Positions 1 through 64,000 of a stretch of DNA of 64,000 nt are shown here, one piece after another. Location: the NCBI GenBank assembly GCA_965248695.1, contig CBDFKD010000002.1, positions 3,808,001-3,872,000 of the forward strand. The letters are read 5' to 3'. Source of the stretch: Acidobacteriota bacterium (GTDB lineage: Bacteria > Acidobacteriota > UBA890 > WLXD01). How positions within the stretch are numbered: the stretch's first letter is position 1; each line of letters starts with the position of its first letter. The position numbers and the translations under genes were made by a program. A model generated the notes under the pieces. It saw only the letters and a program-made list of their open reading frames with translations, did not search any database and had not been told where the DNA came from.

Positions 1-102
1 TTTCCAGAGGGGCACCAACGCTTCCTGGAGGCGATCGAAGCGCTCCTGTAGCGCCTCTTCCGGCAGCTCCAGCCGCGGTACCGGCAACTCCGCATGCGCC
101 AT
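1..102 (-). CDS. 5' end of a gene running off the window; resembles the N-terminus of PGM1-related (ATP-grasp) peptide ligase proteins
   Basis: Manual translation from ATG at 102: MAHAELPVPRLELPEEALQERFDRLQEALVPLWK, open to the window edge; only 34 codons visible. Confidence 0.45.
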   Translation of the reverse strand, partial: MAHAELPVPRLELPEEALQERFDRLQEALVPLWK

Positions 103-115
103 GGGTCTGAACCTG

Positions 116-508
116 CTATTGCGCGCTCAGCTTCAGCAACTCATCGAGCAGAAACAAGTCGGTGAGCAGAGCGCGCAAGTGGATCGACGCGTTGAGGTTG
201 TCGACCAGTTGCGAGCTGATCGACGGCTGCGACAACACCAGCTGGATTGCGGCCCGCCCGCTCCGCGCGTCACGTTCGAGCACTGCCATGAAATCGGCAT
301 AGGCCGCGATTGCGTCGTCGTCACCGGCCGCATAGGTCGCGGCAGTCGCTGGTAGCTCGGTGAGCGCGGTAACAGACCGTTGCAGGAACTCGCGCAGCTG
401 CCCCCCTGACTTGCTCCCCGCATCGCCCTCGAGCCCCTGTGCGGCGTAGGCGAGCATGAACTCGTAGCTTTCTTCGAGCGTGTCGATGTGTCGCTGCAGA
501 TCGTTCAT
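116..508 (-). CDS. Conserved-looking hypothetical helical protein downstream of the molybdoenzyme operon
   Basis: ORF 116..556; ATG at 508 (MNDLQRHIDTLEESYEFMLAYAAQG) is the more likely start; protein-like composition. Confidence 0.7.
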   Translation of the reverse strand: MNDLQRHIDTLEESYEFMLAYAAQGLEGDAGSKSGGQLREFLQRSVTALTELPATAATYAAGDDDAIAAYADFMAVLERDARSGRAAIQLVLSQPSISSQLVDNLNASIHLRALLTDLFLLDELLKLSAQ

Positions 509-613
509 TGGTCGAGCTCGACGCTGGTGTTCAGGCGATGCGGCGACAGACGGCACCGGTACGCAGAACGAGCCTGTCGAAGTGGCACGTCGGTGCCCGG
601 CCCGCGGGCAGGG

Positions 614-1471
614 TCACGCAGCGTCGGAATCGCTGCCGGAGTCTGCACCGGCTACGCTCCAGCGCGCCGGATCGTGATGCTCGAGGTACTCATCGCGATG
701 GATCCACCCGAAGATCATCGACTTCGTGATCCAGCGTTTCTCGGGCAACACGGCAAAATAAACATGGGTGATGACCAGCGTTACCAGACCGATCGCCCCG
801 AGCCCGTGCAGCACGTACACCCAGCCCCACGTCTGATCGGTGAACAGGTACGGGTTGCGGGCCCAGAACGGTGTTTCCACCCGCACCATCATCGCCACTC
901 CGGTGCCGATCGCCATGATCGATGTGACCACCACGGCGTGGTGGTAGAGGCGGTTGGGTAACGGGTACTTCGGATCCTTGCCCGGCTGCTGCGTCGGACG
1001 TCCCATCGCCCGGCGGAGGCGCCGCCGCATGTCCTCCAGGTCCGTGCTCTCGAACCAGACCGATCGCCAGTTGCCGCGCATGGTCGCGTGCACGATATGG
1101 AAGAGCACGCAGCCGATCAGAACGAGGCCGGCGATCCAGTGGATCGTCACCCAGGCGAACTGGATACCGACCACCGGGGCGAAACCGGTGATCAGCAGAA
1201 CGAACATCGAGATCGCCATCAACCAGTGGAAGCTCCGCGATACCGAGGAATGGCGCGCCACCTGTTCCGGCACTCCGGCCGGCGCGCTGGCCCCTTGGTC
1301 TCCCGCCGCCGCTGCCGAGGCGGCGATCTTGGGAACCAGTGTTCGGCGGAAGATCAGGTGTGCGACGACGAATAGCACGCCGGCGACGAGCGCGATCCAG
1401 AACAGATTCCAGGAGATACGAACGAGAATCTCCTGACCCCACGGATTCTGGTCCCACTGGAGGAAATCCAT
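614..1471 (-). CDS. Membrane cytochrome b (formate dehydrogenase gamma / Ni-hydrogenase cytochrome b type)
   Basis: Several TM helices with conserved His (FHWLM, IHWIAG, LYHH, LHGLG, ITHVY); ends with SMIFGWI..EHH motif. Confidence 0.85.
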   Translation of the reverse strand: MDFLQWDQNPWGQEILVRISWNLFWIALVAGVLFVVAHLIFRRTLVPKIAASAAAAGDQGASAPAGVPEQVARHSSVSRSFHWLMAISMFVLLITGFAPVVGIQFAWVTIHWIAGLVLIGCVLFHIVHATMRGNWRSVWFESTDLEDMRRRLRRAMGRPTQQPGKDPKYPLPNRLYHHAVVVTSIMAIGTGVAMMVRVETPFWARNPYLFTDQTWGWVYVLHGLGAIGLVTLVITHVYFAVLPEKRWITKSMIFGWIHRDEYLEHHDPARWSVAGADSGSDSDAA

Positions 1472-1483
1472 CGGCGCGCGCCC

Positions 1484-2485
1484 TCAGGCCTGCGCGTCGC
1501 GGATGGCGCGCTTCACGAGGTTCTTCATCAACGGGATCTTGTAGCGGTTGTGCACCAGCGGACGAGCCCCCTGGACGGCAACCTCGCCTGCGGCTTCGGC
1601 GAGCTCTTCGCTGGCACGCTCGCCGCGGATCTGCTGCTCGACGCTGGTCAGCCGCATGGGCACGCACGACACCGCGTTGACGACAATGCGCGCGCGCTGG
1701 ATGACGCCGCCACTGACCTCCATCGCGGAAGCGATGTTCACCAGCGGGAAGTCCCACGCCTGCCGATCACGCGCCTTCTCGAAATAGAAGCGCGTGCCCG
1801 CCCAGGCCGCCGGGATGCGGATGCTGGTGAGCAGATCGTTGGGCTCGAGGATCGTCATCCGCTCGATGTCGCTGCCGGGACCGATGAAGAAGTCCTCGGC
1901 GTCGACGACGCGTTCGCCGCTCGCGTTGTTGATGACCATCTTGGCATCGAGCGCCACTAGCGCCGGCGCCGTGTCGGACGGGTTGACGGCGACGCATCGA
2001 TCCGCCCCGAACAACGCGTGCTCGCGGTTGATCGACGTCGGCGTGTCGGCGTAGCAGATGTTGCCGCCGGCGCGGTAACAGGGCCAGCCGCCGCGGTAGT
2101 ACCAGCACCGAGCATCCTGCGCCACGTTGCCGCCGAGGGTTCCCTGGTTGCGAATCTGCGGCGTCGCAACCACCTCGGCCGCCGTTGCCAGCAGCTCGAA
2201 ACCCGAGTTGACCAGATCGTCTCGAATGACGTCGGTGAGAGTCGTCATCGCGCCGATCTCGATTCCGTCGTCGGCCACGCGCACGCCGCGAAGCTCGCTG
2301 ACCGATCCGAGGTCCACCACTACGCTCGGGCGCCGAATGCGTTCCTTGAGCCACTCGAAACTGTCGAGGCCTCCGCCAATGGTCCAGGCGTTGGACCCAT
2401 AACGATCCAGTAGCGCGACCGCGTCGCCCACGGAACCCGGCTGAAAGAGGTCGAAAGTCGGCATCATGTCGCGAATAGTCGCCAT
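1484..2485 (-). CDS. Xanthine dehydrogenase family FAD-binding subunit (PaoB/YagS-like) with Cys-rich [4Fe-4S] insert
   Basis: GGGLD, IGAMTTL, TPQIRNQGTLGGN, RCWYYR..CYR..C...RCVAVNPSD motifs. Confidence 0.92.
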   Translation of the reverse strand: MATIRDMMPTFDLFQPGSVGDAVALLDRYGSNAWTIGGGLDSFEWLKERIRRPSVVVDLGSVSELRGVRVADDGIEIGAMTTLTDVIRDDLVNSGFELLATAAEVVATPQIRNQGTLGGNVAQDARCWYYRGGWPCYRAGGNICYADTPTSINREHALFGADRCVAVNPSDTAPALVALDAKMVINNASGERVVDAEDFFIGPGSDIERMTILEPNDLLTSIRIPAAWAGTRFYFEKARDRQAWDFPLVNIASAMEVSGGVIQRARIVVNAVSCVPMRLTSVEQQIRGERASEELAEAAGEVAVQGARPLVHNRYKIPLMKNLVKRAIRDAQA

Positions 2486-2501
2486 CGTCTCTTCCTCCTT
2501 C

Positions 2502-4919
2502 CTACAGGTGGGCCGTGGGGCGTCGGAACGGTGCGGCGGGAATGCTCTCGAGCTCTGCCATGATCATCTCGGTCGTAATCGGCGTTCGGTTGAAGGCGGC
2601 CGCACCGAGTGCGTCCTGGATAGCGCAGGCGACAGCGCCAGCGCCGGCACCTACCGGCGGCTCTCCGATCCCCTTGACGCCCACTGGGGTCTGGGGATCA
2701 GGCTGATCGACAGCCCCCCATTGGACGTCGAGCGGGATGTCCAACATCGTCGGCGGCTTCGCCATGTGGAAGCCCTTCGTAAACGGCACGCCCCACTGCG
2801 GGTCGTACACCCATTTCTGGCTCACGGCGACGCCGAATCCCTGGATGCTCCCACCGTAGATCTGTGACCCCAGGCTGCGCGGATGCAGGATGGTTCCGCA
2901 GTCGGTCGTACCGACGTACTCGACGATGTCCATCTGCCCGGTCTCGACGTCGATCTCGACGCGCGCGAAGCCGATGACCCAAGAGAACGTCGAGCCCTCG
3001 CGACCGAAGTCGTCCTTGGCCACTCCCATGAGGCCTTGTCCCGCGAGCCCCGCGGCCGCTACGGCGGTCGCGGCGTTGATATCCTCCGGCGTCTCGTGGC
3101 CGTCGTACGTCCCCCCGAGCGCCACTGCGCGGCGTGCCGCCGCCGCGAAGCTCATCGAGCGAGAACGGTTCGAACGGCTGGTTACCCGACCTCCGCCGAC
3201 GTCGTAGTCGCTTGCCGAACCGCCGAGGTCGCGTGCCGCGATCTCCTGCAGCTTGCGCTTGGCATCCAGGCCGGCTGCGTAGTTGGCACGCGTGTGGGCG
3301 TGGGCGGTCTGACTCCCGGCCTGTACGGCGCTGTATGGCAAATGACGCGCCGAGCTCCCCCAGACGATCTCGACCTGCTCCCAGGGCATGTCGAGGACTT
3401 CCGCCGCGGCTCGGGCCGTATCGGCGACCGAATGCGTGCCGAGGTTGCCGATGCCCTGATGGACGCGCAGCTTGCCGTCTTCCTTCAGGACGACCAAGCC
3501 GTCGTAGCCGATGCTGCCGCCAACGAACGGGCTCACCGCTACGCCGACGCCGGTCACCTTGGTGCCGTCGCGCTGGCCGCTCATCTGGCTCTTGGATTCC
3601 CAATCGAAGAGCTCGGCGCCCATATCGATCGCCTCGCGAACGAAGGCGCTGGTCAGCGTCGCCTGGCCCGGTCCGAACCGGCTGTCCTTGTCGGCGGCGT
3701 TGATTCGCCGCATCTCGACGCGATCGACGTCGAGTTGTCGCGCCGCCCGATCCATCAACGGCTCGAGCATGGCCACTACCTGTACGCCGCCCGGCCCGCG
3801 CTGGGCGGATCGCGGCGGCGTGTTGGTGAGCACCGTGACACCGCGGAAGCGCATCGTCAGGGGCGTATACGCCAGCGAGCCGATGGTGCCGGCGGTGAAC
3901 ATGTCACCCTGGCGTCCGTACGGCCCGTTGTCCTGCACGATGAACAGATCGAGAGCGGTCAGACGGCCATCGGCGCGCCAACCCATCTTCACTTGTGCCT
4001 GAAAACCGCAGCGGGCCCGACCGATGTAGTTCTCCTCGGCACGGGTGACGCGGTACATGACCGGCTTGCCGGTCTTGCGTGCCAGCAGCGCCGGGATCGG
4101 CATGTTGACGGTGCCGGCGATCTTGCTGCCGAAGCCGCCACCGCAGTACTCGGCAATGAATACGACGTCGGCTTCGTCGATGCCTACGCCGCGCGCCACG
4201 GAACCAGCGGTGCGCTGGGTGCTCTGCGTCGACCCATGCAAGTACAGCTTGCCGTTCTGCCAGTACGCCATGCAGCTGCGGGGCTCGAGCGGATGGTGCG
4301 TCAGTGACTGATGCACGATGGTCTCGTCGAGCACGAAGTCGGCTTCCGCGAAGCCCTCTTCGAGGTCGCCCACCTCCCACTCGGCGTTCACCTCGCCAAT
4401 GGGGAGCCCGTCGCCGGCGTTGTCGAACGCCTCGGCGGGCCACTTGATCGACTGCAGGTTCGTCTCACCTTCCTCGCGCACGAAGCTATTGCCGCCCACC
4501 CGGGCGTCCGGCCCGTCGGGACGCAGGCTGTCGAGCGGGTCCACCACGAACGGCAATGGCTCGAAATCGATCTCGATGCGCTCAATGGCCTCTGCAGCCG
4601 TGGTTTCGTCGACCGCGGCGACCGCCAGGATCGCCTCGCCCTCGTACAGCGGCTCCATCGTGAGCGCGCGCTCGGCGTATGGGTTGTCGTTCGGCGGCAG
4701 ATCTTCGGCGGTGATCACGCCTTCGACGCCGGGCATTCGCAGCGCGGCGCTGGCGTCGATGCGGGTGACGCGTGCGTGTGGCATCGGGCTCGACAGGACC
4801 TTGGCGAACAGCATGCCTTCGGCACGGAAGTCCTCGGCGTACTTCGCCTTGCCGGTGATCTTCGCCACCAGGTCGGGCGGCACGATGTCCTCGCCGATGA
4901 GCTTCCAGGGCCCGGCCAT
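2502..4919 (-). CDS. Xanthine dehydrogenase family molybdopterin-binding subunit (PaoC/YagR-like)
   Basis: KITGKAKYAED, SPMPHARV, GGGFGSK, RGPG and KGIGEPP (catalytic Glu) motifs. Confidence 0.95.
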   Translation of the reverse strand: MAGPWKLIGEDIVPPDLVAKITGKAKYAEDFRAEGMLFAKVLSSPMPHARVTRIDASAALRMPGVEGVITAEDLPPNDNPYAERALTMEPLYEGEAILAVAAVDETTAAEAIERIEIDFEPLPFVVDPLDSLRPDGPDARVGGNSFVREEGETNLQSIKWPAEAFDNAGDGLPIGEVNAEWEVGDLEEGFAEADFVLDETIVHQSLTHHPLEPRSCMAYWQNGKLYLHGSTQSTQRTAGSVARGVGIDEADVVFIAEYCGGGFGSKIAGTVNMPIPALLARKTGKPVMYRVTRAEENYIGRARCGFQAQVKMGWRADGRLTALDLFIVQDNGPYGRQGDMFTAGTIGSLAYTPLTMRFRGVTVLTNTPPRSAQRGPGGVQVVAMLEPLMDRAARQLDVDRVEMRRINAADKDSRFGPGQATLTSAFVREAIDMGAELFDWESKSQMSGQRDGTKVTGVGVAVSPFVGGSIGYDGLVVLKEDGKLRVHQGIGNLGTHSVADTARAAAEVLDMPWEQVEIVWGSSARHLPYSAVQAGSQTAHAHTRANYAAGLDAKRKLQEIAARDLGGSASDYDVGGGRVTSRSNRSRSMSFAAAARRAVALGGTYDGHETPEDINAATAVAAAGLAGQGLMGVAKDDFGREGSTFSWVIGFARVEIDVETGQMDIVEYVGTTDCGTILHPRSLGSQIYGGSIQGFGVAVSQKWVYDPQWGVPFTKGFHMAKPPTMLDIPLDVQWGAVDQPDPQTPVGVKGIGEPPVGAGAGAVACAIQDALGAAAFNRTPITTEMIMAELESIPAAPFRRPTAHL

Positions 4920-5566
4920 CAGTCTGCCTCCGCCGGCACGCCTTCACGGGTGTAGCGAGCGGCTTCCATGGCGCAGTCGAGGATCTTGTGATAATCGCAA
5001 CACCGACAGAGGTTGCCGGACAGCGCGTGCGCGGCCTCCTCGCGTGTCGGATCGGGATTGTCGGCCACCATCGCCGTCATGCTCATGATGAACCCCGGGG
5101 CGCAGAAGGCGCACTGGAAGCCGCCGCCGTCGACCACCGCTTGCTGCACCGGGTGCAGCTCGCCGGTGGGGCTGGCGAGACCCTCGATCGACGTCACCTC
5201 ACGTCCTCGGACACTGTGCGTCAGCACCGAGCAGGAGTAATGGTTGACGCCATTGATCAACAGGGTGCAGGCGCCGCATTCGGCGCGGTCGCAGCCCAGC
5301 TTGGTGCCCGTGAGCCCGAGCTTGTAGCGCAGGGTCATGGCGAGCGTTTCTTGCGGCAGAATGTCCACCCGGCGTTGCTGGCCGTTGATGTTCAACGTGA
5401 CGAGGCGCTCCACAGCGCCGGCCGCGCTTTGTGCCGTCGCAGTTCCCGCACCGCGGAAGAGATACGCTGCGGATGACACGGCGGCGCCGCTGGCGATCAC
5501 TCCCTTGATGAAGTTCCTCCGGGAAACGGCTGGATCGACGTCGGTGATGATCTCCACCTCAGACAT
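4919..5566 (-). CDS. (2Fe-2S)-binding subunit with Tat signal (PaoA/YagT-like)
   Basis: SRRNFIK twin-Arg; GTKLGCDRAECGACT, FQCAFCAPG, GNLCRC. Confidence 0.95.
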   Translation of the reverse strand: MSEVEIITDVDPAVSRRNFIKGVIASGAAVSSAAYLFRGAGTATAQSAAGAVERLVTLNINGQQRRVDILPQETLAMTLRYKLGLTGTKLGCDRAECGACTLLINGVNHYSCSVLTHSVRGREVTSIEGLASPTGELHPVQQAVVDGGGFQCAFCAPGFIMSMTAMVADNPDPTREEAAHALSGNLCRCCDYHKILDCAMEAARYTREGVPAEAD

Positions 5567-5761
5567 AGAAAGTCACCTCTTGGCAGCCAAACGCGTCCGC
5601 ATCACCGACGCGACGAGCCGTCGCGCAACGGCGGGTTCGCATGTGGTTGGTTCGCAGCCGTATCTTCATGGTGTCGGCCCGTATGATCTAACAGGATCAA
5701 GGACGAAACGCCAGAGGACCGTAGCAGATTTCGACGGTAAGGCGGGTCCCCGGAGTCCCTC

Positions 5762-5783
5762 AAAGACTCATTAAAGACTCATT
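5762..5783. repeat. 11-bp tandem duplication AAAGACTCATT x2
   Basis: caaagactcattaaagactcattcc, overlapping the stop codon of the 5779..6306 gene. Confidence 0.8.
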
Positions 5784-6306
5784 CCTCGGGCGCCAGCGAC
5801 ACGCTTTCCAGGTACGCCCGGTAGTCTTCGGCCCGTTCCGGCGTCAAGTTGGCGCTGCGATCGTTGAAGCTGAGCACGAGCACTTCCTGGCCCATGCCGA
5901 CGATGAGCCGCACCGCGCGCAGGTCGCCCAGCAGGCTGGTCCAGGACACATCGGCGAACAGCGCTGGGCGTCCCGAGACGCGCAACTCCTCTACTGCGTT
6001 GACCGTGGGCGCTGACAGCAGTGCCGTCCAGGCGTCGAACACCGCCTGCGGCCCGGCTCCGTCATGGTTCTCACGCGTCATGCTGAAGCCCGGGTACAAC
6101 CCCGAGCCTTGTACGTAGGAGGCAAGGACAGCTTCGCCGGAGAAGCCACCCTCCTGCCACTCGGCTGGAATGTGCATCGTCAGCCCGACGGCTGGAATGC
6201 GCAGCTGCTGACCTTCGCCCTCCTGCGCCATAGCGGCCGAGGCGGTGGAAAGAACGATCAGCAGCGCCGCTGGCGCCAAGAATCGGGCGGGAAGTTTCTG
6301 GGTCAT
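5779..6306 (-). CDS. Exported hypothetical protein
   Basis: MTQKLPARFLAPAALLIVLSTASAAMA signal peptide; GAGG upstream of ATG 6306. Confidence 0.7.
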   Translation of the reverse strand: MTQKLPARFLAPAALLIVLSTASAAMAQEGEGQQLRIPAVGLTMHIPAEWQEGGFSGEAVLASYVQGSGLYPGFSMTRENHDGAGPQAVFDAWTALLSAPTVNAVEELRVSGRPALFADVSWTSLLGDLRAVRLIVGMGQEVLVLSFNDRSANLTPERAEDYRAYLESVSLAPEE

Positions 6307-6344
6307 CGTGGGACCTCGGGTGCAGGAAGGCCGGGGCGTGGAGG

Positions 6345-6731
6345 CTAACGATGGACGATCTTCCGGAAGCGCCACAACAGCAACCCCAGCGCCAGCGAGT
6401 TGATCACCAATCCGATCATCAGAGGCAGCGCGTACGGTCGGCCCTCGGCGGCCAACCAGACGATCTTCATCGGCCAGTAGGTTGGCCAGAACCCCATCAG
6501 ATACTGCCTGGGCTCGGGGACGAAGTAGGCCACCAGCGGCAGGATCTGCACCGCGTTGAGCACCTTCATGGTGGCGAAACCGGTGACCTTGTTGTCGGCG
6601 AACACGGCCAGCGCCAGCGCCATGAACGGGGCTCCGAACGCACCGACAAACGCTGCCGCGGCGAGGTCAGGCAGAGCCAGCGGTGCGAGACCGGCGATCG
6701 GGTAGGTGATCAGCGTCATCACCGGGATCGC
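6345..6731 (-). pseudogene. 3' fragment of ABC-2 permease (Rv2686c-like fluoroquinolone-export family)
   Basis: FADNKVTGFATMK and FWPTYWPMK motifs; only about 128 codons; 5' end replaced by the integrase remnant. Confidence 0.75.
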
Positions 6732-6736
6732 TTGCT

Positions 6737-6904
6737 CTACTTGGGATTTTCTGAATGTGGTACCGATTTTGTACCATTTCGGGCTTCATCGCTATGCAAA
6801 ACAGCTCCCCATTGCGCCGACGATTCCCGGATCAGGCGGTCGTCATCGTGCACGTACAGCATCGTCGTCTTGATGTCCGAGTGGGTGGCGACCAGCGTCG
6901 CTGT
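6737..6904 (-). pseudogene. C-terminal remnant of tyrosine recombinase/integrase
   Basis: Manual translation TATLVATHSDIKTTMLYVHDDDRLIRES...NGTKSVPHSENPK*; contains box II H-S-D-I-x-T-T-x-x-Y-x-H with the catalytic Tyr; in-frame TAG directly upstream. Confidence 0.8.
6758..6779. other. Putative integrase arm-type site (11-bp tandem)
   Basis: TGGTACCGATT-TTGTACCATTT; near-identical to 38455..38476 and similar to 24804..24826. Confidence 0.55.
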
Positions 6905-6958
6905 CTAGCAGGTAACGGTAGCGCCGAAATTCAAACTGAGACACTACCGGGCGGTTCG
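6903..6958. other. Putative site-specific recombination site(s)
   Basis: GTCTAG-N8-GGTAGC followed by TTCAAACTGAGACACTACC (6930..6948); the latter matches 24767..24785 in inverted orientation at 16/19. Confidence 0.5.
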
Positions 6959-7041
6959 GCGGGTTGATCGCGACGCCGCGACATGCTATGCAGCATGCTG
7001 CGATGCGGTAGCGTTAGGCACCCTCTCGGATCATCTCGCCA

Positions 7042-9384
7042 GTGGCCACCGTGTTCTGCACACCTGAAACAGTCCCTCGGCACGCGCCCGCCAGGCGCGT
7101 CGTCATCGCCTGGTTGGCCGCCGCGCTGATCGTGCCCGCCGCGTCGGAGGCTCAGTCGAAGCCACCGGCGCAGACGGACGGGGCCGGCAACAGCTCTCGG
7201 GTCGCGCCCGCCGGGAGCGACGAGTGGAACGACCTCGCGGTCACCGAGGCGGACCGTCTGTATCAGGTCGTCGCGGTGCGGGCATCCGTACCGCCGGACG
7301 TCGACGGCCTGCTCGATGACACGGTGTGGGATGAAGCCGAGCCGCTGGCGCGCTTCGTCCAGGCTCAGCCGGACGAAGGCGCGGATGCGAGCGAGCGCAT
7401 GGAAGTTCGTGTGCTGTACGACGACGAGGCGATCTACATCGGCGCTCGATTGTGGGACTCGTCGCCGCGCGACGTGGTCGCCTCGGTGCTGCGGCGCGAT
7501 GAGGACCACAGAGACAACGACGCGTTCGCGGTAACCCTCGATACCTACCACGACCATCGCAACGGCTACTTCTTCGAGACCAACGCGTTGGGCGCGCGGT
7601 TCGATGCGCAGATCATCGGCGAGGGCGGCACCGCACTTTGGGGGGGGGTCAGCGCCACCTTCAACAGAGACTGGGATGCGATCTGGTCGGCGGCTGGACA
7701 TCGCGACGACGAGGGCTGGTCGGTCGAGCTCGCCATCCCGTTTTGGGTGCTGCGCTTCGATCGCGACAACATGCGGGCGTGGGGCATCAACTTCCGGCGC
7801 ACGCTCAAGCGCAACTCGGAGCAGGCCTTCTGGGCGCCGGTGCCACGGCAATACGATGCCACACGGCTGTCGATGTCGGGGATGTTGGTCGGCATGCAGG
7901 CGGTTGACCGGCCGCGGAACCTCCAGGTCAAGCCGTTCGCGCTCGGCGATGTCGGACAGATCGGCAACGGACCGATAACGAGCCCGTTCTCATCGCACTT
8001 CACCGACTCTTCCGCGGATGCGGGCGTCGATATCAAGTGGATCGCCACACCGAACCTGACCGTCGACGCGACGCTCAACACCGACTTCGCGCAGGTCGAG
8101 GCCGACGACGTGCAGGTCAACCTCACGCGCTTTCCGCTGTTCTTCCCGGAGAAACGCGAGTTCTTCCTCGAGAACGCCGGCCTCTTCCAGTTCGGCAGCA
8201 GCGGTGTCCGCGACGGTGCCAGGGTGATCGGGTTTCACTCGCGCACAATCGGGATCTTTCAGGGTGGCGAGGTGCCGATCCTCGGCGGGGTACGCTTGAC
8301 CGGCAAGGCCGGCGGCTGGAACATCGGCGCGTTGACCATGCAGACCGACGCCGTGGATAGCTTGCAGCTGGGATCCGAGAACCACGGCGTGTTGCGAGTG
8401 CGCCGCGAGCTCGGCAGCCGCTCCAGCATCGGCATGCTGTTCACCAACCGGCACGAGAGCGGCACGAGCTACAACCGCTCCCTGGGCTTCGACGGGCGCT
8501 GGGCGATCGGCTCGGGGGCAACCGTCGATGGGTGGTGGATGAAGACCGAGACGCCGGGCGTCGAGTCCGGCACCGATTCGGCCGGTGCGGTGAAGTTCGA
8601 GTGGGCCAACTCGCGATTCACCGTCAACGGATCGGCGATGGACGTCGGCGACGCTTTCAACCCCGGTTTGGGCTTCGTCAACCGCGTCGGGCTGCGCTCG
8701 TACAGCACCACGGCGACCTGGTCGCCCTACTACCCGGAATCCCCGTGGGTACGCAACCTGGCCCCACACGTGGGGCTGTCTTATGTGACTGATCGTGCCA
8801 ACCGGCTGATCACACGGCGCGAGCACTACGACTTCGACCTGTTCCTGCGCCGCGGCGACAAGCTCAGCATCGAGAACAACCGGCGCTTCGAGCAGCTCGA
8901 CCTGCCCTTCGAGATCGTCCCGGGTGTGGTCATACCGCCGGGCGCCTACCACTTCAACGAGATCCACCTGGAGGCGCAATCGGACAAGAGCCGCCCAGTT
9001 TGGGGAACGGTGAACTACACGTTCGGCGACTTCTGGGACGGAACCCGGGATGTCTGGAAGCTCGAGGCCGGTGCGCGCATCGGTGCTCGCTTCGCGGCGC
9101 GAGTGTCGCTGGATCGCAACGACGTACAGCTCCCGGGCGGCGACTTCGTCGCCGACATTTGGCGCGCTCGAATCGGCTATGACTTCAACACCCGCCTGTT
9201 TCTGTCCGGGCTGTTCCAGTACGACAACATCACCGATCGGTTCCTCAGCAACGTCCGCGTGAATTTCATCCACACGCCGGGGGCGGACCTGTTTCTCGTG
9301 TACAACGAGCGCCGGTTGATCGAAGATCCGACGCTAATCGACCGCTCGATCATCCTCAAGGTGACCCAGCTATTCCGCCTCTAG
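7042..9384 (+). CDS. DUF5916 / CBM9-like domain outer-membrane protein
   Basis: Signal-like N-terminus; VDGLLDD..W, LDTYHDHRNGY, NTDFAQVEAD, RFPLFFPEKREFFLE; beta-barrel-like C-terminus. Confidence 0.9.
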   Translation: MATVFCTPETVPRHAPARRVVIAWLAAALIVPAASEAQSKPPAQTDGAGNSSRVAPAGSDEWNDLAVTEADRLYQVVAVRASVPPDVDGLLDDTVWDEAEPLARFVQAQPDEGADASERMEVRVLYDDEAIYIGARLWDSSPRDVVASVLRRDEDHRDNDAFAVTLDTYHDHRNGYFFETNALGARFDAQIIGEGGTALWGGVSATFNRDWDAIWSAAGHRDDEGWSVELAIPFWVLRFDRDNMRAWGINFRRTLKRNSEQAFWAPVPRQYDATRLSMSGMLVGMQAVDRPRNLQVKPFALGDVGQIGNGPITSPFSSHFTDSSADAGVDIKWIATPNLTVDATLNTDFAQVEADDVQVNLTRFPLFFPEKREFFLENAGLFQFGSSGVRDGARVIGFHSRTIGIFQGGEVPILGGVRLTGKAGGWNIGALTMQTDAVDSLQLGSENHGVLRVRRELGSRSSIGMLFTNRHESGTSYNRSLGFDGRWAIGSGATVDGWWMKTETPGVESGTDSAGAVKFEWANSRFTVNGSAMDVGDAFNPGLGFVNRVGLRSYSTTATWSPYYPESPWVRNLAPHVGLSYVTDRANRLITRREHYDFDLFLRRGDKLSIENNRRFEQLDLPFEIVPGVVIPPGAYHFNEIHLEAQSDKSRPVWGTVNYTFGDFWDGTRDVWKLEAGARIGARFAARVSLDRNDVQLPGGDFVADIWRARIGYDFNTRLFLSGLFQYDNITDRFLSNVRVNFIHTPGADLFLVYNERRLIEDPTLIDRSIILKVTQLFRL

Positions 9385-9398
9385 GGCCTCCCGACCGT

Positions 9399-10262
9399 TC
9401 AGGAACCGGGGTTATGCACCACTGGGTTCTCGAGCCGCAGGCCGGCGTCCTGCTCCGCGGCGTAGCCCTGCAGGTCTTGGAACTCCGGCGGCGGTCTGGA
9501 GATAAAGCGACAGCCGCACGCGACCGGGGGCGCTCAGTTGGATCGGTACCTCGACTCGCTCTCCCGGCGCCGCAAGCACGACGGTCTCCGATCGGCCTTC
9601 TGCATCGGTGCGCACGTGTAGCGTCCCGGAGCTCGGCAGCGGTCGTCCATAAGGGTCGACGCGGCGCAGGGACAGCATTGCCCCGGGGTTCAAGTCGAGC
9701 TCGAAGTCGGCCCCTGACAGGTAGGGGAGGATCAGACCCCGTCCACCCCCGGGGGTTCCAGGCGTGGCAGGGCGGTCACGGTGGGGTCGAAGAAACGGAT
9801 GCTGTCGACGGCGAATCGTAACGAGGTGCCGGTGGAGCGCTCGTCGTCGGGAGGTCGGTCGAACTCCAGGGAGAGCTCGTTGGCACCCACGCTCAGGAAA
9901 CGGGTCGGCAACGGCACCACGTAGTCTTGCCAACCCGCCAGCACGTCCACGGACGTGGGCAGCGTCACGCCGTTGTGCCGCAAGAAAAGGGTCGAGACTA
10001 CCGGCGTTTCACCGACCACGTGTGGCCGCGCACGGATCCGCAGGCGATGCGGTTGGGATTCGATCTGAAAGAACCGAATCGAGGCCTGCGACCCGCGCGC
10101 CCACACGAACGTCTCGTCCTCGCGCTGGGCCCAGCGCTCGTCGATGGGCGACCAGCCATCAACGAGGTGGCGGCGCGCCGCTGGACTCCCGAGGTCGATT
10201 GTCTCGGTCTCGACGAAGATATCGGCCGTTTGATCGGCCAATCCGAGGAAACGGACTCCACG
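9399..10262 (-). pseudogene. Frameshifted internal fragment of an extracellular protein, resembling the N-terminal region of acidobacterial sulfatase-like proteins
   Basis: ETIDLGSPAARRHLVDGWS..TFVWARG; frame changes near 9750 and 9495; ends GLRLENPVVHNPGS*; no start codon, no catalytic domain. Confidence 0.5.
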
Positions 10263-10266
10263 CCGG

Positions 10267-10690
10267 TCACGCGTTTACAGCGTCATCTAAGGCGTCGGCG
10301 ACGGCTTCGAGTTGCTGGCGAGAGATACCAGCGGTTTCCATCGCGCGGAATAGCGCAGGTCGAAGCCGGGCTTCCATCGCACGCACGACCTCGCCCGTCT
10401 TCATGTCGCGCCACTGGTCCGGCGAGCGGTTCTTCAAAAAGAAGATCATCGCCGTTACGTTGCCACCCAACGCTTTGGCGTGCAGAGCGTTCTCAACCGC
10501 ACCGACAGCACCCCGCTGGGCATCCCCAACCTGTTCTCTGAACTCGGGGTGTTTCTGCTCATGGTCGTATAGCGTCTGGCGATGACACCCCGACGACGGT
10601 CGCAGCTTCAGCCTTCCCCATGCCGGCTTTGATCGCTTTGACGACATCGTTCTTTTTAATGTCGTCAAGTTTGACGCATCTCCGCACCGG
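10267..10690 (-). pseudogene. Phage small-terminase-like HTH protein with one frameshift
   Basis: KLDDIKKNDVVKAIKAGMGKAEAATVVGV / HRQTLYDHEQKHPEFREQV..VENALHAKALGGNVTAMIFFLKNRSPDQWRD; frame change near 10585. Confidence 0.7.
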
Positions 10691-10789
10691 TGTGGTCTGG
10701 CCGTGGTCTTTGCAATGGTTGCTACCGAGCACAGCCGGTTTCTTACACCGGCCGCCCCGTGCTGTGATCCCTTACATCGCACGGCGTCT

Positions 10790-10932
10790 ATCCCACTCGA
10801 TCCTACTGACTGGGTCATCGCTGTCCTGCCCATCGTGACCGCAGGGGAGATGGATCCCGCCATCGCCGCGCTGAACAAAGGCCTGGCCCTGACGCTGACG
10901 GCGCGACTGGCGCGGCTCTCCCGCAAGTACGG
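10790..10932 (+). pseudogene. About 140-bp internal fragment of a TolB-N/FlgO-like domain, as in kinase or adenylate-cyclase TPR proteins
   Basis: WVIAVLPIVTAGEMDPAIAALNKGLALTLTARLARL resembles the IAVLPF...GLAEELITRL motif. Confidence 0.45.
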
Positions 10933-10939
10933 CCCTACA

Positions 10940-11055
10940 GCACCGACGGCTTTCGCGACCTCGCTGTCCGTTTTTCCTGCCAACAGCAGATCGATGGCGT
11001 TCGCTTGGCGGACTGACAATTCCTTCTGTCGGGATGGGTCGGGTTTCGTCGGCAT
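10940..11055 (-). pseudogene. 5' fragment of phage/satellite-type HTH DNA-binding protein
   Basis: MPTKPDPSRQKELSVRQANAIDLLLAGKTDSEVAKAVG, broken before the recognition helix. Confidence 0.6.
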
Positions 11056-11156
11056 CGTCAACTTGTTGGACTGTCCGGCTCTATCGCTCGCCGGGGTTGG
11101 GCATCGTGACACCTCGGACAGATTGTGACACGAGTAACGTGGCCTGATCTATCCCG

Positions 11157-11357
11157 ATCGAGAAAGGCGACTACGCCGACCTCGTCTTGTTCGACCCGGC
11201 GACGGTGATCGATCGCTCCACGGTCGAGGAGCCGCACCTTTCGTCGGCCGGAATTGATACTGTCTGGGTCAACGGGCAGATCGTGTACCAAAACGGAGAG
11301 ACCACTGGGAACCGGCCCGGGATGCCGATTCGCCGGGTTTCCGAAGGAGGAGGATGA
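11157..11357 (+). pseudogene. 3' fragment of D-aminoacylase, homolog of 61771..63339
   Basis: IEKGDYADLVLFDPATVIDRSTVEEPHLSSAGIDTVWVNGQIVYQNGETTGNRPGMPIRRVSEGGG* aligns with the C-terminus of the intact gene. Confidence 0.9.
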
Positions 11358-12517
11358 TGTCTGAGCGCATGACGCGCCGCGCCGCGACGAAGGCCGGTGC
11401 GATCGTCGCCGGATCGATGGTGGTCGGTGTGCCGAATTGGGCGCTGGCCGCGATGTCGCAAGACGAAACGGTTCCGTTCACCGACATGCCGGACGGGTTC
11501 GAAACCAACCCGACGCCAATCGTTCGGTTCGTAGATATCCGCGAGATCGACGAATTCTTTACGCCGGCCGACCAGTTCTTCACCGTTCAGCACTACGGGC
11601 ATCCTGAAGTGGACGCCGCGACCCACGAGCTCGAGATCAGCGGGCAAGTGTCGCGGCCTCAGAAGCTGTCTATGGCGGACATCCGTCGACGCCCGCGCAC
11701 GGAGCTGGCCTGCGCGTTCGAGTGCTCCGGCAACAGCCGCCGCCGCTTCCACGGGCTGGTCAGCAACGGCCGCTGGGGCGGTACGAGTCTGCGCGCGTTG
11801 CTCGACGAGGTGGGCGTCGAGCCGGCCGGCAAGGAAGTGGTCTTCTTCGGTGCCGATGTGGGAACCGAGACGATCGAGAAGCGGGGTAGTAGCTGGCTGG
11901 TCGATCAGCAATACGCCCGCAGCATGTCGCTCGAAGACGCCATGCGCGAGGACACCGTGCTGGTGTACGAGCTCAACGGCGAGCCGCTGAGCATCCATCA
12001 GGGAGCGCCGCTGCGGCTGATCATCCCGGGCTGGTACGGCGTTGCCCAGGTCAAATGGCTCAAGCAGATCCACGTGCAGGAAGGCCGATTCATGGGCAAG
12101 TTCATGGCCAACCACTACGTCACGCTGACGGCCAAGCAGGTGGGAGGCAGCCTCAAGTACATGGAGACCTCGGTCACCCGCATCCAGCTGAAGTCGGCCA
12201 TCGCCCGGGTCACGCGCGCTGCCGACCATCACACCGTGCACGGGTTCGCCTTGACCGACGGGACGCCGCTGGCTCGGGTGGAGGTGAAGATCGACGACGG
12301 GCCCTGGGAGCAAGTGACGCTGGATCCGCGCAATACGAAGTACTCCTGGAAGCTCTTTGCCTACCGTTGGGAAGGTGCCACGGCAGGGGAGCACACCGTC
12401 GTGTCGCGCGCCATCGATGCGAATGGCAGGGTACAGCCGGTGCTGGAGGACCTGGCCGAGAAGAGGACCAGCTGGGAGAACAACGCCCAGTTCGCGCGCA
12501 CGGTAATGATCTCGTGA
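11354..12517 (+). CDS. Sulfite oxidase family molybdopterin-dependent oxidoreductase with Tat signal
   Basis: MTRRAA twin-Arg; FECSGN (Mo-ligating Cys), NGEPLSIHQGAPLRLIIPGWYGVAQVKWL, SRAIDANGRVQP. Confidence 0.92.
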   Translation: MMSERMTRRAATKAGAIVAGSMVVGVPNWALAAMSQDETVPFTDMPDGFETNPTPIVRFVDIREIDEFFTPADQFFTVQHYGHPEVDAATHELEISGQVSRPQKLSMADIRRRPRTELACAFECSGNSRRRFHGLVSNGRWGGTSLRALLDEVGVEPAGKEVVFFGADVGTETIEKRGSSWLVDQQYARSMSLEDAMREDTVLVYELNGEPLSIHQGAPLRLIIPGWYGVAQVKWLKQIHVQEGRFMGKFMANHYVTLTAKQVGGSLKYMETSVTRIQLKSAIARVTRAADHHTVHGFALTDGTPLARVEVKIDDGPWEQVTLDPRNTKYSWKLFAYRWEGATAGEHTVVSRAIDANGRVQPVLEDLAEKRTSWENNAQFARTVMIS

Positions 12518-13208
12518 CACGCGGCGCTCGCGGCGCGCTCGCGGCCACGCTAGCCGCGTTGTTCGTGACCGGCTCGGCCGCCCGGTTCCAGGTGGACACG
12601 GAGCCGCTGGCGCTCCCTTCGAGGAGCCGACGGGTCGTGCAGCAGGCCGGACAGGGACGCTACGTACCTACGGGGCATCTCGTGTATCACGAGCGGGAAC
12701 CCTGTTTGCCGTCGCGTTTGATCTGGGAGAGCTGGAAGTGAAGGGCTCGGCGGTATCCCATCGTGCAGGGGCTTGCCACCTTTGGGCGATTGGATATCGG
12801 ACAGCTCAGCTTCTCAAGTACAGGAACACTGGCCTATCTGAGCGAGGCCGTTGCTCAGGGGTATCCCGTCGTATGGGTAAACCGGCAGGGCAACACGACA
12901 CCGCTGTGGGATGAGCCTGGCTTCTACTTTTCTCCTCGGTTGTCGCCGGACGGCACACGGCTGGCCGTGGCAAAAACCTCGCGCAACGCAAACGCTGACG
13001 TGTGGATCTATGACATCCAGCGGGGTGTGCCGACAAGGCTGACGTTTGATGAAGCGGTCGACAGCTAACCTGTTTGGTCGCCCGACGGGCAGTTTCTCGC
13101 ATTCCTGTCGAACTGCGACGGAACACAGAACATCTAACGGACTCGTGCCGACGGCTCGGGAACTGTCGAGCGGCTGATAGAGAGCGACATGGTACCCTTC
13201 CCGAATTG
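12514..13208 (+). pseudogene. Chimeric remnant: signal-peptide start fused to a degraded TolB-like propeller from a Ser/Thr kinase gene
   Basis: VTRGARGALAATLAALFVTGSAA joined to GRYVPTGHLVY...FSSTGTLAYL..WVNRQG..PRLSPDGTRLAV..WSPDGQFLAF, with frameshifts and stops; same family as 49613..52288. Confidence 0.75.
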
Positions 13209-13384
13209 GGGGCCAGGCCGGTTGACGCTGGGGAGGCTCCTGACGGTGCCTCCGTTGGATCTCGCACGCTCCGGCGATACGCTTCAGGCGACACTATATC
13301 TGGGAGGATTCTCGCAGGGCGGCGCCGCGTCCCGCCCACGGAAAGCGTCCCGCACCGCCCGGTCGATCGCCGCGACCCCTGACG

Positions 13385-15820
13385 ATGGAGGCGAGTAGGA
13401 TGCCGAGCTTCGAGCGCGGTCGGCGTGCGCCGCGACGTAGCAGGGTGCTGGCAGCGCTCGCCGCTGTCGCGTCCGTGTGGGCGATCGTCCTGCTGACGAT
13501 CGGCTGTGGCCCGGGAGCGTCCCCGGGGGCGCGCCTCGAGCAGCTCCGCGGCGACCGCAAGCTCAACGTCCTGCTGGTGACGCTCGACACGACGCGCGCC
13601 GATCGTCTCGGCGTGTACGGCTTCGACGAGGTCGACACACCTGTTATCGATGGTCTTGCCGCCCGCGGCGTCACCTTCATGCGCGCCTACGCCTCGACGC
13701 CGCTGACGCTGCCCTCGCACACGTCGCTGTTCACCGGGACCCACCCGCCCTACCACGGGGTGCGCGACAACGGCGTGCACGTCGCGCCGGAAGGTCTGCA
13801 AACCCTGGCCGAGAGCTTCCAGCAGGCCGGCTACCGCACCGGCGCCTTCGTCGGGGCCTTCGTCCTAGACTCTCGCTGGGGCCTGGCCCAGGGGTTCGAC
13901 CGCTACTTCGACGAGTTCGAGTTGCCCAAACAGCAAGAGATCTTTCTGGGCCGCGTGCAGCGTCCCGGATCGGAGGTCATCGATACCGCCCTGGCGTGGG
14001 CCCGCGAGGACGACACGACCCCGTTCCTCATGTGGGTGCACCTGTACGATCCGCACAGCCCGTACGAGCCGCCCGAGCCCTTCAGGTCGCGATACGCCGA
14101 CCGGCCCTACGTCGGTGAGATCGCCTGGACCGACTCCTTGGTCGGCAGGCTGACCTCGTGGCTGGACGACTCCGGCCAATCCGACGAGACCTACGTCGTG
14201 GTGGCAGCCGATCACGGCGAGGCTCTCGGTGAGCACGGGGAGAGCGAGCACGGGTTGCTGCTGTACGAGTCCGCCATCCGGGTACCGCTGATCATCGCCA
14301 CCCCGTTTGACGAGCCGCAGGGAATCCAGCGCCACGAGCTGGTCTCGTTGATCGACGTCATGCCGACCGTGCTGGAGTTGACCGGGCTGGAGACCCCCGA
14401 GGAAGTACACGGCAGCAGCCTGGTTCCTCTGTTTACCGAGGCGGCCGAGGTCGAGGGCAGGCCCGACGAGCGCGTCTATGCCGAGACCTTCTACCCGCGC
14501 CTGCATTTCGGCTGGAGCGAGCTCCAGGCGATCCTCGAGCCCACCCACAAGCTCATCATCTCGCCGGACCCCGAGCTCTACGATCTTCTGCAGGACCCCG
14601 AGGAACAGCAGAACCTCGCATCACAGCGCGCCGCCACGGCAGAGGCGCTGCGCCGGGAGGCCGAGGAGCTGGTGGCGCGGCTCGAGGAGAACGCCAACCC
14701 GGCGGACACTGTTACGCTCGACCAGGAGACTCTCCAGCGGCTCGCCGCACTAGGCTACATCGGCGGCTACAGCGCTGACGCGGACGACCCGGACGTCGAG
14801 CGCGCCAACCCGAAGGACAAAGTCGAGATCTACAACGACCTGCTCCTGGCCCGCGGTCTGACCGTCAATAACGAACTGGCCGAGGCCGAGGTGCTCCTGC
14901 GGGGGGTCATCGCCGAGGATGCCGGAGTGGTCGACGCGCACCAGTCGCTCGGCAACCTGCTCTTCGAGCAGCTCCGCTACGACGAAGCGATCGAGGCCTT
15001 CGAGACCGCACTCTCGATGCGGCCCGAAGATGCGGCCCTGGTGCTCTTTCTCACCAGCACGCAGATGCAGGCCGGCCGGATGAACGAGGCCGAGAAGGTG
15101 TTGCTGGACTTCATTGACGTAGTCGAGCCGCCGGATGCCCGGCTGTACATCAGCCTCGGGCGCATCAAGCAGACCAGGCGCTCATACGACGAGGCGGCGA
15201 CCTATTTCAACGAGGCGTTGCGCCTCAGCGAGGATGCTCCGGCGAACAACATCATGGCCGCCGCGCACGTCGGGCTTGGGGCCGTGCACCTGGCCGCCGG
15301 CCGCCCGCGCCTGGCGGAGGAACACCTGAACCTGGCGCGCGGCTTAAACGATACCCTCGCCGATCTGCACTACCAGCGCGGGTTGCTGTTCCAGACCCGG
15401 GGACAGCCGGACGAGGCGATCGCCGCCTACCGCCGCGAGCTCGAGAACGCGCCGGGCAACGTCGATGCCGCCTTCAAACTCGGCGTCATCTACCGCAACC
15501 GCGGCAACCTCGTCGAGGAGGAGCGCTACCTGCGTATGGCCCTCGAAATCGACCCGCAGTTCGCCAGTGGGCGCCTGTTCCTCGCCCGCATCTACCTGTT
15601 GAAGAACGAGCGTCTCGACGAGGCCGTGTCGCTCGTCGAGGGGGCGCTTGAGCGACTCGAGTCGTCGACTGCGCGTGGGGTGCCGCAAGAGATCATCAGG
15701 CAGGACCAGGCGCTGGGCCATCTCTTGCTCGCCGACATCTACAATCGACTCGGAAGAAACGAGCTGTCCAACCAGCACGCGCGTCTTGGGATGCAGCTGC
15801 GTACCGGGACACCGCGCTGA
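13385..15820 (+). CDS. Sulfatase-like hydrolase/transferase with C-terminal TPR repeats
   Basis: NVLLVTLDTTRADRLG, PLTLPSHTSLFTG, WVHLYDPH, DHGEALGEHGE, LAALGY, then TPR repeats. Confidence 0.92.
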   Translation: MEASRMPSFERGRRAPRRSRVLAALAAVASVWAIVLLTIGCGPGASPGARLEQLRGDRKLNVLLVTLDTTRADRLGVYGFDEVDTPVIDGLAARGVTFMRAYASTPLTLPSHTSLFTGTHPPYHGVRDNGVHVAPEGLQTLAESFQQAGYRTGAFVGAFVLDSRWGLAQGFDRYFDEFELPKQQEIFLGRVQRPGSEVIDTALAWAREDDTTPFLMWVHLYDPHSPYEPPEPFRSRYADRPYVGEIAWTDSLVGRLTSWLDDSGQSDETYVVVAADHGEALGEHGESEHGLLLYESAIRVPLIIATPFDEPQGIQRHELVSLIDVMPTVLELTGLETPEEVHGSSLVPLFTEAAEVEGRPDERVYAETFYPRLHFGWSELQAILEPTHKLIISPDPELYDLLQDPEEQQNLASQRAATAEALRREAEELVARLEENANPADTVTLDQETLQRLAALGYIGGYSADADDPDVERANPKDKVEIYNDLLLARGLTVNNELAEAEVLLRGVIAEDAGVVDAHQSLGNLLFEQLRYDEAIEAFETALSMRPEDAALVLFLTSTQMQAGRMNEAEKVLLDFIDVVEPPDARLYISLGRIKQTRRSYDEAATYFNEALRLSEDAPANNIMAAAHVGLGAVHLAAGRPRLAEEHLNLARGLNDTLADLHYQRGLLFQTRGQPDEAIAAYRRELENAPGNVDAAFKLGVIYRNRGNLVEEERYLRMALEIDPQFASGRLFLARIYLLKNERLDEAVSLVEGALERLESSTARGVPQEIIRQDQALGHLLLADIYNRLGRNELSNQHARLGMQLRTGTPR

Positions 15821-15822
15821 CG

Positions 15823-17055
15823 ATGCACGCGACGGTAGTGCGAATCAGCTTGCACGTCGTCGTCTGCTCTTTCCTGGCCGCTCCGATCCTCCGCGGCTCG
15901 AGTCCGGAGGCGTCGGCCTGGCCGGGTGGGTTGGATGCGCGCCCGGTAACCGGACAGGAAACGGAGACCGCGCAGACGCCAGCGGAGGAGTTCGACGAGG
16001 CGATGCAGGCCGGTGCGGCGGCGCTGCAGAACGGCGACTTCGAGTCGGTTCTCAGGGCGACGACGGCGTTCGAGCGAGCCCACGAGCTGCGTCCGGAGAA
16101 CGTCGAGACCTGCCTGGCGCTGGGTCGCGCCTACCGCCGTCTCACCCTCCATAACAAGACGATCGCGCTCGTCGACGAGTGTCAGGCCGCCGGTGGCCGT
16201 GACCCGAACCTCGAGCTGTTGAGGGGTCGGACGCTGCGGCAAATGGGCATGGGGTCGGAGGCGCGAGCCGCCTTCGAGGCGGCCACGATGGTCGGCGCCG
16301 TGGAAGCGCGCTTCGATCTCGGCATGCTGGCGTGGGCAGAGGGCGATCTCGACGTCGCGGTGGAGCAGCTCGAGGCGATGATCCGGCTGCGCCCGCGCCA
16401 AGCGCTGGCATACGTGCGCCTTGCCGAGGTGTACATCGATCGCCAGGAGCTCTCGGCCGCCGAGGAGCTGCTCCGACGTGTCCTCGGGATGCATGCCTGC
16501 TGCGCCGCGCAGGCGCACCAGCTGCTCGGTTCCGTTCTGTACAAGGCCGGGGACCTGGAGGGTGCGGTGACGCACGGGCGCGAGGCAAGCAAGCTCGACG
16601 CCGGGCTGAAACTGGCCCACTACAACCTGGCGCTAGCCCTTCGCGACAGCGGTCAGCGGGAGCAGGCCCGACAGATGATGCAGCGCTTCCAGGAGATGAC
16701 CAGGGCCGAGCGCCAGCGCGAGCTCCAGCAGAATCGCGCCATGCAGATCGGCGTGCTGAACGCGCAGGGGCTCTACTACTTCCGCCGAGACCATCCGGCC
16801 GAGGCGCTGGAGCTCTTCGAGACCGCGGTCTTGGTGGCGCCCGACGACGCATTGATCCACTTCAACATCGGCCTGTGCATGGCAGCACTCGGCCAGCACG
16901 AAGGTGCGATCACGGCACTGGAGCGGGCGCGCCAGCTCCAGCCGGAGCGTGCGGAGACGTACGAGGTTCTCGCCGCCGCCTACCGTGCGCTGGGCCGGGC
17001 GCGGGATGCACAGCGCATCGACGAGCTGCGCCAGCGGATCGAGAGACAGCACTGA
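15823..17055 (+). CDS. TPR repeat protein, exported
   Basis: Signal-like N-terminus; multiple TPR motifs (AHYNLALAL, IHFNIGLCM); 2 bp after the upstream stop. Confidence 0.85.
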   Translation: MHATVVRISLHVVVCSFLAAPILRGSSPEASAWPGGLDARPVTGQETETAQTPAEEFDEAMQAGAAALQNGDFESVLRATTAFERAHELRPENVETCLALGRAYRRLTLHNKTIALVDECQAAGGRDPNLELLRGRTLRQMGMGSEARAAFEAATMVGAVEARFDLGMLAWAEGDLDVAVEQLEAMIRLRPRQALAYVRLAEVYIDRQELSAAEELLRRVLGMHACCAAQAHQLLGSVLYKAGDLEGAVTHGREASKLDAGLKLAHYNLALALRDSGQREQARQMMQRFQEMTRAERQRELQQNRAMQIGVLNAQGLYYFRRDHPAEALELFETAVLVAPDDALIHFNIGLCMAALGQHEGAITALERARQLQPERAETYEVLAAAYRALGRARDAQRIDELRQRIERQH

Positions 17056-17134
17056 CGAGCTGCGTCAGCAGATCGAGGGACAGCATCGAGGGACAGCACT
17101 GACGAGCTGCGCCAGCAGATCGAACGACAGCACC
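17020..17134. repeat. Three diverged tandem copies of the 34-bp 3' end of the TPR gene
   Basis: GACGAGCTGCG(C/T)CAGC(G/A)GATCGAnnGACAGCAC at 17020, 17054 (with an internal 13-bp duplication) and 17101. Confidence 0.9.
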
Positions 17135-17243
17135 AGCAGGGTGCGGCTCAGTCAGCGATGGCCCTCGAGGTCATCGTCGATCCGCAGGGCCGGCTCCCGG
17201 CCCTGGATCACCGCACCCCACTTTGTCGTTGCGTGTCAGCGAA

Positions 17244-20123
17244 TCAGAAGGAAAGTCGTGCCCCGAGCCGAAACTGCCGCCCGGGCAGCAGACGTGTAGA
17301 GTCGCGGGGCAGCCCGACGCTGGAGAGTCTGTTGCCTTCGGCGTCGCGCTCAAGGCTGAACGTTCGGTCGATTCGATCTCTGACGCTGGTCGGGGAGAAG
17401 TCGTTGAGCATGTTGAACCCGTCGACCATCAACTCGAACCGGCCATTCCCAAAATTAAAGGACTTCGAGAGCCGCAGATCGAGCTGCCTATGCGAATCCC
17501 ACCGCCTGCTGCGAACCTTCTCGATGTTTGTGCTGCCGTAGGCGGCGTTGAGCAATTGGGGAATCCCCCTGGATCCGTGCCTGACCTTGAGGTTCCACGG
17601 CCGACCCGACGCCAAGTTCCAGTACATACCCAAGAGGATGTCTCCGGGCAGCCTGTAGTTGCCCAGTATCTTCCAGCTCCACGTCCTGCTGAAGCGCAAC
17701 GGACCCGACTCGGAGAAAGGGTGGCCGTTGAAGTTCGGGTTGTCTTCTTCGTCGAAGCCCCTACCCCAGATGGTCTGGCCGTCGCCATTCTCTATCCTTC
17801 CCTCGTTGTTCTGGTAGGTGAGCGAGGTGCTGAAGTTGAGGCCGGAACCCGTTCGCCGTCGGTCCAGCGACAGCGTCACGATGTTGTGCCACCGCACATA
17901 GTAGTCGCTGTTATCGAAGACGTTCTCGATAGCGCCGCTGGGTTTCGAGTAGAGCGTCTGCGTCGTCGGCGTATCGAGGAATCCGGGCACCACCGGGCTG
18001 GTGTATTCGAAGGGCGTAAACACATGGTCAATGATGTCGTTGTAGATGAACATGTTGCTGTCATCTTTGCGGATGTAGTCGAGACCCACGATCCAGTCCC
18101 TGACTAATTCATACTCGAATCCGAAATTGAAGACATCCGTGTGCGTCGACTTCAAGCCGGGGGTGATCGGAAAGATATCGGCGTCGAACGAAGTCCGGTT
18201 CGCGAGTTGGAAGACAGCGTCTTGCAGCGCTAACGCTTGCGCGTCGGTCGGGTTGAACGGGTCGTAGTCGGCAGGGAACATACCGTCAGGTATTGCGAAG
18301 AAGAACCTCTGGTTGGGTTCGTATGGGTCCGTGAACGCGCCGCCGGTGGCTCTCGAGACGTGTCCGATGGAGATCTTCTCGAAGTAGCGCCCCCAGCTGC
18401 CATGGAACACGGCACGGCCATCACCGCTCACATCCAAGGTTGCACCAAGGCGTGGCGCCAAGTTGTCGTACCTGTCTACCTGAGCCCCAACCACCCCACC
18501 CTTCATGTCGTAACCGGTCGTCCGGTCAAAGCGCAGCCCGAGGTTGAGGGTGAGCTTGTCGCTAGCGGTAGCGTTATCCTGGATAAAGGCCGACTGGCGT
18601 AGCATTCGGGCCTCGAGGCCACGGTTGGAGATACGCCCATATACGTTGGAGCCATAGGTATACATGGCCCCTCTACCGGTAATCTTAGCAATCCAGGTGG
18701 ACCAAAGGTCGTTGTAGTCGAGACCGACCTTGAGGTCATGCGCGGCGCCCAGGAAGTCGTCGACGTACTGGGTCACCGTTGCCGTGACATTTTTCGAGGC
18801 GTTGTCCTCGTCCTCCACGAAGCCACGGGTGAGCCTCCGCGACCCGCTGAACCAATAATCCGGTATGTCGCAGCACACGAGCGGGATGCGCAAGAAGTCC
18901 GCCCTATTGTATGCGAGGCGGAGATCGGTGAAGGTGTTGTCGCCCAGTTGGGATTGCCAGGTGAACAACGCGGTCGTGCTGCTGTACTCGGTATCCATGG
19001 CGACGTCGAGCGGCGAACCTGGTCGCAGGTCGATGTTCGACTGGCCGCCCGGATCCTGGTTGATCATGAACCCGAACGTGTTGGTGTCGTTGAGCAAGAA
19101 ATCCAGCTTGCCGTGCAGTGCCCACCTATCGTTACCCTGCTGGGCATCATCGACGGCGATTCCACCGTTCTCCCAGAACGAGTCGGCGGCAATCGAATCG
19201 AGCTTTTCTTGACGGGAGACACCGGCAAAGAACAGCAGCTTGTTCCGCGCAATCGGGCCACCGACAGAGGCGGCAACCTCGCGGTCGTAGGAGAACTTTC
19301 CGCGCTCGAGATCCACGATGCCGCGCGAGTTGTCGGTTCTCAGAGAGCCGTTCTGCCAGTAGTAAGAGCCCGAGCCATGAAACGCGTTGGTGCCCCCCTT
19401 GGTCACAATATTGACCATCGCGCCAGTGAAGTGGCTGTACTCGGCGCTGGCGCCGATACCGACAATCTGGATCTCGGCGATCGTCTCCACGTTCGGGTTG
19501 ACAAAGGTGAGACCCCAGTCCAGCTCGTTGATGTCAACGCCGTTGAGCCGGTAGCCGTTGGTTGCGGCACCTTGCCGATGCACGCTAGTGCCCTCGGAGT
19601 GGTTGCCGCCGGCGCCATAGGCTCCCTTGTCGGCGAAACCAGCGGCGAAGTCGGTCATGTTGGCGAACTCACGCGCCACCGGAACGTTTTCCAGCAGATC
19701 CGCGCCGTATGACGTCGTAAGCGATGCCGACTCTATGTCGATCAACGGCGTCTCGGAGACGACTGTGACCGTCTCTGCGACCCCCGCCAGCTCCAGTTCC
19801 GCAATCACGGTTGACGCCGTGCCGACGTTCACCGGGACGTTGTAGGCTATCGTTTGGAACCCGGTGAGCGAGACCGTGACGATGTACATTCCCGGCCTGA
19901 GATTACGAAACCGGAAGTTGCCCGAGACGTCGCTTACCTCCGAGACAGATACCTGGATGAGGTTGTCTCCCTCGAGGGTGACGGTGGCGCCGGGCAGCCC
20001 CGCACCATCCACGTCCCGAACCACTCCGGCGATATCCCCCTGCGTCCGCTCACCCTGCGCCATCGCCTGCGCGGGGAGTATCAGGAGCATGGCAACAGTC
20101 AAGACGGCAAGCTTGGCGCGCAT
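17244..20123 (-). CDS. TonB-dependent receptor with carboxypeptidase-regulatory-like N-terminal domain
   Basis: AGGAGG RBS before ATG 20123; LPGATVTL..GNFRFRNLRPGMY, NIVTKGGTNAFHGS, LTLNLGLRFD, C-terminal RLGARLSF. Confidence 0.92.
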   Translation of the reverse strand: MRAKLAVLTVAMLLILPAQAMAQGERTQGDIAGVVRDVDGAGLPGATVTLEGDNLIQVSVSEVSDVSGNFRFRNLRPGMYIVTVSLTGFQTIAYNVPVNVGTASTVIAELELAGVAETVTVVSETPLIDIESASLTTSYGADLLENVPVAREFANMTDFAAGFADKGAYGAGGNHSEGTSVHRQGAATNGYRLNGVDINELDWGLTFVNPNVETIAEIQIVGIGASAEYSHFTGAMVNIVTKGGTNAFHGSGSYYWQNGSLRTDNSRGIVDLERGKFSYDREVAASVGGPIARNKLLFFAGVSRQEKLDSIAADSFWENGGIAVDDAQQGNDRWALHGKLDFLLNDTNTFGFMINQDPGGQSNIDLRPGSPLDVAMDTEYSSTTALFTWQSQLGDNTFTDLRLAYNRADFLRIPLVCCDIPDYWFSGSRRLTRGFVEDEDNASKNVTATVTQYVDDFLGAAHDLKVGLDYNDLWSTWIAKITGRGAMYTYGSNVYGRISNRGLEARMLRQSAFIQDNATASDKLTLNLGLRFDRTTGYDMKGGVVGAQVDRYDNLAPRLGATLDVSGDGRAVFHGSWGRYFEKISIGHVSRATGGAFTDPYEPNQRFFFAIPDGMFPADYDPFNPTDAQALALQDAVFQLANRTSFDADIFPITPGLKSTHTDVFNFGFEYELVRDWIVGLDYIRKDDSNMFIYNDIIDHVFTPFEYTSPVVPGFLDTPTTQTLYSKPSGAIENVFDNSDYYVRWHNIVTLSLDRRRTGSGLNFSTSLTYQNNEGRIENGDGQTIWGRGFDEEDNPNFNGHPFSESGPLRFSRTWSWKILGNYRLPGDILLGMYWNLASGRPWNLKVRHGSRGIPQLLNAAYGSTNIEKVRSRRWDSHRQLDLRLSKSFNFGNGRFELMVDGFNMLNDFSPTSVRDRIDRTFSLERDAEGNRLSSVGLPRDSTRLLPGRQFRLGARLSF

Positions 20124-20320
20124 TCCACACCTCCTGGGCAACTCGTCACCCGGGGCAACGGCGTCGCCCGACATTGAATTGACTAATGCTTCAGAAGGTG
20201 GTATTAGCATCGTACAGTAACCTCTGTCAACGGCCTGACCCGAATTGACCCAAACCCCGAAAACCTCTGCCAGAAGACGTCGTTGACTTTTGACAGACCC
20301 CATGGTAATAGCGCTTCATC

Positions 20321-20334
20321 TATGCTTGCATACA
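20321..20334. promoter_or_regulatory. Possible GntR/FadR-type operator in the divergent promoter region
   Basis: Inverted repeat TATGC-TT-GCATA(CA) in an AT-richer intergenic region that also has TTGAC boxes on both strands. Confidence 0.3.
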
Positions 20335-20367
20335 GGTATCTGAACGTCTTGGCCGCCGGAGGATGGT

Positions 20368-21900
20368 ATGAGCAAGAACAAAAAGGAGAACAAGCGAAAG
20401 AAGGTCAGCCGTCGCGACTTCGCCAAGACTTCGGTTGCGGCAGGAGCAGCTGCGGTGGCGCTTCCCAAGGCGCTGCGTGGTGAAACGCTGGCTACGAAGG
20501 GAACGTCGGAAGCAGCAAAAGCCGCGGCAGCCGCACCTCGGGGCCCGATCACGATGCCGCCCGAAGTGACGTATGGCGGCGAGGATTTTGACGGTCGCGA
20601 TGTGCTGCTGGAGGACATCATGTCGCCACCCGGCGAGGCCCCCAGCTATCCGGGCGGGTGGCAAGAAGGAACCACGATTCCGGCCGAATACTACCTCGAC
20701 GAGAAGCACTGGCTGAACGAAGAGCGCTTCCTGCAAGATCATTTCTGGTTCATGGCCGACCATGAGAGCCGCATTCCCAATCCGGGCGACTACTTCGTCT
20801 TCGAGTTCGGCCGTGGCGGCAGCCTCATCATCACGCGCGCCAACGACGGTGCCGTGAAGGCCTACCACAACGTCTGCCGACACCGCGGATCGCGGCTCTG
20901 CCTGCACGGTTTCGACAAGGACCTGCCGGGCGAGGCGACGCTCGACGGCAAGCCGGTGGACTCGCGGCTGTCGGTAGCCCAACAAGGACCGAGCGGTAAC
21001 ACAGCGGTCTTTCGTTGCCCGTATCACGCCTGGACCTACGATCTCGACGGCAAGCTGATCTCGGCGCCGACCGGGATGCCAGAGGGGTTCGAACAAGACC
21101 AGCACGGCCTGCACCCGGCCCACGTGCAGATGGTCGAAGGCTTCATCTTCGTCAACCTGGCCGACGAAGAACCAGCGGGCTTCGACGACTTCGTGACCAG
21201 GTGGCGAGGGGTCTGCGAGTTCTATGGAACCGCGAATCTGAAAGTAGTAGCTCGCAAGCAGTACCCGACGAAGGCGAACTGGAAGCTGGCGGTCGAGAAC
21301 TTCCAGGAGTGCTATCACTGCGAGCCGGCGCACAAGTCGTTGGTGATGGTCCAGTGGTGGCAGCAAGCGCACGTGATGACCCCCGAGCAACGCGCCAACC
21401 TCGAGCAGGAACTGGTGAGCCACGAGCACTTGGAGCGGCAACAGGACAACGCGAACCAGAGCAGCTACACGATGAACCGCCACCTCTCACCCGGCTTCGT
21501 CACCGGCAGCCTCGATGGCAAGCCGGTGGCGCCGCTCATCCTCGACGAGTGGACGCATCAGCGGCGCGGCGCAACGACCGGTTTCTCGACGTCGTTCTTC
21601 GCCGCCTACGACGACCACATCGCGGTCGCCCGCTTCACCCCACGAGACATACAGTCGACCGATGTCGAGATCTTCTGGCTGGTCAAGGGCGACGCCAAGG
21701 ATGCAGAGGTGGACGTGGAGCGCATGATGGAGCTCTGGGACGTCACCTACCGAGAGGATCTATGGATCGTCGAGAACAACCAGCACGGCATCCAGAACAG
21801 TCGCTACAACTACGGCGGCGGGCAACCGTACGCCACGCGAGAAGGGGGACCGGCCGGATTCATCAAGTGGTACATGACCGAGATCGCACCGCACGCGTAA
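20368..21900 (+). CDS. Rieske non-heme iron oxygenase alpha subunit (GbcA / choline monooxygenase-like group) with Tat-like signal
   Basis: SRRDFAK plus hydrophobic stretch; NVCRHRG...CPYHAWTY Rieske ligands; NWKLAVENFQECYHCEPAH and EDLWIVENNQ iron-site motifs. Confidence 0.9.
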   Translation: MSKNKKENKRKKVSRRDFAKTSVAAGAAAVALPKALRGETLATKGTSEAAKAAAAAPRGPITMPPEVTYGGEDFDGRDVLLEDIMSPPGEAPSYPGGWQEGTTIPAEYYLDEKHWLNEERFLQDHFWFMADHESRIPNPGDYFVFEFGRGGSLIITRANDGAVKAYHNVCRHRGSRLCLHGFDKDLPGEATLDGKPVDSRLSVAQQGPSGNTAVFRCPYHAWTYDLDGKLISAPTGMPEGFEQDQHGLHPAHVQMVEGFIFVNLADEEPAGFDDFVTRWRGVCEFYGTANLKVVARKQYPTKANWKLAVENFQECYHCEPAHKSLVMVQWWQQAHVMTPEQRANLEQELVSHEHLERQQDNANQSSYTMNRHLSPGFVTGSLDGKPVAPLILDEWTHQRRGATTGFSTSFFAAYDDHIAVARFTPRDIQSTDVEIFWLVKGDAKDAEVDVERMMELWDVTYREDLWIVENNQHGIQNSRYNYGGGQPYATREGGPAGFIKWYMTEIAPHA

Positions 21901-21984
21901 GCCGGCCTCCGTTCGCTTGGTCCATCACCGCAGGCGTGCTCTGAAGCTCACAACCGAAGGGGCGCCCTGACTCGAGGAATAGGT

Positions 21985-23949
21985 ATGCGCGATCGTGGAC
22001 TCGGAATGGACCGCAATATCACCCGGCGCGACTTAGTCAACGGCGTGAGCGTCGCTGTCGGCGGTGCGATGGCCTTGCCGGCCAGGCTTCGCGCCGCAGG
22101 CGTCAGCCAGGCCCACGCCCCCGAGAAGGCAACCGACTATTACCCGCCGGCCCGTACCGGTATGCGGGGATCGCACCCCGGTTCGTTCGAGGCGGCCCAC
22201 GCCGCCCGCGACGGCGTCACGTGGGATGACGCCGAGGACACCGGCGAGACCTACGACCTGATCGTCGTCGGCGCCGGCCTCAGCGGTCTGGCGGCGGCGT
22301 ACTTCTTCCGCAAGGCGACGAGCCCCGACGCCCGCGTGCTGATCCTCGAGAACCACGACGACTTTGGCGGCCACGCCAGGCGCAACGAGTTCGAGCACGA
22401 CGGCCAAGTGCTGCTGGTGACCGGCGGCACGTCTTACATGGTGACGCCGGAGCGCTACCCGCTGGCGGCGCGGGAGATGCTCCAGGATATCGGTGTCGAG
22501 CTGGATCATCCTACCAACAACGTCCATCGAGGGATGTTCAGGGAGTTGGGGCTGGAGCCAGCCGTTTTCTTTGGCAAGGAGAGCTTCGGGAAGGACGTCC
22601 TGGTCAACGGCAGCGTCCGGCGACCCACGGAGGAGTTCCTCGCCAAGACGCCGCTCACTGAGCCGATACGCCGGGACCTGCTGCGGCTCTGGAACGACCG
22701 GCGCGACTATCTGCCGGGGCTGTCCAGGGCGGAGAAGATCCAGCGGCTTCAACGCATCAGCTACCGCGACTACCTGCTGGATGTCGTCCAAGTGCATCCG
22801 GACGTGCTGCCGCTGGTTGGTGGGGTCTGGTGTCTGGGCGCCGATACCTCGAGCGCGTGGTTCGCCCTCTATCGCGGCCTGCCGGGCTTCCAGGGGCTCG
22901 GCTTCGAGGTTCCGCCGGAGTCACCGGCCCACCCGGACCACGACACCACCGACGTCTACTTCCCGGCCGGCAACTCCGACATCGCGCGGATGATCGTGCG
23001 CTCGTTGATCCCGGCGGCCCTACCAGCGGGATCGATGGCGAGCGTCGAGCTCCGGCGAACCAACTACTCGAAGCTTGACGAGCCGCACCAGCCCGTGCGT
23101 CTGCGGCTCAACAGCGCCGCCGTCCGCGCGCAGCATGTCGGCGATCCACCGCAGGTCTTGAGCTCGGACTCCCGCGAGACCGAGATCACCTACGTCCGCG
23201 GTGGCAAGGCCTACCGGGTGCGCGGCAAGGGCTGTGTGTTGGCCTGCTACCACACCATGATCCCGCACCTGTGTCCCGAGCTTCCATCCGAGCAGAAGGA
23301 AGCGCTGAGCCTCGCCGCACGCGCCGTGAATATGTCCACCAACGTCCTGGTGCGCGACTGGCGGGCACTCGAGGAGCTCGGCGTCTCCAGCGTTTCGTGT
23401 CCGGGCTCGTTCTACAGCGCCATCCGCCCTCGCGCACCGATCACGCTCGGGACTTACGATCCACCGCGCACGCCCGCCGACCCGATCGTCGTCTCGCTGG
23501 GGGCTGGCGGAGGGGTGCTCTCCTGGGAACCGATGGTTCGCGGCCTACGCCGCGGCGAGCCGATCCCCCCGGACACACCGGTTCGGGATCAGATGCGAGC
23601 GGTGCGACAAGCGCTCCTGGAGACATCCTTCGAGGACTTCGAACGACGGATCCGCGACCAGATGGCGCGGGTGCTGTCGCCGGCGGGCTTCGACCCGGCG
23701 CGCGACATCGAGGCGATCACCGTGAACCGCTGGCCGCACGGCTACGCCCTGGCGACCAACACGCTGTTCGATCCGGAGTCGCCTCCCGGCGAGGAGCCCT
23801 GGAAGGTCGCCAGTCAGCCCTTCGGGCGGATCACGATCGCCAACACCGATGCCTCGGGGATCGATCTCACCCAGACCGCCTTCGACGAGGCGCACCGCGC
23901 GGTCGGAGAGCTCATGCAGATGCGCCACGGCTGGTTCCCGCGGATCTAA
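21985..23949 (+). CDS. Spermidine dehydrogenase (SpdH)-like FAD oxidoreductase with Tat signal
   Basis: LGMDRNITRRDLVNG, YYPPARTGMRGSHPGSFEAAH, VVGAGLSGLAAA, NHDDFGGHARRNEF, ITVNRWPHGYA. Confidence 0.88.
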   Translation: MRDRGLGMDRNITRRDLVNGVSVAVGGAMALPARLRAAGVSQAHAPEKATDYYPPARTGMRGSHPGSFEAAHAARDGVTWDDAEDTGETYDLIVVGAGLSGLAAAYFFRKATSPDARVLILENHDDFGGHARRNEFEHDGQVLLVTGGTSYMVTPERYPLAAREMLQDIGVELDHPTNNVHRGMFRELGLEPAVFFGKESFGKDVLVNGSVRRPTEEFLAKTPLTEPIRRDLLRLWNDRRDYLPGLSRAEKIQRLQRISYRDYLLDVVQVHPDVLPLVGGVWCLGADTSSAWFALYRGLPGFQGLGFEVPPESPAHPDHDTTDVYFPAGNSDIARMIVRSLIPAALPAGSMASVELRRTNYSKLDEPHQPVRLRLNSAAVRAQHVGDPPQVLSSDSRETEITYVRGGKAYRVRGKGCVLACYHTMIPHLCPELPSEQKEALSLAARAVNMSTNVLVRDWRALEELGVSSVSCPGSFYSAIRPRAPITLGTYDPPRTPADPIVVSLGAGGGVLSWEPMVRGLRRGEPIPPDTPVRDQMRAVRQALLETSFEDFERRIRDQMARVLSPAGFDPARDIEAITVNRWPHGYALATNTLFDPESPPGEEPWKVASQPFGRITIANTDASGIDLTQTAFDEAHRAVGELMQMRHGWFPRI

Positions 23950-23951
23950 GT

Positions 23952-24331
23952 GGCGTTGGTGCATGGCTCGGAGCTAAGGGGAGCTTCCCCGTCCTCCGAG
24001 AGGGGTTCACGCCACTCGGTAGCTGTCGGGCATCCCGAGACGAGCCATCGTATTGAGGATCCTGCACGCAGGTCGCACTTCCACGCGTTGGCCCACCAAC
24101 GTGCGACTCCGCATGTCTCGGGCGATGATCGTCTTGTATCGATAGATCGCGTTCTCGACCATGGCGCGCTTGCTATAGCCGGCCCGACTCGTACTCAGGC
24201 CAATTGCGAATCCGATATCGAGACTTCGCGTACTTGTACTGGCTCCGTTTCGGGTACTTCATGGGTGGCAACTCCAGATCGGGGACCTTGCCACGATGAT
24301 GCACTGAGATCAGGAGCCATGCACCAACGCC
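23952..24331 (-). mobile_element. Internally deleted (MITE-like) IS5-family IS903-group element, 380 bp
   Basis: Perfect 18-bp terminal IRs GGCGTTGGTGCATGGCTC / GAGCCATGCACCAACGCC; transposase N-terminus (MKYPKRSQYKYAKSRYRIRNWPEYE, from 24262) joined to the C-terminus with the Y(2)R(3)E(6)K motif (YSKRAMVENAIYRYK); no target duplication. Confidence 0.88.
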
Positions 24332-24433
24332 CCGACGAGCGTCGCGAGCGCCGGTCGTGATGGGAGTGTCGCTACAGCCCAAGGGCCAATATGATGTCGC
24401 TATCCGGTCTCGAAAAATCGTCGTGAGGAAATT

Positions 24434-24649
24434 ATGTTCGGCTCGATCGGGGGCACTGAGCTGCTCATCATCCTGGTGATCGCGCTCGTGGTGTTCGGCC
24501 CGAAGCGTCTGCCGGAGCTGGGACGCACGATTGGCAAGGGTCTGAGTGAGTTCCGACGAGCCTCGAACGACCTGAAACGCTCGCTTGAAGATGAGATCAC
24601 GCTCGATGAGCACCGCAGCGAGCGGACGGGATCTCGCGATACTGACTGA
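24434..24649 (+). CDS. tatA: Twin-arginine translocase TatA/TatE family subunit
   Basis: MFGSIGGTELLIILVIALVVFGPKRLPELGRTIGKGLSEFRR; GAGG RBS. Confidence 0.9.
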   Translation: MFGSIGGTELLIILVIALVVFGPKRLPELGRTIGKGLSEFRRASNDLKRSLEDEITLDEHRSERTGSRDTD

Positions 24650-24747
24650 GCGGGTGGACCGACTGAGCGAGTGGTCGGAGTAACCGCGCGGTGAGCGAGT
24701 CTGAAGGCGCGACGATGGCCGCCGACCAGTCGGGAGCTGGCCGGAGC

Positions 24748-24830
24748 GAGACACTACCAGCTTTTCGGTAGTGTCCCATTATGAAAGTCACTGAAAGTCA
24801 GTTTGGCACCGATTTTGCGGACGTTTCGGG
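24748..24830. other. Putative recombination/attachment site: inverted core plus tandem repeats
   Basis: GACACTACC-AGCTTTTC-GGTAGTGTC, then TGAAAGTCA x2 (24782..24800), then arm-like TGGCACCGATTTTG (24804). Confidence 0.5.
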
Positions 24831-24899
24831 TGGCACTTGTGGCCTGCTAGCCTTTGTAGCGGGGTCGAAAGCGTGCAGGGGTAGGAGTGAGCGCGGGAG

Positions 24900-25048
24900 A
24901 TGATCACCGACTACGAGGCGGGCCGAATTTCGGCGTATGCCGAGTGGGTAGCCTGGGGCACCTCTTCGGTTACAGCACCGACGCTGAGCGTAGACTCCAT
25001 CACCATCAGAGCGACGGCGACACGGGTCACCGCGATTACTGGTGTTGA
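24900..25048 (+). pseudogene. Short ORF of unknown origin, cut by the IS3 element
   Basis: GGAG RBS, MITDYEAGRISAYAEWVAWG...TGVD running into the IS left end; no continuation after the IS. Confidence 0.35.
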
Positions 25049-25126
25049 TGACCTGCCCCCCAATAATCGGGCCAGTCTGAGAGTTTAGGATTTGAGGCTC
25101 TCAGGATGGCGCGGGAAGGGGGAAGA

Positions 25127-25405
25127 ATGGCGCGGAAGCGGTACACTGTAGAGCAGATCATCGCCAAGCTCAGGGAGGCAGAGATCGAGCTAGCGAAAGG
25201 GGCCAAGACACCGGAGGCATGCCGCAAGCTGGGAATCAGCGAGAACACGTACTACCGGTGGCGTAAGGAGTACGGCGGCCTGAGGGTGGATCAGGCGAGG
25301 CGACTCAAGGAGCTGGAGCGCGAGAACGGCCGGCTCAAGAAGCTGCTGGCGGAGACGATGCTCGACAACGCCATCCTCAAAGAGGTGTCGTCGGGAAACT
25401 TCTGA
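25127..25405 (+). CDS. IS3 transposase OrfA
   Basis: [42 protein letters not shown]; ends in GGGAAACTTCTGA frameshift window. Confidence 0.92.
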
Positions 25406-25428
25406 GCCCGACACGTCGACGTCGGGCG

Positions 25429-26286
25429 GTGCAGAAGGCGCAGCAATCGCTGGGTGTGTCTGAGAGGCGAGCCTGCAGAGTGCTGGGCCAGGTGCGCTCG
25501 ACGCAGCAGTATCGAGCCAAGGTGCCGCAACAGGAGACGGCGCTGGTGGAGCGGATGACCCAGTTGGCGATGCAGTACGGGCGCTACGGATACCGGCGGA
25601 TCACGGCTCTGATGGTGCGGGAAGGGTGGCGAGTGAATCACAAGAGGATCGAGCGGTTATGGCGTCGTGAGAGGCTGAAGGTACCGAGAAAGCAGCCCAA
25701 GCGCCGACGCTTGTGGCTCAACGATGGATCGTGCGTGCGACTGAGGCCGGAAAGGAAAGATCACGTCTGGGCCTACGACTTCGTGCACGAACGAACTCAC
25801 GACGGGCGAGCGCTTCGTCTGCTGACGATCGTGGATGAATACACCAGGGAGTGCTTGGCCATCGATGTGGCGCGCAGACTCAACTCCGAGGATGTGTTGG
25901 AGCGACTCGCTGAGCTGTTCGTGAACCGTGGAGTTCCGGATCACATCCGCTCCGACAACGGACCGGAGTTCACTTCTCGGGCAGTGCGTGAGTGGCTCGA
26001 GCGGATCGGCGTGGGGACGCTGTTCATCGAGCCCGGTTCGCCATGGGAGAACGGCTACGTGGAGAGCTTCAACGGCAAGCTCCGCGACGAGCTGCTGAAC
26101 GGCGAGATCTTCTACACGCTCAAGGAGGCGCAGTGCTTGGTGCACCGCTGGCGCCGCCAGTACAACCAGGTGCGGCCCCATAGCTCGTTGGGCTATCGAC
26201 CGCCTGCACCCGAAGCGACGTTGTTGCAGCCGGCTACGCTCCGCTTCGCCAGCTCCAACAATCTCTTGCCAGTACCGATTCTATGA
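25429..26286 (+). CDS. IS3 transposase OrfB (DDE), probably expressed by -1 frameshift
   Basis: [41 protein letters not shown]. Confidence 0.95.
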
Positions 26287-26320
26287 GTTACGAAGTGGCC
26301 CAAACACTTGGGGCAGGTCA

Positions 26321-26539
26321 GCGAGATCTTCTACACGCTCAAGGAGGCGCAGTGCTTGGTGCACCGCTGGCGCCGCCAGTACAACCAGGTGCGGCCCCAT
26401 AGCTCGTTGGGCTATCGACCGCCTGCACCCGAAGCGACGTTGTTGCAGCCGGCTACGCTCCGCTTCGCCAGCTCCAACAATCTCTTGCCAGTACCGATTC
26501 TATGAGTTACGAAGTGGCCCAAACACTTGGGGCAGGTCA
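26321..26539 (+). repeat. Tandem 219-bp duplicate of the IS3 right end (copy of 26102..26320)
   Basis: gcgagatcttctacacg...ggggcaggtca repeated immediately; looks identical by eye. Confidence 0.95.
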
Positions 26540-26694
26540 ACGTGATGCCGTTTGGCTGGTAATCTATAGGTACACGTCGAAGCTGTGATGTACGGCGAGT
26601 GATTCTGTGCTCGCTTGCTCGAGTTGAGCAGTGCCGATGGTCGGCGCCACACCCCGTATCCAGCAGCATTCGCAATTGTAAGGAAGAGCAGCAA

Positions 26695-26895
26695 ATGGCT
26701 GAAGGCACTGTCAAGTGGTTCAACGACACCAAGGGCTTCGGGTTTATCGCGCAGGAAGGTGGTGAAGACGTCTTCGTCCACCAGACCGCGATCTCCATGG
26801 AAGGCCACCGCACGCTGATGGAGAACCAGAAGGTCCAGTTCGACATCCAGCAAGGCCCCAAGGGTCTCCAGGCAGCGAACGTCCGCGTTCTCTAG
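26695..26895 (+). CDS. cspA: Cold-shock protein
   Basis: [37 protein letters not shown] (RNP1/RNP2); symbol is family-level only. Confidence 0.95.
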
Positions 26896-26941
26896 CCTGA
26901 GCGCTATTTCGAGTCGATCTGGCTCGAACTAGCACGAATCT

Positions 26942-26982
26942 GGCGCCGTCCCGCTTCTGCGTGGGACGGCGCCTTTTTCTTT
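26942..26982 (+). terminator. Rho-independent terminator
   Basis: GGCGCCGTCCC-loop-GGGACGGCGCC followed by TTTTTCTTT. Confidence 0.9.
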
Positions 26983-27018
26983 GTCAGCGTCGCAGAAGCA
27001 ACGAGCTGATCAGGCGCC

Positions 27019-27570
27019 CTAGCCGAGGTTGTCTTGCACCCCCGGGCTGGCCTTCGAGTAATCCTGCATTCCCTTCACCAACAAGTATGCACCCACGGCT
27101 AGCGGCAGTACCGGCCACCAGCTCTCGATCCATTCGAGCGAGTAGCCGAACAGCGTGTGCGACAAGGCCAGCGCGCCGAACGTCACCAGGATTCCACCGC
27201 CGACGATCGAGCCGCCCATCGCCGGCATCTGGAAATCTTCCGGTAGCTCGATTTTCTCGGTTCCGGTCGCAGCGTGGTTATAAAGCGCCGCCAGGCGGCC
27301 GGCGTCGATGACGTTGAACAGCCAGAAGAAGAACGTCGCGAACCCGGGCATCGGTTCGAGGCTATTGGGCGCGTTGTTCGCGACGGTGAGGAGCATCAAG
27401 AACACACCTCCCAACACGAAGCCACGCGTGTAGTAGCCGATGTAGATTTGACCGAGCCCCGGGGCGACGGACAGGAGCGCCGCCATGCGGGGTGACTTGC
27501 GTCGCGGATCGAAAAGTTGCCGTGCAGCGTACTGCTGCGGCTGCTCAAGCTGAGGCGTCGATGGTTCCAT
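27019..27570 (-). CDS. Membrane protein (TM2 / DUF5668 LiaF-like) of the ECF module
   Basis: KSPRMAALLSVAPGLGQIYIGYYTRG; WWPVLPLAVG; overlaps the anti-sigma stop. Confidence 0.75.
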   Translation of the reverse strand: MEPSTPQLEQPQQYAARQLFDPRRKSPRMAALLSVAPGLGQIYIGYYTRGFVLGGVFLMLLTVANNAPNSLEPMPGFATFFFWLFNVIDAGRLAALYNHAATGTEKIELPEDFQMPAMGGSIVGGGILVTFGALALSHTLFGYSLEWIESWWPVLPLAVGAYLLVKGMQDYSKASPGVQDNLG

Positions 27571-28495
27571 CGTTCTGCTCTCTTGTCTGCTCACCGGGAT
27601 CGGCCAACCCCAGCACCCGTAGGCGCAGGCGCTGCATCGACTCGATGATCGGGTTCACATGATCTCGCCAGGTCGTGGCGATTCGGTCTTCGCTGGCGCG
27701 TCGCCAGCATCGGGCAAAGTCAGACAGGGTCGAGGCAGTGCCGCGCCCTGAGTCACAAACGTCGACATAGTCGACAAGCCGCTGCGCAGACTCCGTCCAC
27801 CTGCGCCCGCCGACAGCGGTCAACTGGTACGCCCCCGCAGCTACCGTCTGCCGCATCTCGACGCCCTGCTGCTCGAGCTCGGTCAGCAGGCGCGGCGGCA
27901 GCTCGGCCAGAGGAGCACCGGGGAAGCCGACGAACAGAAACAACGCGAAGGTCCCCGCGTAGGCGCCCTCCAACGCTAACCGGGGCCGTCGCGCGAACGC
28001 CTCCCACACCGATCCGCGCGCCGATGCCCCTGACCCCGACCACCAGCGAGACCATGCGCGCCCGAGCCCGGAACTCGTGGTCTTCGTCACAGTTGCGGTC
28101 ATCACCTCGGTGACGAAATCACCGTCCGGCTGTAGATCAGCCAGCTGCGGCAACTCGAGCCTCAGGCGCTCGAGCGCACGCGACAGTCCGCGACAGTCGA
28201 GACAGTTCGCCAGGTGCGTCTCCAGGGCGTCGTCTGCCTCGAACAGGGCGGCGCCGGCTCGTTCGGAGCACAGCTGCTGCGCGCGGCCACAGGGACTTCC
28301 CGAAGTTGCCGCCAGGATCGCCGCTGCCAGGTCGGCCGGCGCGACCGCGGAGGCATGCCCTTCGAGCACCGCCGCCTGCAGCGCTCGACACTCACGGCAG
28401 TCCGAGGCATGGGCTCGCATCGGCTCTCGCTCGGCACCGTCAAGGGTCCCCTCGAGCTGCTCGAACAACGCCTCTTCGAAGCGTGCGCAGTCCAT
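27545..28495 (-). CDS. Zinc-binding anti-sigma factor (zf-HC2) with two HxxxCxxC motifs
   Basis: MDC...HASDCRECR and C...HLANCLDCR; one TM segment; directly follows the ECF sigma. Confidence 0.8.
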   Translation of the reverse strand: MDCARFEEALFEQLEGTLDGAEREPMRAHASDCRECRALQAAVLEGHASAVAPADLAAAILAATSGSPCGRAQQLCSERAGAALFEADDALETHLANCLDCRGLSRALERLRLELPQLADLQPDGDFVTEVMTATVTKTTSSGLGRAWSRWWSGSGASARGSVWEAFARRPRLALEGAYAGTFALFLFVGFPGAPLAELPPRLLTELEQQGVEMRQTVAAGAYQLTAVGGRRWTESAQRLVDYVDVCDSGRGTASTLSDFARCWRRASEDRIATTWRDHVNPIIESMQRLRLRVLGLADPGEQTREQNDGTIDASA

Positions 28496-28498
28496 CGG

Positions 28499-29059
28499 TC
28501 AGATCCCGAACGACGGGTCGAGCTCGAGCATGCGGCGGGCGAGCTCGAGTCGGGCCCGGTTGGCTCTCGCCTTGACGGTGCCGAGCGGAATCGAAAGCAG
28601 GTCGGATATCTCGCGTTGCTTGAGGCCCTGGATCTCCTTCAGAAGGATCATCTCTCGATTGATCGGGCTCATCTGGTCGATCGCCCGGCGCATGGTTTCG
28701 TGTCGCTCGCCGGTGATGCTGGCGGCTTCGGGGCCGGGCGCGTGGTCCGGGCCGGCCGGCCGGTCGTCGATCGGCGTACCGTCGAGCGCCGGTCGCGCCT
28801 TGAGGTGACGCAGCCGGTCGATGCTTGCGTTGCGGGCGATGCGGACGGCCCAGGCGAGGAAGCTGCCGCCTCGATCGAAACTCGCGAGGCCCTTGTAGAT
28901 GTGGACGAAGGTCTCCTGGGCGACATCGCGCGCCTCTTCGCGATCGTGAAGGTAGTGGTAGGCCACGGCAAACACCCGCCCCTGAAAGCGACGCACCAGC
29001 GCCTCCCAGGCGAGCTCGTCGCCTCCCCGGCAGCGCGCGATCAGCGTCTCGAGTTCCAA
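28499..29059 (-). CDS. ECF-family RNA polymerase sigma factor
   Basis: GDELAWEALV, ARDVAQETF, FLAWAVRIARN, EISDLLSIPLGTVKARANRAR. Confidence 0.95.
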   Translation of the reverse strand: MELETLIARCRGGDELAWEALVRRFQGRVFAVAYHYLHDREEARDVAQETFVHIYKGLASFDRGGSFLAWAVRIARNASIDRLRHLKARPALDGTPIDDRPAGPDHAPGPEAASITGERHETMRRAIDQMSPINREMILLKEIQGLKQREISDLLSIPLGTVKARANRARLELARRMLELDPSFGI

Positions 29060-29329
29060 GCAGTCCCTTTCGCGTTGGTCGAGCGCGGCCGCCTCGAGCC
29101 CCTGCCGCCGTCACTCGTGTTTCTCAGCAGCACTAACGAAACATCGCCGAAAAGGTTCGGTCGACGGCGACTCGCCATGGCGAGTCGCCCCTTGACCGGC
29201 GGTCACCCGCCAGGCGTCGCCACTGCGGGGTTTCTGTTTGGCGGCTGGGACGCTAGCGTAGCAACCGGGTACTACGGAGACGAAACCGCGACAGGATCCA
29301 GACTGAGCGTCGCTCAATCGGAGGGCACA

Positions 29330-30562
29330 ATGCGTCGAGCCAATCTAGCGTTGCTGCTGCTCCTCGTCCTGGCGCTCAGCGCGGCGGCGCTCGCGGTGCT
29401 GCCGTCAGCGGCGAACAATCCCTTCGAGGAGCAGACGGCCGCGGGCATCGAGCGCCTGTTCCTGCTGAGATCCTGGGCGCCTGCCATAACGCTGGCGCTG
29501 GCGGCAGGGGCTCTGTTGCTTACCAGCGGCGTCTGGGCGCTCTCGACCTCCTGGGCGGCGCGCGGCACCTCGGCGATCGCCCTGGTGCTCACGGTGGCAG
29601 CGGCATTCTTCGCCCGGGAGCACATGATCGAGTGGATGTTCGCGCCGATCGAGACGGTCGACTTCGTCGGCAGGTCCGAGGCAACGCATGTGGCGGACGA
29701 CGACATGGTCCTGGGTGTCGCGGTCGGCGGCGAGGCGCGAGCCTATCCCGTCTTGATGACCGCCTACTACCACATCGTCAACGACGAGCTCGGCGAAGAG
29801 CCTTACGTCGTCACCTACTGAACCCTCTGCCACACCGGTCTGGTGTGGCGTTCTCGGCTCAACGGTCGCACCCTCCGTTTCCGGCTGGTGGGCATCAACA
29901 ACCAGAACTTCATCATGGAGGACGAGGAAACCGGCACCTGGTGGCAGCAAATCACCGGCGAAGCGTTGCACGGTCCGCTGGCGGGTGAGCGTCTCGAGCC
30001 CATGCCCTTCGAGATGGTGAGCATGGCGATCTGGCGCACAGAGCATCCCGACAGTGGCGTGCTCGCCATCGAGCAAGACCATCTCGACGATTACGCACCG
30101 GAGGACTGGGTCGCCGAGATGCAGGCCGATACCCCCGTCCCCGACGGTTTGACGCCGGACGGCCAGCTGGCGCCACGCGCGCTGGTGGTCGGCGTCGAGA
30201 TCGACGGCCGTGCCATGGCCTATCCGCTCGACATGGTCGCCGCACAGACACCGGTCCTGGACCAGGTCGGCGACGTGCCGCTGCTGGTAGCGGTGGCCGA
30301 GGACGGCCGGTCGGTGCGCGTGTTCGATCGTCGTCTCGATGAGACCGTGCTCGAGCTGTATGCCCGTACAGACGCGGTCGCACCGTCTCTGATCGACGCC
30401 GCCACCGGTTCAGAATTCGATTTCACCGGATTGGGGCGCTCCGGCCCCCATGCAGGCCGCCGGCTGGATCGGATCGACGCGATCACGGAATTCTGGTTCG
30501 ACTGGCACAACTATCATCCCGAGACCTGGGTGTACCAGGCAGGCGAGCTCCCCAGCAGGTGA
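29330..30562 (+). CDS. DUF3179 family selenoprotein (in-frame UGA = Sec at 29819..29821)
   Basis: ARAYP..YHIVND..VVTY-UGA-TLCHTG continues in frame into ORF 29843..30562 (TGTWWQQITGEALHGPLAG, EFWFDW..HP); UGA occupies the first Cys of the family CxxC. Confidence 0.88.
29829..29849 (+). promoter_or_regulatory. Candidate bacterial SECIS hairpin
   Basis: GCCACACC-GGTCT-GGTGTGGC, a perfect 8-bp stem 7 nt after the UGA, with a G-starting loop. Confidence 0.7.
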
Positions 30563-30663
30563 GGATCTGACCGTCCACCGGTTACCGCTAGTGTCGCGTA
30601 CTGCTGTACTCTCACGACCGGCGGAAGCTGTACTGGTGGATCGAACTTTCAGGAGGCTAGGAG

Positions 30664-31158
30664 ATGTTCTCGACGACGAGTGGTTCTCGGCGCGGCGGGC
30701 GAGCTGCGGGTGCGGCGATCATGCCGCTGCTGATTCTGGGGTTAGCAGCTTGTGGCGGCGCGGGCGACAGCACACCGGAGGCTGCGGAACCACCTGCGGC
30801 CGAAGAACCCAGCCCGGCGCCACAGGTCTTCTTTGCCGCACCGGCTGAGGGCAGCACGGTTCAGGCGCCGGTGCGCATGGAGTTCGGCGCCGAGCACTTC
30901 ACCATCGAGCCGGTCGGCGATGGCGACATTCATGCCGGCGCCGGTCACATGCACATCGGCATCGACACGGAGTGCCTGCCCGCCGGCACGGTGATTCCGA
31001 CCGCCAGCCCCTGGGTCCACTTCGGCGACGGATCGATGCAGATCGATGTCGATCTGACGCCAGGAGAGCACACCATCGTGCTGCAGATCGGCGACGGCGA
31101 GCACCGGACCATCGATGAGCCCGGGCTCTGCAACTCGGTTACTTTCAACGTCGAATAA
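30664..31158 (+). CDS. DUF4399 family lipoprotein
   Basis: Lipobox LAAC; GHMHIGID, HFGDG, LTPGEHTIVLQIGDGEH. Confidence 0.85.
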   Translation: MFSTTSGSRRGGRAAGAAIMPLLILGLAACGGAGDSTPEAAEPPAAEEPSPAPQVFFAAPAEGSTVQAPVRMEFGAEHFTIEPVGDGDIHAGAGHMHIGIDTECLPAGTVIPTASPWVHFGDGSMQIDVDLTPGEHTIVLQIGDGEHRTIDEPGLCNSVTFNVE

Positions 31159-31200
31159 CGTCTCGGCGGGAGGCTCGTTCGGCGTGGCCGAACGTCCTGG

Positions 31201-31290
31201 ATGATCGCGGTCAGCGGACTTGGCTACACGTACGCCGGGACCACGGAACCGGCTGTATCGGGCGCCGATTTCCGGATCGCCGACGGCGAT
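31201..31290 (+). pseudogene. First 30 codons of an ABC transporter ATP-binding gene (Rv2688c-like), cut by IS3 copy 2
   Basis: MIAVSGLGYTYAGTTEPAVSGADFRIADGD, ending just before the expected Walker A. Confidence 0.75.
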
Positions 31291-31324
31291 TGACCTGACC
31301 CCGCGGTTAGTACCATGTCTTATC

Positions 31325-32209
31325 TCAGTAACTCGGTGCTGACAAGAGGTTGTTGAGGCCGGCGAAGCGGAGCGCAGCCGGCTTCAACAACGTCGCTTCG
31401 GGTGCGGGCGGCCGATAGCTCAGCGAGCTGTGCGGTCGCATGCGGTTGTAGTGCTGACGCCATCTCTCGATCAGAACCTTTGCCTCCTTGAGCGTGTAGA
31501 AGATCTCTCCATCCAGCAGCTCGTCGCGTAGCTTGCCGTTGAAGCTCTCCACGTAACCGTTCTCCCACGGCGAGCCCGGCTCGATGAACAGCGTCCCCAC
31601 GCCCAACCGGCCCAGCCAGTCGCGAACCGCCTCGGCGGTGAACTCTGGTCCGTTATCCGACCGGATGTGCTCAGGTATGCCCCGGTGTACGAACAACCTC
31701 CCGAGCTGCTCCAGCACGTCCTCAGAGTTGAGCTTCCGTGCTACATGGATCGCCAGGCTTTCTCGTGTGTACTCATCGACGATCGTCAGCAGCCTCATAG
31801 CCCGACCGTCGTGCGTCCGGTGGTGCAGGAAGTCATACGCCCAGACATGATCCCGGTGCTGTGGGCGCAGCCGGATGCAGGAGCCATCGCTCAGCCACAG
31901 CCGTGCTCGTTTGGGCTGTTTTCTCGGTACTTTCAGCCCTTCGCGCCGCCAGATACGCTGCACTCGTTTGTGGTTCACGGACCAGCCCTCCATGCGCAGC
32001 AACGCTGTCACCCTCCGATATCCGTAGCGCCCGTACTGTCGGGCTAAATCCACGATCCGCTCCGTCAAAATCTGCTCCTGTTGCGGCTCTCTTGGCACGT
32101 ACCGGTGTGTCGTGCGTGGTTGTTTCAGTACCCGACACGCCCGCCTCTCCGAGACGCCCAGCCGCCCCCGTACATGTGCCACCGCCTCTCGCCGCCGAGC
32201 TGGGCTCAG
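31325..32209 (-). CDS. IS3 transposase OrfB (DDE)
   Basis: [28 protein letters not shown]; joined to orfA at GGGAAACTTCTGA. Confidence 0.93.
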   Translation of the reverse strand: MSPARRREAVAHVRGRLGVSERRACRVLKQPRTTHRYVPREPQQEQILTERIVDLARQYGRYGYRRVTALLRMEGWSVNHKRVQRIWRREGLKVPRKQPKRARLWLSDGSCIRLRPQHRDHVWAYDFLHHRTHDGRAMRLLTIVDEYTRESLAIHVARKLNSEDVLEQLGRLFVHRGIPEHIRSDNGPEFTAEAVRDWLGRLGVGTLFIEPGSPWENGYVESFNGKLRDELLDGEIFYTLKEAKVLIERWRQHYNRMRPHSSLSYRPPAPEATLLKPAALRFAGLNNLLSAPSY

Positions 32210-32484
32210 AAGTTTCCCTCCGCCACTTCCTTCAGGATCGACAGGTCGAGTTCCTTTTCCGCCACCAGCCTCTTGAGCCGGGCATTCTCCTTCTCCAGTT
32301 GCTTGAGCTTTCTGGCCTGGTTGAGCTTCAGTCCGCCGTACTCTCGCCGCCACCGGTAGTAGGTGTGCTCGGTGATTGCTAGCTTGCGGCAGGCATCCTT
32401 GACCGTCGCCCCTCGAGCCAGCTCCACCTCAGCCTCCCGGAGCTTGCGTACGATCTGCTCGGCGCTGTGCCTCTTACTCGGCAT
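32206..32484 (-). CDS. IS3 transposase OrfA
   Basis: MPSKRHSAEQIVRKLRE..TYYRWRREYGG..LEKENARLKRL. Confidence 0.92.
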   Translation of the reverse strand: MPSKRHSAEQIVRKLREAEVELARGATVKDACRKLAITEHTYYRWRREYGGLKLNQARKLKQLEKENARLKRLVAEKELDLSILKEVAEGNF

Positions 32485-32550
32485 TCTGACCTCCCGTTCT
32501 TGACCCAGATCGTGAGATTACATCCGGATCCGTTTTCGGGGGTCAGGTCA

Positions 32551-32591
32551 AGATCATGAATCTGCTAAAACGGATGGGGGTGAAACCATGA
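32551..32591 (+). pseudogene. Last codons of a probable HicA toxin gene
   Basis: IMNLLKRMGVKP* overlapping the hicB start (ATGA); resembles HicA C-termini. Confidence 0.5.
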
Positions 32592-32920
32592 TGGAATACA
32601 AAGGCTATCTAGGAAAAGTGGATGTTGACGGTAACGAGTTTCATGGAACCGTGGTCAATCTCCACCGCGACTACGTAGATTTTCGAGGCACGACTCTCGA
32701 AGAAGTACGTAAATCCTTTATGGAATCTGTCGACTTCTACCTCGAAGGCTGCAGGAAAGACGGAGAGGGGCCTGAAAAACCCTTCTCAGGAAAGTTCGTT
32801 GTGCGGCTTACGCCTGCGACTCACCGCCGTGCCGCAACATTGGCTCGCATGAACGACCAGAGTTTGAACACGGTACTCGTAGAAGCTCTTGAAAAACACC
32901 TAGCTAAACAAGGCCTCTAG
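32588..32920 (+). CDS. hicB: HicB family antitoxin
   Basis: MEYKGYLG..FHGTV..DFRG..SVDFYLE..PEKPFSGKFVVRL; low GC. Confidence 0.92.
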   Translation: MMEYKGYLGKVDVDGNEFHGTVVNLHRDYVDFRGTTLEEVRKSFMESVDFYLEGCRKDGEGPEKPFSGKFVVRLTPATHRRAATLARMNDQSLNTVLVEALEKHLAKQGL

Positions 32921-33141
32921 AGCGTCTGCGTAAACTCACCCCCACGTTGATCCTCCGCCGTCACCACCTCCGCCAGCTCGGACTCGATGATGCGGATGTA
33001 CCTCCGCTTACCACTATCACATCGTGGGCCGACACGGACGTGGCCGATGACGCCCTTGTCGATCCACCGATACAGGGTATCCACGGCGATGTGGTAGCGC
33101 TCGGCGGCCTCAGAGACGGTCAGAAAGAGCTCGGTCATCAT
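32917..33141 (-). CDS. Excisionase-like / MerR-type HTH protein
   Basis: FLTVSEAAERYHIAVDTLYRWIDKG..IRI. Confidence 0.8.
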   Translation of the reverse strand: MMTELFLTVSEAAERYHIAVDTLYRWIDKGVIGHVRVGPRCDSGKRRYIRIIESELAEVVTAEDQRGGEFTQTL

Positions 33142-34607
33142 CGCCTTCCCAGTGGCCTACCGAGTGCACGAGCTCGGGGCTTTGGTTTCTGGAGCGTTAG
33201 CCTGTTGAACGCACCGCTGGATGCATCCACCTGGTCCATGGGCTTGGCCTTGCCGTCGAAGCGGTGCATCTCTTGCAGGTACGGCTCGTTCCATGGCCCC
33301 TGCACGTAGGAGACGTTCCCCGCCTCCACCTGTGCGGCGAACGGTTGCGCTCGCGTCAGCTTGTCACCTGTGGCTCGCTCGCTGTGAACGTCGAACCCGG
33401 CCAGCTGACGCACCGTGTTCTCGGCACTCTCCTTGCCCCCAGAGCCGGGCTCCTGCTCCACCCACGTCGCCACCGGCGCCTGCAGGCTCGCGTCGGCCTC
33501 GGCCTTCTGCCGAATCACCCTCTCCCGCTCCAGGGCCGACCACTGGCCTCGCTCCACATCCCCCACCACGAAGGACCCGTCGGGCCGGTTGCCGATCAAC
33601 ACGCCCGCACTGTAGGCGGCCGATGGGTTGTCCACCGTGCCGGCCTTGTCCCAGTAACGCACCCACCCCTCCACGTCAATCGGCATCGCCGGGAGCTCGC
33701 GCAACCAGGCGCGGTTGAACACCAGGCCAGCCTTTGCCTTGATGTGCCAGTTGCCCTTGAGCAGCCGCTCCCTCTCCACCAACGGCAGCGCCATAAGCTT
33801 GGCGCGGTAGTCGGGGTCGGCGCGCTCCAGCGCTGGGTTATCCTCCAACGTGGCCGGGATGAACGTCACTGACCGCGGCCGGATCTCGGTGGCAGCGTGC
33901 TCAGGGAAGCGCTCGTGCAGCTGGTCGGGCGTATCGGCCCAGTGCAGCTCCTCCGCCAGCCGCACGAACCAGCGCACCTTTCCGGCGCGCTCCTGGATCG
34001 CATAGCCGGTCTCTGGGTCAATCCACCAGCGGATGAACCGGTTCAACCACCCGCCCACCGGATCATCCTCCGGCACCGGGTTACACGTGGCCCGCACGTA
34101 AGGTCGAATGCCGGCGCGTGCGGAGCGGTTGCGCGACAGCAAAAACCAGAACTGCTCTTGGGTGAAGTCCTCCAGCTGGTCAAACCCGATCATCGGAATT
34201 TGTGCCCCCTTCCACGCCAGCCGGTCCTTTTCATGCTGCATGTGGGCGAACTTCACCGTCATGCCGCTGCGGAAGCGGTACTCGACACTTGAGTCGCGCG
34301 CCTCGCCACCGAGCAACGGGTACATCTGCCCAGCCTCGTCCCACAGCGCCCCCTGTCCCATGATCTGCGGGTACGTGCGCCGGAAGATCACGGTGCCAAA
34401 GTGCGGGTTGTCCAGCTGGTACAGCGGCTCCATCAGCAGCGCGAACGTCTTGCCGCCACCGGCCGCCCCGCCCGCGATCGCAATGTCGGCATCCGAGGCT
34501 AGGAACGCCTCCTGTGGCCCCAGCTGCGGACGTAGCTCGATCGTCTCGATCGTCTCGACCGCAACCTCGGCTTCTTGACTCGACTGGCTTGTCGCCACTA
34601 CCCCCAC
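33138..34607 (-). CDS. Phage terminase large subunit
   Basis: PQLGPQEAFL, Walker A GGAAGGGKT, Walker B FDQLED, RATCNP, RYWDKA, EQEPGSGGK, DQVDASSGAF. Confidence 0.92.
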   Translation of the reverse strand: MGVVATSQSSQEAEVAVETIETIELRPQLGPQEAFLASDADIAIAGGAAGGGKTFALLMEPLYQLDNPHFGTVIFRRTYPQIMGQGALWDEAGQMYPLLGGEARDSSVEYRFRSGMTVKFAHMQHEKDRLAWKGAQIPMIGFDQLEDFTQEQFWFLLSRNRSARAGIRPYVRATCNPVPEDDPVGGWLNRFIRWWIDPETGYAIQERAGKVRWFVRLAEELHWADTPDQLHERFPEHAATEIRPRSVTFIPATLEDNPALERADPDYRAKLMALPLVERERLLKGNWHIKAKAGLVFNRAWLRELPAMPIDVEGWVRYWDKAGTVDNPSAAYSAGVLIGNRPDGSFVVGDVERGQWSALERERVIRQKAEADASLQAPVATWVEQEPGSGGKESAENTVRQLAGFDVHSERATGDKLTRAQPFAAQVEAGNVSYVQGPWNEPYLQEMHRFDGKAKPMDQVDASSGAFNRLTLQKPKPRARALGRPLGRR

Positions 34608-34998
34608 CCCTCTTTCTGACTCCCCCCTACCGTGGCACGGCTTTCGTCCTCGCCCTGGGGCGCTTGCGGCACCTCCAAAGCGATGAGGTACAGTAAATGC
34701 TTACAGCTATCCCGCCGCGTCGATTCTTCCAATGGGGTGGACTAGCGGTCGCAGCCTGCGGTCTACGGGCCATGCGGGACCGACCCACGACAGAATAAAC
34801 AGACCGAACATCGGGTGGTCGCACTGTCCGAGACCTCGGTTCGTTTCGGCGCGGTAGAAAGCTCGGATAGCATCGGGTGGGCTGGAGCGTTGCACCATTC
34901 ATGGTGCACGAATCGGCGTTTGAGCCACACAGCTCAAGTCCAAAAGTTCGGTCGCAGCTCCCCACCAGCAAGTAAACGCAACCTGATGGGGATGCAAC

Positions 34999-35499
34999 TC
35001 ACGACTCCTGCGGCTGCTGCTTGCCCGGCAGGTACACCACGACCTTCTGGATCGGGCCGCCGCCCGCACCCGTCACCTGCACGCGCTCGCTGACGCCACG
35101 AACCGATAGCAGGTGCTTGAGCACGAGATCTCCGGGGCGCTTGGGATCCAGGATGCGTCGCCGCGCCACCTCCAGCAGCATCGCCGTGCCCCGGTTGTAG
35201 TGGATCTCCTCCTGCTCGGCGAACTCGGTGTCTCCACGCTGCACGCGCTTGTAAGGAGTTTGCGCACTCACTCCGGCGATTCCAGCAGCCGACTCTTTGG
35301 TGTGACCCCGCTCTAGCGCTTTGAAGTAGGTCTCTTCCCAGTCCCCCTCACGTGCGCGCGCGCGCGCGTTGGCTCCTATACTCGCCTGTACTGGGTCCTT
35401 GGCATGGGAAGGGATCGCGCACCGATCCGATCCGGGTAACGCCTTACGTTTGCAGCGTTTCCCGGTGCTCGTGGTGATCGCCGTGCAGCGGTTGTTCAT
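34999..35499 (-). CDS. Probable terminase small subunit
   Basis: N-terminal Cys motif; HTH (AAGIAGVSAQTPY); C-terminal QVTGAGGGPIQ typical of TerS; lies upstream of TerL. Confidence 0.7.
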   Translation of the reverse strand: MNNRCTAITTSTGKRCKRKALPGSDRCAIPSHAKDPVQASIGANARARAREGDWEETYFKALERGHTKESAAGIAGVSAQTPYKRVQRGDTEFAEQEEIHYNRGTAMLLEVARRRILDPKRPGDLVLKHLLSVRGVSERVQVTGAGGGPIQKVVVYLPGKQQPQES

Positions 35500-35518
35500 G
35501 GGTGTGTGCCTGGGTTGC

Positions 35519-36766
35519 TCAGGGGGTGCACCGGTTGGCCTTGGAGCCCGTCAGGCTCTCCCAGCGCTCCACGGCGACATCGCAGTAGCCGGGGTCGATC
35601 TCGATGGCGAAACAGCGGCGCTCCAGCTGCTCGGCGGCGATGAGCGTGGTACCCGAGCCCACGAACGGGTCATAGACCCCATCGCCGACCTTGCCGTGGT
35701 TGCGCATCGGACGGCCCATGCACTCAAGCGGCTTTTGCGTCGAGTGGTCCGTCTTGCCTTCGGAGGCTCGTAGCTGGTTGGAGATGCGCCAGAGCGTGCT
35801 TTGGCACCGGTCTCCGCTCCAGCGCGCGCTCCGGCCGCGGCGCACCGCGTACCAGGCCGGCTCATGAGCCCATTGATAGTGACCACGTGAGATCACGCCC
35901 TGCGGCTTGGCCCATATGATCTGGGCACGAGGCCCCAACCGCGCCGCCGCTAACCCTTCGAGCACGACCGCACCGAACAAGGATGCGTGCCATACGTAGG
36001 CGACATCGCCGGTAAAGTGGGTGAACGCCTCTCGCCAGTCGGCGCAATCGTCGTTGCGTACAATCCCGGACCGCCGGCCCGCATGTTTTTCTCCCAAATC
36101 ACGTTCGCGCCATTCCGGCTCGTACTCCACGCCGTAGGGCGGATCGGTGATCATGAGCAACGGGACATGATCGCCGAGCAGCGCGGCGACGACACCAGGA
36201 TCCTGCGCGTCGCCACAGATAAGCCGGTGATCCCCCAGTGTCCATACGTCCCCGGGCTTGGTCACCGGGTTGGCTGGTGGCTCTGGCACCTCGTCATCTT
36301 GCAGTTCGATGGGCTCCGGTCCCATGTCGAGCGTTTCCAGCAGATCATCGAATCGGAGCGCATCGGTCAGCTCCGGCAACTCCTCTTGGGCCAGCGCCAC
36401 CAGGTCGGGTAGATCGTCCGTGAAGATGCCTGCGAGCAGGGGCGAGTTGGCGGCGATGTTCGCGGCGCGCTCCGTCTCCTCGTCCCAGTTCACGACGCGC
36501 AACCGGAACCGCTCGGAGCCCACGTGTAGGTACGCTTCCTTGCCGGCGTGACGGATGCGCGCTGACTCGCCGTGCTGTTCGCGTAGCACACGCACGCGCT
36601 GGTGGCCCGTAACGAGGTGCCCGGTGCGCTCGTTGAAGGTGATACCTGAGAGGTCGCCGAAGGTACCCAGCGATGCCTTCAGCGCCTCCAGCGAGGGGGC
36701 ATCGATAGTGCGCGGGTTGTAGGGCGCCGGCTGCAGATCCTCGATCCGGCGGGGCGTTGGAGTCAT
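35519..36766 (-). CDS. ParB-like domain / N6-adenine DNA methyltransferase fusion
   Basis: PAPYNPRTI, GHQR, GDVWTLGDHRLICGD, TDPPYG, HSTQKP, DPFVGSGTT. Confidence 0.92.
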   Translation of the reverse strand: MTPTPRRIEDLQPAPYNPRTIDAPSLEALKASLGTFGDLSGITFNERTGHLVTGHQRVRVLREQHGESARIRHAGKEAYLHVGSERFRLRVVNWDEETERAANIAANSPLLAGIFTDDLPDLVALAQEELPELTDALRFDDLLETLDMGPEPIELQDDEVPEPPANPVTKPGDVWTLGDHRLICGDAQDPGVVAALLGDHVPLLMITDPPYGVEYEPEWRERDLGEKHAGRRSGIVRNDDCADWREAFTHFTGDVAYVWHASLFGAVVLEGLAAARLGPRAQIIWAKPQGVISRGHYQWAHEPAWYAVRRGRSARWSGDRCQSTLWRISNQLRASEGKTDHSTQKPLECMGRPMRNHGKVGDGVYDPFVGSGTTLIAAEQLERRCFAIEIDPGYCDVAVERWESLTGSKANRCTP

Positions 36767-37086
36767 GCCGCTGCCTCCAGGAGCCCTCGATGACGCAGTT
36801 GTTCGGTGAGCGCCACCGGGTCAGCACCGATGTACTGACACCACCAGCCCAGCGAGCAGGGGCGCAACTCCTCCGGGTGCGACAACCACGCAACCAGGTC
36901 TGATTCGGGGCCGATCTCCCGTAGCCTCTTGCACGTGCAAGCGGGCCGCTCGGTTCGATCACGCCACGTTGCCACCATGCCCAGGTCGACAATCGCCCGA
37001 CGGATCACCGCAGCGGCAAGTGCGCGCTCCGGGGCGATGTCCACGCCTTCAACGTCGGGGATCGCGGGGGACTCGAAGCTGATCAT
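36763..37086 (-). CDS. Phage hypothetical protein
   Basis: ATGA overlaps with both neighbours; PERALAAAVIRRAIVDL..SLGWWCQYIG. Confidence 0.7.
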   Translation of the reverse strand: MISFESPAIPDVEGVDIAPERALAAAVIRRAIVDLGMVATWRDRTERPACTCKRLREIGPESDLVAWLSHPEELRPCSLGWWCQYIGADPVALTEQLRHRGLLEAAA

Positions 37087-38126
37087 GCCGCTAGCTCCAG
37101 GAGCATCGGGTCCTCGCGGTTCAGCAGCGGCGCGTCATCTCCGATCCTGCGGCGAGCCATCTGTACGTACTCGGGATTGAGCTCGATGCCCACGAAACGG
37201 CGGTCGGCGCGGAGCGCAACGACGCCCGTGGTGCCGGAGCCGCAGAAGGGGTCGAGCACGACACCGCCTTCGGGGCAGCCGGCCAGCACACATGGCTCCA
37301 CGAGCTTGGTCGGGAAGGTGGCGAAGTGCGCTTCGGGAAACGCATCTTTGCCGCTATTCGAGATGGTCCAGACCGAGCGCAGGTTCGCACCTTGCTTGAC
37401 TTTGCCGCCGCGGTGACAAGGGCGCTGCGGCCTAGCAGTCGGATTGGCCCCGTGATAGTTCGGCGAATTTGCCCACCCAGAGATGTTGGATTTTCGCCAC
37501 CTGCCATCAACCAAATCGCTCCGCGTCTCCGGGCGATATAGCGTTCGAACCGCGTCAGCGTCGTAGTAGTACCGAGCGGACTTCGACAGCAGGAAGACGT
37601 ACTCGTGGGCCTTTGTGGGCCGATCGGTGACCGACTCGGGCATCGGGTTCGGCTTTGCCCAGAGGATGTCCGAGCGCAGCCACCAGCCATCCGCTTGCAG
37701 CGCGAAGGCGATGCGCCAGGGCATGCCGATCAAGTCCTTCGGCTTGAGCCCCGGTGTGCGCTCCATGCTTCCAGTGAGGTTCCTGATCTGCGCTGCCTTC
37801 ACTTGGTTCGCGCTCAGAGCGGAGACATTCGGCGCGTGCTTGCCAGCGTGCTCTCGTGATTGGGCACCACACGAGCCCGCATAGCAGTCCCCCATGTTGA
37901 GCCACAGCGTGCCGTCGCTCCGCAGCACTCGGCGGACCTCTCGGAACATCGCCACCATCTTGGCGACGTACTCGTCGAGTGTTGCTTCGAGCCCGACCTG
38001 GCCGTCAGTCCCGTAGTCACGGAGCCCCCAGTAGGGCGGCGAGGTCACGACGCAGTGGACCGACTCGTCCGGTAGCTGGGCGAGGCCCTCCAGCACGTCG
38101 GCACAGATCAGCCGGAAGTGCCTCAT
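37083..38126 (-). CDS. Site-specific DNA methyltransferase (beta class, SPPY; probably N4-cytosine)
   Basis: VTSPPYWGLRDY, KPKDLIGMPWR, WAKPNPMPESV, HFATFP, DPFCGSGTT; start MRHFRLIC at 38126. Confidence 0.93.
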   Translation of the reverse strand: MRHFRLICADVLEGLAQLPDESVHCVVTSPPYWGLRDYGTDGQVGLEATLDEYVAKMVAMFREVRRVLRSDGTLWLNMGDCYAGSCGAQSREHAGKHAPNVSALSANQVKAAQIRNLTGSMERTPGLKPKDLIGMPWRIAFALQADGWWLRSDILWAKPNPMPESVTDRPTKAHEYVFLLSKSARYYYDADAVRTLYRPETRSDLVDGRWRKSNISGWANSPNYHGANPTARPQRPCHRGGKVKQGANLRSVWTISNSGKDAFPEAHFATFPTKLVEPCVLAGCPEGGVVLDPFCGSGTTGVVALRADRRFVGIELNPEYVQMARRRIGDDAPLLNREDPMLLELAA

Positions 38127-38275
38127 GCGATGCGCTCTAGGGCCAGCAGCTCGTCGAGACGATCCTCGACCTCTGCCCGTGTGATCTCCGGGTTTCCCTC
38201 GTAGCTGGCCGCGTAGTACCCGGCCACGTAGGGCTTGAACCACTCGGCGTGCTCGAAGATGTACGGGCGCTCCAT
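38123..38275 (-). CDS. Small phage hypothetical protein
   Basis: GGAGG RBS; MERPYIFEHAEWFKPY...; stop overlaps the methylase ATG. Confidence 0.55.
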   Translation of the reverse strand: MERPYIFEHAEWFKPYVAGYYAASYEGNPEITRAEVEDRLDELLALERIA

Positions 38276-38439
38276 CACGACGCTGCTTCCTCCAGGAGCC
38301 GCGCTAGCGCCTCCTCTAGCTCCTCGCCGCTCACAAGTTGAGAGGGGTCTTCTTCGATGGCCGCCAATTGCTCGCGGGCGATCTCGGCATCTCTCCATTC
38401 CTTCCTCGTTGCCTCGCTTCACGATGCCCTCCCGAGCCA

Positions 38440-38542
38440 GAGCCCGAAATCGGCTGGTACCGATTTGGTACCGTTTTCAACCCTCAAAGGGGGGTCTAGA
38501 GGGGTCTAAACTCCCTGTAAGTCGTTGAATCTACGTGGAGCG
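38440..38542. other. att-like end of the prophage remnant
   Basis: TGGTACCGATT-TGGTACCGTTT (38455..38476), GGGGTCTA x2 (38491..38508), TAAGTCGTTGAATCTA, then the junction to a truncated gene. Confidence 0.6.
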
Positions 38543-39070
38543 TTGATGACCGTGATCACAGTCGCGAAGCTAGCGCCGGACGCTTATATCTGCGCCGAGC
38601 TGCTGGATCCGAAGTACCAGCAGCAGCTCGAGGCTGCCGGAGCCGACGAGATGATTCTCACGCAGCACAACTCCCGCGTCCTGCTGGCGAACGCGGCGGT
38701 CGGGACCGGGATCTCGGGGATTTTCTACGCGCTCATGACGGGAGAGTCCGGCGGCGGCCTGGTCACGGAGTCGTTCTCGTCGGAGTTCGTCGGGCGTCCG
38801 TTCCATCAGCTACGCCAGCATTACGTGGACACCGACGGATCACTTCTGGTGGGTCTCGTCGAGAACACCGGCAACGTGCAAAAGCGTAAGCACGAGGCGC
38901 TGCGGGAAGCTCAGCGGACGCCAGATATCTCCCAGCTGGTGGAGAACCTCCGCCAGGTCAAGAACGTGGAGCCTCACGTGCCGGTGCTGAATCCGGCGGA
39001 CGACTACATGGTGCCCCGACACAGTCTGGCGATCCTGATCCAGAGCGCTTCTTCACCGAACCGGTCATGA
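38543..39070 (+). pseudogene. 3' part of potassium channel / TrkA (RCK) domain protein
   Basis: LMTVITV..AYICAELLDP..LEAAGADEMI..LNPADDY; TM segments and first half of the RCK domain absent. Confidence 0.75.
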
Positions 39071-39083
39071 CAGCGGAGCGCGT

Positions 39084-39614
39084 ATGAACATCCCGCAGTC
39101 CGACGTCGCCGGCTGCATCCGGTCGTCGGAGCTCTTCAACTTCCTGAGCAGTGACGAGGGCGCCGTGGCGTTTCTTTCCGAGTGCTTTCGGGGAGTCAGT
39201 CACGCCGCGGGCGGCGTGATTCTCAGCGAGGGCGACGAGGGCGACTCGATGCTGATGTTGTTGAGCGGCACGGTGCGGATCGATACCAAGACGCCCGCGG
39301 GCGAGCAGTACACCGTCGCTACGCTGACCGAGGAGCAAGCGTGCTTCGGCGAGCTGGCGTTGTTCGATTCCCAGCTACGTTCGGCGACCGCGCTGGCCGA
39401 CACCGATTGCCAGCTGCTGGAGCTGGACCGGGATGCGTTCGAGCGCTTTGCCGACGCCTTCCCGGAACACGCGGTGGTCGTCTATCGCCGCCTCGGCAAG
39501 ATCGTGTCGCAGCGGCTTCGCCAGGCCAGCAAGGACATCGGGGTGTTGTTTCAGGCGTTGGTTCAAGAGGTCGAGGAAGCCAGCCTCGGGGCTCGCGGGG
39601 CGGGCACCCGGTAG
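39084..39614 (+). CDS. Cyclic nucleotide-binding domain protein
   Basis: ILSEGDEGDSM..SGTVRI..FGELALFDSQLRSATA. Confidence 0.9.
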   Translation: MNIPQSDVAGCIRSSELFNFLSSDEGAVAFLSECFRGVSHAAGGVILSEGDEGDSMLMLLSGTVRIDTKTPAGEQYTVATLTEEQACFGELALFDSQLRSATALADTDCQLLELDRDAFERFADAFPEHAVVVYRRLGKIVSQRLRQASKDIGVLFQALVQEVEEASLGARGAGTR

Positions 39615-39638
39615 TCGCAGTCGAGGACAGGGTGGGAG

Positions 39639-40631
39639 GTGCGGAAGGTGTCGCACGATACAGGGACGTGGAAGCGCGCAGGACGTCTAGCTTGCCTGCT
39701 TGCTCTGACCGCGGCCGGCGCGCCTGGCGACGCTGACTCGGCGGCGACAAGCGGCGGCTCGACCACCGAGGAGCGGCCGGGAGCAGGTCACGGCCACCGG
39801 CTCGACCGCGTGCCGCGATGGCTGGTGATCACCGCGATGCAATCGGAGCTGGACCCGTTTCTCGCGGTTGCCGACATCGATGCCGAGCGTGTCATCAGCG
39901 GGCGAACCTACTACTCCGGTCGGCTCGCCGGGGTCGAGACGGTCCTGCTTGCCGGCGGCGTCAGCATGGTCAATGCGGCGATGAGCGCCCAGGAGGCGAT
40001 CCATCACTACACGCTCCGGGGCATCCTGATGGCGGGCATTGCCGGTGGCGTGCGGCCTGAGATCGCGATCGGGTCGGTCACCGTCCCGGCGCAGTGGGCT
40101 GAGTATCAGGAGCACGCCTTCACGGAGGATCCGGAGCAGGGTCGGCGCCGTGGCCTCGGGAACTTCGGGATGATGTATCCGGGAAAGGTGCGGGTGACGC
40201 GTGAGCGCGGTCCGGCGGATGTCGCGGAGCCCATGTTGTGGTTCCCGGCCGACGATCGCCTACTGGCCGCCGCGCGCCGCGCGATGACCGCTGCTCCGGA
40301 GCTAGAGCGATGTAATCGAGACGACGAGTGCGTCGAAGCGGCTCCGTGGACCGTGATCGGTGGCAACGGGGTGAGCGGACCGACGTTCGTCGATCACGCT
40401 GCGTATCGCGATTTCATCTGGGCGACCTTCGAGCCCGACGTACTGGACATGGAGAGCGCCGCGGTAGCGCACGTGGCCTACTCCAACGAGCTGCCGTATC
40501 TGGCCATCCGGAGCCTTTCTGACCTCGCCGGCGGTGGCTATGGATCGAATCGCATGAGGAGCTTCGGTCGGCTGGCGGCGCGTAACGCGGCGGCGGTCAC
40601 AATCGCCGTGCTGTCGCAGCTAGCCGACTAG
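39639..40631 (+). CDS. 5'-methylthioadenosine/S-adenosylhomocysteine nucleosidase family protein
   Basis: TAMQSE, GVSMVNAA, GIAGG, VSGPTFVD, LDMESAAVAHV, IRSLSDLAGG. Confidence 0.88.
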   Translation: MRKVSHDTGTWKRAGRLACLLALTAAGAPGDADSAATSGGSTTEERPGAGHGHRLDRVPRWLVITAMQSELDPFLAVADIDAERVISGRTYYSGRLAGVETVLLAGGVSMVNAAMSAQEAIHHYTLRGILMAGIAGGVRPEIAIGSVTVPAQWAEYQEHAFTEDPEQGRRRGLGNFGMMYPGKVRVTRERGPADVAEPMLWFPADDRLLAAARRAMTAAPELERCNRDDECVEAAPWTVIGGNGVSGPTFVDHAAYRDFIWATFEPDVLDMESAAVAHVAYSNELPYLAIRSLSDLAGGGYGSNRMRSFGRLAARNAAAVTIAVLSQLAD

Positions 40632-43606
40632 TGGCCTGAGCCGGCCCCTGCCTCCTCGGTTTCCTCTGTCGAGCGCAGCGCTTCCAGCGCTTTCTGGATC
40701 TCGTCGGCGATGGCGCGAGCACGGTCTTCGAGGTGGTCCTCCATGTCCAGATAGGGGACTCCCTCCTCCAACCACGCAGGCATTCCCAGGTCACGTAGGT
40801 AGTGATCGAAGAACTCGTGCATGCGGACGGTGTAGTCCTTGCGGTTGGCCGGCTTGCGCAGCCCGTGGTTTTCGCCGACGTACTGCAACATGACGACGTT
40901 CTTGTTCAGCCGTCGGAGCGTGTTGTAGTACTCGACCCCCTGGGTGAAATCGACCGCCCCGTCCTGGTCGTTGTGCAGGATCACCAACGGTGTGGTGACC
41001 GCGGCGGCGTGGTAGACGGGGGAGTTGCGCACATAGGCGGCCGGAACGTCCCACGGACCGCCGGTAAACCGTCCCTGGCTGCTCTCGAAGATGGCTCCGT
41101 TGCCACCGCCGCTGTTCTTGTAGACCAAGGCGTACATGCTGATCATGTTGGTCAGCGGCGCGCCCGCCACCGCGGCAGTGAACCTGTCCGTTTGAGTGAC
41201 CAGATGCGAGGTCTGGTATCCGCCCCAGGAGTGGCCGTGGAGCCCCACCGCCTCGGGATCGACGACGCCGGTCTCGATGGCCGCGTCCAGCGCCGGTAGA
41301 ACGCTCCAGACCGCCGACATTCCGGGGTCGTCCACCTCGTAGACGATGTCGGGCATCAGCACGGCGTAGCCGCGGCTGGTGTACACGGACTTGTTGAAGC
41401 CGTTGGCGGTCGGCATCCAGTAGAAGTTCGCCCGCTGCGACAGCTTCTCGTAGATGTACACCATGGTGGGGTACTTTCGGCCGGGCTCGTAGTTCGTTGG
41501 CAGGTAGAGTGCCGCCTGCAGCTTGGCGCCCTTCGTCGAGGTGTAGTCGACCAGCCGCACGCCGGCCGACCAGGCGTGGCCTGCCTGCTGTGAGTTGGAG
41601 TCGGTTACCCGCTGTCCGCCGGCGAGATCGGCGGCCGCCACCCAGGCGTCCGGTGCCTGGTCCTGTTGCTCACGGGTGTAGACGTAGACGTCGGCCTCCT
41701 CCGCCTTCATCACGGTGTTGAACCCGGCGTCGTCCCATAGCAGCATCTCGACGCCCGGGTGGCCCGGGTCGATCCGTGCGATGCCGCCCTTCTTGGTCCA
41801 TTCGCCGTATGCGCTGACGTACAACGGCTGTGACAGGTCGATGCCGTCGGCATCCGGGTCGAACCGGAACACGCGCCGGTAGCGGATCTGCTGCTCGCGC
41901 CCCGTCTGCGTCAGGTTGACGGCCTCAGATGCATCGGCCGCGATCTTCCACAGATCCCAGTTGTCGTAGAGCACCAGGTGAGCGCCGTCCGCGCTCCATC
42001 CCAGCCCGAACTGTGAGATCGGCGGCTCGACGATGTTGTGGTCGTCTTCCGTATTCCAGAACGTCGTCGGCAGGTCGGCGGTCAGATTGAGCGAGGCGCC
42101 GGTGGCCAGGTCGAGGGTCCAGAAGTTGCCTTGATCGAAGTAGAGCAGCCGGCTGCCGTCCGGTGACGCGTCGTAGATCCAGCGTTTCTTCTCCAGCGCC
42201 AGCCGACGCTCGCCGGTGAGCATGTCGACCACCCAGACGTCGACGTAGCGTTGCCCGTCGAGATTCCCGGTGCGCTCGTAGATGTCGTTGTCCAGACCAA
42301 TCGCGAATCGCTCACCCGGCGCCGGGTCAACGTCGCGCACCTCGGTGTCGGCCAGCTGGATGAAGCGCGCTTCGTCGATGCGATACGTGCTCAGGTAGCC
42401 GAAATTGCGGTCGCGCTCCTGCTGCACCTGCTGGCGCGATTGCAAGCGCCGGTCGCGCCAGTGCCAGATCACCAGGTCGGCAGTGTCGAGGTTCTCGTCG
42501 TCGGCGCTGGCGCCCGGCCCCGGTGCTGCTGCGTCGGTCACGGCGTCGTCCGGGCCGCTCGGTTCGGAGACCTCGGCGCCGTCCGAAGCGTCGTCGGTCG
42601 GCTCGACCTCGTGAATGCGGAAAACCAAGGCATCCCGGGCCTCGTTCCAGGCCGGCGCGTGGTTCGGGTTAATCGTCATCGTCTGCGGGAAGCCGTCGTC
42701 GGAGGTCGGCTCGTAGGCGATCCGAGTGGGGCTCGTCGCATCGAGGTCGGTGAAGCCGAGCACGCTGAACAGGTCGTCCTCGTGAAGCTCGCTGGCAACG
42801 CCCTTGAGCAGCGCCAGCGCATCGCCCTCTTCGGTCCAGCTCAGTTGCTTGTAGGCGGCCACCCCCGAATCGATGGGAATGACACGACCGCTGGCGATCT
42901 GGCGCAGCTGCACGCCGTTGCCGGCCCGCTCGCGGGTGTCGATGGCGGTTGCCAGCCAGGAGCCGTCGTCGTTGAAGGCGAACTCCGACACGTTGCCGAG
43001 GGTTAGCGTGACCGCGTCGCTGACTTGACGCAGCAGTAAGTCGGTGCCCTTCCACTTCTCGGTATCGCTGTCACGACTCTCTGGAGCGACGCGGTGCAGC
43101 GCCAGCCAGACGGCCTCGTTGCCGCCGAACTGGAACGACTGGATGCCCTCGAACTCGGTCATCTCCCCGGACGAGAGGTCGACCAGGCCGGCCGAGTTGC
43201 GGGGTTTCTTCTCGCTCTTGCTGGCTTCCGCCACCACCTCGTGGCCTGGACGTACCTCGTAGGCGAACCACTTGCCATCGTCCGAGAACGCCAGCTGGCT
43301 GCCGCTGCCGAAGGCTGGTTGCTCGCCGACGGCGAAGCGGTGCTCGGCGCTGCCGGCGAGGGATCGCACGACCACCTCACTGTCGCCCTCGTTAGGCTGC
43401 AGGATGTACGCTAGCCAGCTGCCGTCGGCGGAAAGCACGCGGCCGCGGATGCTCTTCCAGGCGAGGATGTCGGGAAGCTCGATGGGACGAAGATCATCCT
43501 GCCGTACCGTCGCGGATGTCGGCGGCTCGGCGCCCAGTCCGACGCCCGTGGTGGCCAGGGCACTGAGGAGGAAGGCGGCGGCGATCGCAATGCGGCGGTA
43601 AGACAT
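40628..43606 (-). CDS. S9 prolyl oligopeptidase family serine peptidase, exported
   Basis: Signal peptide, propeller, GHSWGG nucleophile, DGAVD, ENHGL. Confidence 0.93.
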   Translation of the reverse strand: MSYRRIAIAAAFLLSALATTGVGLGAEPPTSATVRQDDLRPIELPDILAWKSIRGRVLSADGSWLAYILQPNEGDSEVVVRSLAGSAEHRFAVGEQPAFGSGSQLAFSDDGKWFAYEVRPGHEVVAEASKSEKKPRNSAGLVDLSSGEMTEFEGIQSFQFGGNEAVWLALHRVAPESRDSDTEKWKGTDLLLRQVSDAVTLTLGNVSEFAFNDDGSWLATAIDTRERAGNGVQLRQIASGRVIPIDSGVAAYKQLSWTEEGDALALLKGVASELHEDDLFSVLGFTDLDATSPTRIAYEPTSDDGFPQTMTINPNHAPAWNEARDALVFRIHEVEPTDDASDGAEVSEPSGPDDAVTDAAAPGPGASADDENLDTADLVIWHWRDRRLQSRQQVQQERDRNFGYLSTYRIDEARFIQLADTEVRDVDPAPGERFAIGLDNDIYERTGNLDGQRYVDVWVVDMLTGERRLALEKKRWIYDASPDGSRLLYFDQGNFWTLDLATGASLNLTADLPTTFWNTEDDHNIVEPPISQFGLGWSADGAHLVLYDNWDLWKIAADASEAVNLTQTGREQQIRYRRVFRFDPDADGIDLSQPLYVSAYGEWTKKGGIARIDPGHPGVEMLLWDDAGFNTVMKAEEADVYVYTREQQDQAPDAWVAAADLAGGQRVTDSNSQQAGHAWSAGVRLVDYTSTKGAKLQAALYLPTNYEPGRKYPTMVYIYEKLSQRANFYWMPTANGFNKSVYTSRGYAVLMPDIVYEVDDPGMSAVWSVLPALDAAIETGVVDPEAVGLHGHSWGGYQTSHLVTQTDRFTAAVAGAPLTNMISMYALVYKNSGGGNGAIFESSQGRFTGGPWDVPAAYVRNSPVYHAAAVTTPLVILHNDQDGAVDFTQGVEYYNTLRRLNKNVVMLQYVGENHGLRKPANRKDYTVRMHEFFDHYLRDLGMPAWLEEGVPYLDMEDHLEDRARAIADEIQKALEALRSTEETEEAGAGSGH

Positions 43607-43634
43607 CAGCTAGCTCCGGATCGGCACGATCCGA

Positions 43635-45966
43635 TTATCCGGCCGTGCGTGCGTCATCGAGAATCTCGGGCGGATCGAAGGCGGTCATCTCCGGCAAGTC
43701 CCCGGAGTACAGCTCGACTTCTACCAAACAGGAATGGGCGATCGGGCCCTGGCCGAGTCGGGAGGTTCCCTTGTCGAGCGTCAGTACATTGGGATTACCG
43801 TGCTTGCAGAGGCTGCCCGGCGTCCCCGGTTCGAGCGGATCGAACCAGGCGCCAGTGCTCATCTGTACGACACCTTGGCGGACCTCATCGGTGACGGCCA
43901 CTCCTGCCAGACAGGCGCCGCGCTCGTTGAAGACGCGCACGATGTCGCCGGCTTCGATGCCCCGTCGTCGGGCATCCGTCGGGTGCAGGGCGATGGGCTC
44001 GCGCTGTCGGATCTTGGCCGCGCGGCTTTGGCTCCCATGGTCGTACTGCGAATGTAGCTTGGTCGCGGGTTGGTTGGATATCAGGTGCAATGGGAAGCGT
44101 GGTGCCACGCTTCCGAGCCACTCGACCGGCTCGATCCACGTCGCGTGCCCGCGGCAATCGTCGTAGTGGAAGTCGTCGACGGTCGACGAGTAGATCTCGA
44201 TCCGCCCACTCGGGGTGCGCAGCGGATTCGCATCTGGGTCCTCGCGGAACGCCTGCAGCATCATGACGGGCTCCGACTGGGGCTCCGTGTCGAACCACCC
44301 GTCACGCTGGAAAGTCTCGAACGTCGGCAGGTCGATGTTGCGCTCGGCCGCCTGTTTGCGCGTCGTCTCGTAGATCCAGCGGAGCCACTCGGCTGCCGTG
44401 CGTCCGTCGGTGAACTCATGCTCCACGCCCATGCAGCGCGCGACGCCGCTCAGAATCTCATAGTCATCGCGGCTGGATCCCACCGGGTCAGCCACCTGAT
44501 GCATGGCAACCAGGTAGGGATCACGTGGCGAGCTGGCGATGTCGCTGCGCTCCAGCGAGGTGGTGCACGGCAGAACGATGTCGGAGTGCTTGGCGAGCGC
44601 GTTCCAACACCATTCGTGGACGATGACGGTGTCGGGTTTGCGCCACGCCCGCAGCATGCGGTTGAGATCCTGGTGGTGATGGAACGGATTGCCGCCGGCC
44701 CAGTACACCAGGTGGATGTCGGGGTAGAGATGCTGCTCACCGTTGTAGTCGAACGGTGTGCCCGGGCGCAGCAGCATGTCGCTGATACGGGCGACGGGAA
44801 TGAAGTCGGTCACCGAGTTGGTGCCCTGTGGCAGCGCAGCACCCGGAATCCCGGTCTGGTGGTTGCCGATGCCGTTGGTAGCGCTGTAGCCGAAGCCGAT
44901 GCCGCCGCCTGGGAGACCGATCTGCCCCAGCATTGCGGCGACGCTGATCGCCGCCCAGTACGTTTGTTCGCCATGGTCCTGCCGGGTGAGCGACCAGCTC
45001 ACCGAGAGCATCGTGCGTGTGCCTGCCATACGGCGTGCGAGAGTCCGGATACTGTCGGCTGGCAGGTCACAGATAGCGGCCGCCCAGTCGGCGCTCTTGA
45101 CGACCCCGTCCGACGCGCCGGTGAGATACGGAGCCAGCTTGTCGAAGCCCTCGGTATAGCGTTCGATGAAGTCGGCGTCGTACAGCTGCTCGTCGTACAG
45201 CGTATGGGCAATGCCGAGTAGCAACGCCGTGTCGGTGCTGGGGCGCGCTGCCAGCCATTCGGCTTGGGTAAACTCCGCCAGGTCGGAGCGCACCGGGCCT
45301 ATGTTGACGAACTCGACACCCGCCTCGACAGCGGCGATCAGGCTCTCGCGCTGGATGTGACGTCCGGTTCCACCGGCGTTGACCTGACCATTTTTCAGCG
45401 GCACTCCTCCGAAGGCCACGAGCAGGCCGGTGTGCTCGACGATCGATGGCCAGGCCGTCGCACTTCCCACGAAACCCCAGAAGTCCCCCAGCACGTGCGG
45501 CACGATGACCTCGGCCCGCGGCGAAGCTGTATGTGTTCACCGAACGCGTGTAGCCGCCGATGCAGTTGAGAAATCGATGTAGCTGGCTTTGCGCATGGTG
45601 GAAGCGTCCGGCGCTCGCCCAGCCGTAGGAGCCGCCGAAAATGGCGCTGTTGCCGTAGCGCTCCCTGACGCGGTCCAGCTCATCGGCGACCAGTTGCTCT
45701 GCCCTTTCCCACGAGACCGCCACGAAGGGATCGGCGCCGCGCTGCTCGTTGTTCGACCCTGGTCCGCCCTCCAGCCAGCTTCGACGCACTGCCGGTGTCT
45801 TGATCCGCGTCGGCCCGTCCTGCACATCGATCATGCCCTGACCGATGGGAGAGGCGTCCGGGTCGCGCTCGAAACCGTGCAGCGCCGTGACCCGGCCCGC
45901 CTCCGACTCGACGCGGTACGTACCCCAGTGGGTACTGGTCAACGGCAGGTCGCTACGATCGGACAT
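43635..45966 (-). pseudogene. DMSO-reductase-family molybdoenzyme (BisC/TorZ-like) with a single frameshift
   Basis: THWG..GSYGWASAGRFHHAQ..NTYSFAA / AEVIVPHVLG..WAGGNPFHHHQD..LHSQ..GNPNVLT; one extra base near 45515. Confidence 0.85.
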
Positions 45967-46135
45967 GGAACCGTTCTCCGGGGCTCACGGAGCTCAGAGT
46001 GTAACGATGGTCGGCGTTGCCCTCCCCACAGACAGCACACAAAAGTCTTCCCCCAGCGCCACCCTTCAGCGCCGAGCAGCGGATACCGTCTGCGTTTGGC
46101 GGTGGACAGCCGCCAGACAATCCGACGGAGGAAGC

Positions 46136-46594
46136 ATGAGAGCTGCACGCAGCATCCCCGTGATCTTGCTGGTCGCGCTGGCAGCGGCATCGATGTACGG
46201 CGGACAGACACTCGGCGCCCAGGAACAGGCCGAGCTGCCCGACGGTGTGCAGCAATGGATGGAGCGCGATCAGGTGCGCCGGTGGGCCGGGTTGCTGGAG
46301 AGCGGTGAAGAGCTCTTCAACGAGGGCTCGTGTGCCCGTTGCCATGGCGAGGCTGGCAGCGGTGGTCGCTTCGGCCCCGATCTCGCCGACGCAACCTGGG
46401 TGCAATCCGAAGGCGATCTGGGCGGTATCCGAGAGACGATCTTCTGGGGTGTGCGGCGGCGCGATTTCAGCGATTCGAGCCTCCGATTCGAGATGAACCC
46501 CGGCGGGGGTATGGACCCGGAGTGGGGGGACTATGACGCGCTGGCAGCCTATGTCTGGTCGTTGAGCAACGGCACGTTCCTGCCGGAACGATGA
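46136..46594 (+). CDS. c-type cytochrome
   Basis: GGAGG RBS; signal peptide; CARCH heme motif; GPDLAD..W; distal Met (EMNP). Confidence 0.85.
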   Translation: MRAARSIPVILLVALAAASMYGGQTLGAQEQAELPDGVQQWMERDQVRRWAGLLESGEELFNEGSCARCHGEAGSGGRFGPDLADATWVQSEGDLGGIRETIFWGVRRRDFSDSSLRFEMNPGGGMDPEWGDYDALAAYVWSLSNGTFLPER

Positions 46595-46697
46595 TCCAGT
46601 CGGTGCTGCAACCTGCCTGAGCGCTGACTCGATCGGTCCGTCAACCTGCCCGAGCGCCGATTGACTCGCCAGCGGAAGTGTTGTCCCATGCGTCGGC

Positions 46698-46955
46698 ATG
46701 TCTTCTCCCAAAGCGGATCCTGAGGGCTACTGGCGGGCGAACCTGGTGCTCGTGGGGCGCCTGTTGTGCGTCTGGGCACTCGTCTCGTTTGGACTGGGGA
46801 TCTTCCTCGTCGAGCCGCTGAACACGATCCGCATCGGAGGCTTCCCTCTCGGGTTCTGGTTCGCGCATCAGGGCTCCATCTACGTCTTCATCGTCCTGAT
46901 CTGGACGTATGCCCGCCTGTCGGACCGCATGGCGGAGCGCTTCGGGGTCGACTAG
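46698..46955 (+). CDS. DUF4212 small membrane partner of solute symporter
   Basis: YWRANL..WALVSFG..GFPLGFWFAHQGSIYVF. Confidence 0.92.
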   Translation: MSSPKADPEGYWRANLVLVGRLLCVWALVSFGLGIFLVEPLNTIRIGGFPLGFWFAHQGSIYVFIVLIWTYARLSDRMAERFGVD

Positions 46956-46978
46956 TGGCCTGTTGCAGGCCACTAGTG
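46952..46978. repeat. Perfect intergenic hairpin
   Basis: ACTAGTGGCCTG-TTG-CAGGCCACTAGT; no U-tract. Confidence 0.8.
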
Positions 46979-47004
46979 GTCCGTAGCCGGCCATCGCGAC
47001 GACC

Positions 47005-48747
47005 ATGAGCGTGCTCGTCTGGACCTACATCATCGTCGGGTTGACCTTCACGCTCTACATCGGCATCGCCATCTGGACCCGCGCGCAGACCACCAAGGGG
47101 TTCTACATCGCCGGTCAGGGCGTGCCGGCGATCGCCAACGGCATGGCCACCGGCGCCGACTGGATGAGCGCCGCATCGTTTATCTCGATGGCTGGGCTGA
47201 TCTCGTTCATGGGCTACACCGGCACCGTGTACCTCATGGGTTGGACCGGTGGCTACGTGCTTCTGGCGCTGTTGCTGGCCCCCTACCTGCGCAAGTTCGG
47301 CAAGTTCACCGTGCCGGAGTTCGTCGGCGAGCGGTACGACTCCCAGGTGGCGCGCGTGATCGCCGTGTTCTGCGCCGTCTTCATCTCGTTTACCTACGTC
47401 GCCGGCCAGATGCGCGGCGTCGGCATCGCCTTCTCGCGTTTTCTGGAAGTGCCGATCGAGCAGGGCGTCGTGATGGGTATGGCGCTGGTGTTCATCTACG
47501 CCACCCTGGGCGGCATGCGCGGCATCACCTACACGCAGGTGGCGCAGTACGTGGTGCTGATCATTGCCTACCTGATCCCGGCGATTGCGATCTCCTGGAA
47601 GATGACCGGCAACCCGATTCCGCAGCTCGGGTTCGGTGGCGCTCTGGTCGAGGGCAACAACGCCGGCCGCTATCTGCTCGAGGCGCTCGACGCGATCCAC
47701 CGCGACCTCGGTCTGCCCGAGTACACCGCCGCCTGGGTCGGCGGCAAGAAGACGATGATCGACGTCACCGCGATCACGCTGGCGCTGATGGTCGGGACTG
47801 CCGGGCTACCGCATGTGCTGATTCGCTTCTACACCGTGCGCAGCGCCCGGGCGGCGCGCTGGAGCGCGATGTGGGCCCTGGTCTTCATCGCCGTCCTCTA
47901 TACCACCGCGCCCGCCGTCGCCGCGTTCGCGCGCTTCAACATGATCGATTCGCTCAGCGGCACGCGCTACGACGAAGCGCCGGTATGGTTCACTAACTGG
48001 GAGACCACCGGGCTGATCGCCTTCGACGACAAGAACGGCGACGGCCGGATTCTCTACTCCGGTGACGCGGCGGCCAACGAGCTCACCGTCGACCGCGACA
48101 TCGTGGTGCTCGCCAACCCGGAGATCGCGCAACTACCGAACTGGGTGGTGGCGCTGGTGGTGGCCGGCGCCCTGGCCGCCGCGCTGTCGACTGCCGCGGG
48201 GCTGCTGCTGGTGATCTCCTCGTCGCTGTCCCACGACCTGGTGAAGTCGATTCTCAAGCCCGACCTCAGCGAGCGCGACGAGTTGCGGCTGGCGCGTATC
48301 GCCGCCGGCGGAGCGGTTGTCGTCGCCGGGTTCTTCGGCATCTACCCGCTCGGTTTCGTGGCCCAGGTGGTGGCCTTCGCCTTCGGGCTCGCCGCCGCCA
48401 GCTTCTTCCCGATCCTGGTTCTGGGGATCTTCAACAAGCGAGTCAACAAGCAGGGTGCGATCGCCGGCATGCTCAGCGGCGTGCTGTTCACCGCTAGTTA
48501 CATCATCTATTTCCGCTCGATCAATCCCGGCGCTGGCGCCGACGAATGGTGGCTGGGAATCAGCCCCGAGGGCATCGGCGCGGTGGGCATGCTGCTCAAC
48601 TTCGCGGTGACGCTGGTGGTCAGCCATCTGACCCCGCCGCCCTCAGCCGAGGTGCAGGCGATGGTGGCCGAGATCAGGTTGCCGCGCGAGACGGTTGATC
48701 CGGTCGCCGCGGGTAAAGAGAGAGCGCGCATCGCGGCGGAAGGCTGA
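47005..48747 (+). CDS. Sodium:solute symporter (ActP-like cation/acetate symporter)
   Basis: NGMATGADWMSAASFISM, LAPYLRKFGKFTVPEF, GTAGLPHVLIRFYTV, AAALSTAAGLL. Confidence 0.93.
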   Translation: MSVLVWTYIIVGLTFTLYIGIAIWTRAQTTKGFYIAGQGVPAIANGMATGADWMSAASFISMAGLISFMGYTGTVYLMGWTGGYVLLALLLAPYLRKFGKFTVPEFVGERYDSQVARVIAVFCAVFISFTYVAGQMRGVGIAFSRFLEVPIEQGVVMGMALVFIYATLGGMRGITYTQVAQYVVLIIAYLIPAIAISWKMTGNPIPQLGFGGALVEGNNAGRYLLEALDAIHRDLGLPEYTAAWVGGKKTMIDVTAITLALMVGTAGLPHVLIRFYTVRSARAARWSAMWALVFIAVLYTTAPAVAAFARFNMIDSLSGTRYDEAPVWFTNWETTGLIAFDDKNGDGRILYSGDAAANELTVDRDIVVLANPEIAQLPNWVVALVVAGALAAALSTAAGLLLVISSSLSHDLVKSILKPDLSERDELRLARIAAGGAVVVAGFFGIYPLGFVAQVVAFAFGLAAASFFPILVLGIFNKRVNKQGAIAGMLSGVLFTASYIIYFRSINPGAGADEWWLGISPEGIGAVGMLLNFAVTLVVSHLTPPPSAEVQAMVAEIRLPRETVDPVAAGKERARIAAEG

Positions 48748-48767
48748 GTCCACGGAGGTCAAGTCGC

Positions 48768-49601
48768 ATGGGACCCAGAAACAGCGCAAGCGAAACCGGT
48801 CGCACGTCTCGTACGACAGCGGCTGTGTTGGTCGCCAGCATCACGGCGCTCGGCATCATCAGCATCGCTGCCGGTGCCGGGCTAGCACAGGGGGGCGATC
48901 CGGAGCTCACCGAGGTGTGGGAACCGGAGCCCGCCATCGTCGATCCCGGGGGACCGAGCCGGGCCCCATCCGACGCCATCGTGCTGTTTGACGGCAGCAA
49001 CCTCGACGCCTGGCACCACGTCGGCGTCGATGGGGAATCGACCGGCGACGCTGGATGGAGGGTCCATGACGGCATCATGACGGTCGTTCCCGGCGCCGGC
49101 AGCCTGCTCACCAGGCAGAGGTTCGGCGATGTTCAGCTGCATGTCGAGTGGCGAACGCCCGAAGTCGTCGAAGGCGACAGCCAGGGTCGCGGCAACAGCG
49201 GCGTGTTCCTGATGAACCGCTACGAGGTGCAGGTGCTGGATTCGTTCGACAACCGCACCTACTCAAACGGCCAAGCGGCGAGCATCTACAAGCAGTCCAT
49301 TCCGCAGGTAAACGCTTCGCGGGGGCCGGGCCGGTGGCAGTCGTACGACATCCTGTTCGAAGCGCCCCGGTTCGCCGATACCGGAGAGGTGGAAAGCCCC
49401 GCCATGATGACCGTGCTGCACAACGGCGTGCTGGTGCAGCACCACGTCACTCTGCGGGGACCGACCGTGTTCATCGGCGAGCCAGCCTACGAGCCGCATT
49501 CCATGCGCGAGCCCATCCAGCTGCAGGATCACACCAACCCGGTCAGCTTCCGCAACGTATGGGTGCGCGAGCTGCCGCGGCGGAACAGGGTGGCTCGCTG
49601 A
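48768..49601 (+). CDS. DUF1080 (3-keto-disaccharide hydrolase-like) exported protein
   Basis: APSDAIVLFDG, FGDVQLHVEW, GNSGVF, YEVQVLDS, LQDH..VSFRNVW. Confidence 0.92.
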   Translation: MGPRNSASETGRTSRTTAAVLVASITALGIISIAAGAGLAQGGDPELTEVWEPEPAIVDPGGPSRAPSDAIVLFDGSNLDAWHHVGVDGESTGDAGWRVHDGIMTVVPGAGSLLTRQRFGDVQLHVEWRTPEVVEGDSQGRGNSGVFLMNRYEVQVLDSFDNRTYSNGQAASIYKQSIPQVNASRGPGRWQSYDILFEAPRFADTGEVESPAMMTVLHNGVLVQHHVTLRGPTVFIGEPAYEPHSMREPIQLQDHTNPVSFRNVWVRELPRRNRVAR

Positions 49602-49612
49602 GGAAGGATGGC

Positions 49613-52288
49613 ATGGAGGCCGGCAGCAAGCTCGGACACTTCGAGATCCTCGAGCCGCTCGGTGCCGGCGGCATGGGCGAGGTCTATCTCGCCCGGGATA
49701 CCCGGCTCGGGCGCACGGTCGCCATCAAGGTACTGCCCACCGAGTTCGCCTCCGACCCGGAGCGCCTGGCGCGTTTCGAGCTGGAGGCACGCGCCGCTGC
49801 CGGCCTGAACCACCCTCACATCGCCGCGGTCTTCGATATGGGAGTCGAGGGCGACACTCACTTCATGGTGCAGGAGCATCTCGAGGGGGAGACGCTGCGG
49901 GAGCCGTTGAACAGCGCGGCGCTAGCGCTGAACAAGGCCCTCGATCTGGCCGTCGAGATCGCCGAGGCGCTGACCGCGGCGCACGCGGCCGGGATCGTCC
50001 ACCGCGATCTGAAGCCGGAGAACGTCTTCGTAACCCGCGAGGGGCACGCCAAGGTGCTGGACTTCGGCCTCGCCAAGCTGACCGAAGTGGCCACGGTCGG
50101 ATCGCCGGGCGACGCCACGCGTTCGCCGACGATGATGGGGACGGCGGCGGGACAGGTCATGGGCACCGCCGGCTACATGGCCCCGGAGCAGGTAGAGGGC
50201 GCCGAGGTCGATCACCGTGCCGATCTGTTCGCCTTCGGATGCTTGCTCTACGAGATGACCAGCGGCCGACAGCCGTTCGCCGGCAAGAACATCATCGATA
50301 CGCTCCATCGGATCGCCAACGTGGAGCCCAGGCCGCTGGCCGAGCTGGTCGACGACGCGCCGACCGATCTGCAACGGATCCTGCGCAAATGCCTCGCCAA
50401 GGAGCCCGACAAGCGCTACCAGGCGACCGCTGACCTGGTTGTCGACCTGCGGCAACTGCGTGAGGACGTCGTCGCCGGGGTGGCAGTCCGTGGGTCGGAC
50501 GAAGGCGCCGACCCCGCCGCTCGCTCGGGGCTCCCGTGGTCCGTGGCGGCACCGGCCCTGGCGACCGTGGCGGCGATCGCAGCCGCCCTGGGCTGGTATT
50601 TCGCCGGGGCCCCGGAGGCACCGGCCGAGGCCACCCGGCTCGATATCACGCTCCCGGTCGAGGCTCCGGCGCGTTCCCTCGCAGTCTCCGCTGACGGACG
50701 TCAGATCGTCTTCTCCGCTGGTGGCACGCTGTGGCGTCGAGGCCTGGGTGAGCACGAAGCGGTCCCCATTGCGGGCACCGAGGGCGGGCGGTTGCCCTTC
50801 TTTTCGCCGGACGGCCAGCAACTTGGTTTCTTTTACGACGGGGATCTGCACAGAGTGCCGATCAGTGGTGGAGCCGCGGTCGCGATTACAACGATCGGCA
50901 CGGTAATCCCCTCAGGGCCAGGCGTGTGGACAGCCGACGGTGAGATCTACTTCGCGGACGGGGGCATCCAGCGCGTCGATGCCGGTGGCGGCGATGCGAC
51001 GACCATCGCTCGAGCCTCCGACCACGGTGCCACGGGCCTCCTCGCGCCCCGACCGTTGCCCGGGGGATCCTGGGTGGTGTTCACGGCGCGCATGTCGGGT
51101 CGCCGCGGCGACAGCCGGATCGTGGCGCAATCGCTCGCGGATGCGACGGATCGCCGTGAGCTTGTGCGCGACGTGCGTTTGGGCAGGTTCGTTGATTCCG
51201 GGCACCTGGTCTACTTCGACTACCGCGATGTCCTGGTCGCCGTGCCCTTCGACGCGGCGGCCATCGAGCTCACTGGACCAGCCGCGGCGCTCCCGGAACG
51301 AGTACGCTATCCGGAGCTGGCGGTCTCCCCGTCGGGCACTTTGGCGTACGTGCCAAACGACGCCGGCGCGACCGACCTACGATCGCTCGTCTGGGTGGAT
51401 GAAGACGGCACCGAAATATCGATCGGCGTCCCCGGGGAGGCATACGGCTGGTTCGCGTTGTCACCCGACGCGACACGGATCGCCTACACGCGCTTCGACC
51501 GCGACGGGTCGGACATTTGGACGCTCGATGTCGGGTCGGGCGACGTCAACCGATTGACCTACTCGGAGTTCGACTTCATACCCGCATGGAGTCCCGACGG
51601 TAGCCAGATCGTCTTCGCCAGCGGCCGCGCGGGGGCGCAGGATCGCGATCTATACACCGTGCCGACCGACGGGAGCAGTCGTGCCGTGCCGCTCTCCAGC
51701 ACCCCGGAGGCCCTCTATCCGACCATGTGGGCCCCCGACGGTCGGGTGCTGATGCAGGCGCTCGACCGCGGCCAGCGTGAGTACCAAATCCGCCTGCTCG
51801 ACCTGAGTACCGGCGAGACGACGTCGATCGAAACAGTCGAGCGCCGGGTCAGGAACCCGACGTTCTCTCCCGATGGGCGCTGGCTGGTCTACAGAGGTGC
51901 CGTGGGCGGGGACAGCCGCATATACATTCGCAGGGCTGACGACGCGGGAGGCCGCTGGAGCGTGTCGCCCGCCGGGTCCAGCTTCCCGCGCTGGGCACCG
52001 GACAGTCGCAGCATCACATACGAGTTTGACGGTGCGCTCTGGAGAGCATCGCTCGAGCTGGGGAATGAGGTCCGTGTAGCCGAGCGGCGACGCCTCTTCG
52101 ACTTCGCCTATTGGTCGCGGAGCGACGGCACCCACGCCTACGACGTGCATCCCGAGACCGGACGGTTCCTCTTCCTGAAGAACAGTGACCCCGAACCGGC
52201 TGTCGACGGAGTTGCCCCCGGTCCCCGGATCTCGGTGGTGCTGAACTGGTTCGAGGAGCTGAAGCGGCTGGCCCCCGCGGGGCGCTAG
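49613..52288 (+). CDS. Hanks-type Ser/Thr kinase with TM segment and TolB-like beta-propeller
   Basis: LGAGGMGEVY, VAIKVL, HRDLKPEN, DFG, YMAPEQ; SPDG repeats; VVLNWFEELKR. Confidence 0.95.
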   Translation: MEAGSKLGHFEILEPLGAGGMGEVYLARDTRLGRTVAIKVLPTEFASDPERLARFELEARAAAGLNHPHIAAVFDMGVEGDTHFMVQEHLEGETLREPLNSAALALNKALDLAVEIAEALTAAHAAGIVHRDLKPENVFVTREGHAKVLDFGLAKLTEVATVGSPGDATRSPTMMGTAAGQVMGTAGYMAPEQVEGAEVDHRADLFAFGCLLYEMTSGRQPFAGKNIIDTLHRIANVEPRPLAELVDDAPTDLQRILRKCLAKEPDKRYQATADLVVDLRQLREDVVAGVAVRGSDEGADPAARSGLPWSVAAPALATVAAIAAALGWYFAGAPEAPAEATRLDITLPVEAPARSLAVSADGRQIVFSAGGTLWRRGLGEHEAVPIAGTEGGRLPFFSPDGQQLGFFYDGDLHRVPISGGAAVAITTIGTVIPSGPGVWTADGEIYFADGGIQRVDAGGGDATTIARASDHGATGLLAPRPLPGGSWVVFTARMSGRRGDSRIVAQSLADATDRRELVRDVRLGRFVDSGHLVYFDYRDVLVAVPFDAAAIELTGPAAALPERVRYPELAVSPSGTLAYVPNDAGATDLRSLVWVDEDGTEISIGVPGEAYGWFALSPDATRIAYTRFDRDGSDIWTLDVGSGDVNRLTYSEFDFIPAWSPDGSQIVFASGRAGAQDRDLYTVPTDGSSRAVPLSSTPEALYPTMWAPDGRVLMQALDRGQREYQIRLLDLSTGETTSIETVERRVRNPTFSPDGRWLVYRGAVGGDSRIYIRRADDAGGRWSVSPAGSSFPRWAPDSRSITYEFDGALWRASLELGNEVRVAERRRLFDFAYWSRSDGTHAYDVHPETGRFLFLKNSDPEPAVDGVAPGPRISVVLNWFEELKRLAPAGR

Positions 52289-53679
52289 TCGAGCCGGCCC
52301 GCAATCCCGCCGAGCTCCGAGAACCAAACCACGCCGTCCTTCATCACCAACTCGACCTGCCCCAGCATGTTGATGTCGAACAGCGGGTCGCCGTCGACGA
52401 CGATGATGTCGGCGCGCTTGCCGGGCTCGATGGTGCCGGTCTCGTCGCCTAGGCCCATGATCTCGGCGTTCGTCTTGGTTGCCGCCGAGATGGCGCGCAG
52501 CTCGCTCATGCCGCTGTCGACCAGCGCCGAGATCTCGCGCCACATGGCCTCGGTATGGAAGTTGAGCGGGCTGGCGGCGTCGGTGCCGACGCCGATCATT
52601 GCCCCGGCCTCGATGAACTGCCGCGCGGAGATCTTGCTGTTGCGGATCTGGCGCGGTGCATCGTGGAAGTAGGGCGCCTGTCGGAAGCCGATGAACGACC
52701 GTTGCATCTCGGCCCAGACCTCCGGTGACATGTCGCGCGCAAGGCGCGGATCGCGGAGCCGCGAGGGGAACTGCAACGTTTCCGGGTAGACCCAGATGCG
52801 GTGGGCGATGGTCTGCACGATGGGCTTGCGGCTGTGCGCCACAGCGGCGACCAAGGCGTCGTCGTAGGCCGGGTTGCCGGCCGAGCCGACGTGCTGCAGG
52901 ACGTCGACGCCCGTGTCGAGCGCCCGCTGGATCGCCTCAGGCCGGTAGAGGTGTGCGTGTACCTTGGCACCGCGTGCGTGAGCGGTTTCGACGATGGCGT
53001 GCATGTCGTCGTCGGTCAAACGGACCCACGTCTTGATGACGTCGGCGCCGCGGTCGAGCAGCGAGGTGGTCTCGGCGGCCGCCTCCTCGGGCGAGGAGAT
53101 CACGTTCTGCAGCTCCGCGGGGCTGCTGCTCATGGCGACGCGCGTGAGCCAGATGCCACTCACCTGCATGCGCGGCCCGGGAATCTCGCCACGGTCGATG
53201 CGCTCGCGCACCGGCAGAATGGTCTCGAGCGGCGCGCCGAGGTCGACGGCCCCGGTGACCCCGGCCCGCAGCATCTGCTTGGCAGCGGTCTCCATCACCT
53301 CGGTGAGGCGATCGGTGCGAAAGACGAACTCGTAGTAGTCGGGGTAGTTGGCGTGCCCGATCAGGTCGAGATGCATGTGCAGGTCGATCAGCCCCGGCAT
53401 CACGGTGTGCCCACCGGTATCGACGATCATGGCGCCGGCCGGGATCTCGACGCTCGAGGCGGTGCCGACCGCGATGATCCGCCCGTCGCTCACGACGATC
53501 ACCGAGTCGTGGATCGGCGGCGTCTCGTAGCCGTCGAGCAGCATGCCGCCGACGAAAGCGATCACCCGGCCGGGGGTGGTCTGAGGCGCCTCGCCAGCGA
53601 TTACCGCGGATTCGCCGAGGACGAGCAGCGTCAGAGTCAGGGCAAGCGCGGCTCGCAGGCATGGAGTTGACGTCCGCAT
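52285..53679 (-). CDS. Amidohydrolase family protein, exported
   Basis: PGLIDLHMH, VHAH, GTDAAS, GTIEPGKRADII. Confidence 0.9.
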   Translation of the reverse strand: MRTSTPCLRAALALTLTLLVLGESAVIAGEAPQTTPGRVIAFVGGMLLDGYETPPIHDSVIVVSDGRIIAVGTASSVEIPAGAMIVDTGGHTVMPGLIDLHMHLDLIGHANYPDYYEFVFRTDRLTEVMETAAKQMLRAGVTGAVDLGAPLETILPVRERIDRGEIPGPRMQVSGIWLTRVAMSSSPAELQNVISSPEEAAAETTSLLDRGADVIKTWVRLTDDDMHAIVETAHARGAKVHAHLYRPEAIQRALDTGVDVLQHVGSAGNPAYDDALVAAVAHSRKPIVQTIAHRIWVYPETLQFPSRLRDPRLARDMSPEVWAEMQRSFIGFRQAPYFHDAPRQIRNSKISARQFIEAGAMIGVGTDAASPLNFHTEAMWREISALVDSGMSELRAISAATKTNAEIMGLGDETGTIEPGKRADIIVVDGDPLFDINMLGQVELVMKDGVVWFSELGGIAGRLD

Positions 53680-53791
53680 TCTCACGGGAGGGCCTCCAGC
53701 GCCAGTACTTGTCGATGCTATGAATTACTATTATTTGCTAGAAAGCGTTTCTCGAAAATCCCATCGGAATCACAGCGTCGAGGATCGTCTC

Positions 53792-54016
53792 ATGAAAACC
53801 GTGCAGATCAACGCTCGCATCGACCCTGACCTGAAGCACGCCCTCGATGCGTATTGCGGCAGGAACGGCGTGTCGATCAACCACTTCGTGCAGGAAGCGT
53901 TGATCGATCGTTTGGAGGATCTCGAGGATATCGAAGACGTGAAGAAGCTCCGGCACGAGCCGACGCAGCCGTTTTCAGAGGTTCTGAAAGAGCTGGGGTT
54001 GGATGACCTGCTATGA
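53792..54016 (+). CDS. RHH-type antitoxin (RelB/CopG-like)
   Basis: MKTVQINARID..FVQEAL..LEDLEDI..EVLKELGL; overlaps the toxin. Confidence 0.8.
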   Translation: MKTVQINARIDPDLKHALDAYCGRNGVSINHFVQEALIDRLEDLEDIEDVKKLRHEPTQPFSEVLKELGLDDLL

Positions 54017-54266
54017 GCTCGAGATGGCTGTCGCAGCCAAACGGCAGCTCAAGAAACTGCCGGCCGATGCTCGGAGACGGGTGTCCATCGCCGCCTTGGC
54101 TCTACGGTACGACCCTCGTCCGCAGGGTTCGCGCAAGTTGTTCGGCTACGACGACGTGTTTCGCATCCGGGTCGGCCCCTATCGGATTCTCTACAGCGTC
54201 GCCGACCATAGACTGGTGGTGTTGATTATCAAGATCGGCAATCGACGCGACGTGTACCGGCGGTGA
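54003..54266 (+). CDS. RelE/ParE family toxin
   Basis: AKRQLKKL..PRPQGSRKL..FRIRVGPYRILY..IGNRRDVYR. Confidence 0.92.
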   Translation: MTCYELEMAVAAKRQLKKLPADARRRVSIAALALRYDPRPQGSRKLFGYDDVFRIRVGPYRILYSVADHRLVVLIIKIGNRRDVYRR

Positions 54267-54322
54267 TTCCCGGTCGCGAGGTGCCAGGGTGGACGCCGCC
54301 TGCCGAGGCGCCGCCGGCCTGA

Positions 54323-56599
54323 TTACCACTCCGCCGCGAACCTGCGCAGCACGTTCTCGGTGATGCGTGAGACGTTGTTGTCGTAGTCGTTGTAGGACAG
54401 GCTGCCGCTCCAGGCGATCGAGGCCGGAGTCCAGACGGCGCCATCGTTGGGGTACTCGAAGTAGACCATGTCGGCGCGCACCATCTCGTCCCAGTTGCCC
54501 TGGTTCGAGGTCTGAACCTCCTCGACGACGTGCTGGTAGGCGTCGGAGTGCTCGCCCACGGATGTGGCCAGCAACAGCGCGTGTGGCGGGGTGCCGAGGA
54601 AGTGGTCCAAGCGGTCGAGCTCCGAGCCGGCGGCGCCGTGACCCAGCACCAGCGACGGGATGTCGCCGATTGTTTCGTCGTCGTCGATGCCCTCGAAGAT
54701 GAACGCCGCGCGTGGATCGAGGCTGTCGGGCAGACGCGTGTAGGGGGAGTTGACGTCAAACCCCTGAGCGGTGAAGCCGACGCCGACGAGCTCCTGTGGA
54801 GCGCGCCCACGGTTGCGCCACAGGCCGCCGATCTCGCCGGTAGTGCTGTGGTGATACTCGCCCGGCTGCGCCTCCCAGTACTGCGTGCCGCCCCAGCGGC
54901 GCAGCTCGGCGGTCAGCGGTCGTTCGGGGTGAATCGAGTAGATCCAGTAGAAGCCGTTGCCGCCCATGTACATCATGCGGCCGCCGGCCTGCAGGTATTC
55001 CTCCACGTCGTCGAGCATCTGAGACGAGTAGTACTCGGGATGCGTGCCGGTCACGATCACGCGATACGGGTCCAGCAGCGCCCGGCCCTCGGCGTGCAGC
55101 GCATCGTCTGTGATGGTGTCGTAGGCGAAGCCCTTGGCTTCCAGCCAGTCCACCAGGTGGGTGTCGGCGATGAACTCCCAGGGGTTGTTCGAAGCGATGT
55201 TCGGACGCACGTCGAGGATAGGTCTGAGCCACGAGGAGTAGGCCACGCCGCTGCCGTCGGAGTGGTGGTCGTAGTGGCTGAGCAGCTCCGGGGTCTCGTC
55301 GTCGAAGCTGTTGGCGTACGCCAGGTAGCTGAAGGTGGGCACCAGGAAGGCGATGTCGGCGTTGCTCGAACCGCTCGCCGGGCGGACGAAGAAGGGGATC
55401 GTGTCCTCCGCGTCACCGGCCCGCAGTCGGGCGCCGTAGATGCCGCTGCGCAGATCGGCGGGGACGGTGTACTCGAAGGCCACCTCCCATCCCGCGTCGT
55501 CCAGGTCGTCGTCGTGAAAGTGGATGGCGGCGTACTGCTCCGGGGCATGCCGGAAGTCGTTCTCGGCGCCGTTCCAGTCGTGTCCGGTAACCGCACGCGT
55601 CGGCATGTTCACGGCGCGCCCGTGCAACCCGTTGGACGAGGCGTCGGAGATTCTGAGCGAGGCCATGTCGGCGGAGAAATCCCATGCCGCCGCCGGCCGC
55701 GCGGGAGTCGCTCCTCGTCGGAGCGCCTCGACCTCGTCGGCCCCGAGGGCTCGATCAAACAGCCGCGGGCTGTCGATCTTGCCGTTGAAGAAGGTGCCCG
55801 GTTGGGCCTGATCGGCCGCCCAGCGATCCCATCCGGCAGCGATCAGCAGGGGGGCGTCAGTGTGGATCACGGCGCGAACCGGGCTGGCATGCTCGACGAC
55901 GGCGCGCGAGGCGTCGCCGGGCCAGCGGCGTAGCGGTTGCTGATAGAGCGTCACCTTGCCAGCTTGGGCGTCGAACGTTGCGGCAACGAACGTCCAGGCC
56001 GTGGAACGTGGCGGCAATGTGGTGATGCCGTAGCCTGGGGGATCGGATCGTGGATGCGACGCTGCGAGGGGTGCGCCACTGTGTACCGCCGACAGCTCAC
56101 CGGAGCCGTCTCCCATCCACAGCGTCAACCGCCCCGCTGCATCGATTCCGAGGCCGTAGCCGGACCCCTCCGCCGCCGACCACTTGGTAACGATTCCCTG
56201 TCGCCCCTTGTCTGGTGTGGTGGCGTAGATCCACGCCGCCACTGTGAAGCTGGAGCTCGGCCGCAGCCGTGGGTCGTCGGGAACGGTCACGTAGGAGCCG
56301 TTGGGCAACGGCTGAAACTTCCCCGCGTAGGTGCCGTTGACCGGCGAAGGGACCTGCTCCTCCTTGATCCCGGGCCCGAGCGGATTGGGATCGCTATGGA
56401 TCAGGCGCACGATCTCGGCGCTGTACTCGGGACCCGTACTGCTAACCATGAATCGGATGGTCTCGCCCGGCTGGACGGTCATCTGATCCGCGTACCCGGT
56501 GATCACCATGTCCTTGGGATTCCGGTCCTGGGCCGCCACCGGCAGGATCGCTAGCGCCAGGCTCAGTCCGGCGAATCCCGCAACGTGTTCGAGTCGCAT
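54323..56599 (-). CDS. N,N-dimethylformamidase beta (large) subunit family protein with LamG-like domain and signal peptide
   Basis: GGAGG RBS; FNGKIDSP, AIHFHDDDL, PTFSYLAYAN, TGTHPEYYS, MGGNGFYW, GEIGGLWRNRGR, SIAWSGSL. Confidence 0.9.
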   Translation of the reverse strand: MRLEHVAGFAGLSLALAILPVAAQDRNPKDMVITGYADQMTVQPGETIRFMVSSTGPEYSAEIVRLIHSDPNPLGPGIKEEQVPSPVNGTYAGKFQPLPNGSYVTVPDDPRLRPSSSFTVAAWIYATTPDKGRQGIVTKWSAAEGSGYGLGIDAAGRLTLWMGDGSGELSAVHSGAPLAASHPRSDPPGYGITTLPPRSTAWTFVAATFDAQAGKVTLYQQPLRRWPGDASRAVVEHASPVRAVIHTDAPLLIAAGWDRWAADQAQPGTFFNGKIDSPRLFDRALGADEVEALRRGATPARPAAAWDFSADMASLRISDASSNGLHGRAVNMPTRAVTGHDWNGAENDFRHAPEQYAAIHFHDDDLDDAGWEVAFEYTVPADLRSGIYGARLRAGDAEDTIPFFVRPASGSSNADIAFLVPTFSYLAYANSFDDETPELLSHYDHHSDGSGVAYSSWLRPILDVRPNIASNNPWEFIADTHLVDWLEAKGFAYDTITDDALHAEGRALLDPYRVIVTGTHPEYYSSQMLDDVEEYLQAGGRMMYMGGNGFYWIYSIHPERPLTAELRRWGGTQYWEAQPGEYHHSTTGEIGGLWRNRGRAPQELVGVGFTAQGFDVNSPYTRLPDSLDPRAAFIFEGIDDDETIGDIPSLVLGHGAAGSELDRLDHFLGTPPHALLLATSVGEHSDAYQHVVEEVQTSNQGNWDEMVRADMVYFEYPNDGAVWTPASIAWSGSLSYNDYDNNVSRITENVLRRFAAEW

Positions 56600-56772
56600 C
56601 GATACCTCCTTGACGGCGCCAGGCTGCCAAACGGTGCCGTAGCGTGGTCTCATGCTCGGTTGAGAGGTCAGATTCAGCAGCGAGATACTAGCCTGCGATC
56701 ACCGTGGATCGTCGCATACAGAGGCGGACGCGACGGCGACGGCTCCACCAGGGCGATAACTCCGAGGAAACG

Positions 56773-59454
56773 ATGCTTCGAGCGGCACGAATGTGTGGGT
56801 TGGTGTTGTTGGCTTCAGTACTGCATGCGAGCGTGCCGTCTGTGGCCGCCCAGCAGCAAGGCGCGCTGGTTACGGCAGATCTGGAGTCGAGCGCCACGTT
56901 CGAGTTCTACCCCGGTGCTACGTATGACCCCGACACTCCGACCCTGGAACAGGTGGTCGGACATGCGTGGGCCGAGCGGATCAGTTCGCCAGAAGAAGTC
57001 ACCCAGTACCTGCGTGCCCTCGATGCGGCGTCGTCGCGTGCGACGCTGGTGCAGTACGGCAGCAGCTGGGAGGGCCGGCCGCTGCACTATCTGGTCGTGG
57101 CCTCGGAGACGAACCAGGCGCGCCTGCAGGCAATCAAGGCCGGCATGCAACAGCTGGCCGATCCGCGGCAATTGACCGATGCCGCCGCCGAGGAGCTGAT
57201 CGCCTCGCTGCCGTCGATCACCTGGCTGTCGTACGGCGTCCACGGCGACGAGGTCTCCAGCAGTGTGGCGGCGACGCTCACGGCCTATCACTTGGTCGCG
57301 GCGGTCGACGATCCGGTGTCGCAGACAGTGCTCGACAACAGCGTCGTGATCATCGATGCGATGCAGAACCCGGATGGTCGTGCGCGCGTCGTGCAGCACT
57401 ATCGCCAGACGCGCGGTCGCACTCCCGATGCGCATCCGCTGGCCAACGAGCGCCAGCAGACGTGGCCCGGCGGCCGCTACAGCCACTATCTGTTCGACAT
57501 CAATCGCGATTGGTTCGCCCAGACACAGATCGAATCACGCGGTCGGACCAGCGCTTTCCTCGAGTGGTTTCCGCAGGTGCACCCGGACCTGCACGAGATG
57601 GGAACGAACGGCAACTACTACTTCGCTCCTCCGGCGCCGCCAATTAATCCGGAGTGGACCCCTGCACAGCGCGACGGCCTCGCGCTGTATGGCGAGAACA
57701 ACGCCCGCTGGTTCGATCGCATGGGTTTCACCTACTACAGCCGACAGGTCTTCGATTCGTTCTATCCCGGCTATGGCGACGGCTGGCCGCTGGCGCAGGG
57801 CTCCATCGGTATGACCTACGAGGTTGCCGGGATAGGCGGTCTGGTGGCGCAGCGCAGCGACGACAGCCAGTGGCGCTACCGTGACAGCGTTCAGCGTCAC
57901 TTCATTGCATCCCTTTCCACTGCCGAGACTACGGCGACCAACCGCGAGGCCATGCTGCGTGGCTTCTACCAGTTCCGTCGCGATGCGGTGGCTGAAGGCT
58001 CCTCCGAGACCGTGAAGGAGTACATCCTCACTCCGGGACCGGACCCCGGCCGCACCGACCGGACCGCGGCGCTGCTCATGGCACAGGGCATCGAGGTGCG
58101 GCGCGCAACGGTTCCGTTCACCAACGAGCGGGTACGCGATTACTACGGCGGTCCGACAGGCCCGCGGCAGTTCGACGCTGGCACGTACGTCGTCTCGTTG
58201 GCGCAACCCACCAAGCACCTAGTGAAGATGTTGATGGTGCGGGACCTGCCGATGGACCAACCGTTCATCGACGAGCAGCTGCGACGTTACGCCGCCGGGC
58301 TCGACCATCAGATCTACGACATCAGCGCCTGGTCGCTACCGTTGGTGCATGATCTCGACGCCTACCAGGCCGAGACTCCATCCGTCGCCGATTTTCTGCT
58401 GCTGACGGATCCCCCGACCGCAACCGGCGGCGTGCGAGGCGGCGTGGCACAGCTTGCTTACCTGTTGCCCTGGGGGCACAACGACACCGCCAGGGCGCTG
58501 GCGCGCATGCTGCGTGAGGGATTGCGCGTGCGAACGGCGAACGCCGCGATGCAGTTCGACGGCATGCGCTTCCAGCGCGGGTCGTTGATCGTCAACGTGG
58601 CGGAGAATCCGTCGACGCTGCACGCGACGCTCGAAGAGATCGCGGCCGCTACCGGAGCGCGGATCCAGGCGATCGATTCGTCGTGGGTCGAGGATGGAAT
58701 CAACCTCGGCAGCCCGCAAGTGCGGTTCATTCCGCCCGTCAGGGTGGCGATGGCCTACGACACGCCGATCGATCCGTCGTCCGCTGGCTGGACGCGCTAT
58801 CTGCTCGAGCAGCTGTATGACTACCCGGTCACCGTCATTCCCACGCGACGCCTCGCAGCCGACGGCCTGGACGACTTCAATGTGCTGGTCTTGCCGCATC
58901 CGGGCCGCGGTAGCTTCCAGGACGCGCTCGGCCCCGGCGGCGCCGCGCGGCTCCGACGCTGGGTCCGGTCTGGAGGCACCCTGATCGCCTTCCGCGACGC
59001 GGTGGCCTGGCTGGCGAGCGAGGATGTCGGGCTGCTGTCTACCGGTCGTCAGCTGCGCGATGGCCGTCCCGAGGGCACCGACGGGGAGGAGACGCGGCTG
59101 CCGTACCGTGTTCCGGGGGCCATCTTCCGAGTAGCGCTCGATGCCGACCACTGGCTATCGGCCGGATACGACGACGATGCAAACGTGATGGTCGATACCG
59201 GCAACGTATTTCGTCCGTTGGCGATCACCGATGGCACAAACGTGGCGCTCTACGCGCCCGAGGACGAGCTCGTCTTGAGCGGTTTCGTCTGGCCTGATTC
59301 GGCGGCCACATTCGCCGGCAACGCCTACCTCATGCATCAGCCGCACGGCAGCGGGCACGTGGTGGCGTTTTCCGAGGAGCCCAACTTCCGCGCCTACACC
59401 GACGGGTTGAATCTGCTGTTCCTGAACGCGGTGTTCTTCGGTCCGGCGCACTGA
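56773..59454 (+). CDS. M14 family zinc carboxypeptidase, exported
   Basis: YGVHGDE, NPDGR, DINRDW, DLHEM; C-terminal GATase-like domain (PNFRA). Confidence 0.92.
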   Translation: MLRAARMCGLVLLASVLHASVPSVAAQQQGALVTADLESSATFEFYPGATYDPDTPTLEQVVGHAWAERISSPEEVTQYLRALDAASSRATLVQYGSSWEGRPLHYLVVASETNQARLQAIKAGMQQLADPRQLTDAAAEELIASLPSITWLSYGVHGDEVSSSVAATLTAYHLVAAVDDPVSQTVLDNSVVIIDAMQNPDGRARVVQHYRQTRGRTPDAHPLANERQQTWPGGRYSHYLFDINRDWFAQTQIESRGRTSAFLEWFPQVHPDLHEMGTNGNYYFAPPAPPINPEWTPAQRDGLALYGENNARWFDRMGFTYYSRQVFDSFYPGYGDGWPLAQGSIGMTYEVAGIGGLVAQRSDDSQWRYRDSVQRHFIASLSTAETTATNREAMLRGFYQFRRDAVAEGSSETVKEYILTPGPDPGRTDRTAALLMAQGIEVRRATVPFTNERVRDYYGGPTGPRQFDAGTYVVSLAQPTKHLVKMLMVRDLPMDQPFIDEQLRRYAAGLDHQIYDISAWSLPLVHDLDAYQAETPSVADFLLLTDPPTATGGVRGGVAQLAYLLPWGHNDTARALARMLREGLRVRTANAAMQFDGMRFQRGSLIVNVAENPSTLHATLEEIAAATGARIQAIDSSWVEDGINLGSPQVRFIPPVRVAMAYDTPIDPSSAGWTRYLLEQLYDYPVTVIPTRRLAADGLDDFNVLVLPHPGRGSFQDALGPGGAARLRRWVRSGGTLIAFRDAVAWLASEDVGLLSTGRQLRDGRPEGTDGEETRLPYRVPGAIFRVALDADHWLSAGYDDDANVMVDTGNVFRPLAITDGTNVALYAPEDELVLSGFVWPDSAATFAGNAYLMHQPHGSGHVVAFSEEPNFRAYTDGLNLLFLNAVFFGPAH

Positions 59455-59463
59455 GGCAACTTC

Positions 59464-59500
59464 ACCCGAGGCTCGACACTCTGAGCGGAGCCTCGGGTTT
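59464..59500. terminator. Hairpin between convergent genes, probable terminator
   Basis: ACCCGAGGCTC-N13-GAGCCTCGGGT followed by TT. Confidence 0.65.
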
Positions 59501-59514
59501 GTCGGCCGAGCTGG

Positions 59515-61560
59515 CTACTCGCGGGTTGCGTCGTCTGCCTCGGAGTCGATGAGCCGCACGGCCCAGAGGCCGGAGTGGTCATCGGAGAAGAAGATGTTGC
59601 CCTTGTACGGCTGCGCTCCCCACACCAGCGGATAGTTCGGAACGAAGCCCTTTGGGTCGAGCGACTTGAAGTAGGCGACCTCGCGCCCTTGGCGGTACAG
59701 ATCGCCCATCAACTCCCCCGAGATGTCCACGATCCGCAAGCCGCCCTCGTAGTAGGCGACGTACATGAGGTCGTCTTCTACCCAAATGTTGTGGGTTCCG
59801 GCCTCCGGTACCTCGTAACGCGCCACCTCCCTGGGATTGTCCCAGTCGTCCCATTCGATGATGTGGATCCAACCCTTGAAGCGCTCCGGCTCGTTTTCGT
59901 AGCCGGGTGTGCCCTCGCTGAACTCCGGCCTGCCTGGCCGGCCGCGCGCGGCTTCGTCCCCGGCGATGACGTATCGCTTGCCCGTCGACTTGCTGATATA
60001 CGGGACCGCGGCGTGGTTCCAGCCGCCCGGATACACGTAGCTGCCGAGCATGACCGGGTTTCGCGGCGAGCCGCCCTTGCCGCCACCACCGACATCCACC
60101 GCCACGACGCCGTCGTCCCAGTTGGATGAGTAAGCGATCCCGTCCTCGACCCAGACGTCGTGGATGGAATGCCCTGGAGTGTCGAGCTCGAAGCTGCCGA
60201 CTCGGTGGGGGTTGCCAGGATCCTCGATGTTGATGATGTCGTAGCGCTGGCCGGCCGACAGCGCGTAGACGTGGTTGTCGTACAGGAAGACGTTGTGGAC
60301 CCCGCCGGTGAGCTGGTCGTCGAAGCGCGACAGCACCCGCACACCCTCCGTCGGGTTCGACACGTCGAGGATCACGAGGCCGTTGCGCCGGTCGGAGGCG
60401 CCCTCGCGACTCATCACGCCGATCCGCCCATCGGCGGAGATCTTGACGTCGTTGACCGTGCGCGCATCCACCAGGATGACGTCGACGATCTTCATGTTCG
60501 ACGGGTCGGTCACATCCCAGAAGTAGGCGTGCCCCTCGGCACCCCAGGTGCCCATGATGGCGTAGTCGCGGCCGTCCGCCGCTTCCCACACCCAGAAGTC
60601 GGAGGTGAAGCGATCGCGGACCGGACCATGTCCGACGAGCTCGATGCCGCGCCTGGCGTTGCGCGGCTCGATGCTCACCGTGCGCACCGCAGATTGGCCG
60701 CCGGACACGGCAACGATGGTGTAGTCGCCCGGTAGGTCGGCCACGAAGCGACCGTCCTGAGCGATCATGCCCGACGGCGGCTCTCCGTTTCCCTGCGCGA
60801 TGGTGTCGGCGCGGAACGTGTAAAGGACGGGGGCCTCGGGCACCGGGTCCCCGCTCGCGTCGCGTGGGGTTGCGGCGAAGCGGATAACGTCGCCGGTGCG
60901 GGCGCCACCCGTCTGCGCGTCGAGTGTCACCGCCGCCACCGGGTTGGCCTCGACGGCAATCGCCAGGCTGACTGTCGCGTCGTCGAGCCGCGCCATCACA
61001 CGGGTGCGGCCCTCGGTCACCAGCCTCAGGTAGCCGCGCTCGTCGATCGTGGCCACAGAGGGGTCGTCCGTGGAGTACTGAGCCGTCGCGTCGGGGCGGA
61101 CGCTGCCGTCGGCGGTCGTGGCGTTGACCGTTAGGCGAACGGTCGAGCCGGCGTAGTAGCGCGTCGGAGGCGTCGCGAAGGCCAGCGCGGTGACCGCCGG
61201 CGTCGCGATCGTCACTTGCACGCGGGCTTCGAAAAGCGCTGCGGGATCCGAGCCGGCACCGTCCTCGTCGGGAACCCGCACGACGATCGTGAACTGGCCC
61301 GGGCTGAGCGCCTCGACCTCGCCGCTCGGGCTTACCGCGACGTCGCGGCGGGACATCGACAAATAGAGCACTGGCAGGCTCAGTGGGGTGCCGCTGGCGT
61401 CGACTACGACCGCCTCGATCTGTGCCTTGTCGCCGACATCGAGCGCGAGCTCTGGGGGCTGCACTCGCAGCTCTGCCGCCGGGGCTTGCTGACCCCGGGC
61501 TTCGTGGGCGGCTGTCGTGGCAAGCAACGCCGTGATCAGAACCAGCGATTGAACCCTCAT
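59515..61560 (-). CDS. Ig-like domain plus LVIVD-repeat beta-propeller protein, exported
   Basis: Signal peptide; Big_2-like repeats; LVILDVSNP, GVHNV, IHDVWV, GLRIVDISG. Confidence 0.85.
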   Translation of the reverse strand: MRVQSLVLITALLATTAAHEARGQQAPAAELRVQPPELALDVGDKAQIEAVVVDASGTPLSLPVLYLSMSRRDVAVSPSGEVEALSPGQFTIVVRVPDEDGAGSDPAALFEARVQVTIATPAVTALAFATPPTRYYAGSTVRLTVNATTADGSVRPDATAQYSTDDPSVATIDERGYLRLVTEGRTRVMARLDDATVSLAIAVEANPVAAVTLDAQTGGARTGDVIRFAATPRDASGDPVPEAPVLYTFRADTIAQGNGEPPSGMIAQDGRFVADLPGDYTIVAVSGGQSAVRTVSIEPRNARRGIELVGHGPVRDRFTSDFWVWEAADGRDYAIMGTWGAEGHAYFWDVTDPSNMKIVDVILVDARTVNDVKISADGRIGVMSREGASDRRNGLVILDVSNPTEGVRVLSRFDDQLTGGVHNVFLYDNHVYALSAGQRYDIINIEDPGNPHRVGSFELDTPGHSIHDVWVEDGIAYSSNWDDGVVAVDVGGGGKGGSPRNPVMLGSYVYPGGWNHAAVPYISKSTGKRYVIAGDEAARGRPGRPEFSEGTPGYENEPERFKGWIHIIEWDDWDNPREVARYEVPEAGTHNIWVEDDLMYVAYYEGGLRIVDISGELMGDLYRQGREVAYFKSLDPKGFVPNYPLVWGAQPYKGNIFFSDDHSGLWAVRLIDSEADDATRE

Positions 61561-61770
61561 CGAAGCTCTCCTTTGGGGCCGTCTGTACACGCGTCGGCTC
61601 GACGGCTTGATTCTACTGACTCGAACGTACGGGGTCGCCATCCGGAGCCACTCGTTGACTGGTCGTGGGAGCGCTGTATATTCGCGACGATCCCGCGCCT
61701 CCTGCACAACGAGGCGCGGCCACGGGGTTTCTTTCGTCGCACGGTAGTCGCCGGCTGGCAGGAGTCTCCT

Positions 61771-63339
61771 ATGCAGCGTCACAGAAGCGCACGATTCGCG
61801 GTGGTCACATTGGCGCTCCTTGTTACCGCGGCTACGTGTGCCCCGCCAACGACAACGTCGCCCCGGACGTTCATTCTCAACGCGCGGGTCATCGATGGCA
61901 CCGGCAGCCCATCGCAGCAGATCGGGGTGCGCATCGAGGGCACTCGGATCTCGGCCATCGGGGCACTGAGACCTCGGCCGGAGGACATTGTCGTCGACGC
62001 CTCAGGCCTGACGCTGGTGCCAGGTTTCATCGACCCACACAGCCATCACGATCGCGGCCTGATCGACGAGATGCCCGAGGCGCGCGCGCTCGTCAGCCAG
62101 GGGACGACGACGATCGTTGCCGGGCAGGACGGCGGCCAGCAGTATCCGTTGGCGGAGTTCTTTGGGCGCCTCGAAGACACACCGGTGGCAGTCAACGTGG
62201 CCTCGTACGCCGGGCACGGCGTTATCCGGGGCCGGGTGATGGGCGACGACTACATGCGCCCGTCTACCTCGGACGAGTTGCAGCAGATGGAGGCGCTGCT
62301 GCAGGCCGAGATGGAAGCCGGTGCGCTGGGGCTCGGCAGCGGGCTCGAGTACGACCCCGGCAGCTTCTCGACCCCCGAGGAGGTCGTGGCGCTGGCGAAA
62401 GTCGCGGCCGGCTACGGTGGACGCTACATCAGCCATTTCCGTAGCGAGGACCAGTACTTCTGGGAGGCGGTCGACGAGATCATCAACATCGGCCGCGAAG
62501 CCGACCTGCCGGTGCAGATATCGCACATCAAGCTGGCAATGCCGCGCTGGTGGGGTCAATCGGACCGCCTGGTCGGGATCCTCGACGAGGCCCGCGCCTC
62601 GGGCGTAGACATCACCGCCGACATCTATCCGTATGCTGCCTGGCAGACGGGCTTCCGGTGGCTGCTGACCGTGTTCCCGGATCGCGACCCGGACAGCCGC
62701 GAGGGTGCCGAGTACGTTCTCCAGGAGATGCTGTCGCCGGAGGGCGTGCTGCTGGCGCGCTACCCGGCGCAGCCGGAGTACAACGGACTGACGGTGGCCG
62801 ACGTAGCTGCACAACGCGGCGACGATCCGACGACGACGCTGATGAGCCTGCTGAAGGCCGACGTCGAGTTCGCCCGGCAAGGAGGCGAGGCGGCGCCGCG
62901 ATCGTCGATGCTGGGCTTCGCCATGCAGGAACCGGACATCGAGGCGATCATGAAATGGCCGCTCACCGTGATCTGCAGCGACGGCGGCTTGGCCGGGGCT
63001 CACCCGCGCGGCTACGGCACGTTCACCAGGTTCCTGGGGCACTATGTCCGCGACCGCGGAATCATGAGCCTCGAAGAAGGCGTGCACCGGATCACCGCGC
63101 TGACCGCAAAGCACCTGGGGATCGTGGATCGCGGCACCATCGACGCCGGAGCCTACGCCGACCTCGTGCTGTTCGATCCGGACACGGTCATCGATCGGTC
63201 CACCGTCGTCGAGCCCCACCTCGCGTCGGATGGCATCCACACCGTTTGGGTCAACGGCCAGATCGTCTACGAGAACGGAGAGACCACCGACAATCGGCCG
63301 GGCGTGCCGCTTCGTCGGGAACTGTCAGGAGGGGAGTGA
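61771..63339 (+). CDS. D-aminoacylase (N-acyl-D-amino acid deacylase) family, probable lipoprotein
   Basis: PGFIDPHSH, YISHFRSE, ISHIK, DIYPY, SDGG..HPRGYGTF, ADLVLFDP. Confidence 0.92.
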   Translation: MQRHRSARFAVVTLALLVTAATCAPPTTTSPRTFILNARVIDGTGSPSQQIGVRIEGTRISAIGALRPRPEDIVVDASGLTLVPGFIDPHSHHDRGLIDEMPEARALVSQGTTTIVAGQDGGQQYPLAEFFGRLEDTPVAVNVASYAGHGVIRGRVMGDDYMRPSTSDELQQMEALLQAEMEAGALGLGSGLEYDPGSFSTPEEVVALAKVAAGYGGRYISHFRSEDQYFWEAVDEIINIGREADLPVQISHIKLAMPRWWGQSDRLVGILDEARASGVDITADIYPYAAWQTGFRWLLTVFPDRDPDSREGAEYVLQEMLSPEGVLLARYPAQPEYNGLTVADVAAQRGDDPTTTLMSLLKADVEFARQGGEAAPRSSMLGFAMQEPDIEAIMKWPLTVICSDGGLAGAHPRGYGTFTRFLGHYVRDRGIMSLEEGVHRITALTAKHLGIVDRGTIDAGAYADLVLFDPDTVIDRSTVVEPHLASDGIHTVWVNGQIVYENGETTDNRPGVPLRRELSGGE

Positions 63340-64000
63340 TGGAGCGAGGAATGACGCGTCGACAGGCAGCGAAGACGGGGGCCCTGGCGGCCGGCTCGAT
63401 GGTCGTGGGTGTTCCGCGCTGGGCGCTGGCGGCGATGTCGCAGGAGCAGGAGGTGCCGTTCACCGACATGCCGGACGGCTTCGAGACCGATCCGACTGCG
63501 ATCGTCCGCTTCGTCGACATCCGCCGCATCGACGAGTTCTTCACCCCGGCCGACGAGTTCTTCACCATTCAGCACTACGGCCAGCCTGATATCGACGTGG
63601 CAACCCATGCGGTCGAGATCAGTGGGCTGGTGACACGACCGCAGGCGCTTTCGGTGGCCGACATCCGCCGTCGACCACGCACCGAGATTGCCTGTGCGTT
63701 CGAGTGCTCCGGCAACAGCCGGCGGCGGTTCAACGGGCTGATCAGCAACGGACTCTGGGGTGGCACCAGCCTGCGGGGGGTGCTCGACGACGTCGGTGTC
63801 GAACCGCACGGCAAGGAAGTCGTGTTCTTCGGTGCTGATACCGGCACGGAGACGATCGAGAGCCGCGGCAACAGCTGGCAGGTGGACCAGCAGTACGCCC
63901 GCAGCCTGTCGCTGGAGGACGCCATGCGCGACGACGCATTGCTGGCGTACGAGCTCAACGGTGAGCCCCTGAGCCTCAATCAGGGCTCCCCGCTACGGTT
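63339..64000 (+). CDS. Sulfite oxidase family molybdoenzyme with Tat signal (partial, runs off the window); homolog of 11354..12517
   Basis: Manual translation MERGMTRRQAAKTG..VPFTDMPDGFETDP..FECSGNSRRRFNG..YELNGEPLSLNQGSPLR. Confidence 0.92.
   Translation, partial: MERGMTRRQAAKTGALAAGSMVVGVPRWALAAMSQEQEVPFTDMPDGFETDPTAIVRFVDIRRIDEFFTPADEFFTIQHYGQPDIDVATHAVEISGLVTRPQALSVADIRRRPRTEIACAFECSGNSRRRFNGLISNGLWGGTSLRGVLDDVGVEPHGKEVVFFGADTGTETIESRGNSWQVDQQYARSLSLEDAMRDDALLAYELNGEPLSLNQGSPLR

Follow-up and report, generated by a model that had tools for sequence, protein, structure and literature searches.

Insertion sequences (IS) of the IS1 family are stated to have GGnnnTG ends (PMC6807381), and their target duplications are given as 8 or 9 bp (PMC12428005). 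The use of a surrogate end is documented for ISEcp1, ISCR1 and derivatives of Tn3/Tn21, and the IS1 family is not among the cases named, at least in those sections of PMC3316993 that describe them. Here we analyse a 64,000-nucleotide stretch of an acidobacterial genome (the window), in which 17.8 kb of accessory genes lies between two 19-bp sites that the initial annotation read as tyrosine-recombinase core sites. Because the sites are worn-down IS1-type ends on either side of a recently imported block, the arrangement is a scar of transposon traffic and not a new gene-capture system. Taken jointly, IS1-family ends, an imported block and no tyrosine-recombinase system form a reading that we hold with good confidence.

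Direct reading of the window places the left 19-mer, TTCAAACTGAGACACTACC, at 6930-6948 and the right 19-mer, GGTAGTGTCCCATTATGAA, at 24767-24785, and confirms that they are inverted copies agreeing at 16 of 19 positions, as initially annotated. No second match to the 19-mer at three or fewer mismatches arose in any of 100 shuffles of the window, and the pattern (at most two mismatches) is present in 11 of the 41 relatives' genomes versus 0/41 for a reversed control pattern; the shuffles and the control therefore identify the pair as real homology. The letters and N8 spacing of the proposed symmetric core are likewise present at 24750-24775, which reads GACACTACC-N8-GGTAGTGTC, but its left arm is tatC coding sequence, kept in relatives that lack the element at this position. 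The proposed degenerate core (GTCTAG-CAGGTAAC-GGTAGC, 6903-6922) does not hold up as a recombinase site: GCTACC, the reverse complement of GGTAGC, matches GTCTAG at 1/6 positions, and the sequence falls within the 65-bp remnant of an IS (IS-L, described below), and the complete G005 element that this remnant matches has GTCATC as the second half. The spacers of the two proposed cores have no sequence in common. The hairpin at the right site has an unremarkable folding energy (z -1.17). In 64 kb, perfect stems of 9 bases are no rarity.

Complete IS copies at other places in this genome, and in relatives, indicate what the 19-mers are: these copies have the same GGTAGTG... ends, together with a transposase of IS1 type and target duplications of 8 bp. 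Three complete elements in this genome (2186, 2825 and 3160 bp) are bounded by related 19-mers, each with an IS1-type transposase gene inside, and perfect 8-bp duplications, AGGTCCCG and CGACTGCG, occur at two of the three. Transposases of this genome match the Pfam model DDE_Tnp_IS1 at 37.1 and 24.6 bits (cut-off 24.1), and their best NCBIfam model is 'IS1 family transposase' at 70.5 and 63.4 bits, below the curated cut-off of 100; NCBIfam IS6 models score 21-27 bits, compared with 63-70 bits for IS1 models. Of the 120 transposase relatives listed, every one named by its source is designated an IS1 family transposase, and PF03400 is present in nearly all. Judged by these sequence matches, each 19-mer is the terminal inverted repeat of an insertion sequence of the IS1 family, whose transposases are of DDE type, and the N8, initially taken for a strand-exchange overlap, is the target-duplication length of this IS1-type group. 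The nearest known elements are the long single-ORF members of the IS1 family, the ISMhu11 subgroup of ISfinder. A scan of the window for an IS1-type transposase gene found none left, and both sites within it are inert remnants.

An integrase remnant 47 bp from the left site and inverted arms around 8 bases at the right site would suit tyrosine-recombinase core sites that captured host DNA, but the company that the motif keeps argues otherwise. Co-occurrence with an integrase had been expected; of the 10 related 19-mer sites elsewhere in this genome, 8 have a gene for an IS1-type transposase no more than 1.7 kb away, and none has an integrase match within 10 kb, the nearest being 16 kb away. 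Given also that one arm of the right core is conserved tatC coding sequence, that the second core is asymmetric IS interior, that the spacers share no common sequence and that the integrase remnant belongs to a different repeat family, we regard this mechanism as extremely improbable. Half of the findings that the initial annotation had set against its own model were made; a conserved tatA terminator at 24750-24775 is not one of them, and this candidate was rejected, as 0/4 relatives have the right arm and no terminator-like site is present there.

At the left border, the last piece of flank A (6345..6722, minus strand) encodes the C-terminal part of a membrane protein of ABC-2 type, the gene being cut at 6722, where the homology of the window to the closest species (G003) ends; in G003 the frame extends further upstream, and an ABC ATPase gene comes after this longer ORF. 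The adjoining end of an integrase-bearing element (6723..6884, minus strand), 95-96 % identical to C2:2774602-2774766 and C2:303523-303360, retains the final 48 codons of a tyrosine-recombinase gene (6740-6883), which match residues 318-365 of an intact 365-aa integrase at 91.7 % (tblastn). NCBIfam matches of the intact protein are of tyrosine-recombinase (Xer / integron-integrase) type, all under curated cut-offs. This repeat family, distinct from the 19-mer elements, ends at 6884, and its integrase homology is thus not cut at the degenerate core (6903) as had been supposed. The arm motif GGYACCGATTTTG, reported outside each site, is indeed present at 6759 and 24805 but is weak statistically, with 4 matches to the 13-mer at two or fewer mismatches against 1.53 expected, a number reached in 4 of 100 shuffles; at 6759 it is integrase C-terminal coding sequence and at 24805 the subterminal part of an IS remnant. 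IS-L itself (6884..6948, plus strand) is a 65-bp right-end remnant of an IS1-family IS, the terminal repeat of which (6930-6948) is the left site. By blastn (E 1e-14) its 65 bp are 84.6 % identical to positions 1932-1996 of G005:C1:509876-511871, an entire IS of 1996 bp that has an IS1-type transposase and the 8-bp duplication AGACAGGC.

At the right border, tatA (24434..24649, plus strand; Pfam TatA_B_E, 70.1 bits; paralog at C2:4930192-4930404) is followed by the start of tatC (24691..24758, plus strand), of which the first 22 codons and 2 bases remain, cut before the TatC domain. The tatC reading frame runs on in G001-G004, and a complete TatC of 258 aa is encoded in G001 (Pfam 220.7 bits) and in G003 (216.6 bits). 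The exact end of tatC homology is the 11-mer GAGACACTACC (24748..24758, plus strand), which covers codons E-T-L-P, serves as left arm in the proposed symmetric core and agrees at 11/11 bases with the tip of the IS-L terminal repeat (6938-6948). The corresponding position reads GAGACACTACC in G002, GAGACGCTACC in G004 and G001, and GAAACGCTACC in G003, so that in all four same-genus genomes tatC passes through GAGAC[A/G]CTACC (or its G003 variant) into GGA[A/G]ATG, whereas the present genome breaks right after the 11-mer. The 8-bp spacer that follows, AGCTTTTC (24759..24766), is neither tatC nor IS, the relatives' tatC reading GGAAATGA here, and its length is again that of the target duplication of this IS1-type group. 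The bases left of the IS-L remnant (6877-6884), TCCGAGTG, do not match it. IS-R (24767..24977, plus strand), with the right site as its terminal repeat (24767-24785), is the left-end remnant of a second IS1-family element and has an internal deletion; it matches the end of the 2825-bp IS at C2:5219663-5222487, which encodes an IS1-type transposase, and that of its copy at C1:5- (82 % over 192 bp, E 1e-37), with a further 38-bp match to positions 396-431 of this IS.

A local transposase-mediated deletion could also be proposed for this border, with IS-R originally some distance downstream of an intact tatC. The IS-R transposase would have made a circle-type junction between the 11-mer and a point 8 bases beyond the IS-R end, with loss of the remaining tatC and of all intervening DNA. 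tatC does end precisely at a repeat-like 11-mer 8 bases before the IS-R end, the remainder of this tatC copy was searched for in this genome and is absent, and IS1 appears among the families with circular intermediates and abutted ends in the portion of bioRxiv 10.1101/2023.06.07.543989 concerned with these. However, the 11-mer fits IS-L (11/11) better than the tip of the IS-R repeat type (GGGACACTACC, 10/11), and the left border of the block, also an IS1-family end with the same 11-base tip, would be left unexplained; we consider such a deletion unlikely. Slightly more unlikely still is that two unrelated IS insertions or remnants bracket the block and that the tatC break at the 11-mer is coincidental. 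Such independent events would suit an IS-packed genome with several separate rearrangements at the locus, and the stem and folding energy at the right site are as ordinary as noted above, but simple arithmetic gives a chance of ~4^-11 for the given 11-mer right before the break, and the 8-base gap to the next IS end is both the duplication length of the family and found repeatedly elsewhere. Junctions of right repeat, 8 bp and left repeat in which the repeats on either side are long are found in G007, G359 and G002:C4 and twice in G004; at G002:C4 a complete 2205-bp IS with flanks GCCCAGTC / GCCCGGTC is joined by the same 8-mer to the end of a different IS1-family element.

Between the two borders lies the accessory block (6949..24758), whose genes, by Pfam, include a DUF5916/CBM9 protein, a molybdopterin oxidoreductase, a sulfatase-TPR protein, a TPR protein, an outer-membrane barrel protein, a Rieske oxygenase, an FAD oxidoreductase, tatA and the tatC start; the initial description of host-type genes inside the sites and mobile-element DNA outside both is thereby borne out. 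All nine block genes tested have a 67-89 % paralog elsewhere in this genome. Collinear copies of the block, 95-99 % identical to it, stand in other contexts on G002:C9 and G004:C2, as compared with 73-86 % identity of the core DNA (flanks A, B and C) to G002 and G004; the closest species, G003, is 78-94 % identical and has only a ~75 % paralog of the block. Flanks A and B, which the block interrupts, are neighbours in all four same-genus relatives, separated by 118 bp (G002), 134 bp (G004), 164 bp (G001) and 2089 bp (G003). From the excess identity of the block over the core and the adjacency of the flanks, it follows that the block is imported accessory DNA, evidently recent, between chromosomal flanks neighbouring in related species. 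The suggestion that host DNA had been inserted here is upheld, as is the expectation that the sites mark synteny breaks and gene truncations (the integrase remnant on the left, tatC on the right). Both IS remnants point away from the interior, and the 17.8 kb is simply the stretch between two IS ends.

Beyond the block, IS-R is interrupted by an IS3-family IS (25048..26320, plus strand; Pfam HTH_Tnp_1 and rve; NCBIfam IS3 transposase, 243.7 bits; 8 full-length copies in this genome), behind which its 3' end is repeated over 219 bp (26321-26540). The genome is dense in IS: one IS3-family element is present in 42 full copies and another in 8. The conserved flank B (26541..31158), which in relatives sits directly beside flank A in the opposite orientation, is also inverted and has more IS copies around it, so several further rearrangements are needed to account for the present order.

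Most likely the block was carried in by IS-L, and the tatC 11-mer served either as a surrogate end or as the microhomology for recombination. In the former case, IS-L would have inserted at GGGCGGTT, the left edge of the block, in a donor like G002 or G004, and its transposase would have taken the tatC 11-mer for a right end and paired it with the true left end of IS-L. IS-L and the 17.8 kb would then have moved as one unit into AGCTTTTC, 8 bases abutting the end of the resident IS-R, a position next to another IS end that this IS group appears to use repeatedly. A later deletion would have taken IS-L positions 1-1931 and fused the rest to the integrase remnant, and since the IS-L left end and its flank are gone, the predicted left-hand AGCTTTTC is no longer readable. 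We put this sequence-based reconstruction forward tentatively, as plausible without calling it probable; the surrogate end, at 11 bases, is much shorter than the ~19-bp repeat, a search of this genome for the reciprocal junction found none, and neither junction was found in the other genomes and metagenome contigs searched. The event is of an ordinary kind, with one modestly interesting detail.

Alternatively, the right border may stem from recombination between a resident IS-L-AGCTTTTC-IS-R arrangement and an incoming IS-L-block-tatC molecule, anchored by IS-L homology, with an illegitimate crossover where tatC and the tip of the resident IS-L repeat share 11 bases. Homology-facilitated illegitimate recombination is the name and mechanism for such homology-anchored, microhomology-closed crossovers. 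It would yield exactly both observed junctions, draws on the 11/11 identity of 6938-6948 with 24748-24758, agrees with the block being imported DNA, and starts from a repeat-8 bp-repeat junction of a type that exists in G002:C4 (two different IS types), G007, G359 and G004. Yet it requires IS-L in donor and recipient alike, and this genome has no further IS-L-type copy, the only other 19-mer at two or fewer mismatches sitting in a different element; a block-free IS-L/IS-R junction was found in no collection searched. We view this route as possible but doubtful.

Compared with known systems, the locus resembles tyrosine-recombinase core sites (phage att, dif/Xer, integron attC) in its inverted arms around 6-8 bases at 24750-24775 and in the nearby integrase remnant, but one arm is host coding sequence, the 'partner' sites have no common overlap, and the sites travel with DDE transposases rather than integrases. 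IS26 tends to sit directly beside another copy, whereas adjoining copies here do not share one IS and are set apart by an 8-bp spacer. The IS6/IS26 family also has GGnnnTG ends and 8-bp duplications, as stated in the sections of PMC6807381 on these features, but IS1 models score far better than IS6 models. As in IS1-bounded composite transposons such as Tn9, in the description given in PMC12428005, host-type genes lie between two same-orientation IS1-family elements; here, however, the two are different types, 16/19 in the repeat and otherwise without similarity, both are truncated, and the cargo ends on the right with the tatC 11-mer, 8 bases short of the second IS, rather than at that IS. 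With ISEcp1/ISCR1 surrogate-end ('one-ended') mobilisation, as outlined in parts of PMC3316993, the locus has in common an IS at one edge of ordinary genes and, at the other, a short IS-end lookalike in an unrelated gene that is thereby truncated, although the IS family differs and the event here is a candidate, the left end, where a matching target duplication would lie, being deleted. Unlike the 768-bp E. coli IS1 (size as given in PMC12428005), the complete relatives here span 2.0-3.2 kb, with one long transposase ORF, extra ORFs without Pfam matches and NCBIfam scores below the curated cut-off, and both window copies are remnants without a transposase; the matches to DDE_Tnp_IS1 and NCBIfam IS1 models, the GGTAGTG ends fitting GGnnnTG, the 8-bp duplications and the ~19-bp terminal repeats are those of the IS1 family.

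The two 19-bp sequences to which the initial annotation drew attention, TTCAAACTGAGACACTACC at 6930-6948 and GGTAGTGTCCCATTATGAA at 24767-24785, are present as described, with an inverted identity of 16/19, and because shuffled versions of the window gave zero matches to this 19-mer at up to 3 mismatches, the pair is real and not a product of chance. Scanning the whole genome (5.89 Mb in two contigs, 65 % G+C; the window is C2:3808001-3872000) with up to 4 mismatches allowed returned 12 related sites, one chance-level match set aside, and at up to 2 mismatches the 19-mer is present in 11 of 41 related genomes, with none in the reversed control. Eight of the ten related sites outside the window have an IS1-type transposase gene no more than 1.7 kb away. 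The initial annotation had read the sites as possible tyrosine-recombinase sites, but none of these ten falls less than 10 kb from a tyrosine-recombinase match. Judged by their sequence, both 19-bp sites are the ends of IS1-family insertion sequences (IS): a right-end remnant at 6884-6948, termed IS-L, and the left-end remnant of a second element at 24767-24977, termed IS-R.

Complete IS1-type elements occur elsewhere in the genome at C2:1268414-1270599 (2186 bp, with perfect 19-bp inverted repeats GGTAGTGTCCTAATTTGAA), C2:2238349-2241508 (3160 bp) and C2:5219663-5222487 (2825 bp, with a second copy from C1:5), and a partial element lies near C2:1402095. Two of the complete elements are flanked by perfect 8-bp target duplications, AGGTCCCG and CGACTGCG; the 2825-bp element is without one. 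A protein of 276-289 aa is encoded inside every complete element. Pfam DDE_Tnp_IS1 (PF03400) scores 37.1 bits in the 2186-bp element and 24.6 bits in the 2825-bp element against a cut-off of 24.1, and the best model, NCBIfam 'IS1 family transposase' (NF033558), scores 70.5 and 63.4 bits, under its cut-off of 100. Relatives of the transposase number at least 8000 protein matches, all with E ≤ 0.001, and among the 120 relatives listed, those named by their source (NCBI or JGI) are IS1 family transposases. The IS ends examined in five genomes (G000, the genome studied here, and G005, G002, G004 and G007) carry GGTAGTG, with individual ends reading GGTGCTG or GGTGGTG, and these fit the IS1 family because GGnnnTG is the rule quoted for its ends (PMC6807381). 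A duplication of 8 or 9 bp of target is given for IS1 in PMC12428005. Transposase type, GGnnnTG ends and 8-bp duplications thus point to membership of the IS1 family, with the NCBIfam score sub-threshold. We take the subgroup to be the one called ISMhu11, although we found no paper pairing ISMhu11 with 'IS1 family'.

Mini-elements made up of a fused left and right repeat were also seen: a 32-bp example lies at C2:1393305-1393336, and 32-33-bp examples are found at positions 1488-1519 of locus L055 (from same-genus genome G002, contig C6) and 1501-1533 of locus L059 (from genome G009). Two of these bear clean 8-bp target duplications, GGGTTGTC and GATCTGTT, and this IS group could hardly have shorter non-autonomous derivatives than such fused repeats would be. 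A GG[T/C]AC[C/G]GAT motif recurs 40-90 bp inside several IS1-family ends (window 24805-24817; locus L004, 43-55; right end of the G005 IS), namely in IS-R, in its full copies and in the IS-L relative of G005. It is also present where the genes of the integrase family described below finish, in their 3' coding sequence, and may be either a transposase-binding feature or a product of chance.

On the left, 6884-6948 aligns with the terminal 65 bp of a complete IS from a related genus (1996 bp, G005:C1:509876-511871; 84.6 % identity, E 1e-14), which has an IS1-type transposase, repeats GGTAGTGTCTCAGTTTGAT and TTCAAACTGAGACACTACC, and an 8-bp duplication, AGACAGGC. Since the interior right end of this IS accounts for 6884-6948 in full, we dropped a reading of 6917-6948 as a 32-bp fused-repeat mini-element (22/32 identical, by eye, to C2:1393305-1393336). 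The 'degenerate core' of a recombinase site proposed at 6903-6922 also dissolves: its halves are complementary at only 1/6 positions, it sits within the IS interior, and the G005 IS reads GTCTAG-TAGGTAAC-GTCATC at that position. Directly to the left lies an integrase remnant (6740-6883, minus strand, 48 codons), whose repeat family has an intact member encoding a 365-aa integrase (C2:2774623-2775717); homology to this family runs from ~6720 to 6884 of the window and ends there. The integrase-bearing element itself ends at ~6723, truncating an ABC-2-type membrane protein gene through which the same-genus genome G003 continues, and the flanks of the two other copies of the element (C2:2774602, C2:303523) end ...CAC directly before it. 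If the region has any tyrosine-recombinase junction, 6700-6740 is the place for it.

On the right, 24767-24958 (192 bp) aligns at 82 % identity with one end of the 2825-bp element and with its C1 copy (E 1e-37), an additional 38-bp match to that element points to an internal deletion in IS-R, and an IS3-family element breaks into IS-R at 25048. No IS1-type transposase gene is left anywhere in the window. The letters reported for 24750-24775, GACACTACC-AGCTTTTC-GGTAGTGTC, are correct, but they do not form a recombinase core, as the left arm is tatC coding sequence. The 11-mer GAGACACTACC at 24748-24758 encodes E-T-L-P near the start of tatC and is not element DNA. In all four same-genus genomes searched, tatC reads on into GGA[A/G]ATG..., the counterpart of the 11-mer being GAGACACTACC in G002, GAGACGCTACC in G004 and G001, and GAAACGCTACC in G003. 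Full 258-aa tatC ORFs are found in G001 and G003 (Pfam TatC 220.7 and 216.6 bits), and a paralogous tatA-tatC pair at C2:4.93 Mb of the present genome has the same layout. Position 24758 is precisely where homology of the window to every relative stops; the 8 bases that come next, AGCTTTTC, belong to neither tatC nor IS, IS-R follows, and the remainder of this tatC copy is absent from the genome. Insertion of IS-R into tatC beside the 11-mer was rejected, since it would have left tatC's own GGAAATGA as the spacer in place of AGCTTTTC. The tatC attached to the block has decayed in relatives too, being cut to 131 aa in G002 (locus L008, 1176-1568) and frameshifted at 149 aa in G004 (locus L009, 1122-1568). 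Just past the tatA stop, at 24632-24665, 17 bases are extra relative to the paralogous tatA locus and repeat the neighbouring GACTGAGCG motif.

The initial annotation had itself raised the alternative that the hairpin at 24750-24775 is a conserved tatA terminator, and we rejected this reading as well: the hairpin is without a T tract, its right arm is present in none of the four relatives, no terminator-like site was found in 24400-25100, and the fold is unremarkable (z-score -1.17, with 26 of 200 shuffles folding at least as well). Nor do the remaining features expected of tyrosine recombination fare better. Instead of two inverted arms belonging to the element, 24750-24758 is tatC coding sequence conserved in all four relatives, none of which has an element there. 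The partner sites have no overlap sequence in common (CAGGTAAC versus AGCTTTTC), and the spacers of like junctions elsewhere, GAACAAAC, GCCCGGTC, GTAGCTTC and GCCACGGA, all differ. Neither a tRNA gene nor an Rfam family was detected in the window, which therefore has no attachment site of the tRNA type. Of the marks of a tyrosine-recombinase system that sequence comparison can test, travel with an integrase, element-owned arms and a shared overlap are all absent. This removes a false lead, as the region holds well-known IS1-type remnants and no new recombinase-based gene-capture system.

The 17.8-kb block between the two remnants (6949-24758) does consist of ordinary host-type genes, as had been claimed: they encode a DUF5916/CBM9 protein, a molybdopterin oxidoreductase, a sulfatase-TPR protein, a TPR protein, an outer-membrane barrel protein, a Rieske oxygenase, an FAD oxidoreductase and TatA. 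Positions 6947-24758 are collinear with, and 95-99 % identical to, contigs G002:C9 and G004:C2, whereas the flanking and nearby core DNA of these two genomes is only 73-86 % identical to that of G000. In the closest species, G003 (78-94 %), the sole counterpart is a paralog of the first block gene, at ~75 %. The left flank A (1 to ~5730) and the right flank B (26545-31159) adjoin in all four same-genus genomes, with gaps of 118 to 2089 bp and B oppositely oriented; as A and B are neighbours there, ~20 kb has been inserted between them in G000. For all nine block genes tested, G000 contains a 67-89 % paralog at another location; these paralogs occupy at least five loci (for example C2:4153249 and 4155925, 3871336, 5595499-5602183, 5645009-5648514 and 4930192), while no G000 paralogs were found for w614, w5779 and w6345 in the left flank or for w27019 to w30664 in the right flank. 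High identity set against a diverged core, the adjacency of A and B in relatives, and paralogs of block genes only together identify the interior as imported accessory DNA.

The borders of the block differ in its other hosts. In G002 and G004 the left neighbour is a protein-kinase fragment and the block continues rightward into tatC. Among public runs, represented as Logan contigs, three contain the block, starting at 6947, next to a different left flank, and one spans 6854-8100 without difference, though this run may be the source sample and hence not independent. None of the joints listed links 6948 to 24759 or circularises the interior; Logan contigs, from which rare variants are dropped, are uninformative on excision. 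A 402-bp segment of the block (9414-9815) is missing in G004 and in one metagenome contig, and this absence is a deletion in the G004 lineage, since G002 and the G000 paralog retain the segment.

Flank B is inverted in G000 relative to A and to the further conserved flank C, as judged against G001-G004, and B (26541-31158) lies between two inverted IS3-family copies (25048-26320 and 31290-32550, ~75 % alike), of whose types G000 holds 8 and 42 full-length copies. Further rearrangements have therefore occurred here. Within B, DUF3179 is split over consecutive ORFs at 28214-29821 (profile 10-64) and 29843-30562 (profile 74-292), which may be a frameshifted gene. Farther right, 32917-38243 (minus strand) encodes an HTH protein, a large terminase and two N6/N4 DNA methylases; G000 contains two to three further copies of these genes at 97-100 % identity, the first methylase gene has one more copy at ~79 %, and the cluster looks like a prophage-like or gene-transfer-agent-like repeat.

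Any account of how the block arrived must bring together what the alignments document: the ends are of the IS1 family, tatC is broken, and the block is imported and sits between conserved neighbours. The block begins right after the tip of the IS-L repeat (6948/6949; ...GAGACACTACC/GGGCGGTT...) and finishes with the same 11 bases in tatC (...GAGACACTACC/AGCTTTTC/IS-R). By simple arithmetic an 11/11 match at the break point has a chance of ~4^-11, and we regard coincidence as a very improbable explanation. The match is what a surrogate end would look like, with the IS-L repeat at one edge of the block and an 11/11 copy of its tip at the other. The left border of the block in G004 reads ...CATAAGCC-GGGCGGTT-CGG..., as insertion of IS-L there with GGGCGGTT as target would predict, and the distance from the tatC break to IS-R is 8 bases, the target-duplication length of this IS group. 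Of the routes that we infer, we tentatively prefer one in which IS-L would have stood at the left edge of the block in a donor like G002 or G004, and its transposase would have paired the true left end with a surrogate right end, the tatC 11-mer. The resulting ~20-kb unit, IS-L plus block, would have landed in the 8 bases beside a resident IS-R, so that its right flank is AGCTTTTC. A matching AGCTTTTC is predicted on the left, where the end of IS-L and its flank are deleted, and searches of G000 and of genome and metagenome contigs turned up no intact copy. A later deletion, which enters all versions, would have removed IS-L positions 1-1931 and fused the remainder to the integrase remnant.

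The same 11 bases would also serve a rather unlikely alternative, in which the recipient already carried IS-L-AGCTTTTC-IS-R and an incoming IS-L-block-tatC segment recombined with it through IS-L homology and the 11-base microhomology. Exact-pattern scans for AGCTTTTC joined to the IS-R end gave 0 in genome and metagenome contigs, and those for the left junction likewise gave 0 in both. An improbable third route is a local transposase-made deletion joining the 11-mer to a position 8 bases outside IS-R; in its favour, IS1 is listed among the IS families with circular, abutted-end intermediates (bioRxiv 10.1101/2023.06.07.543989). Capture of a circle by a reactive repeat-repeat junction was rejected, as GGGCGGTT and AGCTTTTC are not a duplication. 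A search of G000 for reciprocal junctions (the repeat tip with the tatC remainder, AGCTTTTC by other ends, GGGCGGTT by a left end) found chance-level near matches only.

The preferred surrogate-end route places the unit beside a resident end, and junctions of right repeat, 8 bp and left repeat, with long repeats on both sides, recur in G007 (GAACAAAC), G002:C4 (GCCCGGTC) and G359 (GCCACGGA). In G002:C4, a complete 2205-bp IS has flanks GCCCAGTC and GCCCGGTC, the second of which directly joins it to a different IS1-family element, and therefore one element inserted into the 8 bases beside the other's end. G004:C2 (locus L072, 909-8566) holds a head-to-tail triple array of a 2547-bp IS1-family IS in which every spacer and both outer flanks are GTAGCTTC; a preference for end-adjacent insertion would also explain such arrays spaced by one target duplication, and this one could alternatively derive from a circle recombining into a resident copy. 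When CACTACC-N(0-20)-GGTAGTG was scanned across 401 genomes of the phylum, total matches were not above the reversed control. Among the matches listed, whose extended repeat identity was checked for part only, 8-bp (7 sites) and 9-bp (8 sites, 5 in one genome) spacers stand out, and 3-bp spacers are also frequent, mostly at recurring GCT/AGC sites. The recurring repeat-8 bp-repeat junction points to end-adjacent targeting in this IS group. The full proposal, that an IS1-family element carried ~20 kb (itself and 17.8 kb) between species by way of an 11-base surrogate end in tatC, and that the group prefers to insert in the 8 bases beside a resident relative's end, is slightly more doubtful than the surrogate-end route taken by itself.

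The finding is a further example of a known element and event, with two mildly unusual points, namely the tatC 11-mer that borders the cargo and the recurrence of the repeat-8 bp-repeat junction in this IS group. It offers a clean natural case, in which 17.8 kb of ordinary genes, shared by three species in near-identical form, has an IS end at one border and an 11-base copy of that end, within tatC, at the other. Both the surrogate-end route, if correct, and end-adjacent targeting bear on the annotation of IS-rich environmental genomes and on how synteny breaks in them are read. The preferred route would resemble the surrogate-end mobilisation described for ISEcp1 and ISCR1 in PMC3316993, and if it is true, IS1-family elements can mobilise large adjacent DNA, as is known for ISEcp1.
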